Shown here in pieces: positions 1 to 64,000 of a stretch of DNA of 64,000 nt. The translations under genes and the position numbers were made by a program. A model generated the notes under the pieces. That model did no database searches. It was not told where the DNA came from and saw only the letters and a program-made list of their open reading frames with translations. The DNA comes from an uncultured Nitrososphaerales archaeon (GTDB taxonomy: Archaea > Thermoproteota > Nitrososphaeria > Nitrososphaerales > Nitrososphaeraceae), in NCBI GenBank assembly GCA_963695855.1, contig CAVOHZ010000010.1:1120001-1184000 (forward strand). Reading direction: 5' to 3'. Numbering within the stretch: the first letter of the stretch is position 1; every line of letters starts with the position of its first letter.

Positions 1-283
1 GGATTAGAGTTAGAAGGTCACGGAGAATAACTTTTCCCTTATTTGTTAGAATTGTTCCTGATTTACTGGTAATTATAATTTCATTCATTTTTAAATGTTT
101 TACAAGTGTCTTAACTGATCCTTCTCCAATACTTAATTCCTTGCATAAAAATGATCTGCTGATATGTCCATGTACACTAGCTAATTGTAAAGTTTTAAAA
201 ATATGAACAATCCCAAAAGATAGGTTCCTGCTAGGTGCATATTTACTGGAAATTCTACGTAATATCTTGATAGGATTATGCAT
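1..283 (-). CDS. Partial winged-HTH protein (DUF4443-like), runs off the window start
   Basis: Hand translation from ATG 283: MHNPIKILRRISSKYAPSRNLSFGIVHIFKTLQL...ISRSFLCKELSIGEGSVKTLVKHLK; open to position 1. Confidence 0.7.
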   Translation of the reverse strand, partial: MHNPIKILRRISSKYAPSRNLSFGIVHIFKTLQLASVHGHISRSFLCKELSIGEGSVKTLVKHLKMNEIIITSKSGTILTNKGKVILRDLLTLI

Positions 284-540
284 AATTGTTTTATGAATAC
301 CTAACATGAATAATCAAATTTATTTGTATCAATATTTTATTTAAGTTTATAAATTACGTATCCCGAATTGTATACAAAAATTAGAAATATTTAATACTAT
401 ACAGATTAAATAAAATACAAAATATTTAATAGATAATGCGATCTAGAACATCTTCACAAAATGATCTGATGATGTATTTTTAATCTACAAATCAAAGATA
501 TTACTCGGTTGGATAAACTAGACAACACTTTATATACTAC

Positions 541-777
541 TTGCTAGTATCTTCATCACTAATGACATTATCAAGACAGATTCAGATCCGCGACGATAAA
601 ATTCCTAAATTAGCTATAGGAATTCTTTCGGTTGTATTATTATTTGGTTTATTTATGGTCGGATATGACCAAGGACAATTATTTAGCATGGTTCAAGGAG
701 AAAAAGCATTTGAGGATCTTTTTATTCATGAATTATTCCATGACATGAGACATGCTGCAGGATTTCCATGTCACTAA
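541..777 (+). CDS. cbtB: Cobalt transporter subunit CbtB (probable start ATG 562)
   Basis: One TM helix plus C-terminal HELFHDMRHAAGFPCH signature; adjacent to cbtA. Confidence 0.9.
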   Translation: MLVSSSLMTLSRQIQIRDDKIPKLAIGILSVVLLFGLFMVGYDQGQLFSMVQGEKAFEDLFIHELFHDMRHAAGFPCH

Positions 778-795
778 TTTTTTAGGTAATTAATA

Positions 796-1524
796 TTGAA
801 ATCGTTCACTTTTATTTTTATTTCCGTTTTTTCTGGAGCAATTGCCGGAACAATTTTGGGCGTGATTAACCTCGGTATTGTGGAACCTTTTTTGGATAAT
901 GCAATAGGAATTGAAGTTCAAAATGCAATAAAAGATGGGGAAGCAATAGATCAGAATGAATTACAAAGCTATCGAATATGGCAGAAAGTCGGTCAAATTG
1001 CTGGAGGAACCATTTTAGGTTTATCATTTGGAGCCCTTTTTGGTATTACATTCATTTTTGGAAGAAACATTCTTCCAGGTTCAAATAATCGGAGGAAAGC
1101 AGTCGTTCTTGCAGGGATTATATGGCTGGTAATTTTCCTTATTCCTGCACTCAAATATCCAGCAAATCCCCCTACAGTAGGAGACCCTGAAACGATCTAT
1201 GATAGACAGAATCTGTACATTATTTTCACCGCTATTTCTGGAATCACTGCACTTGCACTTGCAATGATATATAAAAAAATGGACGGAAATCCAGTCAAGA
1301 AATTTGCTTTCATCTCAGTCGCATATGGGATTGTAATGATTGGAGCTTTCATCATTGTGCCACAAAATCCTGATGAAATTACTGCACCTATCAATTTAGT
1401 GCAGGGATTTAGAATAGCAAGTGGATTTAGCATGAGCGTATTTTGGTTGCTTCTTGGAATAATATTTGGAAGTCTATGGGAAAAATTCAAGCCTCATGAG
1501 AACCAAAAAATAACCACATTCTGA
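796..1524 (+). CDS. cbtA: Cobalt transporter subunit CbtA
   Basis: Multi-TM protein with PALKYPANPPTVGDPETI motif. Confidence 0.9.
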   Translation: MKSFTFIFISVFSGAIAGTILGVINLGIVEPFLDNAIGIEVQNAIKDGEAIDQNELQSYRIWQKVGQIAGGTILGLSFGALFGITFIFGRNILPGSNNRRKAVVLAGIIWLVIFLIPALKYPANPPTVGDPETIYDRQNLYIIFTAISGITALALAMIYKKMDGNPVKKFAFISVAYGIVMIGAFIIVPQNPDEITAPINLVQGFRIASGFSMSVFWLLLGIIFGSLWEKFKPHENQKITTF

Positions 1525-1614
1525 GAAAAAGATAGAGAAATTCTATATTTCTTATCTACTATTTACTATTTATTATTTTGCCAAATAGAATACTAGGCAA
1601 ACAACACTTTAAAG

Positions 1615-2064
1615 CTAGGATGAAAGTGTGGATATATTCTGAAGAGACAATGATTCCTGTCTACCATATTTTTCAAAGATTGATTCAAATTTTGATACTT
1701 TCTCTTGAATCAAATTTCCATTTGTATCATAGAGTTTAGAAAAATTTGCCCGCATTACCAAATTTCCGCAGATATCAAAAAAACGAATACTGTAACTTTG
1801 ACGATTATGAGATTCATTGAACTCTCTAACAAATCTTGCTTCTCCAACTTGGGTAATATTCAGATGGATATGCCAAGGGGTTGTCTCGTCGCCTATCGTT
1901 GCCCACTGGCCATTAATCTTAAATTTCATATCTTTTTGTAACCTTGCCTCACAAATACCACCCATATTCTTTACAGAAAAAATAATATCGTTTTGTTGAA
2001 GAATATCGTGTATTAAACCTTTGAATGTTGAATTAATCAATAGATAATGAATACATTTATCCAT
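1615..2064 (-). CDS. ChuX/HutX/HemS-like tetrapyrrole-binding protein
   Basis: WHIHLN...ARFV...SYSIRFFDICG pattern resembles the HutX/HemS fold. Confidence 0.45.
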   Translation of the reverse strand: MDKCIHYLLINSTFKGLIHDILQQNDIIFSVKNMGGICEARLQKDMKFKINGQWATIGDETTPWHIHLNITQVGEARFVREFNESHNRQSYSIRFFDICGNLVMRANFSKLYDTNGNLIQEKVSKFESIFEKYGRQESLSLQNISTLSS

Positions 2065-2455
2065 TAATAAATCATGATTGGAAATCGAAGAAATCTGATA
2101 AGATCGGATCTATTACTCTATATTATTTAAGTACTCTTTAGAGAGACACGTGAATTTATCATATCAATATAATAATAAGGTTAAAGCTATCGATGGATTA
2201 ATTTGAAAACATATTCTTGCTGTCTAATTCAGGATAAACAAAAAATTCTTTTTAAAACAATCAATACTGATAATGGATTAAAGATCAGACAGAAATATAA
2301 TTTTTATCAATATCGAGATATAATAATATTCATGATATTTCAAAGATATACAGTATTACTAGAATAATGATGTGATGATTAAGAAAAAAATAGTGATGAT
2401 TTTAAAGATAATAGTAAGAAAATTATTATTATCATAAAAATATACTTGTTGAATA

Positions 2456-2914
2456 ATGCAAGAGAAAAGAGAATTACCAAGAAAAATGGTATGGTTATCG
2501 TTTGTCTCTTTATCATTAACATATTCTATCATGCTAATTGGAGTTTTTATCACTTCATCTCATCAAGGACTTTCATGTCCTGGTTGGCCTTTATGCCCAA
2601 ATGGTTTTGATTTTCCATCTTCAAAATATTTCTTTGAGCATTTTCACAGGATGCTGGTTTTAATAACGAGTGGATTTATCGTTGCAACAGCACTATATTC
2701 AGTTAAGAAAGCTAGATCGGTTAGAAAAACAGCAGTAATTGCAGCACTAATTGTGATAGTACAGATTCTTATGGGGATGATTGTAGTAAATTCAAAGCTA
2801 CACGCTGTCCTCGTTGCGGGACATCTTGGTACTGGGATGGTATTATTTGCCATGTTGTTATTGACTTTTATTTACTCTTATAAGGAAAGAAAGAACAATA
2901 AGTTTAAATTATAG
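2456..2914 (+). CDS. Short COX15/CtaA-family heme A synthase-like protein
   Basis: GLSCPGWPLC, EHFHR, GHLG; four TM segments. Confidence 0.8.
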   Translation: MQEKRELPRKMVWLSFVSLSLTYSIMLIGVFITSSHQGLSCPGWPLCPNGFDFPSSKYFFEHFHRMLVLITSGFIVATALYSVKKARSVRKTAVIAALIVIVQILMGMIVVNSKLHAVLVAGHLGTGMVLFAMLLLTFIYSYKERKNNKFKL

Positions 2915-3371
2915 TTTTTATCCATGTAAAATCAGCGCTTTAAAAATTTTAAATGTAATTTGTAATACAAAATAGATCTTAATTTATCAATTTATCAAAG
3001 AATACGAAACCTGATTAGTTTGGATGAATTATCTGAAATTTTAGGTGGTCCAAATAATTTCAAAAAATATATTCCAGTTTTTCTGATTTATTTTATCTTA
3101 TCTTAATTGGAGTAAAATGACAGGTAAAGTATTTGATAGATCAACATATGATAATTTTTGACTGCTTTAAACTTTTTATATTTATGAATAATGAAAATTA
3201 AAAGGATAATTCAAAATATTTTATCAAATAATTTAACCTGTAAAATAGCTCGGTTTCCATAAAAAAATGTATAAAATCTTGAATTTATTATTACGAATAG
3301 CGTGAAACAGAGAGATCTCTCTCTTAACAATCGAGTCTGTGGAGGTTACATCAAAAAGTTATATACAAATT

Positions 3372-4160
3372 TTATTTTTTTTGGGAGTCCAAACTTTCTT
3401 TATACAAAGATATCATTTCTTGATATCCTTCAGAAAAATCTTTATTCAAATTTTCGATTAAATCTATAAATTTTAAATCACCAGATAAAATTCCTTTCAT
3501 CTTTGTTTCCAGTTCATATAATGTAACTCTAACATCATCTTTTAGCCCAGTATTAACGGCCAATAAATTAGTTTCATTATACATTATTAATAATTTGAAA
3601 GCAAGTCTCCTGATAAGCCATTCTAAATCAAACTTCAATCGGTCAATAATTCTTATTTTATCATCTTCTTTGTTTGATGAATTAACATCATCGATTGCAT
3701 TAAGAGTGAGATTGCAACATTCCTGTATATACGTAGTTAACTGAGAATAAAATCTACCTGTCGACATTTTTATAGTTTTTTCTTGAAAGAATTGATAAAC
3801 AAGAGTTTGTAAAATAATATCATCTTGATATTTGATTAAGAATTGTGGGGGATATATAGAAATATTTAGAAAGATATAGAATAAACCATTAGTTCTAAAT
3901 CGAAAGCTTTTGGAACTGCTCAAGAATCTCCCCCGGCCAATTTCTAGAAACCCAGTATCTTCGAGATACTGTGATATTATAGATGTAGGGTCCTTTGTGT
4001 CAGATGGTGGATTACGTAGTTTTAGATATGATTTAAATTTGAAAGATTGATCATGTCCGCTTACAAGTTTTAAAAGAAAAGCGCGCTGGTCTAAAGTAAG
4101 ATCCTGTTTCTTGTAGCTCAATAACGATTCAATATAATTTGAATATGTCATGATCAGCAT
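3372..4160 (-). CDS. Hypothetical protein
   Basis: 262-aa ORF, no recognised motif. Confidence 0.6.
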   Translation of the reverse strand: MLIMTYSNYIESLLSYKKQDLTLDQRAFLLKLVSGHDQSFKFKSYLKLRNPPSDTKDPTSIISQYLEDTGFLEIGRGRFLSSSKSFRFRTNGLFYIFLNISIYPPQFLIKYQDDIILQTLVYQFFQEKTIKMSTGRFYSQLTTYIQECCNLTLNAIDDVNSSNKEDDKIRIIDRLKFDLEWLIRRLAFKLLIMYNETNLLAVNTGLKDDVRVTLYELETKMKGILSGDLKFIDLIENLNKDFSEGYQEMISLYKESLDSQKK

Positions 4161-4380
4161 ATGCTATGATACCCACGTATTTATAAAATTATATTATCAC
4201 CGATTCATCGAATCGAACAATTTAATTGATAGATCGATATACATTTAGATTTGAGAGGATTATACAAAATATATGTCTAAAAATATATATTTTTTTTACT
4301 AAATGCATTCCTGATTTTTATAAATAAATTTATAAATCTATTACTAAAAATGAAACGTTTTGTGATTAGATTAGATTAGA

Positions 4381-4722
4381 TTAAAATGGAAATTCTAGGG
4401 TTGTGCTTTCTAGATCCAAAATAGGAATATAGATAGAATGTGATTCCGTTCCAAGATCTTCTGCAAATTCATATTTTCCACTTGTCTTATTGAGCTGGAT
4501 AAACTTGTCCTCAGGTTTTTCCATGACAACAGTATAATGAATTAAACTGCTTCCAATCGAACTATTATATATAAAAATGATATTTTTATTATGACAATTT
4601 ATAAAATAAAGTAAAGAATTTATCCCTATTGCAGATTGCGATGATGCCAACATTATTTTCAGCATATCTTCAAGATTATTGTATTTAAGATAATGAAATT
4701 TTGATTTTGGGTTTTTTTGCAC
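4381..4722 (-). CDS. Hypothetical protein
   Basis: 113-aa ORF; start uncertain (out-of-frame ATG just upstream of an A run). Confidence 0.6.
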   Translation of the reverse strand: MQKNPKSKFHYLKYNNLEDMLKIMLASSQSAIGINSLLYFINCHNKNIIFIYNSSIGSSLIHYTVVMEKPEDKFIQLNKTSGKYEFAEDLGTESHSIYIPILDLESTTLEFPF

Positions 4723-4822
4723 TCATATTTAAAACATCTACCCATTATTAGACCTTGCTAAAATATACAAAATTGGGAAAAATAAAAATTTACATTTTAT
4801 CTGATATTGAAAAATCATAACC

Positions 4823-5695
4823 ATGCGAAAAAAAACCAAGAAAAAATATACCACTAAGGTAAAAAGAAGTGATGTGATAAAAACAAACAGAATTTACAAT
4901 ATCGATTGTATAAAATTTATGCAGAAATTAATAGATGAGAACAAAATTAAATTTGATGTTATTGTAACTTCCCCACCATATAACATAAATAAATATTATA
5001 CAAAATATAATGACAGGAGAGAAAAAAATGATTACCTTGATTGGTTACAAAGAATTGCAGAAAAGAGTATATACATACTAAAGGAAGACGGATCTTTCTT
5101 TTTAAATGTTGGAAGTACGTTAAAAGATCCATTATTGCCGTATGATATCGCAAGAAGATTTATTGATGGGGGATACAAGCTACAGAATACTATTCATTGG
5201 ATCAAATCAATTTCATTTGAAGATAATGACATTGGAAAAAATAATATATTGAAAGAAAATACCTCCGTAGGGCACTTTAAACCTATAATAAGCAAGAGAT
5301 TCTTAAGCGATCTACATGAATATATTTTTCATTTCACAAAGATCGGAGACCTGACAATTGACAAATTGGCAATCGGTGTAACATATCAAGACAAGACAAA
5401 CATAGGAAGATGGAAATCAGCAACTAGTGACAGAAGAGATAGAGGTAATAATTGGTTCATTCCTTACAATACAATTCAAGAAAGAAGACCTCATCCAGCG
5501 ATATTTCCTAAAAAGTTACCATATTTATGTATTAAATTACATGGAATAAAAGAAAATATGATTGTTTATGATCCATTTATGGGAATAGGTTCTACTGCAC
5601 TGGCATGTATAGATATTGGAGTAAACTTTGTTGGTACAGAAATAGATAATAACTATGTAAAAATTGCAAATGAATATATCAAAGGATGTCGGTAA
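4823..5695 (+). CDS. Orphan site-specific DNA methyltransferase (N4/N6, beta class)
   Basis: TSPPY catalytic motif precedes HPAIFP and DPFMGIGST SAM-binding motif. Confidence 0.9.
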   Translation: MRKKTKKKYTTKVKRSDVIKTNRIYNIDCIKFMQKLIDENKIKFDVIVTSPPYNINKYYTKYNDRREKNDYLDWLQRIAEKSIYILKEDGSFFLNVGSTLKDPLLPYDIARRFIDGGYKLQNTIHWIKSISFEDNDIGKNNILKENTSVGHFKPIISKRFLSDLHEYIFHFTKIGDLTIDKLAIGVTYQDKTNIGRWKSATSDRRDRGNNWFIPYNTIQERRPHPAIFPKKLPYLCIKLHGIKENMIVYDPFMGIGSTALACIDIGVNFVGTEIDNNYVKIANEYIKGCR

Positions 5696-5780
5696 ATGTT
5701 GGTATTACAATCTTTAACTTGTACAAGATTGGAAACGAGAATTATCCATATGCAATATTTTTGTAAACAAAATTATTTTA

Positions 5781-8700
5781 TCATATAACTGAAATACTTA
5801 CTTCCTTTCCATCTATATCGATATTCTTATATTCTATTTTATCTAATTGTTGTTCTGATAAAATTAATGATTTGACTCGAACGAGATATGTTAACTCATC
5901 TTTAAATCGTGATAAAGAAGATATTTCGTCCTTATCTAACTTTGCAACATAGGCAGTAGAAAGGATCTCAGTAGGATTATATGATTTCTCTTTTCTTAAC
6001 TGCTGGAGATTTCTCGCCAGATCTCTCAAGAGACCCTTGACAAGTAGAACTGGATCTCGAAATGAAGAAATAAAAACCATAAGATTTTCTTTTTCTGCAT
6101 TCACATAACCATCTTTGAGAGTAAATGATATCTCCAAGTCTTGACTGAAAATTTCAATGGAAGATAACGAAAGATCGTCATAAACTATTTTAAAACTTTT
6201 AGTATCTTGTACACACTTTAAAACTTCAATTTTATCGAGCTTTTCAAATTTCGCAATTACCTTAGCAATATCAGATTTGACTTGCGGTGCTATATTTTTT
6301 TTAATTAGGGAAACAGATGGAATAATTGGGATTTCCGCTTCTAATAATCCAAGGATCTTTTCAATTTCATTATTTGCAGATATCTCTATTATTTTAAAAG
6401 TTTCCACATTAAGTTGGTTTTTCAAGATTTCTGATATTTCGCTTTTTGAAAATTCCTGTTCAAGTGTGATATGTTCATTTGTTGAATTATTTTTTTCATG
6501 AAATTGACATATGACAATATTGGAAAGAGGCCAACGACGTTTAAGTTTGGCTTTCATTCTTGCAGAATTTGATATAGATATAATTTCCTTTATTTTTTCG
6601 AAAGTATTTTCAAGATCCTTGTTTATCAGATCATTCAGTGGTTCGGGCCATTGACAAAGTAATATACTTGCTTTTTGAATATTCGTAAAACAATTTAGAT
6701 ACAAATATTCTGTTAGAAAAGGCGACACAGGATGAAGAATTACATCTACCTTTTCAAGAACATAGTCCAATGTTGCAAATATTGCTAATCTTCTATTGAT
6801 TTCTTCGATGCTATCATTCCAGATATAATTTCTGGTAAGTGGGATATATGTTTGGCTGATATCATTTATAATAAATTCTTCTATAGCTTTTGTTCCCTCA
6901 TGAAATCTACAATTTTCAAAGCAATTATTCACATACAAGATCAACTTTTGTAATATGGAAAATAACCATTTTTCTGGTAGTTCTAATAGATTATTTTGCA
7001 AGGCCCATTCAAGATTATGCCTATTTCTATCGAAATTATCCAATACACTATTTTGTTTTAAATATACATGTAAATAATATAATGTACTTAAAACCTGATA
7101 TGGTCTTGAAGCCATTTCTTTAAGGCTGAAATTTAATGCTTCAATTGGAGATGACTTCCAGATAAAATAGAATCTGATTAGATCAACTGGATTTTGATCT
7201 AATAAGAAATCTGCTTCAATAACATTTCCCGCACTTTTACTCATTTTGTTTCCTTTTTCATCCAATATATGACCTTGAAAGAGAAAAGATTGGAATGGTG
7301 CCGTAGAAGCATTATTCAGGATAACATTTTGCATTAACAGTGAGTACGACCACCCTCTAGTTTGATCGATTCCCTCAGTCAAAAATACTGCAGGTATCAA
7401 ATTATCATACTCTGTATCACTAAAGGATGCAAATGGTGCAGACCCACTATTGTGCCAAGTGTCAAGCACAAAAGGTTCTCTAACCATTTCCGAATTACAT
7501 TTAAGACAATTTATTTCAACTCTATCAATCCAAGGCCTATGCAATTCGAAATAACATTTATCAATAGCTGAAACATCCCGACTATTAGTTTTCTTAACAT
7601 CGTCTTTATTTTGCTTCTTAAACTTGATTATTAGGTTGTCATTGTCCATGAACAAAAGATTCTGCGACCTATCCACTAGTTCTTTTTTAGTTGATAACAG
7701 TTCTTTTTCTCCACACTTTTCACAGGTCCAGATTGGAAGCGGGGTCCCCCAAATACGTTCTCTTGAAATACACCAAGGAACCTTTTCTTTGATTATTTCA
7801 AGAAATCTATTCTTTGGAGCATCAAAAAAATACTCTACGTTGGTTGCTGCTTCTAAAGGTTTATCCCCCAATTTATCAATCATATAAAAATATTCTCTCC
7901 TTGCTAACCATACAAGTTTATGATGTGATCTCCAACATGTTGGATATTGGTGTTTTATTCTACCTATTTTCACAGCAGATCCTAATTCATTCATAATATC
8001 TATGATTTTTTGATCCGCATCCCTAACAAATAGATCCTTGAACTCACCTGCAGCTTCGGTAAAGAATACTCTATCATCAATCGGAACAAATATTGGAACA
8101 TTTCTCTTTTTAGCTATGTTGAAATCATCTTCTCCGTTAGCAGGTGAAAGATGAACTATACCACTACCAGTAGTGACATCTACAAAATCTTCAGACACGA
8201 CAAAGTGAATAGATCTGGAATTAGAGAGACCTTTTAGTCCAGGAATAAGGTCCAGTAATGGATGGATGTAATATTTTCCATCAAGATCTTTACCTTGTGT
8301 AATTTTGATAGTTTCATATTTATCAATTTGTAGTTCCTTCATCAAATCGTTTAATCTTGTTTCACCAATTATCCAAACTTCATTATTTACTTTAACGTAG
8401 ACATAATTAGCATCAGGATTAACCGCAGTTAGCTCATCTGTTATTAAAGTAAAAGGCATGGTAGTCCACACAATAAGATATGAATAATCATCAACCAGTT
8501 TTACCTTGTAGTAAAAAGATGGATCTTCAACAGTATCGTATCCCTGATTGACTTCAGAGTTACTTAGAGAAGTCTGACATGACGGGCAAAATGCAACCAC
8601 TCTAAACCCTTCTTGCAAAATTCCGTTATCCCAAGCTTTTTTCAAATATGACCATTCCCTTTCCATATATTGATCATAATAGGTCCAATATCCTCTTTCA

Positions 8701-9146
8701 TAATCAAATGACATACCGAGAAGTTTATCAACATGTACCCATTTTTCATTATATTTCTTGACTAAGGATTTACATGACTGTACTATTTTCTCGATACCAA
8801 CTCTATCAATATTATCACTCTTATTTCCTGTTAAACCCAATTCTTTTTCAACTTGAAGTTCTACTGGTAAACCTTGAGTATCCCATCCTGGCCTAAAAAC
8901 GACTTTATTTTGTTTTAATACATTAAACCTAAACCAAAGGTCTTTGATTATTCTTCCGCGTAAATGTCCTACATGGGGTTCTCCATTCATTGTAGGAGGT
9001 CCGTCGACATAACCCAGAACTTTTTGATTATTTCGATTTTCTATCTCATTTTTTATAAATTTATTAAATTGTATTAGTTCCATGTGATCCCTAATTTTTC
9101 TTTCAATGAGTTTAGCATTGAAATGCGCCTCAAGTACCATAAACAC
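5781..9146 (-). CDS. ileS: Isoleucine-tRNA ligase
   Basis: DGPPTMNGEPHVGH (HIGH), WCISRERIWG, EGIDQTRGW, KMSKS. Confidence 0.97.
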   Translation of the reverse strand: MFMVLEAHFNAKLIERKIRDHMELIQFNKFIKNEIENRNNQKVLGYVDGPPTMNGEPHVGHLRGRIIKDLWFRFNVLKQNKVVFRPGWDTQGLPVELQVEKELGLTGNKSDNIDRVGIEKIVQSCKSLVKKYNEKWVHVDKLLGMSFDYERGYWTYYDQYMEREWSYLKKAWDNGILQEGFRVVAFCPSCQTSLSNSEVNQGYDTVEDPSFYYKVKLVDDYSYLIVWTTMPFTLITDELTAVNPDANYVYVKVNNEVWIIGETRLNDLMKELQIDKYETIKITQGKDLDGKYYIHPLLDLIPGLKGLSNSRSIHFVVSEDFVDVTTGSGIVHLSPANGEDDFNIAKKRNVPIFVPIDDRVFFTEAAGEFKDLFVRDADQKIIDIMNELGSAVKIGRIKHQYPTCWRSHHKLVWLARREYFYMIDKLGDKPLEAATNVEYFFDAPKNRFLEIIKEKVPWCISRERIWGTPLPIWTCEKCGEKELLSTKKELVDRSQNLLFMDNDNLIIKFKKQNKDDVKKTNSRDVSAIDKCYFELHRPWIDRVEINCLKCNSEMVREPFVLDTWHNSGSAPFASFSDTEYDNLIPAVFLTEGIDQTRGWSYSLLMQNVILNNASTAPFQSFLFQGHILDEKGNKMSKSAGNVIEADFLLDQNPVDLIRFYFIWKSSPIEALNFSLKEMASRPYQVLSTLYYLHVYLKQNSVLDNFDRNRHNLEWALQNNLLELPEKWLFSILQKLILYVNNCFENCRFHEGTKAIEEFIINDISQTYIPLTRNYIWNDSIEEINRRLAIFATLDYVLEKVDVILHPVSPFLTEYLYLNCFTNIQKASILLCQWPEPLNDLINKDLENTFEKIKEIISISNSARMKAKLKRRWPLSNIVICQFHEKNNSTNEHITLEQEFSKSEISEILKNQLNVETFKIIEISANNEIEKILGLLEAEIPIIPSVSLIKKNIAPQVKSDIAKVIAKFEKLDKIEVLKCVQDTKSFKIVYDDLSLSSIEIFSQDLEISFTLKDGYVNAEKENLMVFISSFRDPVLLVKGLLRDLARNLQQLRKEKSYNPTEILSTAYVAKLDKDEISSLSRFKDELTYLVRVKSLILSEQQLDKIEYKNIDIDGKEVSISVI

Positions 9147-9312
9147 AAAAAGATTCTAATAACCATTCTTTATGTTTTTGGATAAGTAAATTTAACTGAT
9201 TGATTTAGATATAAACTATCAAAAAGAAAAGAAAATTGATTAATATATTATAAAATAAATCACATAGACCAATATAACTACATTAACCAAAATCTATACT
9301 ACAATAATAATA

Positions 9313-9948
9313 TTAAGACACTATCTTTATCGAACTTATTATCCTGTCTATTATTGGTAATTCTTTATCAAAATTTTGTGTTGTGGATTGATATATTAAT
9401 GTAAACAATTTTTTATCTATGATCGAAAATATTTCAAGAAGTTTACCACCGAGGTTATTTTCTCTAAATACATACTTTACGATATGACTGGCTGAAGGAT
9501 TACCATCTATTTTATATTTGGTTAAATTTTTTTCTAAAACTTCATAAACACTATAATAAGAGTTACTCCCAAATTTTCCAAAATCTTCTGACTGTTCAAG
9601 AACAAGTTCATTTGATAATTTATCTGAATCTTCGAAGGTATCAAAGGAAATTCCTATAAAGGAAGTACGATTGCCATCGATTACTGTAAGCAAGTTGAGA
9701 TCTAATATGTGGAATTTTGATATTTTCTCTTCAACCTTCCAGTTTTCTGGATACAGGAGAGAGAATTTTGCACTACTATAAGAGATCCATTTGGTGGAAT
9801 TGTCTTTAAACTGGGAATTTGAATCTTCACCGTAAATTAATTTTACCTTATTATATGCGTCTGTAAAAAAAATTGCAGACAGTGAAATCAAAAGAGCAGA
9901 GACTAAAAAGAGAAAAAAACGAAAGCCGAAAATATTAAACATCAACAA
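9313..9948 (-). CDS. Secreted/membrane-anchored PsbP-like protein
   Basis: N-terminal hydrophobic helix, FSLLYPENW, C-terminal IIDRIISSIKI. Confidence 0.6.
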   Translation of the reverse strand: MLMFNIFGFRFFLFLVSALLISLSAIFFTDAYNKVKLIYGEDSNSQFKDNSTKWISYSSAKFSLLYPENWKVEEKISKFHILDLNLLTVIDGNRTSFIGISFDTFEDSDKLSNELVLEQSEDFGKFGSNSYYSVYEVLEKNLTKYKIDGNPSASHIVKYVFRENNLGGKLLEIFSIIDKKLFTLIYQSTTQNFDKELPIIDRIISSIKIVS

Positions 9949-10084
9949 TAAAACTAAAATAAAGCATAATTAATAAATTCTTTCTCACTCGATGTTTGAA
10001 TTTAGTGAAAACAGTTAAGATATCTTAAATTACATTAATTTGGATATTTGGTCAGAAGATTTAATATTGCAAAAAATAAGATTT

Positions 10085-11029
10085 TCAGCTGATATAACCC
10101 ATATTGGATCTTCTATTTTGTGATAAAAATTGTCTTTCGTCATCTTGACGTTCTTCACCCACCAAACTCTGGGCACCTTGATTAGATTTCGCCAACATTT
10201 GTTGTTCAAGATTTTTGATTAATATTTCGGTATCTTTAGCCCTTTTTGTAATTTCATCCATGTTTACATGAATATTCAATATACGCGTTATCGTTTCAAG
10301 AATTTTTTTAGCTGCAATAGCATCTATTACATAACCAGAAGTTTCACCCAACAGACAGAGGCCATCAATTCCACGCAATTTTCCCAATCCTATTATGATC
10401 CCATTCATCCCTGTTATATTGCCATTATCTAAGGAAGAAACATTATGATTCCTAAATAACCCTACTAATTTAGTAGCCGTTGCAGTGCCATATATTTTCG
10501 GAGCGTTTGTAAAAGTACCAGTCACGTATGCAGCTAGAGAATAAATATTAGAAATATCAAATTTTGTCATATCATCTAATATCTGTTCGGTCAAAACATA
10601 TTCTGAACCAGGAACTATTGGTTGAGAATCTCCAGTAAGAAGAAGCAAGTCTGATGACGCAGGTTCCAGAATATCGATAGACTTCGATATATCACTACTT
10701 GAAATGTCTTGACCATCATCTTGCAATGGTTGTGTCTTGATTGTGGTGTTTTTACTTTTTTTATTCTCTCTTTTTACATAATAAACACTATTCTTAACTA
10801 TCTCTGTGGTCCCGTCTTGTTTTATTATGATTTGCGGAGAGAAAAAAGTAGAATAGATATCAGCTAAATGTACAGCATCAAGTTCTTTAATTAAATAATC
10901 TATGGCTACCTTGCCTACAAACCCCGTACCCGGTAAACCGCAAATGAGAGAAGGAGATCGTAAAGATGGCAATTTTTTTTTGGAATAAACTACATCGATG
11001 GGTTTTGAGTAGGAAATCATTTCTAACAA
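10085..11029 (-). CDS. Proteasome assembly chaperone (PAC2 family)
   Basis: GLPGTGFVGK, TGDSQP, CLLGETSGY. Confidence 0.88.
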   Translation of the reverse strand: MLEMISYSKPIDVVYSKKKLPSLRSPSLICGLPGTGFVGKVAIDYLIKELDAVHLADIYSTFFSPQIIIKQDGTTEIVKNSVYYVKRENKKSKNTTIKTQPLQDDGQDISSSDISKSIDILEPASSDLLLLTGDSQPIVPGSEYVLTEQILDDMTKFDISNIYSLAAYVTGTFTNAPKIYGTATATKLVGLFRNHNVSSLDNGNITGMNGIIIGLGKLRGIDGLCLLGETSGYVIDAIAAKKILETITRILNIHVNMDEITKRAKDTEILIKNLEQQMLAKSNQGAQSLVGEERQDDERQFLSQNRRSNMGYIS

Positions 11030-11148
11030 AATGATATGATATTCTCTCTTTCTTTAAATGTTCCGAGTTGTTTAATCTCGTTTGAACACCAAGAGATCGG
11101 GTTTTAAGATAGAGGAAAGTTTATTGAATCAAAGGTTTTTTCTATTTA

Positions 11149-12027
11149 ATGTTGGAATTCCCTTCAAGAGTAACAATAACAGAGGAGATGATAAACAAAA
11201 ATTCCATTGCAAGAAATATCTCATCTAGGAAAGGAGATAATGGGATTGTGTTGGTAATAGGTGGAAGTAGAATTTATCATGGTGCACCCATACTGGCATC
11301 AATAGCCGCTTTGAGAGCAGGAACTGATCTAGTATATACGGCGGTTCCTAAAAGTAACGTAAATGTAACAAGAACAGCCTCACCAAATTTAATAGTAATA
11401 CCTTTATCGGATGAAAGATTGACTGTTGGTGCAGTATCAAGACTAATCAAAACTATGCCAAAAGAGGTTGATTCTGCTGCAATTGGAATGGGATTGAATA
11501 TTGCCAAGAAAGAGGCGATAACGATGCTGCTAAAAAAATTACTTGAAGATGGAACAAAATTGGTTTTAGATGCATCTGCATTAATTCCAGAAATATTACC
11601 CATAATTACAAATACCAAAAGTATTATTACGCCACATGGAGGAGAATACATTCGAATTTTTGAGACAGAATTAAAATATAAATTGGAAGATCAGATTAAG
11701 GATGTTGAAAGTTTTTCTAGAGAATACGGAATTACTATAATTCTAAAGGGACAGAACAATATAATCTCTGATGGAGACCAAACTGCAGTCGTTCAGAGGA
11801 CTACATCAGCAATGACAGTAGGAGGAACTGGGGATATTTTGGCCGGATTGGTCGGTGGATTCTTTACCAAAATGAATGCGTTCAATGCTGGATGTTGTGG
11901 GATATATTTTAATGGAAAAGCAGCAGAGATTGCATATGATAAAGTTGGATTCCACATGATGGCTACTGATTTACTAGATATTTTACCACAGGTCATGAAA
12001 AAATTTGATTCAATGTCAGCAAATTGA
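11149..12027 (+). CDS. nnrD: ADP/ATP-dependent NAD(P)H-hydrate dehydratase
   Basis: KGDNGIVLVIGGS, ITPHGGE, GGTGDILAG. Confidence 0.9.
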   Translation: MLEFPSRVTITEEMINKNSIARNISSRKGDNGIVLVIGGSRIYHGAPILASIAALRAGTDLVYTAVPKSNVNVTRTASPNLIVIPLSDERLTVGAVSRLIKTMPKEVDSAAIGMGLNIAKKEAITMLLKKLLEDGTKLVLDASALIPEILPIITNTKSIITPHGGEYIRIFETELKYKLEDQIKDVESFSREYGITIILKGQNNIISDGDQTAVVQRTTSAMTVGGTGDILAGLVGGFFTKMNAFNAGCCGIYFNGKAAEIAYDKVGFHMMATDLLDILPQVMKKFDSMSAN

Positions 12028-12053
12028 CTTTAAAATAGATTCCTAACTATCAA

Positions 12054-12566
12054 TTAAGATGTAATTTTAATTCGAAATGAATGTATTTTATCAAAATCAA
12101 CTACATCAGAAATCCTAGGAACAGTCTCCACCTTGTAATCCAAGTTTTCAAAATAAGAGCATATTAAAAACGACCACATTACAAGGGACTTGTTTTTATA
12201 TTTTGAATATATTGTAATAATACCGCTATTTTTATCAAATTTTATACTGCCTGAACTATATACACTTAATGCTAAATCCATTATTTTAAAAAAGTCATCT
12301 TGATTGAGATCGAGATCTATTCCAGTTTTTCCCATCAACTCTAATATAAATAAAGATGAACCAATTTTTGATCCTTTATTTCCATATTCAAAAAATTTCT
12401 GCAACTCATTACCTTTGGTATTGTCTTGAAAGTCGAGATCCTGTTTAGAATTATCTATGGACAAATTTTGTGAGTGAGAATCATACGTCATCTCTTCAAT
12501 AAATTTAGTTAACCGGATAGCATTTAATTGAACCACAGGGTCAATCTCAAAGATTGTGTACTTCAA
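12054..12566 (-). CDS. Hypothetical protein (possibly the frameshifted C-terminus of the TrmB regulator)
   Basis: 170-aa ORF overlapping the TrmB stop by 20 nt. Confidence 0.5.
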   Translation of the reverse strand: MKYTIFEIDPVVQLNAIRLTKFIEEMTYDSHSQNLSIDNSKQDLDFQDNTKGNELQKFFEYGNKGSKIGSSLFILELMGKTGIDLDLNQDDFFKIMDLALSVYSSGSIKFDKNSGIITIYSKYKNKSLVMWSFLICSYFENLDYKVETVPRISDVVDFDKIHSFRIKITS

Positions 12567-13464
12567 CAGCTTTGTTCCATTCTTCTTCGAATGTTTTCAT
12601 ATATGAAAATCCTAGAACATCTATTGATGTAAATAGAGCTGCTTTTCCATTTCCCCCATCTATATTAATAATATTATTAGAGTCAATAATCACGATATTT
12701 GAAAAAATATTTCCTACTTTTACCATTACTTCATTTGGCAGTGAAATAAGATTATCATGTCCAAGACATTGATTAGAGATTAAAAACTGAATTTTGATTC
12801 CTTTATTGATTGCCCTGATTAACGACTGCCTACATTTAGATATCAATCTTAAACCCCAAATGTCAAGAATAGCTGTTATGGATGTTCTCGAATTTTCTAT
12901 CAAAGCAGTTAATCTTTCAAATGTAGATTTTGGGTCCAGAATGAAATATCTTTTCTCCTCCAAACCCTTAAGATAATTACTTTTCTCATTCAATTGTTGC
13001 AATTTATCTATAACTTTTCTCATATTTTTTAAACGTTGCTCATGGAGAGTAAGAATTTCCTCAAAAGCCTCTTTGGGGTTAATTGCACTACATATCAATG
13101 GTTTTTGCTGAGAAATGACTGATAGTCCTTTTTTCTCTAATTTCTTTAGTGTTAGATAAATTTTCGTTCTCGGTAAACGAGAATAGTATGCAATTTCACT
13201 GGCTGAAAGAGATCCCTTACCAATAAGCGTAACATAGGCTTTAGCTTCATAATAAGAGAGACCAAATTCTTCTAGATTTCCAACATCGTTATTATCTTTG
13301 TTATAAGTTATCGGATTTCTGAAATCTGTCATCTCATTCATGTATTTTTTTGGTTTGTATTTTCTACCGCTGTTAGTTCTTTTTCCTGTAGTGATATCAT
13401 GAGGAGGAAATATATAGAAATCGTCTTCATGATTTGATCTCTGATTCATTATGATTATTTCCAT
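12547..13464 (-). CDS. TrmB-family transcriptional regulator
   Basis: LEEFGLSYYEAKAYVTL...LPRTKIYLTLKKLEKKGL HTH. Confidence 0.9.
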   Translation of the reverse strand: MEIIIMNQRSNHEDDFYIFPPHDITTGKRTNSGRKYKPKKYMNEMTDFRNPITYNKDNNDVGNLEEFGLSYYEAKAYVTLIGKGSLSASEIAYYSRLPRTKIYLTLKKLEKKGLSVISQQKPLICSAINPKEAFEEILTLHEQRLKNMRKVIDKLQQLNEKSNYLKGLEEKRYFILDPKSTFERLTALIENSRTSITAILDIWGLRLISKCRQSLIRAINKGIKIQFLISNQCLGHDNLISLPNEVMVKVGNIFSNIVIIDSNNIINIDGGNGKAALFTSIDVLGFSYMKTFEEEWNKAVEVHNL

Positions 13465-13636
13465 AATTGATATTCAAAATAAAATCCCTTTGTCAATTAG
13501 ATTATGTCAAAGCTAAAAAAAATACTGAGCTAATTCGAATGTTGTAACCACTGACTGATGTTACCATGGTTAACCTCAAATTTTGAACATAGTACTATTA
13601 ATTATTGTTCTGTAATAGGATGAAGGTTTACGATAG

Positions 13637-14353
13637 ATGGAGAATGATCTCGAGTTGAATTCAACAAAAAATAGTTCTATAAATGCAAAATATGAAGCCT
13701 ATCAAGATTTTGTTAAGAAAAATAATTCAAATAGCACTCATGAAAGGGACCATGTTTCGACTCTAGTCAATGATCATAGATCCAATTTGATTGAACTTCA
13801 TTTAATAAAATATAATACACCTTTAAGACCAAAGATAAATCAAATTCAGTATCGAATACATGAGGAAATAATAAAGCTTCTAAAAATATTTGATGAGTTA
13901 AAAATTCAAGATGAAGAAATAATAAGGAAATTGATTGTCTCTATAAACGAAAATAATATTCAATATTCTTCTCTAATTTCCTCAGAACTGAACAAAATAA
14001 GAAAGACTGGTAAGGCAATAGTGGTCTCGAAAATAGTTCTTGATACACTGCAAGTCCAAATTCATAGTGTATCAAATTTCAAGGATTTGGTTGAAACATT
14101 AACACCTTCCATTACGGTAATAAAGAGTTTAAGGTCGATGTTATTTTCTCAAATCAGAGCTTCAGAGCTTGATCTTAGAAGCATCTCAGATCTGCTGATT
14201 GACGTATTGATAAATGCTGGACAGGTAGGTGGACATTTAATTAATTTTAAAATAGCAAACGATAAAGCATCAACTATATTACACGATGCATCATACGAAG
14301 CTGAAGATAAAATAAGAAAGGAATTCTTGCCTATTCCAGAGCTCAAAATATAG
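13637..14353 (+). CDS. Snf7/CdvB (ESCRT-III)-like coiled-coil protein
   Basis: PLRPKI...ELNKIRK...DLVETLTPSITVIK...EAEDKIRKEFLPIP resembles thaumarchaeal CdvB paralogues. Confidence 0.65.
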   Translation: MENDLELNSTKNSSINAKYEAYQDFVKKNNSNSTHERDHVSTLVNDHRSNLIELHLIKYNTPLRPKINQIQYRIHEEIIKLLKIFDELKIQDEEIIRKLIVSINENNIQYSSLISSELNKIRKTGKAIVVSKIVLDTLQVQIHSVSNFKDLVETLTPSITVIKSLRSMLFSQIRASELDLRSISDLLIDVLINAGQVGGHLINFKIANDKASTILHDASYEAEDKIRKEFLPIPELKI

Positions 14354-14508
14354 AAAATCTAATTCAGGCTATATTTCATCTATTTTAGTTCTCTTTTTCT
14401 CTCTTGTACTTTAAATAAACTATTAAATAAACAAGAAAATAAATTTTATTTTATTTTATTTTATTTTATTTTTTGTATCCTATTTACTTGACATGTATTG
14501 AATATGAA

Positions 14509-15546
14509 TCAGATCTTTGCCTCATCGATGTAAAAAATTGATTCGTTGCGGTGCAATACAGAGCCAGTAATTAGGTTTAGGACCGAACTTGTTATGTTAG
14601 AAAGTACAGGATCTAACCCTTCAATATTTCCAGCTAATACAAGATGTAACTTTATTTTTGAACCGAGAACATCAGATAGTTCTTGATTAACTGTTGCAGT
14701 ATATGGTCTAAGCGCACCTCTAAAAACTTCTGATCTTGATCTAACAAGTCCAGATATTTTTTTCCCAGTCGGAGAATCTGGTCCCAGTATCACGATTATT
14801 CCCTCTGACTCTTTGAATTTAGAAGGTTCAAAGATTGCTCCTTCAGGTGCCATAGATCTAACTGCTTCTCTAGTGACAAGACCAGGAATATGAATAAAAG
14901 TATTAACTAGATCTTCCCATTCATTTCTTGATAATGACGTGAAATTTCTATTATAATCATAATCTCCAGTTATATGAATAACTGCATCTATTTTGTCGTA
15001 TTTTGTCTTTGCGGTATTAAATATCCCTTTTACCTTTTCTTCATCAGAAAGATCTATTGAATGACTGTGATAACTTTTGTAATGTTCTAGATCTGCTGGA
15101 TTGTTTGTCAATATGATGACCTGTTTTACCCCATTATTGTTCAATTCATTCGCAAGATTTGTTACTCTCTCTATGTCATGTTTTATTGAAGAGGTCGTTG
15201 TAATTACTACAACTTTATCCTTTAAGGATTGAAGAGAACCTTTATCTACTGAAGTTCCAATAATTGGTTTGACTGGATAAAATACTCTATCATTGGGAAT
15301 AACCCTTCCGTTAATCAATTTACTGATCTTGTCATCAGACAGAGTTAGAACCATATCTGCTACTTCTTCTTGACTGAGGAATTCGTTATCTACAATCATT
15401 TTACTAGTATTGCTTTGTATTTTTTCAGCAATCTCTTGGATCTTGACTATCATACCATTAACTGTCTTGTTTAATTCGTCATCATCTTCAGTATTGACAT
15501 TGGATTTCGATTTGTCTGTGGAAGTATTAGCTGAGATCGTTAACAC
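14509..15546 (-). CDS. C-terminal part of an extended SDR oxidoreductase (degenerate second SDR domain)
   Basis: Overlaps the upstream SDR ORF by 20 nt; KVVVIT...KIDAVIHITG SDR-like fold; probably one frameshifted gene. Confidence 0.65.
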   Translation of the reverse strand: MLTISANTSTDKSKSNVNTEDDDELNKTVNGMIVKIQEIAEKIQSNTSKMIVDNEFLSQEEVADMVLTLSDDKISKLINGRVIPNDRVFYPVKPIIGTSVDKGSLQSLKDKVVVITTTSSIKHDIERVTNLANELNNNGVKQVIILTNNPADLEHYKSYHSHSIDLSDEEKVKGIFNTAKTKYDKIDAVIHITGDYDYNRNFTSLSRNEWEDLVNTFIHIPGLVTREAVRSMAPEGAIFEPSKFKESEGIIVILGPDSPTGKKISGLVRSRSEVFRGALRPYTATVNQELSDVLGSKIKLHLVLAGNIEGLDPVLSNITSSVLNLITGSVLHRNESIFYIDEAKI

Positions 15547-16366
15547 GCATAGATGAGATTTCTTGAGCTATATTTTTTATACCATTAGAAAAAACATCAG
15601 AGGATTCACCTAAAAGTTCCAAACCCTTGGTTGCAGAATGCTCTATCTCTGTTGAAGTCAGTCCAGGATAACCGCCTATACGTAGAAACTCTGCGGCAGC
15701 TTTTGGATAGACAGTTTTGTAAATTCTATCTGAATGCACTGGTCCTGGGTTTGTAGCTACAGATTTTATTCCTCTATCTACTAATTCCCAGGCGAGAGTT
15801 TCTGCTAGTCTATTTTTTGCTCCCTGTGAAGCTGTATATGGGGTCCTGAATCTATATGGCCTTTGTTCATATTTGTTCTCTTCTGTAAAGAAAGTTGCTA
15901 TTGTGATTATTTTGGAGCCTTTTTCCATTACTTTTAGACCCTGAACCGAAGTCCAAAAAGTTCCGGTTAAATGAATTGCAACAGTATCCTTAAAATCCTG
16001 AAATGAGGCATTAGTAAAAGTTTTTACTGGGCCTGAAACGCCAGCATTATTGACTATAATATCAACCTTACCAAACTCTTGTCTGATAGTTTCAAACATA
16101 TCGTTTATTCCATTTTCGTCAGAAACATCTACTCCTGAAAAGGCTCGTACTTTTCCAGTAGAACCAATATCTTTTATTATCTTGTTTAATATTTCACTAG
16201 TTTTATCCAATGGTTCCCTTCGTCTACCCATTATTACAATACTAGCACCGTTTTCTGCAAATTTCTTTGCTATTGCTTGACCAATACCTGTTCCGCTCCC
16301 CGTGATAACAACTAGTTGATTTGAAAATTTTAATTCTGACGATTCTTTTATGGATAACTCTTCCAT
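15527..16366 (-). CDS. SDR-family oxidoreductase, N-terminal domain
   Basis: TGSGTGIG, NNAG, YTASQ, PGPVHSDRI. Confidence 0.88.
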   Translation of the reverse strand: MEELSIKESSELKFSNQLVVITGSGTGIGQAIAKKFAENGASIVIMGRRREPLDKTSEILNKIIKDIGSTGKVRAFSGVDVSDENGINDMFETIRQEFGKVDIIVNNAGVSGPVKTFTNASFQDFKDTVAIHLTGTFWTSVQGLKVMEKGSKIITIATFFTEENKYEQRPYRFRTPYTASQGAKNRLAETLAWELVDRGIKSVATNPGPVHSDRIYKTVYPKAAAEFLRIGGYPGLTSTEIEHSATKGLELLGESSDVFSNGIKNIAQEISSMRVNDLS

Positions 16367-17022
16367 ATAATTTTGGCAGACAATATTACACTTTTAATCT
16401 TTTTGATATTATAGGTAACTTTAAGAGTGGAATATTAACTATAAATTCCAAGGTAATATCAAAGATGAGAATGTCTAGAATGTTTACTTTTTTTTTAATG
16501 TTTGGTATTTTTGGTTGTCTTGTACTATCTTCTTCCGGATTATTAATTAAAGATGCTTATTCACATGGTTTGTTTAATTCAGCAGGAGAAAGAATTGGAA
16601 AATATTATATGCAAATAGCAACCGATCCAGAGATTCCAACTACCGGTCAATATTCAAAAATTTTACTAAGAGTATCAAGTGATGAAGTTGAATTATCAGA
16701 CGTTCCTATTTCTATTACCATAACGAAAAACGGTCAAGAGTTGAATAAATTACCTCCGATAGTGATAACAAATGGTCATTATGAGTTTAATTACAAATTT
16801 CTAGAACCTGGGAATTATGTTTTCTACATAGATTTACAGGATCTGTATTTTTCTGGCAAGACTCTAACATATGCGTTCAATATAAGTACGCTTAATCCTT
16901 TTGGTTATATTTTCTACTCTTTGATAAGCTTTGCAAGTGTAACCCCCTTCACAATAATATCAGTAATCTATTTCAAAAATAGAAAAGACAGGAAGAGAAG
17001 GATTGCTGAAAATCAGAACTAA
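16321..17022 (+). CDS. Hypothetical exported/membrane protein (true start probably downstream)
   Basis: Signal-like segment ending AYSH, beta-rich domain, C-terminal TM. Confidence 0.6.
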   Translation: MKILILTILLWITLPYNFGRQYYTFNLFDIIGNFKSGILTINSKVISKMRMSRMFTFFLMFGIFGCLVLSSSGLLIKDAYSHGLFNSAGERIGKYYMQIATDPEIPTTGQYSKILLRVSSDEVELSDVPISITITKNGQELNKLPPIVITNGHYEFNYKFLEPGNYVFYIDLQDLYFSGKTLTYAFNISTLNPFGYIFYSLISFASVTPFTIISVIYFKNRKDRKRRIAENQN

Positions 17023-17131
17023 GGGAAAAGAAAATAGAAAAATAAAAAATAAAAAAAATAATCAAATTTAATATTCTTTCGTCGATGAGCTGAATTAATT
17101 ATATTATTTGCATTTATTATTATTATTATTA

Positions 17132-17701
17132 TTATATTGTATGTTTCTCTATTTCAGAGACAGATGGTTTCTCTTTTCCTGTTATTTTCCAGGCATATAA
17201 CGTAACTAGGATAGTCATTGTATACAAAACGATTCCTATACCAAGATGCAGAGTTACAAGATGAGCATGAAGGCGTTCTATAATTACAATGGCTCCTAAT
17301 GTGATCTGGCTAACTACCGCGGAACCGGCTATTATGGAAGCAATTTTCATTCCTTTTGGAGTTTGTTTAGATTTCAAAGTAAAGATCATTGTAACAATAA
17401 CCATAATTCCAGTAATTGCTGCAATAGTTCGATGAAAATATTCTATGATGAAATCTTCATGTGGGACCAATCCAGCTGGACATAAAGGCCAGTCAGGACA
17501 TGATAGACCCACACCTGATGCGCTAACATAGCCACCTATAAAAATGAGTGTAAAAAGAATAGAAAGGGTAGAGAAAGATAGAATTTTTAGAAGCATTGTT
17601 TCTGTCAAATGCTGATTATTTCTTTTCTCCAAATCAAATGATTGTTTGCTTTCTTCTATTGTACAGTTAAAGTTCCTAACATGTAGGGATGTACCGAACA
17701 A
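17132..17701 (-). CDS. Short COX15/CtaA heme A synthase (true start probably MLLK)
   Basis: GLSCPDWPLC, EYFHR, LHLG; last gene of cox operon. Confidence 0.85.
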   Translation of the reverse strand: MFGTSLHVRNFNCTIEESKQSFDLEKRNNQHLTETMLLKILSFSTLSILFTLIFIGGYVSASGVGLSCPDWPLCPAGLVPHEDFIIEYFHRTIAAITGIMVIVTMIFTLKSKQTPKGMKIASIIAGSAVVSQITLGAIVIIERLHAHLVTLHLGIGIVLYTMTILVTLYAWKITGKEKPSVSEIEKHTI

Positions 17702-18219
17702 TAAAAGTCATATTTAGCAGGATCGATATCTGCAGTCTCTAGCACTTTGGATTCACCAGCGTTTATGATGCTCGTATCAAAGATTTTGCCCGATGTTGAA
17801 TCACTTGGACCAGCACCATTGGTCACAGTATGAGGCATTGCATCTACATTGTCTACGAGGATTGTCTGACCTTTCTTTACTTTTAGGTCTGATGGATCAA
17901 ATGCTGGATTTCCCTGAGTTGCAGCACCTTCCAAAATTGTAAGTGTAACGTCTGCGGTTGGTTTTTCTTTTGTAGCCGCCGGTTGCGATGTGGCAGAGGA
18001 GGAAGCAGGGGCAGCAGTTGGTTTTTCGAAAGTGGCTAGGGCTTGAAGGTTTACCTCTGGTTTTACCTTTGATGATGGAGGAGCAAGATCATTCATGTGG
18101 TCAAATTCGACTATTGCATAGATAGCTCCTGCGATCATGATACCTATAACAATGACTAACCCTTTGTATAGCCTTCTGGGAGTAGTTCTAAGGATGTGCT
18201 TATCATCGTCTCTACTCAT
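17656..18219 (-). CDS. Membrane-anchored blue copper (cupredoxin) protein
   Basis: TM helix, PHTVT and YCSVHPYM type-1 Cu ligands. Confidence 0.9.
   Translation of the reverse strand: MSRDDDKHILRTTPRRLYKGLVIVIGIMIAGAIYAIVEFDHMNDLAPPSSKVKPEVNLQALATFEKPTAAPASSSATSQPAATKEKPTADVTLTILEGAATQGNPAFDPSDLKVKKGQTILVDNVDAMPHTVTNGAGPSDSTSGKIFDTSIINAGESKVLETADIDPAKYDFYCSVHPYMLGTLTVQ
17680..17976. repeat. 297-bp direct repeat, copy 1 (cupredoxin domain)
   Basis: Identical by eye to 19888-20184 (offset 2208). Confidence 0.9.
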
Positions 18220-18252
18220 AAAATTCCTCTCCTATCTTGATCCGTAGTAGTT

Positions 18253-19776
18253 CTAATGAACTGGCTCTTTTCGTCTATAGTCATAATATTCCTCTCCTAT
18301 CTTGAACGGATCTTGCATATCTGCAAATTTACCTTTGGCTGTACTCTTTAGCAAGTTGTATAGCATTAGTATGTATGAAAGTCCCACTACCCATGCACCA
18401 CTTGATGCTATTTGGTTCATAATAATCCATTCTTCCAATGGGATATAATCAAAGTAACGTCTTGGCATTCCGTACAATCCAAGAACGTGTTGCGTCATAA
18501 ATACAACTATAACACCTAGAAATGCAGCTACAAAATGGATCTTTCCCAATTTTTCATCATACATTCTTCCCGTTATGAGCGGAAACATATAGTATAAGAA
18601 TCCTGTAAACGTCAAGGATACAGTTCCCATCAGAATCAAGTGGAAGTGTCCAACTACCCAATAACTATCGTGAGTAATAAAGTCAAGTGGTAAAGCAGTA
18701 TTTACTACACCACCTGCTCCGGATGCGAAGAACAACAAGATTCCTGCCATGGCAAAAAGCATTGGTGTCGCAAACTTTATTCTACCTCCCCACATTGTGG
18801 CAATCCAGTTAAAGACATGCATTGCGGAAGCGGGTACCGCAGCAAGCGTTCCTACCATAAATACAGTCTTTTCAGTAAAGCTCATTCCTGTTGCCAGCAT
18901 GTGATGAGCCCATGACGCAAATCCTATTGTAGATAGCAATAGAAACGCTGTTACTCCGGACTGATAGCTGTATATGGGTTTCCGAGAGAACTTTGGTATC
19001 ATCTCATAAAGCATACCAACACCAGGTAACAAGAAGATGTAGACCTCGGGGTGGAAAGTAAACCAGAAGAGATGCTGGTAAGCGATTGGATCCCCTCCCA
19101 ATGCCGGGTTAAAGAATCCTGAAATTCCTAATCTATCTGTATAAGTCATAATTAGGGCGGCAGCAAAAGTTGGTATAGCAACAAGTTGCATAAATGAGAT
19201 TGCGAGGATAGCCCAGCAGAAAAGTGACATCTTCATTATAGGCAGATCTGGATGCTTACATCGTAGTATTGTAACAACAAAGTTGATAGACCCAAGTATA
19301 GAAGAAAGTCCTAATATTTTGAGTCCAAATATCCACAGCTCCGCAGCTGGACCGGGTGCTCTAATAATAGAGTATGGTGGATATGCAGTCCAACCTAAAT
19401 CAGCAAAGCCTAACCAAATCATGCCAGCACCTACAGGTAGCATCCAAAAAGCAACAGCATTCAGTTTTGGCCAAGCCATATCTTTGTATCTAACCAGTAT
19501 TGGAATCAAATAGTTACCAATACCGGCAGCAAAAGGTATAGCCCACAAGAACAACATCGTGGTTCCATGAACTGTAAAAAATCTATGGAACGTACTGGGA
19601 TCTTGAATTATTTGCGCTCCAGGTAAAAATAGCTCTGTTCTTATCGCCAGAGCTAATGCACCACCGCACAGAAGAAAAGTTATGGAAAAAATCATATACA
19701 ATAATCCAATGTCGGTATGATGTGTCGAGAAAATAATCTCCCACATTGGACGTGGTTTTTTAATTTCTAGAACCAT
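18253..19776 (-). CDS. coxA: Heme-copper oxidase subunit I
   Basis: GGDPIAYQHLFWFTFHPEVY, WAHH, HFH ligands. Confidence 0.97.
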   Translation of the reverse strand: MVLEIKKPRPMWEIIFSTHHTDIGLLYMIFSITFLLCGGALALAIRTELFLPGAQIIQDPSTFHRFFTVHGTTMLFLWAIPFAAGIGNYLIPILVRYKDMAWPKLNAVAFWMLPVGAGMIWLGFADLGWTAYPPYSIIRAPGPAAELWIFGLKILGLSSILGSINFVVTILRCKHPDLPIMKMSLFCWAILAISFMQLVAIPTFAAALIMTYTDRLGISGFFNPALGGDPIAYQHLFWFTFHPEVYIFLLPGVGMLYEMIPKFSRKPIYSYQSGVTAFLLLSTIGFASWAHHMLATGMSFTEKTVFMVGTLAAVPASAMHVFNWIATMWGGRIKFATPMLFAMAGILLFFASGAGGVVNTALPLDFITHDSYWVVGHFHLILMGTVSLTFTGFLYYMFPLITGRMYDEKLGKIHFVAAFLGVIVVFMTQHVLGLYGMPRRYFDYIPLEEWIIMNQIASSGAWVVGLSYILMLYNLLKSTAKGKFADMQDPFKIGEEYYDYRRKEPVH

Positions 19777-19863
19777 TTCACTATTGCCTCCTTCACAAAC
19801 ACCAAATTACAATTCCTACAGTTATCCTTATTAATAAAAGTATTTTGTTTTGCCATCTTTACA

Positions 19864-20652
19864 TCACTCTACTGTCAACGTTCCTACCATGTAGGGATGT
19901 ACCGAACAATAAAAGTCATATTTAGCAGGATCGATATCTGCAGTCTCTAGCACTTTGGATTCACCAGCGTTTATGATGCTCGTATCAAAGATTTTGCCCG
20001 ATGTTGAATCACTTGGACCAGCACCATTGGTCACAGTATGAGGCATTGCATCTACATTGTCTACGAGGATTGTCTGACCTTTCTTTACTTTTAGGTCTGA
20101 TGGATCAAATGCTGGATTTCCCTGAGTTGCAGCACCTTCCAAAATTGTAAGTGTAACGTCTGCGGTTGGTTTTTCTTTTGTAGCTGCAGGTGCAACTTGA
20201 GCTGCCTCATTTTCAGCAGCAACTTCTTTTATTGCTGGCGGTTCAACGAACAATTGAGCTTTCATATTATAATGACTATAACCACAATATTCTCTACATT
20301 GAATTAGAAAAATACCTTCTTGGTCGAAAAGATTCCATAGTGTATTGATTCGGCCAGGAACAGCATCGATCATAAGCGTATAATCGGGCACGTTAAAGGC
20401 GTGATTTACATCAAGTGATGTAATCTCGAACCTGTATGGAGTTCCCTTGTTTACATGAAGTTCATTAACTTCCTTTGTTCCATCAGAATGTTCAAAACTC
20501 CAGAACCATTGCTGTCCTATAACTTTGATCGTTTGTGCACCAGGAGGAACCTCTTCCACAATTCTTTCTACGTTCCAGGATTCTGCACCCACCCAGATCA
20601 GCAATGCAGCTACGGCTGCAATATAGACCCATTCGATGGTTGCGTGTCCCAT
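19864..20652 (-). CDS. coxB: Heme-copper oxidase subunit II with extra C-terminal cupredoxin domain
   Basis: QQWFW, DVNHAF, CREYCGYSHYNM CuA motif, then YCSVHPYM domain. Confidence 0.95.
   Translation of the reverse strand: MGHATIEWVYIAAVAALLIWVGAESWNVERIVEEVPPGAQTIKVIGQQWFWSFEHSDGTKEVNELHVNKGTPYRFEITSLDVNHAFNVPDYTLMIDAVPGRINTLWNLFDQEGIFLIQCREYCGYSHYNMKAQLFVEPPAIKEVAAENEAAQVAPAATKEKPTADVTLTILEGAATQGNPAFDPSDLKVKKGQTILVDNVDAMPHTVTNGAGPSDSTSGKIFDTSIINAGESKVLETADIDPAKYDFYCSVHPYMVGTLTVE
19888..20184. repeat. 297-bp direct repeat, copy 2
   Basis: Identical by eye to 17680-17976. Confidence 0.9.
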
Positions 20653-20927
20653 TAGCTTCTTCTTCCCTCCAGTGGTTCGCTTATTCGATTCCTCTTATGT
20701 GATTCCCTATATCTCCAAATAACATAAACTATTACCCCATTTACAACGGCACCAACAGTAAACGCGGCCACCATCAACCGATAGAAAAGACCCCATATCT
20801 CACCGTTCCTTTGTACATATTGTCCTGCCTCTTCCTGACCAAAAGCCTCTACTATAAAATTAACATATAGAATAGCAAAGAGAGGAACTAAACCTAATAA
20901 TATCCAACCCTTAGATTTCAATCTCAC
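20652..20927 (-). CDS. Small membrane protein of the cox operon (resembles the TM part of subunit II)
   Basis: Two TM helices, VIWRYRE; stop overlaps coxB start. Confidence 0.75.
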   Translation of the reverse strand: MRLKSKGWILLGLVPLFAILYVNFIVEAFGQEEAGQYVQRNGEIWGLFYRLMVAAFTVGAVVNGVIVYVIWRYRESHKRNRISEPLEGRRS

Positions 20928-21031
20928 ACATTAACTCTCCTATTTATTGCTGAATACTCGGAACCATACAATTTAAGGTTTTTGGATTTGGATAAAATAA
21001 AATAGAATGATTCTTTAATTCATTCATTCAT

Positions 21032-21661
21032 TCATTCATATAGATAACGATGAGCACCCATAAAATTAACCGTAGAAATCGACCACAAATTATACTCGTT
21101 TTTTAGTATGGTTAGAGCTGCATTCCTCATATGCCATCGGTATAAGATTTCCGGCTTCAGGTCCAACACATAAGATATCGCTGCCTTTATAGGATCTAAA
21201 TGGGTTACCAGCAACACATTCTGATTGTTATGCTTGTCAGAGATATCTTCCAATAAACTTCTGATCCTTGATCTAACAGATGAAAATGGTTCCACACCAT
21301 GGTCACTAAGAATGGATTCCTCGCCCATATAAAAGCTCAAGAACAAATTTCCGTATTTGCTTAAAATTTCATCGTAATCGCTACCTGCAAGTCTTCCCAA
21401 ATCAATTTCATATAACCTCTCATCAATTTGATAATCTAAATTGAGAACTTGGCTAACAATACGAGCCGTTTCAACAGTCCTAGTAACCGGACTTGTGTAA
21501 ATCTTCGAGATTGACAATTTTTTTAGATACTGAGCGGTATCTTGAGCCTGAATACGCCCTTCCTCAGTTAAATGTGATTCTAAATGTCTTCCTACTAATA
21601 TCTTCTTTACATTATTTTCTGCCAGACCATGTCTCATAAAAATCGCTAGACTCAATATCAT
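21032..21661 (-). CDS. Histidine phosphatase (phosphoglycerate mutase family)
   Basis: RHG, SPVTRT, LYEIDLG, LVTH. Confidence 0.9.
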   Translation of the reverse strand: MILSLAIFMRHGLAENNVKKILVGRHLESHLTEEGRIQAQDTAQYLKKLSISKIYTSPVTRTVETARIVSQVLNLDYQIDERLYEIDLGRLAGSDYDEILSKYGNLFLSFYMGEESILSDHGVEPFSSVRSRIRSLLEDISDKHNNQNVLLVTHLDPIKAAISYVLDLKPEILYRWHMRNAALTILKNEYNLWSISTVNFMGAHRYLYE

Positions 21662-21833
21662 CTAAAAATGATTCAATCAATAATTTATAATTATAGGACA
21701 AACGTTTATTTCACATTCTGCTTAATGTGATTATTTATTCTTACCAATAGGAATTTCTTGATTGGTACTATAAAAATTAGTTCAAAACAACATGTTTAAT
21801 ACCCATACGAGCGGAAAATACCGTTAATATAAA

Positions 21834-22508
21834 ATGAAGATTGGGATTATTGGTGGAACCGGTGGAATGGGAGAGGGTTTTGCATTAAGATGGTGTACAA
21901 AACATGATGTTATAATTGGTTCTAGAGACAAAAATAAAGCATCTGACATTGCAAATAATTACACAAAGAGGGCTAAAGAATTTTATGGCGAAGGTATGAA
22001 AGGATCGATTTCCGGTGATGATAATTTTGAACTTCCTAAATATTCAGATGTACTGTTCCTGTCTATTCCGTATGAATCAATAAATGATACATGCAGTAGG
22101 CTATCAGCACAAGTAAAAGAAAATTGTATCATAGTGTGTCCCATTGTTCCTATGGGTAGAGATGAAAAAGGGTTTACATACATATGTTTTGAGCAAGGAA
22201 AGAAATCTGCTGGAGAATTAGTTGCGGATAACTTTAAAAAAAGATCTAATATCGTTTCTGCATTCCATACAATATCTGAAGTAAAACTAAAAAAAATTGA
22301 TCAGGGTATGGACGCGGACACATTTGTGTGTGGAGATGATGAAAATAGTATATCTGTAATAAACGACCTAATCTCAGAGATATCGGGACTTAGATCTATC
22401 TACCTGGGACCGCTATCTTTGTCCTATCAGGCTGAGGCTTTAACTCCAATGTTATTAAATTCAGCAAAGAGAAACAAAATGAAAAATCCTGCAATAAAAT
22501 TGGTGTAA
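21834..22508 (+). CDS. npdG: F420-dependent NADP oxidoreductase
   Basis: IIGGTGGMGEGFALR, IIGSR, VSAFHTIS, VCGDD. Confidence 0.88.
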   Translation: MKIGIIGGTGGMGEGFALRWCTKHDVIIGSRDKNKASDIANNYTKRAKEFYGEGMKGSISGDDNFELPKYSDVLFLSIPYESINDTCSRLSAQVKENCIIVCPIVPMGRDEKGFTYICFEQGKKSAGELVADNFKKRSNIVSAFHTISEVKLKKIDQGMDADTFVCGDDENSISVINDLISEISGLRSIYLGPLSLSYQAEALTPMLLNSAKRNKMKNPAIKLV

Positions 22509-22540
22509 ATAACAAACCATTAAAAGACATCAAAAAAAGA

Positions 22541-22840
22541 ATGAGTTATAAATTTAAAAGCGGCAATGATCCCAGACGTGGAAAGAATTGGATGTCCGCC
22601 ATGGGAGTACTTTTTATAGTGATGGCTGCGGTTATCGCACTAAGAAATCTATATTTTGTGACTACTCAACTATCCTTTGAATTTTATTTAGACAATTATA
22701 CTAATGGAGAAATAACAAATGAAAAATTTGTCATAGCTATGATCATAGCAGGAGGTATTTTACTATACTGGGGATACTTTAGAAAAAAGGAAGAACATGA
22801 CCCGCCTGATGAACATGAAAGGAGAAGATTTGAAAGATAA
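22541..22840 (+). CDS. Small membrane hypothetical protein
   Basis: Two hydrophobic helices. Confidence 0.6.
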   Translation: MSYKFKSGNDPRRGKNWMSAMGVLFIVMAAVIALRNLYFVTTQLSFEFYLDNYTNGEITNEKFVIAMIIAGGILLYWGYFRKKEEHDPPDEHERRRFER

Positions 22841-23161
22841 AAATGGTCGAAAAATAAAAATATAATCTATTTTGGTCCAACATATATTCTCAAATCTGCT
22901 GATCAGCTAGACACTCCTTCCTAAAAGATTTTGTATCATCATTGAATCGTTGAATCGCTAGTTCCATCAATTGGATGTTTATGTGTCTAATTCTAGTAAA
23001 GAGATGATATACAATATTCTTTCTTTCTTTTCTTTTTTGATTATGCAAATTATTGCTATTTTTTAAAAACATAAAATAATAATAGAAGGTATAGTGTATT
23101 TTATTTTTTGTACCTCTGAAGACCTTACCCAAAATTCAAAAGCATTGAAAAAAATTGAAAG

Positions 23162-24082
23162 TCAGACTAGCGATGATTGCATTTCCCTCAGTCTGGCTAT
23201 TCTTTGTTCCAGTGGTGGATGGGTTGCAAAGAGATTAGCGATAGTACTTCCAGATATGGCAGGAATAATAAAAAATGCATTAAGACTTTGGAATCTTTGT
23301 GTCTGTTGCCGTGGAGTCCTCTTCATACTTTCACTTATCTTTGTTAATGCATTTGCAAGTACCATGGGTTTTCCTGTTATCTGTGCAGAACCTCGGTCAG
23401 CTGCAAACTCCCTGTATCGCGAGATTGCTCTGGTTATTATAAAACTGACTATCCAAGTTATTACAGATACAAGAATTATTATGATAATTGCACCTCCACC
23501 AGAAGAATTGCCTCTTGACCTAGAATAGTAACCTCCGCCATACAGAGACCCGTAAAAACCATATTGCATAAGATACCATGCAATGGTAGAAAATAGACTT
23601 GCCATGGTTAGGACGAGAACATCCCTATTTTTAATATGTGACAACTCGTGTCCTATTACCCCCTCAATTTCTTCTTCATCTAGGACATCCAAAAGTCCTG
23701 TTGTTACGGCTACTAAAGAGCTTCTGTGTCCTTTTCCAGTGGCAAATGCGTTTGGAATATTTGTATTCACTACTGCAACCTTTGGTTTTGGAAGATTGCT
23801 TCGCTGGACCAACTTCTCGACTATTCGATGAAGATCTGGATATTGTTCTTTTGTGACAACTTTTGCGCCAGAGCTCCACAGAACTATCTTGTCAGAGAAA
23901 TACCACTGAGCAAGAATCATGAGTGATATGATAGCAATCATTGGTAGAAAACCTACACCCAGGTATGCCAATACAGTCAAAAAAATGATATATAATATAG
24001 AAAGAGCAAAAAAACATATGACTATTCTAAAAGTTAATCCACTATCTTTCTTGTAATGAAAAAATTTATTTTCTGGTTCCAA
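23162..24082 (-). CDS. htpX: Zinc metalloprotease HtpX
   Basis: PNAFATG, HELSH, SRYREFAAD, THPPLEQRI. Confidence 0.95.
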   Translation of the reverse strand: MEPENKFFHYKKDSGLTFRIVICFFALSILYIIFLTVLAYLGVGFLPMIAIISLMILAQWYFSDKIVLWSSGAKVVTKEQYPDLHRIVEKLVQRSNLPKPKVAVVNTNIPNAFATGKGHRSSLVAVTTGLLDVLDEEEIEGVIGHELSHIKNRDVLVLTMASLFSTIAWYLMQYGFYGSLYGGGYYSRSRGNSSGGGAIIIIILVSVITWIVSFIITRAISRYREFAADRGSAQITGKPMVLANALTKISESMKRTPRQQTQRFQSLNAFFIIPAISGSTIANLFATHPPLEQRIARLREMQSSLV

Positions 24083-24124
24083 AAATATTTCTATCCAAAT
24101 AATTATGGAGTGAACAGGCTCTTA

Positions 24125-25312
24125 TTAGTTATGTTTTGACGATATGAACCCTTCTAGTCTGTTCATTGCTTCCTCCAGTATATCTTCTGTGGCAAGATAA
24201 ACAATTCTAAAGTTTTTGGATCCGAAACTGGAGCCAAACCCTGATCCATGTACCATCAGTACACCAGTGTTGTTTAGGAGTGAGACGACGAAGTCCAGAT
24301 CGTTAGTCCAACGTGTGTTCATTTCAAATTTCGGAAATACGTAGAATGCACCACTAGGAAGGTTACATGATATTCCTGGCATAGAGTTGAGACGTTTTAC
24401 TATGAAATCTCTTCTATTCCTGAGTTTCTTGACCATTTCCTGAATGTGGTCCTGTGGTCCCCGTAAGGCTTCAACTGCAGCCTTTTGAACTGGAAGATTT
24501 GATGCAATTCTCACCCTTGCAAGTTTTGGGACATTTTTGCGAAAGTCATCAAGTTTTGCACAGTTACTGTTTATACACATGTATCCACATCTCCAGCCGG
24601 TCATCAGGTACACTTTGGAGAATCCGTTGAGTAGGATAACAGGTAAGTCCTTTGTTACCTTTCCAATGCTGGTAAATGTATCGTCAAAGACAATCTTATC
24701 GTAAATTTCATCACAAATAATATAGAGGTCGTGCTGGCAAGCAATATCCACTATATCTTTCAAGCCTTTCTGAGTGAATATCTCACCTGTTGGATTATTG
24801 GGGTTAATCAGACATATAGAAGTGGTTCTGTCTGTTATCTTTGATTTTAAATCGTCGAGATCCGGAGTGCCGTCTTGATTGATTTTGAATTCCACAGGTT
24901 TTCCCCCATAGAACTTTGCGTATGATGCATAGGGTGGATAGTACGGTCCGGGCATCAGAACTTGGTCGTTTGGATTTACTACTGAAGCCATAGTCATATC
25001 CAATGCCTCAGATACACCGTTTGTTACCAAGACATCATTTTCATTTATAGGAAATCCTTTGCCACTTTCTTTTTCTACAATTGCCTCCCTGAGCTCTGGC
25101 AGACCTTCAGAATCGGTATAATAATTTTCATCTTCCCTGACTGCTTTTATTAGCGCGGCCTTGATATGTTCAGGAGTTTTAAAGTCGTATTTTACCGGGT
25201 CTCCGATATTTAGGTAAATGATATCTTTTCCTGTCTTTTCATATTCCCTTGCATGGCTGATGATATCCCTGATAGCATATTCTACTCCTGCTGTTCTGTC
25301 AGAAACTTTCAA
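24125..25312 (-). CDS. PLP-dependent class I/II aminotransferase (alanine/aspartate type)
   Basis: NIGDP, NPNNPTG, DEIY, FSKVYLMTGWRCG. Confidence 0.92.
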   Translation of the reverse strand: MKVSDRTAGVEYAIRDIISHAREYEKTGKDIIYLNIGDPVKYDFKTPEHIKAALIKAVREDENYYTDSEGLPELREAIVEKESGKGFPINENDVLVTNGVSEALDMTMASVVNPNDQVLMPGPYYPPYASYAKFYGGKPVEFKINQDGTPDLDDLKSKITDRTTSICLINPNNPTGEIFTQKGLKDIVDIACQHDLYIICDEIYDKIVFDDTFTSIGKVTKDLPVILLNGFSKVYLMTGWRCGYMCINSNCAKLDDFRKNVPKLARVRIASNLPVQKAAVEALRGPQDHIQEMVKKLRNRRDFIVKRLNSMPGISCNLPSGAFYVFPKFEMNTRWTNDLDFVVSLLNNTGVLMVHGSGFGSSFGSKNFRIVYLATEDILEEAMNRLEGFISSKHN

Positions 25313-26024
25313 TTGATAATACAGATATCGTAAAGAAATTACCTACATAAAGTATTCCTTTGACAGTTTTTAGTATTAATAATAAAATATTGTTTGTATT
25401 CTAAATGGTTTTTTTGTTTTTGTTTCTGTTCATTTTGGGAGAGTCGGTATCAAATCGTCAATGAGATTAAGAAAAAAAATTCACATAAAAATCAATAATC
25501 AATGTAGAACATGAAAACTGGCCAATAAATAAAAGATCTAAAGAAATGAAAGAAGAAATACAGGTATATTGTGTGTTGGGAGTAGAATCTATATTTTTTC
25601 TGTAGTAGATATTTCGAGAATATTTTAAATCTAAGATTGCAATAATATACTTTATGAATTTCTAACAATTCATAACTCAACAAAGATCTTGATGAAAGTA
25701 ATCGTAATCTGACATGAGCATACAACAGGTAACATGTATATTCAATTTATTCAACCCATAAATATAAAAAAAATAAAAAAGACATAAGGAATTTGTCTCT
25801 CACTGAATAACATATTTAGTGAGCTGATTTCCTGCTTTTATCTTTTCTTTTAATTTGTTCTTTTGTACACTTTTAATTAATCTTTTTAGATGCTGCTAAT
25901 TCTCTGTATAGTTTGTATTTAATGTATACATTGCATTAAATTATATATTTCTAAAAATGTAAATAATCTTGAAGGTTATGCTTTTCTCAAGTTGAACAGA
26001 TAGTAAAAACAATAAGGAAGAGAA

Positions 26025-26990
26025 TTAGAGGAAGGTTTCCGTATTATGTGATTGATAAAGATCAGATATAGCTTTATTTGAATACACCTGTCTGAATTTT
26101 TCAGCAAAAGCTTGAAGTAAGCTCATACAATTTAAGAAGATATAATCTTGTTTTAATTTTAAATCTTCTTTGATATTATCATCCTTGAATGTTTGATAAT
26201 AATTATGTAAAATTTGACTGAGAAAAGGATTTTTTCTAAATGCTTCAAAAAAAGCAAGAATGATCAACAGGATATTTGACACTTCTGTTGACATATTTTT
26301 CTTAAGATCTTCAAAAAGTTTATTTTCAAATTGTTTAAAATTATCTTCATTTTTTATATCATGCGTCATTTGTTTTAGATTTGATAGTTCCGATCTGGTT
26401 TCATAAACTTCCTTTTTTGTTTGATCTCTAATTTGACACCATTTATAAACATCTGATTGGGCGATTTGTATATGACCATGTAGAGGGTTTATAGTTTCAA
26501 TCATTTTTTGTATTTGATTTTCTTTATCTCTTTTTTTGTATTCCAGCGTCTCGACATATGAATCCAGTTCCGATATTTTCGTTCGATTATCAAGTATATA
26601 CTTTATCGTTTTATTATCAATTCCTTGAGATTTACAAAATTTGTAAAAATCTAAGTAAATTCGAGTATCTCCTGATTCTACTATTTCTGATAATTCAGAT
26701 AGATCTTTGAGTATTAAAAAATGAGAATATAATATTACTGTCTCCTGTGGATCCATCTCTAATTCAATGCATACATCTAATGGTTTTTTACCTTGTGAAA
26801 ATAATTTAAGAGCTTGAGCATTTTTGCTTAATTTTTTATTCTTTTCATTGTATGGTTCTTCAAAAGTTCTTCTTTTGATTGCTCCAATTTCTGAAAAGGA
26901 CATGTGTACCTCTTTTGCAATCTCCCGATTTGTCTTACCTTGAAGAAGAAGCGTCACAACTAGCGCTTCTTTTTGGATTTTATTTAACAT
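26025..26990 (-). CDS. HTH plus coiled-coil hypothetical protein
   Basis: QGKTNREIAKEVHMSFSEIGAI and QGKKPLDVCIEL HTH-like repeats, then coiled coil. Confidence 0.7.
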   Translation of the reverse strand: MLNKIQKEALVVTLLLQGKTNREIAKEVHMSFSEIGAIKRRTFEEPYNEKNKKLSKNAQALKLFSQGKKPLDVCIELEMDPQETVILYSHFLILKDLSELSEIVESGDTRIYLDFYKFCKSQGIDNKTIKYILDNRTKISELDSYVETLEYKKRDKENQIQKMIETINPLHGHIQIAQSDVYKWCQIRDQTKKEVYETRSELSNLKQMTHDIKNEDNFKQFENKLFEDLKKNMSTEVSNILLIILAFFEAFRKNPFLSQILHNYYQTFKDDNIKEDLKLKQDYIFLNCMSLLQAFAEKFRQVYSNKAISDLYQSHNTETFL

Positions 26991-27055
26991 TTCAATATTA
27001 TTATTGTTATGAAATACTTTTAAAATTTACAGTCGACACCAAAAGAAATTACTGA

Positions 27056-27100
27056 TGTTACTATTGATACCAGCTTGTTACTACTGTTACCTCCTGTTAC
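27056..27100. promoter_or_regulatory. Helically phased TGTTAC repeats
   Basis: TGTTAC at 27056, 27076, 27085, 27095 and TGATAC at 27065. Confidence 0.45.
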
Positions 27101-27351
27101 AATTTATTTTGAATTACACAGGATTTTGATATCTATATAAAAAATATTATCCATTCAAGATCTTTATCATCACTATCTAGATTATTGTTGGTTTGGCCAT
27201 TTTATAATCAAGATGTTAATGATAGGAGATTATTTTTGTGTTTAAGATGAAGGCTCATGTAAAGAAGTAGATTATTTACATAATTCTATATGAATAAATA
27301 AACATGAAAGAACGACTTAGTTTAATTAACAGATATTTTTAGTAAAATCAG

Positions 27352-27426
27352 GGGCTCGTAGCGTAGTCAGGACATCGCGGCGGTCTTCGGAACCGCAGGT
27401 CGTGGGATCGAAGCCCTCCGAGCCCG
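27352..27426 (+). tRNA. tRNA-Arg(TCG)
   Basis: Acceptor GGGCTCG/CGAGCCC, anticodon arm GCGGT-CTTCGGA-ACCGC, T arm GTGGG-ATCGAAG-CCCTC; no encoded CCA. Confidence 0.93.
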
Positions 27427-27484
27427 TCAACCAATTGGGCTCATATACTATAGATACTAGAAATGCACAGGAGTCCTCAGAAAG

Positions 27485-28795
27485 ATGCCTACGAAGTTAG
27501 CAAATATTCTTAAAAAAGTAAATGCGCTTGCAAACAGAAAGAATGCTACTTTGCTGATTGAATTTTATGAATATTTGGTATCTGTGCGAACTTCTGAAAG
27601 GTATCAAAACGATGTTTTGAAGGTTCTAATCAAGTTCTCTGAGTTTGTAGATTGCGATCTCATTCGCATTCAGAAAAGAGAGCAGATATTGGCCTTTCTT
27701 AATACAAAGAGAAAGGGAAAGGAAGATGATCCTGATGAGAGATGGATCACTACATGGAATGATTATCTTTGGCGATTAAAATATTTCTTTAGATGGCTAC
27801 ACAATTACAAAAATAATGAAAACAGTGAAAATATCGCCTTCCTTGAACCTTCAAACTGGATAACTCCGCCTTTTGCGGAAATAAAGAAGATTAAAACAAA
27901 GAGAATAAGTCCATATCTTGAAAATGAGTTATGGGAAAAGGATGAGATCCTTGCTATTGTAAAATATGAACCATATATCCGCAACAAAGCAGCAATAATG
28001 CTAATGTGGGATCTGAATGCCAGACCTCATGAGATAACTCTCCTTAAAATCAAGCATATACGATTGAAAGAAAAATATGGTGAAGGTGAAATCCCATATC
28101 AAGCAAAAACAGGTGGTGGACCAAGTTTATTAACAGCAAGTTTTCCCTATGTAAGAGACTGGTTAAATGAACATCCTTATAGAAATGAACCAAATGCTAG
28201 ATTGATCTGTAATTTGCTAAATGGCGGTCAGATAAATGCAGATGCAATATGGACAATGATGAAACAATTGAGAAAAAGGATTATGAGATTGCTAGAAAAC
28301 GATTCAGTTGAACAGGAAGAAAAGGAATTACTAGAATACTTGATCAAAAGCAAAAGATGGAATCCATACTGTTTAAGACATTCCTCTATAACTGCTGATT
28401 CTGATTATCTTCCAGAATACGCTTTGAAGAAAAAAGTAAGATGGTCTATGAACTCTAAACAGGGATCGAGATACATAAAAGGACGTATGGGATCAGAATT
28501 AAAGGCACAGATCCTTGCAAGAAACGGGATAATATCTGAAAATGAAATTAAACAAAAGCCATCAGTGCGCCTATGTTTTAGGTGTGATTTTGTAAATGCT
28601 ATTGAGAACAAATACTGTTCAAAATGCAGTTATCCATTAACTATACAAGCATACGAAGATATAAAAAATAATGAAGACAAAAGACTGGAAATACTTGAAG
28701 AGCAATTTCAAAATCTCAATGAAGCATACACGGAAATACTTGAATGTTTAAAGCATCCTGAAAAACTGTTGGAGATAGTAACAGAGGAAAAATAG
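27485..28795 (+). CDS. Tyrosine recombinase/integrase with C-terminal Zn ribbon
   Basis: NARPHEI (R), AKTG (K), YCLRHS (R), SRYI (Y), CFRC...CSKC; directly downstream of tRNA. Confidence 0.92.
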   Translation: MPTKLANILKKVNALANRKNATLLIEFYEYLVSVRTSERYQNDVLKVLIKFSEFVDCDLIRIQKREQILAFLNTKRKGKEDDPDERWITTWNDYLWRLKYFFRWLHNYKNNENSENIAFLEPSNWITPPFAEIKKIKTKRISPYLENELWEKDEILAIVKYEPYIRNKAAIMLMWDLNARPHEITLLKIKHIRLKEKYGEGEIPYQAKTGGGPSLLTASFPYVRDWLNEHPYRNEPNARLICNLLNGGQINADAIWTMMKQLRKRIMRLLENDSVEQEEKELLEYLIKSKRWNPYCLRHSSITADSDYLPEYALKKKVRWSMNSKQGSRYIKGRMGSELKAQILARNGIISENEIKQKPSVRLCFRCDFVNAIENKYCSKCSYPLTIQAYEDIKNNEDKRLEILEEQFQNLNEAYTEILECLKHPEKLLEIVTEEK

Positions 28796-29074
28796 GCTAG
28801 CAATTGATCTAATCCAAATCACAAACGAAAAATGAATAGACCAAACGTCTGAAAGACGTTTAGGTATTTTGATAATAATGAAGAATGGTTTTTGGACAGT
28901 CATATTTTTGGGAATGAGAATAGAAAATTTAACGCCTAAGTGGCGTTTTGTCTTTCATTATTCCCAACATACCTAGAATTTAACGATACTCTTAATGGAT
29001 TTTCAAACGTTTCGTATTTTTCATGATTCAGATGACTATCATACAATAATCATCTTAAATAATTTCTGTTAACC

Positions 29075-29236
29075 ATGCCTATGAAATATAAAAAATTAAT
29101 TAATATCTCAATCTCCTATGAGAACTACAATACTCTCAGAAGACTAGGAAACACGGGTGATTCATTCAATGATGTTCTATCTAGAATATGGAAAAAAGGA
29201 GAGAATAACGGATGTCTAAGGAAGAAATTAGAATAA
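29075..29236 (+). CDS. Small ribbon-helix-helix/antitoxin-like DNA-binding protein (not in ORF track)
   Basis: Hand translation MPMKYKKLINISISYENYNTLRRLGNTGDSFNDVLSRIWKK..., 53 aa. Confidence 0.7.
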   Translation: MPMKYKKLINISISYENYNTLRRLGNTGDSFNDVLSRIWKKGENNGCLRKKLE

Positions 29237-29415
29237 ATGCTTTACCAAAACCGGTTAAAAGACTTTGGAAAATTAGTTCGATATGTCTTGTATCAATTGA
29301 CGCATCAATAGTAGAGAAACTTGGTTTAAGCGAAGATAATACGCTTTTTGAGCAAGAAATAACAGATGAGGGGATTCTTATGAGAATAAAACATGTTGAG
29401 GGCTATTTGAAATGA
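29212..29415 (+). CDS. Small AbrB-like DNA-binding protein
   Basis: CLVSIDASIVEKLGL...EGILMRI swapped-hairpin pattern. Confidence 0.55.
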   Translation: MSKEEIRINALPKPVKRLWKISSICLVSIDASIVEKLGLSEDNTLFEQEITDEGILMRIKHVEGYLK

Positions 29416-29876
29416 GTTTACAAGATAATATCTTTCAAGTTCGATATACTCAATCTGGTTTAATAGACAAAATAAAAAAAGAACTTGCCATCGTAAAATT
29501 TGATGTCGAGAAATACAACAAAGAGATTGAAAAAAACAAGAAAAACAGACCTTCGAATTGGTGCTATTATGATTACAATCTAGAACTAGAATTTTCAGAA
29601 AACCCTAAAATTTCATTTGATATTGATGATAGATGGTATTATTACAAAGCCTATCATTATCAGAAACTTGGATTATTCTTACGCAAAGATATTCCTCCAT
29701 TCAAAGTGAATCTTTTACATCTATCTCCAGATATGATTTATGAATTAATTCAACTTGATAAAAGCGACAGAAGATTTTTTTTAAAGCAGGCAGTTAGTCG
29801 TATATTTGAAGACATTAATTTTGATCTTTACCATGATTCGATTTCTTTAAATTTGGAGATAATACTTGTAAAATGA
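29412..29876 (+). CDS. Hypothetical protein
   Basis: 154-aa ORF with ATGA overlap to the upstream gene. Confidence 0.6.
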   Translation: MSLQDNIFQVRYTQSGLIDKIKKELAIVKFDVEKYNKEIEKNKKNRPSNWCYYDYNLELEFSENPKISFDIDDRWYYYKAYHYQKLGLFLRKDIPPFKVNLLHLSPDMIYELIQLDKSDRRFFLKQAVSRIFEDINFDLYHDSISLNLEIILVK

Positions 29877-30018
29877 CCTGCAATTTAGACCACCAGAATT
29901 CCGATTTACTGCTCAGAACATACTTGCTTATTGAATGAGTGAAGCAACAATTTTGGTTAAAATAAAAACTTTATCAAAAAAGAATATTTATTAATATTCT
30001 GATTCAATTTTTGTTCAA

Positions 30019-31744
30019 ATGTCCTTAAATAATCCTATAATCTTCTTTATGGGTGCTGGAGCATCGGTTCCGGCAGGATTAAGAACGGTCGTACCAACTA
30101 ACCGATTATTTTAAACAGTATTGGTTAATACAAAAAAATCCGAATCAAAATTACTTAGGTATCGTTGACAAAGTAATCGAAAAAATTAAAGATTTTAGAA
30201 ATAACGATACCAATCAAATAACAGAAAACGCAGATAATTACTGTGTAGATATAGAGACATTATTAGAAACTGTCGAAAGACTAGAGGATTATAATAGAGA
30301 TATAATTTCAGTATTTGTCAATAAAGGTACTCTAATTTTTAATGAAGATCAAATTAAAATATTAAAAAATAAAGAATTGTCGAAGGAAATAAAGAAGTTT
30401 ATTAAAACCACATTTATAGATGATATGAAAGGTATAGATTATTTATATCCTTTAACATTGTTTACGGATGTTAAACCTTTAAACATATTTTCTACAAATT
30501 ATGACCTAACTATTGAAAGATTATGCTTCTTAAAAAACATAGGTTATACCGATGGATTCGATCCATATTGGAATAAGGATTTATTTCTAGAGTCAGGGAA
30601 AAATAAGGAGGTCAATATATTAAAATTACATGGATCAGTAAATTGGTATAGAACCGAATTAGGAGATTACTTTAGTATACCAATTCAATCTAAAGATATG
30701 GATATACAATTTGTATCTGGTGAAAAGGGAATTCCTCTTATTCTTTATCCAGGTACTAAACTACGGTATATTGAACCAGTACTAGAAATACTGACAATTC
30801 TAAGAGAAAGTCTTTTAAAGGCAAAATCTTGTTTTGTGGTAGGTTATTCATTTAAGGATGATCATATTACAAAATTATTCAAATATGCTGCACGAATAAA
30901 CAGGAATCTAATTTTATTTTTCATTTCGCCATCTGCTCATGAAATCTATTATGAGAAACTAAAAAGACACACAGATGAAGAATTTATACATGGATTTACA
31001 CATGAAGGATTTTCACCAAGGTTCAATATTGACCGTCCTTCTGAACTAGAAGGACGAGTAATATGTCTACCTTACAGATTCCAAAAAATATTCCCCAAAT
31101 TAAAAAAATATTATGAGAACTTACAGATTGGATTAAATTTAGAAAGTATAATTTATGATAAAAAGGAATCAGGAAAATTTTTTGAATTGAATGAATTATA
31201 TAATCTTGATAGTTCAAAAGAAAATTCTCCTTTAGATGAATCTTCAGAATATATAACAGTAGTAGATTGTTTAAGGTTTTTCATGGAATGCGAATATTTC
31301 GAAAAATGCCAGAAAATTATAGATGATTGCGGCGGTTGGAATGAAATTATGATTAAAGACCCAAAGATTACTCTCGAGTTACTTTTAAAATTTACACTTA
31401 ACTATAAGCATTATTCGAATCACAAATATTTTGATATATTAAAGGATTATTTAGAATTGAGAAATGAGAAACTAACTTTTGATATAAAACCAGATTCTAT
31501 AGTAACATATTTTAACATTAATTATAAAGGCAGACCAATAATAGGGTCTGGTTCTTATGATTTATTTTCATCACTTTTAGAAATAATTCACAAATCTCTT
31601 GAAATTTCCAGTGAAAATACTTTGGAAATTGAAGGAATGATTAACAATTGGAGAAAAATTTTCAGAAAATGGGAAAATTCTTCTATTAATATTTTTGAGT
31701 ACATGAAAAATTATATTCCAGAAGAATATTCAAGAACATTTTAA
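30019..31744 (+). pseudogene. SIR2-like (SIR2_2) NADase, frameshifted near the 5' end
   Basis: 30019 MSLNNPIIFFMGAGASVPAGL; DIETLLETVERL near 30250; ORF 30377-31744 has STNYD, KLHGSVNW, VGYSFKDDHI. Confidence 0.8.
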
Positions 31745-32010
31745 TTCTCTGTTAACAGATAAGAAGTTACGATGAAGTAAAAAAGTTGATTGGTAGAAAT
31801 GAAATAATTAATTTTTAAAAATAATAATTAGAAAGTATATGAATGTTAAGAATTTATTTGCTCTATTGTTTTATAACATTTTACGAATCAATCAAAGTAT
31901 CGGGCTCAATTCTGTCCCTCTGGTGGGAATCGTCCACTATCAGAATCTTTACATCTACTATGCAATAAAAATAAGCGTATTTGAAATCAACAAAACCTTA
32001 ATATATTATG

Positions 32011-32081
32011 TTACCGAACCCTGATATAATGAGAGTTCGAAGCCCTCCGAGCCCGTATACTAGTAGGGTTCAATAACATTT
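32011..32081 (+). repeat. att-like site A (tRNA-Arg 3' copy)
   Basis: TTACCGAACCC...TTCGAAGCCCTCCGAGCCCG-TATACTAGTAGGGTTCAATAACATTT. Confidence 0.9.
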
Positions 32082-32193
32082 AACAAATTAATTTTATTTT
32101 TCTAAAGATTTGACTTCTATAATTGAGAGTTTAAGAACAAATATTTTCAACTCAAGAAATAACATTATTTCAAACTATTTTTTTAATTCTATT

Positions 32194-32382
32194 TTAAGAT
32201 GGAATTAATCCTATTTTCGGATCATTATGAAATGCACAAAAATTAGCATAACTAGGGTATTTTTCATGACATAGTGGACAATATTTTTTAGTTTCAGTTA
32301 ATATATTTTCCCAGTCAAATTCTTCGCCACAACAGAGACAATTATTTCTTACAAAGATATTTTCTGAAGCAGCAGTTACCAA
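32194..32382 (-). CDS. Small double Zn-ribbon protein or gene fragment
   Basis: CLCC, CPLC, CAFH; start doubtful. Confidence 0.4.
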   Translation of the reverse strand: MVTAASENIFVRNNCLCCGEEFDWENILTETKKYCPLCHEKYPSYANFCAFHNDPKIGLIPS

Positions 32383-32442
32383 TCTTGAAAAGCTTCAAGC
32401 TCTAGGCTTAGAATTTGATTTAGTATATTCAAGTACTCCAAC

Positions 32443-33000
32443 CTATTTGGTAGATTCTATCCCCTTTTTGAAAAGGTTATACTGTCTGAGTAATCGCCTA
32501 TTCAATCCTATTACTATGCCTCCGCTGATAATTAGAGAAATATTAGTTACTAATATCGCTATCAAAATAATTGGAGTATCATTCACTAGCTGGGCATACT
32601 CTTCTACGTGTCTATAGAACGAGGCTGATCCAAGGAATATAATAGAAACAGAAATGCGCAAAACCAGCGAAGTAATGAAGACAATTTGAATATATAATCC
32701 ACCTTTTGAATAAATAGAGCCGTCAGATCCTCTCCAAAACGAAATTTTTACATAATGGTATGTAAGAAATTCAGCACCTATAAATATAATTATAAAGACA
32801 GGGAGAAATAAGACTGGAATGCCAATAAGGAAAGAGTTTAAAATAAAGTAAGAAACAAATATTGAAAAAACGATGGAAATCGCTATCAATACAGTCCTGT
32901 TCACCTTTGATCCCTCATGCGCCTTTCTTATCTTTAATATAGCAACTAAAGCGGTAACTATTATTGGAATCAAAGTAATCAAGTCAAAAGAACTGGACAT
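32443..33000 (-). CDS. CcdC/DUF1453-like membrane protein
   Basis: Five TM segments, FWRGSDGSIYSKGG...LVLRI. Confidence 0.55.
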   Translation of the reverse strand: MSSSFDLITLIPIIVTALVAILKIRKAHEGSKVNRTVLIAISIVFSIFVSYFILNSFLIGIPVLFLPVFIIIFIGAEFLTYHYVKISFWRGSDGSIYSKGGLYIQIVFITSLVLRISVSIIFLGSASFYRHVEEYAQLVNDTPIILIAILVTNISLIISGGIVIGLNRRLLRQYNLFKKGIESTK

Positions 33001-33318
33001 CTAATGAAAAAAGTGAACTAGAATTATAAAAAGTCTATTTTACAGATATCCATTTGTCAAAATATTGTAATAGGATCTATTAAAATTTTAAGGTTGATAT
33101 GATTCTAGTAAATAAATTAGGATTTAATGAATCGACAAAATTTTTGTTCTAAAAATTTTTTATTTAATTTCTAAAAACTTTCTGTTTGTTCAAATAAATA
33201 GTTCATTATTTCTAAAGAAATAAAAGGTATAGATTTGCTTCATTTCTTAAACTCAAGTTTCTATTTGATATTTTATTTTTATCTGAACTACAAAATTGTG
33301 TCAAAATCAGTTCACACA

Positions 33319-33353
33319 CCTCCGAGCCCGTATACTGGCAGGATTCAATAACA
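33319..33353 (+). repeat. att-like site B (shorter tRNA-Arg 3' copy)
   Basis: CCTCCGAGCCCG-TATACTGGCAGGATTCAATAACA. Confidence 0.8.
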
Positions 33354-33451
33354 GTTTCTAGTTTAATTCAAAAATAAATGTGAATATTAGAAAACTTACT
33401 ATTGAAATTTGAAAAAGTAGATATTAAATAATTTGATAAACTAAAGGCAGT

Positions 33452-33682
33452 ATGAATTCAATAGTAATTACATCTTTTATTGCATTTGCTATAATTTCCG
33501 TAATGCTAACAGTATTTGAAAATGTGTTTGGACAAGGAGAGGAGGCAGAGCAAAGACAGGATCAATCACCACCAACATTAGATGATAATAACAATGGAAG
33601 AATTATTAGTGAAGAAATTTGTCCGCCATATTGCAGCCCACCTCCTCCGATACAAGAGTTACCACAAGAGCAACCACCATAA
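33452..33682 (+). CDS. Small secreted Pro/Gln-rich protein
   Basis: Signal-like N-terminus (VFGQ), CPPYCSPPPP. Confidence 0.6.
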   Translation: MNSIVITSFIAFAIISVMLTVFENVFGQGEEAEQRQDQSPPTLDDNNNGRIISEEICPPYCSPPPPIQELPQEQPP

Positions 33683-33994
33683 TTTTATTTGCACTTTCCG
33701 TATGTTATAATTTCAAGTATCTCTCTTGTTTGTAATAGATTCTAATATTAGAAATAGTAAAATATATTTTATTTCATTTCATTTACGTTTTTAAAATTAG
33801 ATAAATTTTATAATTATATTAGATATTATATTTTTAGCATTAAATATTGACTTTAATTTTCTGATTGAAAGATATGATGAATATAATAAATAAATACATA
33901 AAATTATAATAACATTATTGACATTTCATCCATCTCAATGATATATTATTTTATTTAATAAAGATACAATAATCAGAATGTCTCTTAAATTGAT

Positions 33995-35209
33995 ATGTAT
34001 AAGAATTTTGAAAATAATAATAAACAATTTAAATCAAAATTAGTTGAACATCTAAATGAAACATTATTTATTGAAAATGAATCAATAGGTAGAATAAAAT
34101 CAAGAATAGAACAGACACCGATTCTAGAAGTAAAACAAAGACTACTTCAACATTTAGAAGAAACATATAAGCAAAAAAACAGACTAGAGCAAATAATTGT
34201 AAAATTATCATCAGAAAAATCTAATAAACATAAAGCAAATTTGTTACCATTAACACCTGATTCTTCTAGTATAATAAGAACGAATCTTAAAAATTCAATA
34301 AAATCATTACCAAGTAATGATGAAGGTTTCAATCAAAGATTTAAATCTCTTCCAGAAGAAACTGAATTAACAAGAATTAAGGAAGACTATATAATAGAAT
34401 ATGATGAGGTAGTTACCTATCATAAATTGATACATATTGCAGAAATGACAGATTTACCACAACCCAATGATATTATATCTTTACTAAAAGAAAGTATGCA
34501 GGAAGAAGAATCAATGGCAAACTGGTATCAAGTACATGTGTCAGTGATACTTGAAAACCTATGGCCAAAGCTGATAAATTCTCCCATAAAGCGAGCTCAA
34601 GAATTTCTTCTCAATTATGCGGGTTCTAAAATGCCACTTATTATAATGTATGCGGATCTGGTTGGATCGACTAATTTGAGTATGACTTTATCCGTAGAAA
34701 TTCTTATTGCATTAATAAGAGCATTTACTCATGAACTATCAAATGTTGTAGAAAGATATAATGGTTATGTTCTAAAATATGTAGGAGATGCAGTAATTTC
34801 TTTTTTTCCTTATGCCATAGACAACAAATATCAGGTATGCAAGAATTCAATTGAGTGTGCAAAGTCAATTATAGATGTAATCAATACAGAGATTAATGTA
34901 ATTTTACATAAAAAATATGGTTATCCAGAATTATTTGTAAAAATAGGTATAGATGAAGGAGAAAATGTTGTAATTCAATATGGATATGAAAGAAACTCAC
35001 TAATTGATATATTAGGATACAGTATGAATGTTGCAGCAAAGATAACTTCTCTAACCACTGCGAATAGTATATCCATCGGGGAAAATGTGTATCATTTATT
35101 GGATCATATCCAACAATCAGAATTTCAAGAGTTGAAAATATCTATCAACAATTGGAAATATATCAATCGTGATACGAAAGAACCTTATAGAATTTACAAG
35201 ATAAAGTAA
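33995..35209 (+). CDS. DUF892 ferritin-like domain fused to class III nucleotide cyclase
   Basis: HLEETYKQKNRLEQI, EYDEVVTY, EEESMA; then YADLVGST, KYVGDAV, KIGIDEG, DILGYSMNVAAKI. Confidence 0.85.
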   Translation: MYKNFENNNKQFKSKLVEHLNETLFIENESIGRIKSRIEQTPILEVKQRLLQHLEETYKQKNRLEQIIVKLSSEKSNKHKANLLPLTPDSSSIIRTNLKNSIKSLPSNDEGFNQRFKSLPEETELTRIKEDYIIEYDEVVTYHKLIHIAEMTDLPQPNDIISLLKESMQEEESMANWYQVHVSVILENLWPKLINSPIKRAQEFLLNYAGSKMPLIIMYADLVGSTNLSMTLSVEILIALIRAFTHELSNVVERYNGYVLKYVGDAVISFFPYAIDNKYQVCKNSIECAKSIIDVINTEINVILHKKYGYPELFVKIGIDEGENVVIQYGYERNSLIDILGYSMNVAAKITSLTTANSISIGENVYHLLDHIQQSEFQELKISINNWKYINRDTKEPYRIYKIK

Positions 35210-35429
35210 ATTTTTATCTGATTTAATGTCTGTTCTTTTCCAAGCATTTCAATTTTATACTCATAGCACTCTTTTATTACAGCATTGCCGTATAGTAGAA
35301 ATTAGAATTTTTATATTGAACTCTAAAGAATGGTGTTATAGAACATAATATTATATGAATAAGAATTTGCATTCTAATATTTTAATAAAAATAAAACTTA
35401 TATAAAAATATAACATACCTTATACCTTA

Positions 35430-36379
35430 TGTATTATCCCACCACATGTGTTACACTCCTATTATACACTTGTACTGGTGTCATGTAGTTCAATGACATA
35501 TGTACTCTTTTATTATTGTAATATTTAATGAATTGCTCATGTCTTTTGAATCTAGGTCGCTCTACATCATATGTACGATGCCATCTTTCTATTTTACCAA
35601 GTGTGGTAGGTTTTCCTATACCACCCATAACATGTTGTATGTCATATTCTTTGCAGAAAGAATCAAAATCTGACTGTAATTTAGAATGTGAATTATAGAA
35701 TTGTGAACCATGGTCTGTCAGTATCTGTAATGGTTTTCCATATTTTCTGATTGTACGCTTCAATAGATAAATAATCTTATCTGATGTACCTTCTACACAT
35801 TTGATAGATGATAACACATATCTGGTGTGATCATCAAAAATAGATATCAGCCAAATTCCTTCATTTTCTATAACTTTCAGGTCAATCTGCCACAATTCAT
35901 TTGGAAATTTACGCTCAAATTGTATGTATTTTCTCTTCTTTCTGGGTTTGTTGATAGGATTGTTGTTCAATCCGCTTTTGCATAAAATTCTGTATACTGT
36001 CATATGTCCTACCTTTATGTTGTATTGGTTCGCAAGAGTTCCTTGTATCTTGTGTGGACAGTAATGGTATTTCTTTCTTAACTGTACTACCTTCTGTTCT
36101 ATCTTTTTATCTGTTCTATGAATTGTATGTGGGTCTTTTAGAATGATCTTTTAGTCCATTTAATCCCTCTTTCTTGTACCTGTTCCAGTATCTGTAGAAA
36201 CTCATTCTGGATATGTGTATATGTTTACAGATGTCAGTTACTTTCCATCCTCCTTCCAGTTTACGTCTTATACACCATCTTCTTATCTTTTCTAGATCTT
36301 GTTTATACTGCATCTAGTGTAACAACACTCCTTACTCTTACCAAGTAAAAGAGTGTAACAGATGTCATGGGATAATACA
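35430..36379 (-). mobile_element. IS481-family insertion sequence (950 bp)
   Basis: TIRs TGTATTATCCCACCACATGTGTTACACTC / GAGTGTAACAGATGTCATGGGATAATACA; flanking 16-bp duplication CATACCTTATACCTTA. Confidence 0.9.
35434..36313 (-). pseudogene. IS481 transposase with single frameshift near 36131
   Basis: HTH ORF 36313-36116 joins RPHTIHRT...GHM frame into WQIDLK, TDHGSQF, GKIERWHRT (DDE). Confidence 0.85.
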
Positions 36380-36390
36380 CATACCTTATA

Positions 36391-36790
36391 CCTTAAAGAA
36401 ACTTTTTATATCACTAAGTTTAATATTACCAATAGTTGTAACAATTGTTTTATTAGTTCCACAACTAGTAATAAATTCGCAATCTACAGGTGTAAATGAA
36501 AGGTTAACTAACTCTCAACCTATAGAACCAATAAATTTGTCGTCTATACTAAAATTTGAAAAAGTTAAAACTATTCCTAATGAAATTCATGTTGGAGAGA
36601 AGTTTAGTATAAGTGCAACTGTTGTTAATACAGGGTCTTATCTGTCACTTTTATAGCAAATCTTTGTGATTCTGAACTTTATGCAACGTTTGATAATAAA
36701 GTTGGAGAATTAAATGCTCCAGAATGTAAGATGGTTTCAGAACCCGTTATATTCAATACAGGAGAGAAATCGATAGTGATGATATAAATA
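36391..36790 (+). pseudogene. Relic of a secreted protein gene next to IS481
   Basis: LKKLFISLSLILPIVVTIVLLVP...IHVGEKFSISATVVNTG then stop/frameshift; no clear start; 3' end approximate. Confidence 0.45.
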
Positions 36791-36956
36791 TAGTAGTAAG
36801 TTAAAACTTATATACTCATTTTGATATTATCTAGTGTAACATCAATTAAATGTCTTACCATATATATACATATTATAGCAGTAGTTATAGAAAAATGACT
36901 TGATTAGTCCTAAAATACTACCACAGTTAAATATTTGACTGCTGTTATTTTTTGTA

Positions 36957-37625
36957 ATGAATTCAAAAAATTCATTCAAATATGAAAGACTTTCTCCAGA
37001 TAATGCAGCATTATTACTAATAGATCATCAAACAGGTCTTTTACCTTTGGTTAGGGATTCGTCTGATGTAGAATTAAAAAATAATGTGTTGGCTCTAGGA
37101 AAAATAGCAAAAATATTTAATTTACCAGTAGTCATAACATCAAGTTATGAGCAGGGGCCTAACGGACCACTAGCACATGGAGTAACTGAACTCTTTCCAG
37201 ATGTTAAAGTAATAAAAAGACAAGGCGAGATAAATGCATGGGATGACCCAAATTTTGTAAAAGCAGTAGAAGATACAGGACGCAAGAAACTTATCATGGC
37301 TGGAATTGTTACTGATGTTTGTATTGCATTTCCAGCATTATCTGCAATAGAAGCTGGTTATGATGTAATAGTTGCAATAGATGCTTCTGGTACCTTTAAT
37401 CAGACTGTACAGCAAGCAGCAGTTTTACGCATGAGTCAAGCAGGAGCTACAATCATGAATTGGTTCTCTATATGTTGTGAACTTCAAGGCGATTGGAAAA
37501 AATCTACTTCTCCAGACATGGTACGGTTATTTACTGAACATCTTATACAATATGGTCTTATTGTTAGCAGTTATGTTGCTAATAGGCCAGATCAAACTAT
37601 GATACCAAAAGATTTCAAAGCATAA
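36957..37625 (+). CDS. YcaC-like isochorismatase-family hydrolase
   Basis: LLLIDHQTGL, GPNGP, INAWDD, TDVCIAFPALSA. Confidence 0.9.
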   Translation: MNSKNSFKYERLSPDNAALLLIDHQTGLLPLVRDSSDVELKNNVLALGKIAKIFNLPVVITSSYEQGPNGPLAHGVTELFPDVKVIKRQGEINAWDDPNFVKAVEDTGRKKLIMAGIVTDVCIAFPALSAIEAGYDVIVAIDASGTFNQTVQQAAVLRMSQAGATIMNWFSICCELQGDWKKSTSPDMVRLFTEHLIQYGLIVSSYVANRPDQTMIPKDFKA

Positions 37626-37800
37626 TAACAAATAAATAACTTTATTTTTTATTTTTTCAGTTCCCATTTCTCATACCACATATCAAGACTTTGCAAAATT
37701 GGGTCAAGGTCTTTTGTTTTTGTTGTTAATCTATATAGAACTTTATATCGTCAAATAAGTTTTCACTTAACTCAATTTGAAAACAATTATTGAAAAATTA

Positions 37801-37966
37801 GTGGTCCTAGATTATGGAAGGGCTCAAATCCTACTTATTCCATTTTTCATTTTTTATAGCCTATTAGAAATTGTTTAATAAATATTCAAATAAGTTACCA
37901 AATTAATAAATAAATACCAGTTTACCGATCCCAATTATATGTCATGCTCGAAGCCCTACGAGCCCG
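37801..37966 (+). repeat. att-like site C with about 165-bp upstream arm
   Basis: GGTCCT-N11-GGGCTCAAATC...TAAGTTACCAAA...TTACCGATCCCAATTA...TCGAAGCCCTACGAGCCCG; colinear with 49811-49967. Confidence 0.85.
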
Positions 37967-37988
37967 ATTTGATAACCTCATTAAATTT

Positions 37989-38201
37989 TCACCCAACTAA
38001 TATATTATATTTATTAATGGTGGCGTTGCGCACGAGGCGCTTGATGTAAGCAACCGAATCCCGCTTATATGACGATAGGCGCTGTGCAATCTCCATCGCG
38101 CGATCGAGAGCATTGCCGCTGACGGTTTCATGCACCAGCCCCTTCCTTTCGGCTTCACGTGGAGTGAGGGGAACACACATATTCGAACTAGCAAAACTCA
38201 T
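37989..38201 (-). pseudogene. GC-rich fragment of an enoyl-CoA hydratase/crotonase gene
   Basis: PLTPREAERKGLVHETV...ALDRAMEIAQRL...VAYIKRLVR; 87/150 GC over 38021-38170. Confidence 0.75.
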
Positions 38202-38207
38202 TACTTT

Positions 38208-38750
38208 TTATTTTTTCCAAGGATAATATGCAAGGAAGTAAAAAGCAGGGCATAGAGAAAGTCCAATTACCTTTTCTGGTTTTATTTTTAAAATAACACG
38301 CTTGTGCTGTGGTTTTCTATAATAGTATTTTCCAATTCCTAAATATTTCTTTGCTAGTTTATGTAAATGTTCATCAGCATTATCATAAGTTTGTTCTATG
38401 ACTATGCCTTTTATAGATACCATGTTATACGGATTATATTGTTCAACTACAGATAATGTAACCCTGGGATTTCTTGATACATTTCTTTTTTTGACTGCAG
38501 CATCGGAGGTGTTTACTAATATAATATCATTTTCTTCATCTATATCTGCCCATACAGGAGTAATATGAGGAAATCCATCAGCAGACAATGTAGATATAAA
38601 AGCAAGATTTCTTCCTTTAAAAAGACTATTAAATTGTTCCTTTGAAAGTTCTGTTGAGCCTAATGATTCATTTACTATAAAAAGACCTTCGGTTTCGATC
38701 GGGGGAATATCCACAATATCGATATAGGATTTATTGTCTTCTTTCTCCAT
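38208..38750 (-). CDS. PPOX-class F420-dependent oxidoreductase
   Basis: STLSADGFPHITPVW, KRNVSRNPRVTLSV, LAKKYLG. Confidence 0.88.
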   Translation of the reverse strand: MEKEDNKSYIDIVDIPPIETEGLFIVNESLGSTELSKEQFNSLFKGRNLAFISTLSADGFPHITPVWADIDEENDIILVNTSDAAVKKRNVSRNPRVTLSVVEQYNPYNMVSIKGIVIEQTYDNADEHLHKLAKKYLGIGKYYYRKPQHKRVILKIKPEKVIGLSLCPAFYFLAYYPWKK

Positions 38751-38870
38751 TTTATTATAATTATAATGTCACGTATTAATTTTTATTGATAAGTTGATGG
38801 TTAAAACACAGTTACTATATTACCTAATTGTAACTATCTGATTTATTTAATTCTATTATATAATATAAAC

Positions 38871-39968
38871 ATGGAAAACAAATTAGAAACTCCAGATATG
38901 AAGTACAAATTATTAGGAAAAAGTGGATTACGAGTTTCTGAACTCTGTTTAGGAACAATGACATTTGGAAAAGATTGGGGATCCTTTTTGAAGGGTGCAT
39001 CAAAGGAAGAATCAAAAAAAATATTTGATTTGTTTGTGCATGCAGGGGGAAATTTTATTGATACTGCTAATGTATATCACAATGGGACTAGTGAAAAATA
39101 TGTAGGAGAATTTATAGCACCTGAACGAGATAAATTTGTTCTAGCTACCAAATATACTTTGACTACAAATCCTAATGACCCTAATGCTGGTGGAAATCAT
39201 CGTAAAAATCTATTTCAATCGGTAAATGCCAGTCTAAAGAGATTAAACACTGAATATATAGATCTTCTCTGGGTACATATCTGGGATTTTATGACTCCTA
39301 TTGAGGAGGTTATGCGTTCTTTAGATGATATGGTAAGGTCTGGAAAAGTACTCTATATAGGAATTTCTGATGCACCAGCATGGATTGTATCCCGTGCTAA
39401 CACACTTTCAGAACTCCGAGGCTGGTCGTCTTTTATAGGTCTTCAGATAATGTACTCATTGATTGAACGAACACCGGAAAGAGAATTGTTACCTATGGCA
39501 CGTTCGCTTGATATTGGAGTAACGGCATGGTCGCCTCTTGGAATGGGCGTTCTTTCCGGTAAATATAGCAAAGAAGATAACAAAAATAAAGAACCAAAGA
39601 GATTTGATCCAAATCATCCAATGGCTTCAACATTTGTAAATGAGCGAAATATATCAATTGCTAAAGAAGTACAGACAATAGCTAATGAAATTGAGAAAAC
39701 TCCTTCACAAGTTGCTCTAAATTGGATAATAAACCAAAAGCAGAAAGGAGTAATTATACCCATATTAGGAGCTAGAACTCAAGCCCAAATAATAGATAAT
39801 TTGGGCTGCTTAGAATTCAAATTAGATTCTGAACATATGAAAAGATTAAATGAAATATGCAAAATTGAGCTAGGATTTCCTTATGATTTCATATCCTCTG
39901 ATGTAGTAAGAAATCAGATTTATGGCAATCTATATTCATCAATAGAATATCATAGACTGGATTATTGA
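38871..39968 (+). CDS. Aldo/keto reductase
   Basis: LGKSGLRVSELCLGTMTFG, FIDTANVY, AWSPLG. Confidence 0.93.
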   Translation: MENKLETPDMKYKLLGKSGLRVSELCLGTMTFGKDWGSFLKGASKEESKKIFDLFVHAGGNFIDTANVYHNGTSEKYVGEFIAPERDKFVLATKYTLTTNPNDPNAGGNHRKNLFQSVNASLKRLNTEYIDLLWVHIWDFMTPIEEVMRSLDDMVRSGKVLYIGISDAPAWIVSRANTLSELRGWSSFIGLQIMYSLIERTPERELLPMARSLDIGVTAWSPLGMGVLSGKYSKEDNKNKEPKRFDPNHPMASTFVNERNISIAKEVQTIANEIEKTPSQVALNWIINQKQKGVIIPILGARTQAQIIDNLGCLEFKLDSEHMKRLNEICKIELGFPYDFISSDVVRNQIYGNLYSSIEYHRLDY

Positions 39969-40055
39969 GAGATAATTTTCAATAGCCATTACATATTTCA
40001 ACAATGTGTTCCAATAATTTACCTATTTGTATTTACTGATAATTCTATAGTGTTT

Positions 40056-40718
40056 TTAGACCCTAGAACAAATGTCAATGAATTCTTTCGTAGATAATAA
40101 CGAGTGTCCATAACTAGGAAAATTAACTTCTACAGTTGCATTTATTTCTTCCCAGTTGTATGCTGCTATAGCATCCTTGATCAAAGTTGTATGATAACCT
40201 AGTTCAACTGCATATCTGGCTGTTGTATCAATACAAGTATTAGCCCGCATACCTATTATAATCACATGATCCACATTGTGAAGTTTTAACAAAAAATCAA
40301 GGTTTGTATTTGCAAATCCACTAGCAGTCCAATGGTTTTGAGCAATGAGATCTCCTTGTTTAGGCGCAAGTTCAGGATGGAATTCTCCACCCCAACTTCC
40401 TTTTTCAAAGAGGGAATACTTTAAAGATCCCTTATGTGCAGGTGCCAAGAATTTCCAATCTTCAAAATCTCCTATTTCGTAATTATGATGAGGGACATAT
40501 ACAACTTTAATACCTGAAGATCTTGCTGCAGATAAAATTTTTTTCAGGTTTTCTATCAGGTTAATACCCATAACAGTTTCTTTCGTTTTATGCCATCGTT
40601 TACCATCTTCAGATAAAAAATCGTTAAATGGATCAACTATCATAACAGCAGTATTAGTTGAAGTATAATTTTCCATAATGATGTATATTATATTTTTCAT
40701 AATTAAACATAAGCCCAT
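40056..40718 (-). CDS. Isochorismatase-family cysteine hydrolase
   Basis: VDPFNDF, SGFANTNLD, ANTCIDTTAR. Confidence 0.9.
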   Translation of the reverse strand: MGLCLIMKNIIYIIMENYTSTNTAVMIVDPFNDFLSEDGKRWHKTKETVMGINLIENLKKILSAARSSGIKVVYVPHHNYEIGDFEDWKFLAPAHKGSLKYSLFEKGSWGGEFHPELAPKQGDLIAQNHWTASGFANTNLDFLLKLHNVDHVIIIGMRANTCIDTTARYAVELGYHTTLIKDAIAAYNWEEINATVEVNFPSYGHSLLSTKEFIDICSRV

Positions 40719-40738
40719 AATTGCTATAGATGAAAGTC

Positions 40739-40780
40739 ACTGGTCCCACTTTATAGAAGGGTTCAAATCCCATCGGTTCC
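40739..40780 (+). repeat. Arm-type repeat of the att family
   Basis: ACTGGTCCC-N11-GGGTTCAAATCCCATCGGTTCC; similar to 37801, 49811 and partly 49586. Confidence 0.65.
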
Positions 40781-40937
40781 TTTTTTTTAATTGAAATTCA
40801 CATTACTTTGGTTTTTTTTCTATATTTTTAATTAAAAATATCATTTATATTAATAAATAAGATTTAGCAAAATTTCTTTTATGATATTTTTATCAAATCC
40901 AATTCTATATATTGTATAATAAAACTTTAATAATTCA

Positions 40938-40987
40938 ACTGGCCCCTTATAATATATGGGGCCAGTGGGATGAGAAACAAATTTGAC
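40938..40987. repeat. Dyad ACTGGCCCC-N11-GGGGCCAGT overlapping left 32-bp inverted repeat
   Basis: 40956-40987 is 30/32 identical to the reverse complement of 45053-45084. Confidence 0.85.
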
Positions 40988-41511
40988 CTATTTGTTGGTT
41001 CCCTCTTGAATTAAAGTTTATAATTATAATGTATGAATTGCGAATTTATTTTCTTTATATTAAATTAAGATTTATCCAAAACACTTTCGAATAGGATTAT
41101 CAATATATTAACAAACTTCACGATAAAAATATATTTTTATATTATAATCTTTTCTGACTTGTTTGGACCATTAATAGTAACAAATGAGAAAAGAGGGACT
41201 TGATCATCTACACATAAATGGACTAGCTATATCTCTCGTTAAGTTAACAGCACCGCTAAATTTGTATCAATTTGTATTTGACTCAAATACATTGTTGTTT
41301 ATATTTTTGTTCATATACAACAGTATTATAAAGGATAAAATGTAGCCAATATCGGGGCAATTATCAATATATATAATTTTGAATTCTCAGAATTCATTAT
41401 TATTTTTTCTAATAATTATTAGAGTATATTTAAAAATTATTCAATAATAACATCTTCTAAAATAACTTAATAAAATAACTTTAATTAAATACTAAGATCA
41501 AATATCTATTA

Positions 41512-41673
41512 TTGAAATATGATTGGGATGCAACAGCATATGATCATATTTCAGATATACAAGAATCATGGGGACATTATATAATCAAATATATAAAATG
41601 CAAGGGAAATGAAATTGTTCTTGATGCTGGTTGTGGTTCTGCAAGATTAACCAAGATTTTATCAATTAAATGA
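41512..41673 (+). pseudogene. 5' fragment of a class I SAM methyltransferase (trans-aconitate MTase-like)
   Basis: Hand translation MKYDWDATAYDHISDIQESWG...VLDAGCGSARLT then stop. Confidence 0.7.
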
Positions 41674-41723
41674 CTATATCAAATACGTATAAATTAATAA
41701 TATATGATTATGGGATACAATAT

Positions 41724-42194
41724 TTATAGTAAATGATTCTTTTTTACAATCTTTACAAATTCTTCTAACTTTTTCAAAGTTTGCTGATGTAAATGGTGTT
41801 CTATACCCTCTGCATCTTTATTTGCAATATCTTCGTCTACTCCAATCATTTTTAAAAATTCAGCCAACAAACTATGTCTCTGATGAATATTAATGGCCAC
41901 ATCAATCCCCTGCTGGGTTAGACAAATTCCCCTATATTTTTCATATTTGAGATAGCCAGTTTCATCCAATCGCTTTACCATTTTAGTTACACTTGGAGAA
42001 CTCACATTAAGGCATTGAGAAATATCTATGGTTGTAGCATAACCTTTCTGCTGTACCAATTCATAAATAACTTCAAGATAATCTTCCATTCTATCTGTAC
42101 GGTCTTCGTTTTCCTTCTTTCCGGTATGAGCATCACGAATCGATTCAAGACGATTGATACCTGCATCAGAGTCAGCTTTCAACTTTCTTAGCAA
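41724..42194 (-). CDS. mntR: DtxR/MntR-family metal-dependent regulator
   Basis: MEDYLEVIYEL, VSSPSVTKM, RHSLLAEFL, DAEGIEHH. Confidence 0.9.
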   Translation of the reverse strand: MLRKLKADSDAGINRLESIRDAHTGKKENEDRTDRMEDYLEVIYELVQQKGYATTIDISQCLNVSSPSVTKMVKRLDETGYLKYEKYRGICLTQQGIDVAINIHQRHSLLAEFLKMIGVDEDIANKDAEGIEHHLHQQTLKKLEEFVKIVKKNHLL

Positions 42195-42239
42195 TTTTTA
42201 TTTACCATCCTTATGTATATTTTAGTTACTAACAATTAG

Positions 42240-43559
42240 TTAAGATGGTATCAGCACTGATGTTGCATACATTATTGCCATTCCTACCGTAAATCCTGCA
42301 ATCATAGGTGTACTTAACATAGTCTTTCTTGGTTCATTAGTATTTGATGACATCCAAGAAGTGATGGAAAATACTACTTGAAATATTGCACCAGCACCTA
42401 TAGACAAGAATATTATTGCAGCAATAGGAGAATAGAGAAACCCTCCAATCCATGCTCCTACTATTGTTGGAACACCAGCTATCAAACCCATTGTTATCAG
42501 TTTTCGTATTGTCACTTTGGCACCACTTTTGGCCATTGGTGCTACTATTGCTAATCCTTCAGTAGTATTGTGTAAGGTAAATCCAACTATGAGAAAAGTA
42601 CTGAGGGCTACTTGTCCTAATAGAACAGCAGCACCTATTGCCAGACCTTCTCCAAAGTTATGTAATCCAATTCCTATTGCAATCATCATTGCTATAGCGA
42701 AAGGTTTTGCTAATTGTTGTTGCTGTTGTTGTTTTTGAAGGTCCTTTGTCGTAGAAGAAGAGAAGGAGGAAGAATATGTTACTAAGTTAGATTTAGACGT
42801 ATTGGCATCAGACTTGATTTTGGCGTGTTCAATAAGTTTTTCAGATGCATATAACAATACCAAGAAGGTAATGATTGTGATCATAGCAATCAACACTTGG
42901 CCATTAAAAGCTCCTGCAATATTTTCCCCTACAATTTCATTGCTTTCTACTAGTGCATCTATTCCTAAGAAGACAAGCAATCCTGTCGTAAGACTAAGGA
43001 AGAATTTATACTTGTTCATGCCAAGTCTTTTTATAAATGGAAACCAGAGAAGACCTATCAGTACGGGTATAACTCCTACATATATACCAATAATTGCAAA
43101 GTATGATGCTTGCTGAACATTTGGAGTTGGTGCTAATGCAGCCGCTTCAACACTCTTGCTAAACCTTGTACCATCAGAACTAGTCACTCCAACTTCATAT
43201 GGTACGCCTGCAATCCAAGAAAAAGGTACTATAACCTTTGCTTCTGCCAGTCTTGGCAATGTTTTACTTGGTTCTATTGCAGCTGGAATCATCCGATCAT
43301 TAATGTCGGCTTGCGCAATTTCTACTCCTTCTGGACCAGTATTACGGATAAATGCTACAATTTTATCATTTTGGAATTCTATCTTTTCTATTGTGATTTC
43401 AGGCAAAGGTATTCCTGTGTTTAATATCGACATACCAGGACCAAGAAGAAATACAAGCATTCCAGACAGTACTATTAAGGGAATTAACGCTATAACGATC
43501 ATTTTTTTTCGACTCGTCTTCCTGTTATTTCTATCGATTCTATTTTCATCAGACTCCAT
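42240..43559 (-). CDS. ZIP-family divalent metal transporter with soluble N-terminal domain
   Basis: GLHNFGEGLAIG and LHNTTEGLAI motifs. Confidence 0.9.
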   Translation of the reverse strand: MESDENRIDRNNRKTSRKKMIVIALIPLIVLSGMLVFLLGPGMSILNTGIPLPEITIEKIEFQNDKIVAFIRNTGPEGVEIAQADINDRMIPAAIEPSKTLPRLAEAKVIVPFSWIAGVPYEVGVTSSDGTRFSKSVEAAALAPTPNVQQASYFAIIGIYVGVIPVLIGLLWFPFIKRLGMNKYKFFLSLTTGLLVFLGIDALVESNEIVGENIAGAFNGQVLIAMITIITFLVLLYASEKLIEHAKIKSDANTSKSNLVTYSSSFSSSTTKDLQKQQQQQQLAKPFAIAMMIAIGIGLHNFGEGLAIGAAVLLGQVALSTFLIVGFTLHNTTEGLAIVAPMAKSGAKVTIRKLITMGLIAGVPTIVGAWIGGFLYSPIAAIIFLSIGAGAIFQVVFSITSWMSSNTNEPRKTMLSTPMIAGFTVGMAIMYATSVLIPS

Positions 43560-43564
43560 TTCTC

Positions 43565-44791
43565 TTAACTGCCTCCTTGTGAAGCTTCTCCATATCTAAC
43601 AACTGCTGCAGATTGAGAATTTTTTGTTTTACTTTGAGTAGTAAAAGTATTCTTACTTATCTCAGCTGGATAGTCAGCTCTCTCACCTTTAGTAAATGCA
43701 GTCACATCTGACTCAGATAGGCCTTCTTTAACCAAGAACAGGCCAGTCCATCCTTTCTCTGCAAATTCTGTCTTGTGAGCGTGGAACATATAGGGACCGG
43801 GATACTTGTAGGAGAATTCTAGTATTGCTCTTTCACCTTGACTAAATGTTACCACATCTGTATACTCATTAGGAGTAACGCTGGTTCCAGTTCGATAGAG
43901 ATGAAATAGATTGCCATGCAGGTGAAAATTATTTATTTGATCAAATTCTAGTATATTAACCAAGTATACACGTACCAATTTGTCTTTTTCAATTTGGATA
44001 GGATGGTGCATGTAATAATTTGGAATTCCATTTACTGTGTAAAAGTTATTTTCAGTATCAAAGTCATTATCATATCCATTCATTACCATAACCATTTCAT
44101 CAGCTGGAGGTCTTGGTGTTTTAGGGTCTACAATATATGCACCATAAAGACCCTTAGAGATGTGCTCTTCTAAAGGCTGCATATGACAGTGGTAAAGAAA
44201 TAGACCAAATGGTTCAGCTATAAATTCATAAGTGAAGCTTCCACCGGGAGCAATAATTTCAAATACTCCATCCATTTGAGATTGATGAATGCCATGAAAA
44301 TGCATAGTATGAGGTTTTGATCCATTATTTATGAACTTGATTTTAACTAGATCACCTTCGGTTGCTCTAATTGTTGGACCTGGAATTGTTCCATTAAACG
44401 TCCAAGCATCCATAAATACACCTGGTGATACTTCAAGATTCTTATCTAGAGCTACTATAGTAAATTCGCGTAATGTGGTTCCGTTGTCTGTTGTCGATAC
44501 TTTCCCGTAATTGAACTCTCTTAGATATTTCATTGGATCTATAGTCAGATCAGTCCTTTCGTCCGCATTGAGTGAATCTAAAACATCACCTGTAGTTCTA
44601 ATTGTATTGTATCCACTACCGTGTCCGCCAGTAACTATTGTTTCCTTTTTAGTTGTTTTTTCTTCCTCCTTTGAGAAGGTATTATTATTCTGTGCAACTA
44701 CTGAAACTCCACTAAGAAAAGAAATAGCAAAAGATGTAGTTAGACTACCTGATAAAAGTATAGCAATTAATATTATTTTCGATCTTGACAT
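43565..44791 (-). CDS. Secreted two-domain multicopper oxidase
   Basis: HTMHFHG, YHCH, FHLHG, MFHAH; signal peptide. Confidence 0.9.
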   Translation of the reverse strand: MSRSKIILIAILLSGSLTTSFAISFLSGVSVVAQNNNTFSKEEEKTTKKETIVTGGHGSGYNTIRTTGDVLDSLNADERTDLTIDPMKYLREFNYGKVSTTDNGTTLREFTIVALDKNLEVSPGVFMDAWTFNGTIPGPTIRATEGDLVKIKFINNGSKPHTMHFHGIHQSQMDGVFEIIAPGGSFTYEFIAEPFGLFLYHCHMQPLEEHISKGLYGAYIVDPKTPRPPADEMVMVMNGYDNDFDTENNFYTVNGIPNYYMHHPIQIEKDKLVRVYLVNILEFDQINNFHLHGNLFHLYRTGTSVTPNEYTDVVTFSQGERAILEFSYKYPGPYMFHAHKTEFAEKGWTGLFLVKEGLSESDVTAFTKGERADYPAEISKNTFTTQSKTKNSQSAAVVRYGEASQGGS

Positions 44792-44820
44792 ATGAATAGT
44801 ATTGTTAGTCTAAATAATAA

Positions 44821-44840
44821 ATGTTAGCCTATGCTAATAT
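44821..44840. promoter_or_regulatory. Putative DtxR/MntR operator
   Basis: Near-palindrome ATGTTAGC-CTAT-GCTAATAT about 30 bp upstream of the MCO-ZIP-mntR operon. Confidence 0.55.
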
Positions 44841-45052
44841 TATTAATAAGCTTAAATATTTTATCATAGGGTTTCATAATTATAATTAGTATCTCTTTTG
44901 ACCTATAACAAATACTATATCAGTTTACTAATATCTAATCATAGACTTTGAAAATTAAATTACTGTTTTTGCCAATAGAAGTTTGTTAGATTTTATGTTA
45001 AATGTGAATATCATTTAACATTCTTATTGTCATAGAAGGGACCAAAATTTAT

Positions 45053-45105
45053 GTCATATTTGTTTCACATCCCACTGGCCCCATTTATAAGTGGGTTCAT
45101 ATACT
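45053..45105. repeat. Right 32-bp inverted repeat / att-like site upstream of integrase relic
   Basis: TTCACATCCCACTGGCCCCA (tRNA-3'-like) then TGGGTTCATATACT, matching TGGGCTCATATACT at 27436. Confidence 0.8.
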
Positions 45106-45181
45106 TTGGGTTTGCTATAAGATTTTGTAGATATAAGATTTTGTAAAAGCAAGAAGGAGGAGAATAGAAGGATAAATATCA

Positions 45182-45792
45182 TTGAAATTATTTACAACGA
45201 TAGGAAAAATTCAAAATATCCCTAATTCCAAAAATATAGAACTAATAAATGAATTTCTAGAATATACGAGAAATAATAGTTCTTCAGAACATCATCAAAA
45301 TAAGAATATAAAAGTTTATAATAACATTGGTAATTTTATAGGTAAAACATTTGATTTTTAGCTATAACCAAAAAAGAACAAATTTTAGAATTTCTTAATA
45401 CTAAAGTTAAAAGATATTATGAAGATCCTGATAAAAGAATGATATCAACATGGAACAATTACCTCAATCGGTTAAGACTATTTTATTTTTATAGATGGTT
45501 ATACAATCATGCTAATGACACTGATCATGAAAATTGGCGAACTCCAGAATTTGTCAGGATAAAGAACAAAAAAAGTAAAAGAATATCTCCATATTTAGAA
45601 AGTGAAATTTGGGAAAAAGATGAATTATTGTCTATAATCAAAAATCAACCATATAAAGAGAAGAAGGCAGCTCTAACATTGTTTTGGGATCTAAATGGAG
45701 AAATCATAAAATTACTAAAATTAAAACATATTAGATTCAGGGAAAAATACGCAGAAGGTGAGGTCCCTCTGAAGGTATTAATTAAAGAATGA
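45182..45792 (+). pseudogene. Degraded tyrosine integrase, paralogue of 27485-28795
   Basis: KNIELINEFLEY, TWNNYLNRL, KRISPYLESEIWEKDEL, LKHIRFREKYAEGEVP; frameshifted and truncated. Confidence 0.88.
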
Positions 45793-45963
45793 TAGACATT
45801 TTATATTGACATTAGTCTTCAGTGTCAGACCAAAAAGTGTTTAGGAAAAGGTGACAACCTTTAGAGCCTCGCTAATCCCATATCTTTTTTTATCTAATGA
45901 TATGGATTATCGTTACACTTTGTGGATCACGTTGGCTGGCTGACTATTTCATGTCTTTATATT

Positions 45964-46383
45964 CTAAAAGAGACGTCTGTGCTCTGCCATCATACACCTA
46001 TTGTAAACAACATCCATGCCATTTTCCTTTGCTTTCTTCTCCGCCTCCTCATTGTAGATGCCTTCCTGCATCCAAATCACCTTAATGTCATCTTTTCTGT
46101 TAAGTGCATCATCTATTACAGGAAGTACATCTTCTGATTTTCTAAATATGTCTACTACATCTACCCTTTCTGGAATGTCTGCTATTGTTGGATATGATTT
46201 TCTTCCCAATACTTCAGAAATTGTTGGATTGACTGGAATAACATTATATCCATGTTCAATAAGGTATTTAGGTACAAAATTTCCTGCCTTTTCTTCGTTT
46301 TTTGACATACCAACTACTGCAATATTTTTCAACTGGTAGATTTTCTTTAACTCTGAATCTGAATGAGAATCCTGCTTTGTCAT
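45964..46383 (-). CDS. CoA-binding protein (YccU-like)
   Basis: IAVVGMS, VIPVNP, VDIFRKS, WMQEG, NRCM. Confidence 0.9.
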   Translation of the reverse strand: MTKQDSHSDSELKKIYQLKNIAVVGMSKNEEKAGNFVPKYLIEHGYNVIPVNPTISEVLGRKSYPTIADIPERVDVVDIFRKSEDVLPVIDDALNRKDDIKVIWMQEGIYNEEAEKKAKENGMDVVYNRCMMAEHRRLF

Positions 46384-46574
46384 ACTATTATTATTATAGT
46401 TTTATACAATAATATTATTGCTATTATTTGGACTGTGCGAAAAATTTTTGTTCATTTGTTCTTCTCTAATCACGTACTAAAAATGCAATGGTTTGAAGAT
46501 AATGAACTTGTATTATATAGTAATAAAGAGCGTAATGAATTTGCTTTTAAGACTGATAGTGAATCAGCGCTCTG

Positions 46575-47243
46575 TTAATTTAAGATAATTTCCACCTCCT
46601 TTAACTCAAAATCATTATTATTATTCGTTATTGTATCATTATACATAGATACAAAGAATTGTATCCAGTTATGTACATGAAATAGATTACATTCCTCTTT
46701 TCGCATACAAGGAGAGTAGTCATCAAAACTTTCTATTCTGTCTTTCAAATACTGGTTGACCCGTTCCATTAGACTTTTCTCTATTGAAGAATGAACATAA
46801 TGTTTCAATCCAATTACATTACATGCTTTATCATATCATGTACCTTCATCTGCGTATACAATATGCTTTCCATATTTTGATACAAGAGATCGAATGAACT
46901 TTTCAGCGACTATCATGTTTCTCTCTTCAGAAATATATATTCCAAGCACAGAACTGTGTACCGGTTCAATACAAAACCATAACCAGAAGTGCTGGTTACC
47001 AATCTGAATAATGGTCTCTATAATAAAAGCAGTTACTCTTTTTCTTTTATAGATCTGCAATGAACCAAATCTTTGAATCCAGTTCCCATACAGCAATGTA
47101 ACTTCTCTTTTCATCTCTAAATATTATCAATGCCTTGTATGTATTACGTAGACTTAAACCAAGATAAAGAGAATACATTACTATAACTGTGGATGTTCTA
47201 TTTCTAATGAATTTAACAAGTATTTATTAGAGATAGGACATTC
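46575..47243 (-). pseudogene. IS6-family transposase relic
   Basis: [43 protein letters not shown] across several frames. Confidence 0.8.
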
Positions 47244-47290
47244 ACAGCTAAATCTATTTTCTTAAAACAGCCCTTTTTTTGAAGGAATGA

Positions 47291-48637
47291 TTAATACTTA
47301 TGTTCTTTTTTTGTTTCTCTTATTACAGAATCTATATATTTTTCTAACTCATTTTCATCCAATTCAAATTTAGCCTCTTTGTCCATTTCTAGAGTATCTT
47401 TCTTTTGAGTAATTTTTTTGACAGTTCTTCGAATTTCGGCGTCCATCTCTGCTTGTCCTATTAGACCCAACAACCTTGACTCCAAGGCATGCTTACGTAT
47501 AAGTTTACGCAGATTATGATTAGTTGAAACAAGCGTTGCGGAATTGTAAATACCTAACAACATCAAAAATGCTCCTATATTCAAAACTGTTATCGATGAA
47601 AGTCCGAAAGGAGGATAAGGACTAACGACTTGTGTTGCTGCCTGATTTGCGGCAAATATTAAAAATATGCCAAAACCAGAGATTATCATGTATGTCCTGA
47701 TGATTCTATCATAACTAATGATTCTGGATATCTTCCAAAATGCAAGTCCGAAAAGCAATCCTCCGATGGGTTTACTTAATGCTAGGAATGCTCCTAACAT
47801 GATAGAAACAGTTACCGGATCAATTGCGAGATACGAAATTAGTATCCTGCTTAGGGTATACTGGTAAAAATATGTAATTAAAAAATACACAAGTGGTACA
47901 GACAATAAGATCCAATACACTATAGCATTTGTAGACTTCTCTCTGTAATTGTTCATTAATATTGCTGTTGTAATCCATATACTGAAAAAAGATATAAATG
48001 ACAAAATTCTGGAAACATTCGCTAAAAATAGATGTTTAGCCAAAGTTACGTCTCCCGAGCTTCCAACATATTCCCCTATACGATCTGGCAATGCATTCAT
48101 CTTGACACTGATAAAAGCGGCAGTCATGATTAAATTAAATGCTATCATTAACATTGACATAAAATATAAAAAGACAATCAAGTTGCGGTTTGATTTAAAC
48201 CAAGAGAAGAACATGATAGATAAAAATAATATCAAAGTTGCTGCTGTTCCATAACTTATAACAATTATCATAATACTGACAGGTGTGTAGAAGTAGTTAT
48301 TATGGAACTGTTGAAATATTAGAATTCCTATCAAACTTGCCAAAACAAATAATGAAATTAACGAAATTCTGTTAAAAGCCCAAACCATCAATCTCTTATT
48401 TAATTTGTAACTTTCAGATGAACTCTGTATATACTTTATAATCAAAAATTCTAAAAGCAGACATAATGAACTGTTGATGGAAAATAATATTAACTTACTT
48501 TGTAAAGGAATAAAATATTTATCAATGAGATCGTTTATCTTTACAACTGAAGTATCAATTAGTAAAGTCACTATTAATACGGTCACAAGAATAAGAAATT
48601 TCCTATTGCACCCTAATTTTTTATCATTTATAAGCAA
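47291..48637 (-). CDS. Polytopic membrane protein of unknown function
   Basis: About 10 hydrophobic segments, PYPPFG, soluble tail LGLIGQAEM. Confidence 0.75.
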   Translation of the reverse strand: MLINDKKLGCNRKFLILVTVLIVTLLIDTSVVKINDLIDKYFIPLQSKLILFSINSSLCLLLEFLIIKYIQSSSESYKLNKRLMVWAFNRISLISLFVLASLIGILIFQQFHNNYFYTPVSIMIIVISYGTAATLILFLSIMFFSWFKSNRNLIVFLYFMSMLMIAFNLIMTAAFISVKMNALPDRIGEYVGSSGDVTLAKHLFLANVSRILSFISFFSIWITTAILMNNYREKSTNAIVYWILLSVPLVYFLITYFYQYTLSRILISYLAIDPVTVSIMLGAFLALSKPIGGLLFGLAFWKISRIISYDRIIRTYMIISGFGIFLIFAANQAATQVVSPYPPFGLSSITVLNIGAFLMLLGIYNSATLVSTNHNLRKLIRKHALESRLLGLIGQAEMDAEIRRTVKKITQKKDTLEMDKEAKFELDENELEKYIDSVIRETKKEHKY

Positions 48638-48716
48638 ACTTGATTATGCAGTGTAGAGTGAGCATAAAGACAAACATAATCTTTTTGTATTAGAGCTTGT
48701 AAATTGTGATGATATA

Positions 48717-49430
48717 TTGCCTAGAACAACCGGCTTAATCGCCACATCTTTTATATTCATACTGTTACTATTGTCATTTACGATATCGCCAGTTTTAGCT
48801 TCAAAGTCAGTAAATATTTTTCCCCCAGGAAGCAAACCATATGGTTTAACATATGCCGAACATGAAAAAAACTTCTGGACGTGGACACTAGCGATACCAG
48901 CGAAAGAAAGTCCTGTTAACGATCCTACAGGAGAGAAATGTGCAAAAGGTCAGACGAATACAAATTCGTCAGTTTTTTACTTGAGTTTTAACAATGGAGG
49001 TATATCTGATAGAACATGTAAAGTCCCAGCTGGCAAAGGTCTAGTAATACCAGTAATGCAGGTAGAGTGGTCTGACAAGGAATACCCAAATTCATCGGTA
49101 GAGCAGTTGCGTGAGGCCGCTAAGAAGGATCAAGATAGTGTTAACAGTTTGTATCTTAAAATAGATGATAAAGAGTACAAGTATGAGGATCTTATTAAAT
49201 ATAGAACTCCTACAGATGCTTTTGGGGTTGTCTTTCCTGATAATGGAATTTTTGGAGTTATTGAATGTGGTGTTTCCAAAGTTGTTGCTGATGGATTTTA
49301 TATAATAACTGAACCGCTTACCAAAGGCAATCACTCGATCCATTTTAAATCAAGTTTAATTTGTCCCGATCCAGATTGTGCAGAGCCTAATTTTGCACAA
49401 GATATAAAATACAATATAGTTGGACAATAG
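48717..49430 (+). CDS. Secreted Cys-containing protein of unknown function
   Basis: Signal peptide, FWTWTLAIP...NDPTGEKC...RTCKVPAGK...ADGFY. Confidence 0.75.
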   Translation: MPRTTGLIATSFIFILLLLSFTISPVLASKSVNIFPPGSKPYGLTYAEHEKNFWTWTLAIPAKESPVNDPTGEKCAKGQTNTNSSVFYLSFNNGGISDRTCKVPAGKGLVIPVMQVEWSDKEYPNSSVEQLREAAKKDQDSVNSLYLKIDDKEYKYEDLIKYRTPTDAFGVVFPDNGIFGVIECGVSKVVADGFYIITEPLTKGNHSIHFKSSLICPDPDCAEPNFAQDIKYNIVGQ

Positions 49431-49810
49431 ATAGATATACTAATACCAATTCTCTCCTTTTTTATCACAATTCTATTTCCGGTTCTTTTTTACATTTTTT
49501 CATTGTCTTTCCAATTCTGTTACACTTATGTTTTAGATATGGTTGAATATTCCTCTAATAGATTGTCTAAATCATGAACAGCAGTGAAGGATTCAAATCC
49601 CTATCTATGTTAATTCTTTAACAATAGTTTTAAGAAAATTCTTTAGCACAATCTAAAAAATTCATTTATCCTTAACTATATTCTAATGATATATCTACCA
49701 ATGTAGTTGCAGCATTCGAACTCCTTCATAAACTTTCATCTATTGAAACCTGGATATACATTATTTTAACTTAACAGAATCTTGATGATATTTATTTTAT
49801 TCAAAGAGTA

Positions 49811-49993
49811 ACTAGTTCCCTTTGTCGAAGGCTTCAAATCAAACTGATTCCTTTTTTCCATTTTTTCCAATCAATTGGAAATTGTTATCAATTATTAAGT
49901 TACCAAACTAATAAATGTCAGTTTACCGAGCCCAATTACATGTCAAACTCGAAGGCTTCCGAGCCCGTATACTAGTAGGGTTCAATAACATTT
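49811..49993 (+). repeat. att-like site D with upstream arm
   Basis: GAAGGCTTCAAATC...TTACCGAGCCCAATTA...TCGAAGGCTTCCGAGCCCG-TATACTAGTAGGGTTCAATAACATTT; tail identical to site A. Confidence 0.9.
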
Positions 49994-50035
49994 TTTTAGG
50001 CCGAACAAGATGTACAGTAAAATTAATTTTGGTAA

Positions 50036-50968
50036 CTATAAGCAAAATTTCCTTAGTTCTTTAACAAATTCAATAGTTTCATTTACATCATAATCCTTTT
50101 CTGCATTCACGGCAAGAATTACTCTGTCTACTCCAGATTTTTTGAGCATGGATAAATCAGAACCAATTTCATCTGTTGTTCTTCCTGTCATAGGAGCTCT
50201 ATCACCTTTTTCAGAGATATTACTTTTCATAAGGTATGGATATGTTAGAATAGTTAGATCAAAATCCTTTCTTGATTTTGAACTTTTTTCAATTGCATCA
50301 TTAAACATTTTAATTGAGTTATGAAAGTATTCAAATGATCCTACTAAAACTCCTATATAACCATCCCCATATTTGGTAATACGCTCAAACGCCTTCGGTG
50401 AAAATCCTCCTAGCAAAATTTTAGGATGAGGTTTTTGAATAGGTTTTGGACCAATTATTGATTTTGGAATTTTGTAAAAATCTCCATTAAATTCTACTAT
50501 ATCGTCTGTCCATATCTTTTTCATAGCTTGAAGAATTTCATTTGCTCTATCTCCTCTTTTCTCATAAGGGATATTTGCTGCAAGATATTCGTCTTTAGAC
50601 CATCCAATACTAAATCCACAAATTACCCTACCTTCAGATAAAATGTCAATTGTAGTAAATTCTTTGGCAAGTGTTATAGGATTATGAAAAACCATGTCAA
50701 TAATACAAGTTCCCAATTTTACCTTTGTAGTATTAGCTGCTACAAATGCTAATGTTGTTAATGGATCGAAAATATTTTTAAAATATTCAGGCCATTGACT
50801 TTTATCGGGAGTCCCACCGTATCCTTGTTGAGGATTTATAGGATAGAACATTCGATCATATACCCAAAGTGATTCAAAATTTTCTTTTTCTGCTAAATGT
50901 ATAAATCTGATTAGATTTTCTTTAGTAGCATTTATTCCAAATTGGGGAACAACTAATCCTACTTTCAT
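50036..50968 (-). CDS. LLM-class F420-dependent oxidoreductase
   Basis: SLWVYD, DPLTTLAFVAA, LSEGRV, GWSKDEY, PKPIQKPHP. Confidence 0.9.
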   Translation of the reverse strand: MKVGLVVPQFGINATKENLIRFIHLAEKENFESLWVYDRMFYPINPQQGYGGTPDKSQWPEYFKNIFDPLTTLAFVAANTTKVKLGTCIIDMVFHNPITLAKEFTTIDILSEGRVICGFSIGWSKDEYLAANIPYEKRGDRANEILQAMKKIWTDDIVEFNGDFYKIPKSIIGPKPIQKPHPKILLGGFSPKAFERITKYGDGYIGVLVGSFEYFHNSIKMFNDAIEKSSKSRKDFDLTILTYPYLMKSNISEKGDRAPMTGRTTDEIGSDLSMLKKSGVDRVILAVNAEKDYDVNETIEFVKELRKFCL

Positions 50969-51147
50969 ATCTATTATTAGTTCTTATAGTATAAAGAGAT
51001 AATATAATTAACAATAGAATTTTAAAATTGTTATCCTAAATTATTTACTGAAAATCCTGGTTTAAGTAGTTTACATAAAATCATTTATACATACACATCA
51101 TCTTTAATATGAGAAAGATGGAAACAACAATTGAATTGATATTTTTC

Positions 51148-51594
51148 TTAATTAGTATAATATTTCCAGCATATAGTCTTTTGAATATCAATTACAATAC
51201 AGGTATCTCCCATTTCTACAACTCTTTTTTTATATTGAGAATATTTTTCAGATAATAAGAAATGAGCTTTTTTTAAAGTATCTGTATCATTTACCACATT
51301 TACTATTCTTGCTTTACCTTTCATCAAATATGAAAAATTATTCCAAACATTATCATCATATGTGTCAATTAAAAAAGAAATATTAGGATTTTTTTGTATA
51401 TTTTTTACTCTTTTCAATTCATCTGAATTCATTGTTTTTTTAGGTTTATCATCTATTGGAATGAATATATTACTACCATCAAAAACAAACACTACTGGAA
51501 CAACATAAGGTTGATTATTCTCAGGATCGACTGTTGCTAGTCTAGCTATCTTTGAATTATTCAAAGTTTCTAATATTTTTATATTTTCTATCAA
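51148..51594 (-). CDS. PPOX-class F420-dependent enzyme
   Basis: ARLATVD, PYVVPVVF, IDDKPK, LKRVKNI, EKYSQY. Confidence 0.85.
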   Translation of the reverse strand: MIENIKILETLNNSKIARLATVDPENNQPYVVPVVFVFDGSNIFIPIDDKPKKTMNSDELKRVKNIQKNPNISFLIDTYDDNVWNNFSYLMKGKARIVNVVNDTDTLKKAHFLLSEKYSQYKKRVVEMGDTCIVIDIQKTICWKYYTN

Positions 51595-51693
51595 ATCACT
51601 ACTATAAAAAAATCAACAAGTTAATAAAAAAAGTTAATTGGCTATAACTAAAGAGATATTTGTAAATTATATTATTAGAATTAGGAATTGACT

Positions 51694-51999
51694 TTATTTA
51701 CTTGCATCTTTTTTAAAAGTGCATATTGTTTTTACATCTTTTCCATATTTTTTCATATGTATACGAGGTAAGTTCATCGTATTGTGAAAGTGGATATCTC
51801 TGCATCCTCTTTCTTTGGTTAAAAAATCTTCGATAGTGCCATTAGAATATTCAATTATATTTTTAAGAAATCCTCTTTTTTTATATTCACTTACTTCAAT
51901 AGCATTACCTTCGTTGTAATCTATTTCCCATATCTCATTGTTTATTAAAATATATTCTAGTGGCAGATTTAGATTGCCATTGTTTGTCTTAGAATTCAT
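51694..51999 (-). CDS. Hypothetical protein
   Basis: 101-aa ORF. Confidence 0.5.
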   Translation of the reverse strand: MNSKTNNGNLNLPLEYILINNEIWEIDYNEGNAIEVSEYKKRGFLKNIIEYSNGTIEDFLTKERGCRDIHFHNTMNLPRIHMKKYGKDVKTICTFKKDASK

Positions 52000-52061
52000 T
52001 ACTAATAACTGTATATTAAAATAATAGCTATAAATTATTATAACGAATATTATTTTTTAGT

Positions 52062-53240
52062 ATGCCATCGGATGAAATTGAAAATGTTCTAATACTTCAG
52101 GGTGGTGGTTCTCTAGGTGCTTTCGCATGCGGTGTTTTTAAAGCACTTGTAAAAAATAATATAAAAATAGACATAGTTGCTGGTACATCAATTGGTGGAG
52201 TAAACGCTTCAATCATTGCTGGATGTAAACAGAAATATAGTCCTGAAAAGGCATTAGAGCAATTCTGGTTAGAACTAGCAGAAGGTGATATAAACTCTCA
52301 TTCATATCCTTTTACTAAGTGGTTATCATATGGATTAACAAATCCATTAACTTCGGTAGCGGACCATTCAAGAAATATTCATGGTTCACAAATCAAGTCT
52401 ATTTCATCATTCTATAAATCAGCAGTTTTTGGAAATAATAAGGTCTTTATTCCACGTTGGAATGCAGAATATGCTTTCAGTGATCCAGAATATTTTAATC
52501 CTAATAAATGGACATATTTATATGATCATTCTCCACTAATAAAAACATTAGAAAAATATCTTGATTTTAACAAACTACAACCCAATGGTAATCCTGATAG
52601 TCGTTTAATAATAACTGCAGTTAATGTTTTGACAGCAGAACCATTAGCATTTGATAGTTCTAAGCAACAAATAACTCCAAAACATATACTTGCTGCAACT
52701 GCTTATCCTAATTACTATTTTCAATGGGTAGAAGTAGAAGAGGGTATGTTCGCATGGGATGGTAGTTTACTTAGTAATACCCCGCTAAGAGAAGTCATTG
52801 ATGCTTCTCCATCAAAAAATAAACGGATCTTTCTAGTTGAAAATTATCCAAAAAAAATTGATAATTTACCTGATAATTTGTTTGAGGTGCAACATAGGAC
52901 ACGTGACATTTTGTTTAGCGATAAAACAATGCACAATATAAAAATGTCCAAAGCTTTTACAGTCTATTTGAAGCTAATAAAAGATCTTTATAATATGCTT
53001 GAAAATAATTTTAATTCACAAAATAAAGAAGATATAAAGAAATTTGAAAGAATTCGTAAAAGATATAAAAGAATATCAGAAAACCATGGTGCAGAAATTA
53101 AGGAAACATATTATATAACACGAGAAGAAAAAGATTCTAATCTTTATGAAAATGCTGATTTCTCAGTAAATGTCATAAAGAATTCTATAAAAGATGGAGA
53201 ACGACGAACAAATCAAGTAATTAATAAAATGTCTGCATAA
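52062..53240 (+). CDS. Patatin-like phospholipase
   Basis: GGGSLG, GTSIG, WDG. Confidence 0.9.
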   Translation: MPSDEIENVLILQGGGSLGAFACGVFKALVKNNIKIDIVAGTSIGGVNASIIAGCKQKYSPEKALEQFWLELAEGDINSHSYPFTKWLSYGLTNPLTSVADHSRNIHGSQIKSISSFYKSAVFGNNKVFIPRWNAEYAFSDPEYFNPNKWTYLYDHSPLIKTLEKYLDFNKLQPNGNPDSRLIITAVNVLTAEPLAFDSSKQQITPKHILAATAYPNYYFQWVEVEEGMFAWDGSLLSNTPLREVIDASPSKNKRIFLVENYPKKIDNLPDNLFEVQHRTRDILFSDKTMHNIKMSKAFTVYLKLIKDLYNMLENNFNSQNKEDIKKFERIRKRYKRISENHGAEIKETYYITREEKDSNLYENADFSVNVIKNSIKDGERRTNQVINKMSA

Positions 53241-53448
53241 TAAAAACAAAAATATGTTGGTGTTGTCAAGTGATTTATATTTTATGAATGATATATTATT
53301 ATAGACATAGTTGAATGAATTATATTTTATTAAGTGCAATTTTGTCTAAATCTATATATTATATGTAATCGATAATCTTATATATTTTATATTCATTTTA
53401 TATTCAATTGAAATCAAAGATAATTTTATTAACAGGTAAAATTAGAAT

Positions 53449-54504
53449 ATGAAATCTGCAAAAATTATTGAAATAAATCAACCTCTTCAAATACAAGAAA
53501 GCAAAACTCCAAAACCTAAAGGTTCTCAGGTGTTGGTAAAAATTCAATCATCTGGAGTTTGCCATAGCGATATTCACTTATGGGAGGGTGGTTATGAAGG
53601 ACCTCAAGGTCAATTTTTGAAAACTACTGATAGAGGAGTAAAATATCCTTTAACGCCAGGACATGAAATTGCAGGAATAGTAGACAGTCTAGGCGAACAG
53701 ACGGAAGGTTTTACAAAGAATGAAAAAGTTCTTGTGTATCCATGGATAGGAGATGGACTATGTCCTGCATGCAGAATAGGAGAAGAAAATCTTTGTGATA
53801 AACCAAGATCCTTAGGAATTTATAATGATGGAGGATATGCTGATTATGTTTTAGTGCCTAATTATAAATACTTAATTAAACTTGGAGATGAAATTGATAC
53901 TGATACAAGTGCTCCTTTATCATGTTCTGCACTTACAGCATATGGTGCGGTAAAGAATGCCAATCTGACACCTAATGATAATGTAGTCATTGTTGGGACA
54001 GGAGGATTGGGATTGATGGCCATACAATTAGCAAAGGAAATAACAGGTTCAAGAATAATTGCTTTGGATAGAAATGATGAAAAGCTTAAAGCAGCAAAGG
54101 ATAATGGTGCAGATGATATTATAAATTCAACAAAGGAAGATGCTGTAAAAGCAGTCATGGAATTAACTGAGAGAATGGGAGCTGATGCAGTGATTGATTT
54201 TGTTAATGCATCATCAACAGTAGAACTTGATATGAAATTTCTTAGAAAGAGAGCAAAGTTGGTACTTGTTGGACTTTTTGGTGGTGAATTAAAATTGAAT
54301 TTACTTACAATGCCTACTAGAGCATATAAATTAATTGGATCTTATACTGGAAGTATGAATGACTTGATAGAACTTGTTTCATTAGCAAAGAGAGGTATAA
54401 TAAAACCAGTTATTTCTAATAGATTCAGACTTGATGAGGCTACAGAAGCATTGGGGATGTTAAAGGATGGTAAAATTCTTGGTAGAGGCGTAATAAATCC
54501 TTGA
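53449..54504 (+). CDS. Zinc-dependent alcohol dehydrogenase
   Basis: CHSD, GHE, GTGGLG. Confidence 0.93.
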   Translation: MKSAKIIEINQPLQIQESKTPKPKGSQVLVKIQSSGVCHSDIHLWEGGYEGPQGQFLKTTDRGVKYPLTPGHEIAGIVDSLGEQTEGFTKNEKVLVYPWIGDGLCPACRIGEENLCDKPRSLGIYNDGGYADYVLVPNYKYLIKLGDEIDTDTSAPLSCSALTAYGAVKNANLTPNDNVVIVGTGGLGLMAIQLAKEITGSRIIALDRNDEKLKAAKDNGADDIINSTKEDAVKAVMELTERMGADAVIDFVNASSTVELDMKFLRKRAKLVLVGLFGGELKLNLLTMPTRAYKLIGSYTGSMNDLIELVSLAKRGIIKPVISNRFRLDEATEALGMLKDGKILGRGVINP

Positions 54505-55913
54505 CAGACTCTACTGCTAAAGAATTAACAACTATAAATCCTGCAACTGAAGAAATTCTCAATAAATATACTATAATGACAAAAGAAGAGGTTAATGCCG
54601 TTGGAAAGAAAGCTCAAGATGCCTACAAAGAATGGGAGAAAGATGTAGACAAGCGAATTGATTCTTTATATGATGTTGCTAAAGAATTAAGAAAGAATAA
54701 AGAAAATCTTGCTAGAACAGCTACAAATGAAATGGGTAAAGCAATAAAGGAATCAAGAGCAGAGATTGATAAATGTGCATGGGCCATTGAATATTTTGCA
54801 GATAACGGAAAGAACTTTATTCATGATGAATCTTTTAATACAGACGCAAGAAAGAGTATTATAAAATTTGAAGCATTAGGTGTTATAGGAAGTATAATGC
54901 CATGGAATTTTCCTTATTGGCAGGCATTAAGATTTGCAGCACCTTCGTTAGCAGTCGGAAATACAATTGTATTAAAACCAGCTAGTGCTACAATGCAATG
55001 TGGAATAGAAATTGAAAATATTTTTCAGCAGGCGGGGTTACCTGAAGGAATATTCAAGACAGTAACAGGAGATTCTAGTGTTGCAGAAATACTTGTAGAT
55101 TCACCATATGTAAATGCTGTTACATTTACTGGAAGTGTTCCTGTAGGCGCCAAAGTTGCACAAAGAGCGACATCTCAGCTAAAAAAAACAGTTCTCGAAT
55201 TAGGTGGAAGTGATCCTTTCATAGTATGTAAAGATGCAGATATTGAAAAAGCATCAACAGGAGCAGTAAAAGGTCGCTTTATAAATTGTGGTCAAAGTTG
55301 TATTGCATCAAAAAGATTTATTGTAGTAAACGATATTGCAAACGAGTTTATTGAAAAGTTTATTCAAAAAACAGAGAAACTTAAAGTTGGTAATCCTCTC
55401 TCTGATGATACTGATATAGGACCACTTGTAAATGCAAAAGCATTACAGACCATAGATTCACAAGTTAAAGATTCTGTTAAAGAAGGTGCAGAAGTACTTA
55501 TAGGCGGAGAACAAATATTAGAACATAAGGGTTATTTCTATAGACCTACTATTCTTGGCAATATTAGTTCAACTATGCGTGTAGTAAACGAGGAAGTATT
55601 TGGTCCAATTGCTCCTATTCTTATTGCAGATAACGAAAAAGAAGCTATAAAGCTTGCAAATGATTCAGAATTTGGTCTTGGTGCTAGTATTTGGACAGAG
55701 GACCTTGAAAATGCAGAATTATTATCGAGCATCATAAAATCAGGTATAGTAGCCGTAAATAATGTGGTAGTTTCAGATCCTAGGGTTCCATTTGGTGGTA
55801 TTAAACATAGTGGATTTGGTAGAGAACTATCCAGATATGGAATGCTAGAATTTGTAAATATTAAATCAATTAGACTTTATGACCAATTGATACATGAACA
55901 CTATGTAGAATAG
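54501..55913 (+). CDS. NAD(P)-dependent aldehyde (succinate-semialdehyde-type) dehydrogenase
   Basis: PWNFP, FTGS, LELGGSD, GQSC, EEVFGP, PFGG. Confidence 0.93.
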   Translation: MTDSTAKELTTINPATEEILNKYTIMTKEEVNAVGKKAQDAYKEWEKDVDKRIDSLYDVAKELRKNKENLARTATNEMGKAIKESRAEIDKCAWAIEYFADNGKNFIHDESFNTDARKSIIKFEALGVIGSIMPWNFPYWQALRFAAPSLAVGNTIVLKPASATMQCGIEIENIFQQAGLPEGIFKTVTGDSSVAEILVDSPYVNAVTFTGSVPVGAKVAQRATSQLKKTVLELGGSDPFIVCKDADIEKASTGAVKGRFINCGQSCIASKRFIVVNDIANEFIEKFIQKTEKLKVGNPLSDDTDIGPLVNAKALQTIDSQVKDSVKEGAEVLIGGEQILEHKGYFYRPTILGNISSTMRVVNEEVFGPIAPILIADNEKEAIKLANDSEFGLGASIWTEDLENAELLSSIIKSGIVAVNNVVVSDPRVPFGGIKHSGFGRELSRYGMLEFVNIKSIRLYDQLIHEHYVE

Positions 55914-56120
55914 AATGAAAATTTCCGTAAAGGTATTATTTGTTGATATCTTGGAGGGATTCTACTATTCTCCCAAATTGTTTTGTATCTATTATTAAGG
56001 TAATAAAAGCAGATTCTTTTTATTTATACAAGTACAAGTTAAATTTTGAAAATTTAAAATTTCCACAATGATAATAAAGAATTCGAGTATGTGGTCAGAT
56101 GTATAATTGCATTTACTAAA

Positions 56121-56552
56121 CTAAAGTTTGTAAGATCTTTTTTGTTTAATATTATGCGATACTTTCTTAGTATCGCTCCTTCGCTTTTTTGTCCAATCTA
56201 TTCTTTTGTTATTTAACATTTCAAAGTTCTCATAAATATGAGGTCTCTTTTTTCTCATTCCTTGTACTACAGATTTTGCCTTGTTCCAAAAGGGAGTAGG
56301 ATTGAACATATCAAAATAAAGATCAGCATCTATCATTCTGTGACTTACAATAACACCTGACAGCTCAAAAAATCCACAAACAGCAATAAAATATGATCTT
56401 TGAATTGAAGACCCACCATACTTTTGTATGTATTCTTCATAACTATCAGCATACAGTTCTTCTAAAAACCAGAGTATTGCATCTCTATGACCATCATAAA
56501 TTTTATATAATTTTATTAGTGTATCAGTATTTACCATATCTTTTAAAACCAT
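56121..56552 (-). CDS. Hypothetical protein (DUF4760-like)
   Basis: GFFELSGVIV...YENFEML pattern. Confidence 0.55.
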   Translation of the reverse strand: MVLKDMVNTDTLIKLYKIYDGHRDAILWFLEELYADSYEEYIQKYGGSSIQRSYFIAVCGFFELSGVIVSHRMIDADLYFDMFNPTPFWNKAKSVVQGMRKKRPHIYENFEMLNNKRIDWTKKRRSDTKKVSHNIKQKRSYKL

Positions 56553-56890
56553 AATATATAGTTGTATAAGAAGTAGATAAAGGATTCATTAAATAGCAGT
56601 CGGATATATTGATATTACTGAAATTCTGATTCCTGTAGAAAAAAGTTCAATCTGTTGTATGATATATGGTATCAGAGGCAGAGTCAAATGTTTTTGACAC
56701 AATTCTGTAATACAAAATATTATTGTCAAAAAAATCAAGTTATTATTAATATCTGTCTATTACCGGAATTAAAATATCAGATTCAAATTAAAAAATCCTC
56801 TTGTTTTCATTTTATGTTTCTTGTTATATCGGTTAGACTAACGTCAAATAATCCATATCATTATATCTAGTCATAAATATTAACTAACAA

Positions 56891-58747
56891 TTGAGCACTA
56901 TCGATTATGAAAAAATCATTCAAGTTGTACGGTCGTCAACAAACAATCTTCTAAGCTCATTTCAAGAGAAAAATACTTTACTGAGACAATATCCAACGGA
57001 TATTAAATCCTACATCCGTGAGGGATATGATAAACAGAAAGCGTATGACTGTGCTGTAAATCTTTTTGGCAAGAATACGACTACGTTTATTGCTATAGAT
57101 GGCATAGAATCACAAGATCAATATTTGGATATGCTTGTCTTTTATGCTGGAGCCTTTGGCTATACTGGAGAGCTAGAATTCTCTAAAGATACGGGCTGTA
57201 AATATAAGGAGATAGAAGAATTGAAAGGAATTAACAATGTTTCCGCTGCCATTTCTATACATGAGCAGGATATCTCAAACATCGCAGGTCAGATAAAGGA
57301 AGGAGGAGTAGAGATCGATTCAGAAAGAATTCCAACTTCTCTGATGCAATTAGCAGAATACTATTTTGCTGTAAAGTCCGTTATCACAAATCCATGTATT
57401 CAGGTCGTCATCCTTGATAGAACTCTCGCCGGTGATGTTGCTCATCTTGTATGGAGTGTAGAAGAGCTATTACAATCTGACAGATGTATCTTAAAAGGGA
57501 TGGATACCGAATATGGTATAGTCACATCTTTGGATTTGGAACTAGCAAGGATTCTTCATCCAAATGAGCAACTGGAAATCCCTGTTGCCAGAAGTCATTT
57601 AATAAAATATGCTGCAATCAACAGACTCCTAAAACTAAAAGATAATCACAGTGTGAAAAACAATAATGTAACTTATGAAGCTTTACTATCTATGATCGGT
57701 GGATCTAACAAACGGCTAGATAAACTAAAATCCGATCTTTTGAAAATTGATGAAAAATATCACATTTTTCATGATGGGTCTAAAAATTTACTAAATAATA
57801 TGTTAGACACATTATATTGGGAACGTATATTGTCTGCATCTACTAAAATCTGCGAACATATCTTCAATACTCCTGATGGAAAACATCCACTTATTGTGGA
57901 AATACTAGGAAATAAGCACTGGATAACGGTAGCAGACATAGAGTATTTGATCTTAATGATGATTTACGCTCTATTGAGATTAGCATGGGAAAAAAATGTT
58001 CTTGTAATCGGTCTCATAAAAGATATAGGTGCATCGGAGATGACCAATACGGTCATCCCCTTGTTAAAAGAAGCAAGCAAAATAAATGAGAACAGATTGC
58101 CTCCATATGGTAGTGATAAGACCCTCCTTCAGACTGCAAGTGTTATCAACTCTTCTGACATGCGTACTCCTTGGAACACATTTGAATTTGATTCTTGTTT
58201 CAGGACTATAGTTCCTTTGCAAAGGAAAAAAAATAAAGGTCCTGATCTACAACTATCCATTCAAGTCAAAGGGGCATTCAAGAACGTTATATCATCGGAA
58301 AGAATGTTCTTGAAATCATATATCCAGCTATGGCAGAGCGATACTGACCCAGCAGTGAGAAGTCATGTATTCTCATATGACAGACCATGCTATCCACAAT
58401 ACGACATGACGGTAGATGATAAACTTGAATTATACCATGAAGACGGACAAGTGATTGAGAAAATTCAGCCTATGCTCCATTTCGACATTCAGAGCAGCAT
58501 CTCGCATCTTGTCATGGATATCCTGTCATCGATGTCACATGAAGTTATACCTGAATGCCTTGGTCATAATTATCCGCTTTTTTTAGCTGATAAGAAGGCT
58601 AAGGCATTACTTCAAGAAGGAAGACAGGCATATATCGCTGCAGTATCATTAGAATTGGCCAAAAGTCAACTTGACCAGCAAATATTATTTGAGAGTAGTT
58701 ATAGAGAATATCGATCGCAAGTTGAAGGTAAGAGGAGAAGGAGTTGA
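56891..58747 (+). CDS. Long NurA-like nuclease
   Basis: IAIDG, ILDRTL, GLIKD, GHNYPLFLADKKAK; coupled to a HerA-type ATPase. Confidence 0.75.
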   Translation: MSTIDYEKIIQVVRSSTNNLLSSFQEKNTLLRQYPTDIKSYIREGYDKQKAYDCAVNLFGKNTTTFIAIDGIESQDQYLDMLVFYAGAFGYTGELEFSKDTGCKYKEIEELKGINNVSAAISIHEQDISNIAGQIKEGGVEIDSERIPTSLMQLAEYYFAVKSVITNPCIQVVILDRTLAGDVAHLVWSVEELLQSDRCILKGMDTEYGIVTSLDLELARILHPNEQLEIPVARSHLIKYAAINRLLKLKDNHSVKNNNVTYEALLSMIGGSNKRLDKLKSDLLKIDEKYHIFHDGSKNLLNNMLDTLYWERILSASTKICEHIFNTPDGKHPLIVEILGNKHWITVADIEYLILMMIYALLRLAWEKNVLVIGLIKDIGASEMTNTVIPLLKEASKINENRLPPYGSDKTLLQTASVINSSDMRTPWNTFEFDSCFRTIVPLQRKKNKGPDLQLSIQVKGAFKNVISSERMFLKSYIQLWQSDTDPAVRSHVFSYDRPCYPQYDMTVDDKLELYHEDGQVIEKIQPMLHFDIQSSISHLVMDILSSMSHEVIPECLGHNYPLFLADKKAKALLQEGRQAYIAAVSLELAKSQLDQQILFESSYREYRSQVEGKRRRS

Positions 58748-60627
58748 ATGTCTTGGTAGTAGGAAAAAATGAAACAGACACCATATTAGAATCTGAAATA
58801 GTAAAAGATAAAATGTTTGATTCAATTGAGGACAAGTTTTTTGCACGTCTAAGAGAAATTGCATCCACAACGAGAAATACAGCTGACGGTAAGGCTACTA
58901 TAACATTTCGTACTGCAAGAATCGAGGGAGTATATACACCAGATATAATAAAAAAGATTGAACCGGGGAGACTCGTTGCAATACCAAATACAATGTCAGT
59001 GGGTACAAATAATGCTTTTTCCGTGTATGAAATAGCAGATATCTACCCAATGCATTACAGTATGCTTACATTAGATCGAAATCAACCTGGGGCAATACGA
59101 AAGGAGTTCATGAACCTAATCGAAAAGGAATGGCATACAGACTCCAAGAGTACTTGGATAGAGATCATTGCAGCGCCAACCGGATATTCCATAATTTTAG
59201 ATACCGAACAGGAGCCAAAATTTATTAGAAAAAATACAGTTCCACTTATTGGTTCACAGGTACATTTACTGAATAAAAATACCATACAGAAATTTATCTG
59301 CTACACCCCAACAAATAACGAGAATTTAGATTTATATAATGTTGGAAAACTTTTGGGTTTTGCCGATACGGCTATACCCTTTACCATAAACCTGTACAAA
59401 TTACTCCACTATCATGTCGGTGTTTTTGCTTTTACTGGTTCGGGGAAGAGCAATTTAACGTCACTTATTATGAGGAAGACAATAAATTGTGTTCCATTTG
59501 TTAAGTTTGTGGTATTCGATGTATCATCGGAATATGGAATAAACATTCTAGATCTCCTGAAGGATTTTCCATCAAGGGTATTGTTTTCTGAGGATCTTCG
59601 TGGAAAGAATTCAAAGGATATGGCAGCAGATTATCTACGGAGACATGTTATTCCAGAAAGACTGGATCAAAAGAAAGATAATCTTCTTTATATGATCAAA
59701 GAAATAATAGACCAAGATAAAGTAACTAAAATATCTATAGAATCAGATGCTGAAAGAGATATGCAGGGCTTGGGAACGTATTCGGGCCTATTAAGGACGC
59801 TTGGTGACATTTCAGCAGAAAAATATGGAGCTGCAGGACAGAAAATTCTTATTCCTACAATAGCAGGTATGATAAGAAAATTTATGAACGATAACAAGAT
59901 CAGAGATGAAGACAGTTCCATCAGCAATGAAATTATTCCTTTGTTAGCTGAGATCAACAAACTACTTGTAAATGCAAAATTTCGACAGGATGCAACAATA
60001 TTATCCCTTTTTAATAATCTTAAAATTGCAATAGATAATCCTGTTACAAATAATCCTGCTGGATATTATTCAACAGATCTTGTTAAAGAGATAATGGATG
60101 AAAAAGAATCCTCGCCAAGGCTCTTTGTTATAAATCTCCCAGAAGCAGATACAGCAAGAACATTTTGTTCAGAGATTATTAAGAGGGTATTTAGGTACAG
60201 GAAAAATAGCTTCACTCTGAATCCAAAGATAATATTTGTCTTTGACGAGGCACAAGAATTCATTCCTTACGATAAAAGGAGAGAAGACGGAACAGAAACT
60301 TCTAGCAGGGCCGTCGAGAAATTGTTAAGACATGGTCGTAAATATAACCTACATGGTTGGATATCTACCCAGCGAATCGCTCATTTAAATACAAATGCAC
60401 TACAACAACTTCATAGCTATTTTGTAAGTACAATGCCAAGGCCGTATGATAGGCAGTTGATTTCTGATACGTTTGCCATCGATGATGCGTTTATGGACCG
60501 CACCTTAACATTTGAAAATGGAGATTGGCTTATGACAAGTTTCAAGGCAACAAATACCCAAAATGTACCTGTTTTCTTCCACGCAAAAGATAATGAAGAT
60601 TTCCTATCAGAAAGGATAATGAAATAA
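58744..60627 (+). CDS. HerA/DUF87-family ATPase
   Basis: HVGVFAFTGSGKSN, FDVSSEY, VFDEAQ, GRKY, STQR. Confidence 0.88.
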   Translation: MNVLVVGKNETDTILESEIVKDKMFDSIEDKFFARLREIASTTRNTADGKATITFRTARIEGVYTPDIIKKIEPGRLVAIPNTMSVGTNNAFSVYEIADIYPMHYSMLTLDRNQPGAIRKEFMNLIEKEWHTDSKSTWIEIIAAPTGYSIILDTEQEPKFIRKNTVPLIGSQVHLLNKNTIQKFICYTPTNNENLDLYNVGKLLGFADTAIPFTINLYKLLHYHVGVFAFTGSGKSNLTSLIMRKTINCVPFVKFVVFDVSSEYGINILDLLKDFPSRVLFSEDLRGKNSKDMAADYLRRHVIPERLDQKKDNLLYMIKEIIDQDKVTKISIESDAERDMQGLGTYSGLLRTLGDISAEKYGAAGQKILIPTIAGMIRKFMNDNKIRDEDSSISNEIIPLLAEINKLLVNAKFRQDATILSLFNNLKIAIDNPVTNNPAGYYSTDLVKEIMDEKESSPRLFVINLPEADTARTFCSEIIKRVFRYRKNSFTLNPKIIFVFDEAQEFIPYDKRREDGTETSSRAVEKLLRHGRKYNLHGWISTQRIAHLNTNALQQLHSYFVSTMPRPYDRQLISDTFAIDDAFMDRTLTFENGDWLMTSFKATNTQNVPVFFHAKDNEDFLSERIMK

Positions 60628-60754
60628 GATAAGATCCAAAATATTGGAGACAATCTGGACTTTATTATTACTTATCCAAACGATTAATCCTTTTAAATAC
60701 TAATCCCTGACATTCAACAATTTAAAGCCTAAGATAACTAAGCAAAATTTTAAT

Positions 60755-60990
60755 TCATATATATTCAGCATATATTGATCTATAAATGACATAATAGAGA
60801 AAAAGGTCATATATGATAACACATTCTCCAAAGATTCTCTTGATACAAAAGAAGACAGATTCTAAAATTCGTCTCTGTCCATTTCTAACGTTATCCTTAA
60901 ATTCTTGCAAATTTTTTTTCTGCATCTTTACCTTCTTGTTTCCTAGGTGGTGATTGATCTTCATATGAAATTCTTTCTTACTTTTATTGC
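60755..60990 (-). pseudogene. IS5-like transposase C-terminal relic
   Basis: GQRRILESVFFCIKRIFGE resembles the DDE glutamate region. Confidence 0.55.
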
Positions 60991-61188
60991 TGGCTAGAAA
61001 CTAAACTCATATGACTTGGAATATGGGTAATATGACCATATTACTAGAAATTTTAGAATTCAATATTGTACCGTAAATTACAGACGTACTAAAAATGACT
61101 TTCTTTAAAAACGCTTCGATTTTAACAATAAGTAGGATTTCGAGTAATTGACAAACTTTCAGTTATATTCCTATCAAGAATATTCTTT

Positions 61189-61470
61189 ATGGATTTGCTA
61201 AATTTTGCTGTTTATCTAGAAAACGACAACTTTTCAGGTCATTTACTGGACTGCAACTATCTGAATTTGATTCAATTTACGGGGAAATAGAATAGATATC
61301 AAAAATACGAGATAAAACGTATCTCTAAAAGAAAGCGCACAAGACGAGTAGGAACAGGAGATAAACGCTTTTTTAAACATACAGTAAAAGACAGATTTCT
61401 CATGCTTTTAGTATACTTCATATTGTACATAACACATACACTTTCTGGATTTCTGTTTGACCTGTACCAC
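61189..61470 (+). pseudogene. IS5/ISL2-like transposase N-terminal relic
   Basis: LFRSFTGLQLSEFDSI...DRFLMLLVYFILYITHTLSGFLFDL with frameshifts. Confidence 0.65.
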
Positions 61471-61827
61471 AACAGATTGTTAGCATCTGATTCTACTACG
61501 ACAATCAGATTTAAGACGCATCTTACATAAGGCATGGATTGGATTGGTTATGTTATAGTTTGTATCAAGTGGTAGTTTGATAAGAAAATCTATTATGTAA
61601 GAGCGATTAGAAAACTAGAGAAAGAGTTAAGGATAATGGTCTGACATTTTGAATGTCTTGATGGTTTAGAACATTAAAATATACTTCAGTATTGATTCTT
61701 ATACAATTTCTTATACAATCGTTCAATTAACAGATTCTATATTTGCTCTTAGATAAAGACAATTATGTGGATAGATTACATAAGTACGACAGGAAATAAA
61801 TTATAGATATAATTTTTTATTCAATAC

Positions 61828-62913
61828 TTGAATAGCATGGACTCTTGGCTTTTATTTAGAGGAAATGAAGAGCGAAGTGGTGTTTTTGCAGGCAAATTAC
61901 CACGAGAATTATCGCTATTTTGGGTCATTGAATTAGAACCTATGGTATCTTCGCCTATTTTTCATAATAATGTTGTCTATAACTCTACTATAACTGGTAA
62001 AATTTTCGCTGTTAATGTTTACAGGAAAAAGATCATTTGGCAAAAAAATATAGAAAAACCATTTGTATCATCATTATTACTCCACGACAATTTATTGATA
62101 TCATGTACTTTTGATTCATGGATTATTAAACAAGATTCCAAATCTCTTGCAAAGAATTTGATTTATGCTTTAGATATCACTAAAGAAGGGAAAGAGGAAT
62201 GGAAAGTACAAATACCCGGAGATATTTTTTCATCTCCTTGTATCTGTGATGGGAAGATAATAGTAGTCGGGTCCCTTGATTCCAAACTTTATGCAGTCGA
62301 CTTGAAAGGAAATATTATGTGGACATTTAATACAGGTGGTTCTATTTGGTCTTCACCCACTACAAATAATCAAGAAATATTTATTGGTTCTGATGATTTT
62401 TTTCTCTATAGTGTTGATCTAAATGGTAACTTAAATTGGAAAACTATGTTAGAAGGCAAAATTAGAGCTACACCCAGTTTGATCCAATCAACTAATTCTT
62501 TGTTTATAGGTACACATAACGGTATAATGTATTGTCTAGATAGATCGGATGGTTCTATTAAATGGAGATATAAAATCGGTAAGCCTATTCTTTCTTCAGT
62601 TGCGACATCAAAGGATCACATTTTCTTTGGATGTTCTGATAAATGTATATATTCATTAAACTCTACTGATGGTTCTATCAAATGGAAATATGAAACTGGA
62701 GACAAAATTTGGTCTTCACCAGGGATAATACGGAATGGTGGAATACTATTTGTAGGCTCTTTAGATTCTCATATATATGGTTTAGATATTGAAACCGGCA
62801 TGGTAAACTGGAAATTTCCTACAATGGATTCAATAGAATCATCTCCATGTATTGCCAAAAATATGATGTTTATTAGCTCAAAAGATGGTCTATTGTATTG
62901 TTTTAGTAGTTAA
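61828..62913 (+). CDS. PQQ-like beta-propeller repeat protein
   Basis: Repeated W...SSP...GS.D..LYA units. Confidence 0.88.
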   Translation: MNSMDSWLLFRGNEERSGVFAGKLPRELSLFWVIELEPMVSSPIFHNNVVYNSTITGKIFAVNVYRKKIIWQKNIEKPFVSSLLLHDNLLISCTFDSWIIKQDSKSLAKNLIYALDITKEGKEEWKVQIPGDIFSSPCICDGKIIVVGSLDSKLYAVDLKGNIMWTFNTGGSIWSSPTTNNQEIFIGSDDFFLYSVDLNGNLNWKTMLEGKIRATPSLIQSTNSLFIGTHNGIMYCLDRSDGSIKWRYKIGKPILSSVATSKDHIFFGCSDKCIYSLNSTDGSIKWKYETGDKIWSSPGIIRNGGILFVGSLDSHIYGLDIETGMVNWKFPTMDSIESSPCIAKNMMFISSKDGLLYCFSS

Positions 62914-63391
62914 GAAGGACAGGTCTATTTACCTCATTTAATTTCGCTCCGAGATAAATGGAACTTTCTCGATCTTAGAACACTTTTTATAATGATGTCA
63001 TAAGAGTCTGCAGATGTATTCAATCCCCTTATCTTTCATTACATTTGGAATTCGACTTTACTTTTTCAATTTCGTCCCAGATTCCCTCAGGCAAAGTAAT
63101 CGTCAGAGTTTTTCTGTATTATATTTTATTTTCCTTTATAATCATGCCATCATTATTTTTCATTACTACCTAAATATATTTATAATTTGTATTAAACTTC
63201 ATTCATTAGAATTATGATCATTCATTTTGACGATATAGAGATCTTACTAATTGTTGTGCTTACCGACAGAATCAAAGCAATAATAATCCTTCTTCATTTA
63301 GACACCTAAATCGGTTTTTAAAATATATCAGAAAAAAAATCATAATATTAAAGATAAAGATATTTTTGCCCTTCTTATATCTATTGGATAT

Positions 63392-63940
63392 GTGATACAA
63401 CCTATTAATAATATAATAAATTCTTGTTATAGTATTATGATTGGTGAAAATAAAACAAATGTTATTAATCAAATTATTGGTGATTTTATTGAATCCATCT
63501 TGAAGGAGAGACCAATTGGTGCGTTTGATCTTGAATTCGAACTAAAATCATTTGTATACGAGGATAAAATTTTTGATCTAAAAGATGTTAGTGAAAATGA
63601 ATTCATTATAAGAGAATTTAAACGAAAAGAGGAAGAAACAGCAGAATCCGAAGAATATTTGAAGGATATTAGTAGAGCTAATAACTATGATGATTTTTTC
63701 AGTTATTTACAAAGTATTGAGGACCCGTTGATTTATTATTTATCTAGACAAATATTGAAAGATGAACGAGTCAAAATAGTAGAACCTATAGAATTGGAGG
63801 AACAAGAAATAGATGATGTATATACACCTAATTTATGGATTTTTCACAATGATGTGGAGTATAAGCAAAATATTGATTACATTATCGAATTTTACGATGA
63901 GATGAATAGAGAAGATCAATATCCTAGTAACCAATATTGA
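63392..63940 (+). CDS. Acidic hypothetical protein (start probably ATG 63437)
   Basis: 182-aa ORF, no recognised motif. Confidence 0.5.
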   Translation: MIQPINNIINSCYSIMIGENKTNVINQIIGDFIESILKERPIGAFDLEFELKSFVYEDKIFDLKDVSENEFIIREFKRKEEETAESEEYLKDISRANNYDDFFSYLQSIEDPLIYYLSRQILKDERVKIVEPIELEEQEIDDVYTPNLWIFHNDVEYKQNIDYIIEFYDEMNREDQYPSNQY

Positions 63941-64000
63941 TAAGTTCAATATGTCTTATATTTAGAACATTTGTTTTTTCAGAAAAAGAAATAACTTAGT

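Follow-up and report, generated by a model that had tools for sequence, protein, structure and literature searches.

Genomic islands that accrete in tandem, together with cis-mobilisable elements (CIMEs), have reportedly been described for ICESt1 and ICESt3 of Streptococcus thermophilus. In Dehalococcoides, several islands are said to lie in tandem at ssrA, each with its own integrase and each ending with a repeat of the ssrA 3' end. We compared these systems with a locus in a 64,000-nucleotide stretch (the window) of the genome of an uncultured Nitrososphaerales archaeon. As with CIMEs, att-flanked segments without recombination genes stand here in tandem with an integrase-bearing element and their partners reassort, and CIME-style accretion appears to be the closest known analogue. 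The locus differs in its archaeal host, its tRNA target and the absence of a conjugation module, and also in having three P-arm classes, a dedicated integrase-less tail class and arrays that run to a dozen sites or more; that its modules are mobilised is here something that we infer. As in Dehalococcoides, the segments lie in tandem behind one small RNA gene, but most of them carry no integrase. With integrons the locus shares a terminal integrase and recombination sites that follow one another in the same orientation with cargo between them, whereas it has no IntI, attC fold, single-ORF cassettes or common promoter direction, and its integrase itself lies on a mobile element.

Tyrosine-recombinase elements of archaea, including Thaumarchaeota, target tRNA 3' ends, have short att repeats, re-use sites and lose integrases, according to the sections available to us of two papers (PMC6563490, PMC8371274), and the array shares these features. 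The tandem integrations in those sections are pairs (PMC6563490, PMC8371274), while the arrays here are long, mostly integrase-less and include a conserved integrase-free arm. The portions of the literature at hand report tandem pairs and integrase loss but describe no such arrays; the supplements might list cases. Tandem integration and integrase loss are already known. What is unusual is a conserved integrase-free att arm in most species of the genus, together with modules that retain their identity next to changing neighbours, and with arrays spanning tens to hundreds of kilobases. We propose that this locus of an ammonia-oxidising archaeon is probably a tandem accretion array of site-specific integrative elements, for which the tRNA-Arg(TCG) 3' end serves as an integration hotspot (Table 1).

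Table 1. Features of the array and its right neighbour (positions in the window)
Feature	Position	Strand	Description
tRNA-Arg(TCG), attL	27352-27426	+	ARAGORN and Rfam
Element E1, complete	27427-32055	+	perfect 19-bp direct repeats at both ends; IntA, VapB-like ORF (29075-29236), two small ORFs, SIR2-like protein (30377-31744)
T2 tail, P' arm of E1	27427-27449	+	also precedes integrase N-termini at other loci
IntA	27485-28795	+	intact tyrosine recombinase, 436 aa, C-terminal zinc ribbon; Pfam, motif alignment
Site A	31998-32081	+	P arm alpha 31998-32036, O 32037-32055, T1 tail 32056-32078
Module E2	32056-33330	+	1.27 kb, att-bounded, without integrase
E2 zinc-ribbon ORF	32194-32382	-	62 aa
E2 membrane protein	32443-33000	-	185 aa
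Site B	33284-33353	+	P arm gamma; degenerate core with CCTCCGAGCCCG 33319-33330; tail T1' 33331-33353
Module E3	33331-37966	+	att-bounded, without integrase; small secreted ORF, PycC-like cyclase (33995-35209), isochorismatase-family gene (36957-37625)
IS inserted in E3 (segment B-C)	about 35419-36384		966 bp
Site C	37909-37995	+	P arm beta; O 37948-37966, 1 mismatch; T4-type tail
Composite segment E4 (C-D)	37967-49967	+	mixed content, in order: ECH fragment; PNPOx, AKR and isochorismatase genes; DtxR-ZIP-multicopper oxidase block (41664-44919); second-family att site (45040-45106); integrase remnant; CoA-binding gene; IS fragments; two unknown proteins
Truncated integrase remnant in E4	45182-45792	+	IntA paralogue, 55% identical to IntA residues 59-204
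IS fragments in E4	46575-47114
Site D	49910-49993	+	P arm beta; O 49949-49967, 2 mismatches; T1 tail 49968-49990
Right neighbour	50036-51594	-	luciferase-like oxidoreductase and PNPOx gene

The anchoring tRNA-Arg(TCG) was found once only in a genome-wide ARAGORN search, and Rfam gave no other match over positions 26000-51000. Its final 19 nt (27408-27426) form the att core, O. This 19-mer recurs on the + strand at 32037 without mismatches, at 37948 with one and at 49949 with two, against a shuffled expectation of 0.00 copies; at 33319, site B retains only the last 12 nt. These positions confirm the tRNA-Arg, intact integrase and four same-strand tRNA 3'-end copies of the original prediction. 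The gap-free alignment that it had proposed for three sites was found for A, C and D, over 58 nt at 66-84% identity. Its shared downstream tail, the 23-nt T1 (TATACTAGTAGGGTTCAATAACA), is the same in A and D and has three mismatches in B, and T1 homology stops at one common base in all three. The T4-type tail of site C precedes a different integrase in relatives. An intact tRNA marks one end of the array, with a tyrosine recombinase beside attL and same-strand direct repeats at every joint. A crossover immediately downstream of the tRNA, in the spacer, was considered and rejected, since attL and site A have the same core but different spacers. The array had been thought to end at 49993, but similar sites go on along this contig far past the window, and the genome contains at least 17 Arg-type sites on one contig as well as 28 sites of a second type.

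IntA starts 58 nt from the end of the tRNA. It scored 26.3 bits against the Pfam Phage_integrase model, slightly below the cut-off of 27.1, and its R..K..LRH..W..Y motifs align with those of its paralogues, in which ARPHE, AKTG, LRH, RWS and RYI are conserved. Because a PDB sequence search with IntA gave no match, its catalytic residues are placed by motif alone. So placed, the residues R-K-H/Y-x-x-R-H/W-Y are those of a tyrosine recombinase; the gene is uninterrupted and the att site lies outside it, as in the non-SSV type. IntA is part of the mobile element E1 and not of a fixed platform.

Neither E2 nor E3 matched any of five integrase queries, and a Pfam search of the two modules found no recombinase apart from the inserted IS. 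Both are att-bounded and lack recombination genes, as CIMEs do. The expectation that most segments carry cargo only was borne out for E2 and E3 as far as integrases are concerned, but not for segment C-D, with its integrase remnant and IS fragments, and segment B-C holds the 966-bp IS. The label "CcdC-like" depends on a Pfam match that is weak (E 0.011) and under the cut-off. E4 is a decayed composite. Besides IS debris, it contains att sites that belong to a second tRNA and what is left of an integrase from a paralogous family. This remnant is preceded by a T2-like tail and by O2, the 3' end of another tRNA (45064-45083). The segments measure 1.3-12 kb and contain two to more than ten genes each, on both strands.

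Such segments do not resemble the cassettes of a true integron-like platform, where a resident integrase at a fixed primary site would capture single integrase-free cassettes, each in its turn, and express them. An integrase beside the anchoring site, recombination sites in the same orientation and segments without integrase all agree with a platform of this kind. Conversely, an NCBIfam scan of IntA matched none of the integron-integrase models at E <= 0.01 and gave one weak archaeal XerA match, at 28 bits versus a cut-off of 220. When the four sites were folded as DNA, A alone did better than its shuffles (z -2.4), the values for B, C and D being -0.27, -1.24 and +0.08, and we rejected attC-like hairpins on this ground. 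Further points against it are the size and two-strand gene content of the segments, an integrase that sits within an element bearing its own perfect repeats, different integrases at this tRNA in other genomes, and no T1 module found adjoining the tRNA. The platform is already contradicted on its defining features and we consider it highly improbable; "integron-like" fails as family membership, given no IntI match, one folding site in four and multi-gene, two-strand modules. Considering that relatives bear different segments at the same joints, the locus is a gene-exchange hotspot rather than an integron.

The T1 tail extends through the genus. The 32-mer of O plus T1, allowing up to three mismatches, occurs 35 times in 16 of the 24 other genomes of the genus, whereas the reversed 32-mer is absent from all 25 genomes. 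An IntA N-terminus lies less than 700 nt from none of 40 T1 pattern matches, compared with 9 of 24 for T2 and 6 of 18 for T1-like tails. Searches of the surroundings of the relatives' 29 T1 sites with five integrase queries yielded one 26-residue match only. The genes of T1-led segments are ordinary metabolic and regulatory ones, without recombinases, and the T1-led flanks of relatives are mostly missing from this genome. Five of the six recurring T1-led right segments are paired with different P-arm types in different genomes. Same-strand arrays without an integrase match were found in four relatives, with eight sites on G019:C11, six on G014:C11 and four each on G004:C170 and G006:C134. Both within this genome and across its genus, such arrays are widespread. 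The suspicion that one chromosomal flank does not account for the repeated tail is supported: T1 is a conserved right arm of att sites genus-wide, with no integrase adjacent.

These linkage counts also bear on pure decay, by which each segment would be a once-autonomous element that integrated independently and lost its integrase afterwards, and the integrase-less segments would be dead and not mobilised. Integrase fragments are very common in the genus, and therefore loss by decay certainly occurs. Examples are the remnant in E4, truncated integrases behind att sites at C10:1327255 and C10:1328918, and broken IntA homologues, which are abundant across the genus; IS insertions occur as well. 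A review of archaeal tyrosine recombinases, in the part available to us, presumes integrase loss after integration (PMC8371274). However, T1 tails keep no N-terminal integrase fragment at all, unlike T2 and T1-like tails, and their homology ends on the same base at A, B and D. In addition, E2 is just 1.27 kb long and near-identical in a sister genome, where it has new neighbours on both sides. We regard decay as an unlikely explanation of the array as a whole.

Comparison with relatives did not define which chromosomal sequence natively flanks the tRNA. Upstream, synteny with relatives reaches as far as the aminotransferase gene (24125-25312); it stops at the tRNA, and no synteny follows the tRNA in G016, G012, G003, G010 or G022. 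Where the orthologous tRNA has readable flanks, in six relatives, it is always followed by an element-type tail. In the three of these checked, an integrase stands beside that tail, of IntA type in G010 and G003 and of another type in G016. The tRNA of G015 lacks an element tail, but this locus is not syntenic. We rejected the oxidoreductase beside site D as the native flank: it and its PNPOx gene form a two-gene block that is conserved across the genus in varying contexts, away from T1 elsewhere.

T1 itself might be the native flank, copies of which were spread by aberrant excision as in specialised transduction, so that T1-led segments would be captured chromosome. Such an origin would suit the ordinary gene content of these segments and their lack of recombinases, and a lone 21-kb element in G003 terminates in P-beta-O-T1. 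Yet T1 directly follows an intact tRNA in none of the six readable tRNA flanks and at none of the relatives' 29 T1 sites, at least ten unrelated sequences come after T1 across genomes, and the tRNA-Arg of more distant relatives has no T1-like flank. We find this origin of T1 very unlikely. Since no T1 site lies directly after an intact tRNA, independent integration of T1 modules is not supported either.

Returning to the accretion array, the content at the repeats differs between related genomes, as the original prediction had required of the sites. On G019:C6, in the sister genome, E2 is 99.24% identical over 1316 nt, versus 95% for the core genome over 16 kb; there its left P arm is beta instead of alpha, and other DNA follows on its right. 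The gap between 99.2% and 95% may point to recent exchange, of which it is only suggestive because G019 is a close relative. On contig C7 of the same assembly as the array, another element (VapBC-like, beta-lactamase-like) is joined to site A-E2-B-E3. This contig is 100% identical to the array over 4403 nt, with homology beginning exactly at the P arm (31998); a second copy could account for it, as could a co-assembled strain. Three different left neighbours of E2 were seen. The predicted integrase-free cassettes hold for at least one segment, E2, which acts as a discrete unit with different neighbours in the sister genome and on C7, but not for E4 with its integrase remnant.

Homology breakpoints coincide with the att sites. 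Homology in five genomes begins at 33275-33319, in or at the start of P gamma, and in one genome it stops at 33353. Soil metagenome contigs have loose ends at 33284, 32081 and 33331, the last running into a T2-like tail, and in other metagenome contigs a P-beta arm links the end of E3 to either O-T1-E2 or O-T2. These joints take the form expected of composite junctions, but they are from short-sided, low-depth contigs of other organisms, and gaps in the coverage of the stretch by the four runs compared carry no meaning. For this genome neither an excision product nor a circle or empty site was seen, and the public runs each contain at most 31% of the sampled words of 27300-37299. A joint 27426->32131 in run X2 (side 26) was too weak to be taken as an empty E1 site. 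Not every mosaic boundary lies at an att site. G010 carries the cyclase block (33960-35310) at 98% identity between unrelated flanks, and in G002 and G008 the PNPOx gene (38198-38798) adjoins the oxidoreductase (50035 onward) with no att site between them. G019:C11 and C10 differ by rearrangements around 1.31 Mb.

The sites and their architecture were observed, as were the lack of an integrase in E2 and E3 and the exchange of left and right partners at the cores from one genome to another. From these observations we suggest that the elements are circular, with an att site of about 85 nt in which a P arm bearing TTACCGArCCC is followed by a core of the same sequence as the tRNA 3' end and by a P' tail bearing the inverted GGGyTCA. 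An integrase of the IntA family would insert the circles into the tRNA, presumably by a crossover inside the 12-19 nt core. Insertion would regenerate the tRNA and leave the displaced 3'-end copy at the distal joint, and repeated arrivals would shift older elements outward. By this order of arrival, E1 would be a recent complete arrival. E2 and E3 are att-bounded integrase-less modules whose T1 right arm represents a genus-wide class never linked to an integrase, and E4 is a decayed mosaic. For their movement such modules most likely depend on an integrase that is resident or lies in a neighbour. They may ride along in cis as a composite excises between non-adjacent sites, or they may be recombined by themselves in trans.

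More tentatively, this genus of soil ammonia-oxidising archaea might run a site-specific gene-exchange network, a possibility to which we give somewhat less than even weight. T1-marked, non-autonomous and integrase-free cargo modules would be reshuffled by the integrases of neighbouring elements into tRNA-anchored arrays of a dozen or more att sites. These arrays may be a main route for flexible genes, among them defence and metal genes, into these archaeal genomes, which are unusually large. If this is true, the network would be the equivalent in archaea of CIME accretion, and its outcome would resemble that of an integron. The att sites provide precise junctions and explain assembly breaks at these loci. 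Taken together, the conserved integrase-free arm, the persistent modules and the long arrays would reveal how accessory genes are gained and reshuffled in soil ammonia oxidisers.

Gene order in the window (G000:C10:1120001-1184000; G000 is the source genome, of 3.55 Mb in 11 contigs and ~31% G+C) is shared with five other genomes of the genus (G016, G003, G010, G022 and G012) in the genes upstream of tRNA-Arg(TCG), as far as an aminotransferase gene. Downstream of the tRNA, synteny with these five is zero. Archaeal AmoA is encoded in G000, which identifies the host as an archaeal ammonia oxidiser. Sites A, C and D, on the same strand as the tRNA, each repeat its final 19 nt (the core, O), with zero, one and two mismatches respectively; the shuffled expectation is 0.00, and the 58 nt upstream are also common to these three sites. 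Site B holds only the last 12 nt. Each site consists of a P arm (~40 nt), the core and a P' tail. The T1 tail, TATACTAGTAGGGTTCAATAACA, is the same at A as at D and differs at 3 positions at B; T2, TCAACCAATTGGGCTCATATACT, stands behind the tRNA and runs into the integrase gene. By coordinates and by core and tail matches, the original description of a tRNA, an integrase and four repeat sites with a shared tail is accurate.

Three P-arm classes were found: alpha (A-like sites), beta (C and D) and gamma (B). Alpha and beta arms carry TTACCGArCCC, which repeats the core motif in direct orientation, and the tails contain an inverted GGGyTCA; judged by sequence, both are putative integrase-binding motifs. 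Site A folds into a better hairpin than its shuffles (z -2.4), and sites B, C and D fold no better than theirs. By none of the defining features tested is the locus an integron. It is best read as mobile elements accreted in tandem behind a hotspot tRNA, comprising one complete element (E1), two integrase-less att-bounded modules (E2 and E3) and one decayed composite (E4).

Features of the array and its surroundings (window positions)
Feature	Position	Strand	Content
Aminotransferase gene	24125-25312
tRNA-Arg(TCG)	27352-27426		sole tRNA found at the locus
E1	27427-32055		IntA, VapB-like ORF, two small ORFs, SIR2-like protein
IntA	27485-28795		intact tyrosine recombinase, 436 aa
IntA zinc ribbon	28570-28650		CxxC...CxxC, residues about 365-390
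SIR2-like gene	30377-31744
Site A	32037		alpha arm, T1 tail
E2	32056-33330		zinc-ribbon ORF, 185-aa membrane protein
Site B	33319-33330		gamma arm, T1 tail
E3	33331-37966		PycC-like cyclase, isochorismatase-family gene, IS
Cyclase block	33960-35310
PycC-like cyclase gene	33995-35209		fused to DUF892
IS of E3	about 35419-36384		966 bp; rve transposase, HTH ORF
Site C	37948		beta arm, T4-type tail
E4	37967-49967		mosaic: PNPOx, AKR and isochorismatase genes, DtxR-ZIP-multicopper oxidase block, integrase remnant, CoA-binding gene, IS fragments
PNPOx gene	38198-38798
DtxR-like repressor, ZIP transporter, multicopper oxidase block	41664-44919
E4 integrase remnant	45182-45792
Site D	49949		beta arm, T1 tail
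Luciferase-like oxidoreductase pair	50035-51607
Patatin-like phospholipase gene	52062-53240
Second att family	45064-45083	+
Second att family	40957-40976	-
Second att family, degenerate	37810-37847
Second att family, degenerate	40749-40786
Second att family, degenerate	49820-49857

E1 is flanked by perfect 19-bp repeats, and its IntA gene starts 58 nt downstream of the tRNA. With 26.3 bits, IntA falls just short of the Pfam Phage_integrase cut-off of 27.1; it carries the motifs ARPHE, AKTG, LRH, RWS and RYI, and a PDB sequence search gave no match for it. Its C-terminal zinc ribbon, conserved in IntA and its paralogues, is of a sort unusual among tyrosine recombinases. IntA homologues across the genus are frequently broken. 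Neither E2 nor E3 matched any of five integrase queries. The sole Pfam hint for the E2 membrane protein is the CcdC family (E 0.011), and the matching DNA of G018:C405 and of contigs from two metagenome runs lacks the E3 IS. The E4 remnant is 55% identical to IntA residues 59-204; since the 3' end of a different tRNA and a T2-like tail precede it (45064-45083), it belongs to a paralogous element family. The truncated integrase and CoA-binding gene (45072-47205) also occur at G000:C8:546790-548913 (92% identity), and most of this block (45035-46786) in G014:C18 (90%), so it was copied already in truncated form. In 12 other genomes of the genus the DtxR-ZIP-multicopper oxidase block has 87-96% identity, and in two more 80-81%, far above the 69-79% of core DNA in G010 and G018. 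The SIR2-like protein matches defence-associated SIR2 models (Aga_SIR2), and the cyclase-DUF892 fusion and the patatin-like phospholipase likewise resemble parts of anti-virus defence; no complete known defence system was recognised among these three.

The orthologous tRNA is followed by different tails in different relatives: T2 and an IntA homologue in G010, a T1-like tail in G006 and in G003, where an IntA homologue (58% identity) comes next, and a T4-type tail in G016 and G022, leading in G016 to an integrase of another type (418 aa, matched weakly by Pfam). In G017 it reaches the contig edge. tRNA-Arg(TCG) is thus an integration hotspot.

We searched the 24 other genomes for T1 with a 32-mer (T1 preceded by the final 9 nt of O; up to 3 mismatches). 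It occurred 35 times in 16 of them, often without mismatch and up to five times per genome, and the reversed 32-mer gave no match in any of the 25 genomes. This recurrence, together with a P arm and never a tRNA body before all 29 T1 sites of relatives, argues strongly against T1 being chromosomal flank. Five integrase queries found a single 26-residue match in the 1.6 kb beside these sites, where T1-led DNA encodes hydrolases, oxidoreductases, transporters and two-component regulators. The IntA N-terminus lay within 700 nt of none of 40 T1 pattern matches (G000 and loci of relatives), of 9 of 24 T2 matches and of 6 of 18 matches to the T1-like tail; each class includes several matches that are not att sites.

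The close relative G019 (95% identity over 16.2 kb of core) shares only two pieces with the 20 kb searched (27427-47400): E2 (99.24% over 1316 nt, 185-aa protein identical) and 0.9 kb of the integrase-remnant block (90%). To the left of E2, G019 has a beta arm where G000 has alpha; to the right, site B is followed by unrelated DNA and, 490 nt on, an att site. Contig C7 (G000:C7:1-10052) is 100% identical to 31998-36400; what lies left of the site A P arm there is another element, containing a PIN/VapB-like pair and a BTRD1-beta-lactamase-family gene. This 10-kb contig has IS copies at its bounds and could represent a duplicate of these sequences or a strain variant that was co-assembled. Among six recurring T1-led right segments, five follow different P-arm classes in different genomes. 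Homology begins at 33275-33319, in the gamma arm or at its start, in five genomes and ends at 33353 in one. Logan contigs from four soil or rhizosphere runs of four studies (likeness at least 92%) have loose ends at 33284, 33331 (then a T2-like tail) and 32081; others run from 37912 or 37937 through a beta arm into 32037 (O-T1-E2), or join 37913 to 27410 (O-T2). The junction contigs are short, of low depth and derived from other organisms; they document alternative arrangements of these parts rather than circles of the source strain. The original step from a repeated tail to integrase-free cassettes is largely borne out: judging from the 40 T1 matches and the changed neighbours, T1 appears to mark modules of one class, which lack an integrase and are reassorted at the cores.

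An att profile built from 12 sites (E < 0.001) gave 25 matches in G000, of which 12 are the training sites, two are C7 duplicates and two are tRNAs. Along C10, sites lie on the plus strand at 1.147-1.170 Mb, 12 on the minus strand at 1.217-1.359 Mb and one on the plus strand at 1.362 Mb; integrase genes in this span are limited to an intact IntA, four fragments and a further integrase-like ORF. With plus-strand sites on either side of the minus-strand ones, this order would fit a single large inversion (G000:C10:1217000-1362000) in an array that was formerly longer. G019:C11 is partly collinear with this region. Same-strand arrays were found in G019:C11 (8 sites in 25 kb), G014:C11 (6), G004:C170 (4) and G006:C134 (4), none with an integrase match. 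A second att family (TTCAAATCCCACTGGCCCCA) is built on the 3' end of another tRNA, at C8:91508-91603. Of its 28 copies in G000, 13 point the same way and lie no more than 80 kb downstream of that tRNA (G000:C8:91508-172081). Its copies are interleaved with the window array and also lie ~100 nt upstream of both beta-type sites. The DtxR-ZIP-multicopper oxidase block sits between inverted copies of this family.

Some boundaries lie away from att sites. For the cyclase block, identity is 98% to G010:C197, where its flanks are unrelated and its boundaries hold no att site, and 97% to G018:C77. PNPOx and the oxidoreductase pair are ~370-400 nt apart in G002:C75 and G008:C89, with no att site between them; in G000 they are separated by 11.2 kb that ends in site D. 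Given this adjacency, 38799-50034 looks like an inserted or replacing block whose end is a whole P-O-T1 unit. Around 1.27-1.32 Mb, C10 and G019:C11 share blocks whose order has changed, and one or more of the breaks fall outside the detected sites. Evidently, integrase-mediated events are not the only process at work: homologous recombination, IS activity and deletion add to them.

Archaeal elements are known to integrate in tandem and to lose their integrase (PMC6563490; PMC8371274); a literature search of main texts found no description of comparable arrays. Because no T1 module was found adjoining a tRNA, we favour co-mobilisation with an integrase-bearing neighbour, which would move these modules, over their independent capture. 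The modules keep their identity as their neighbours change.
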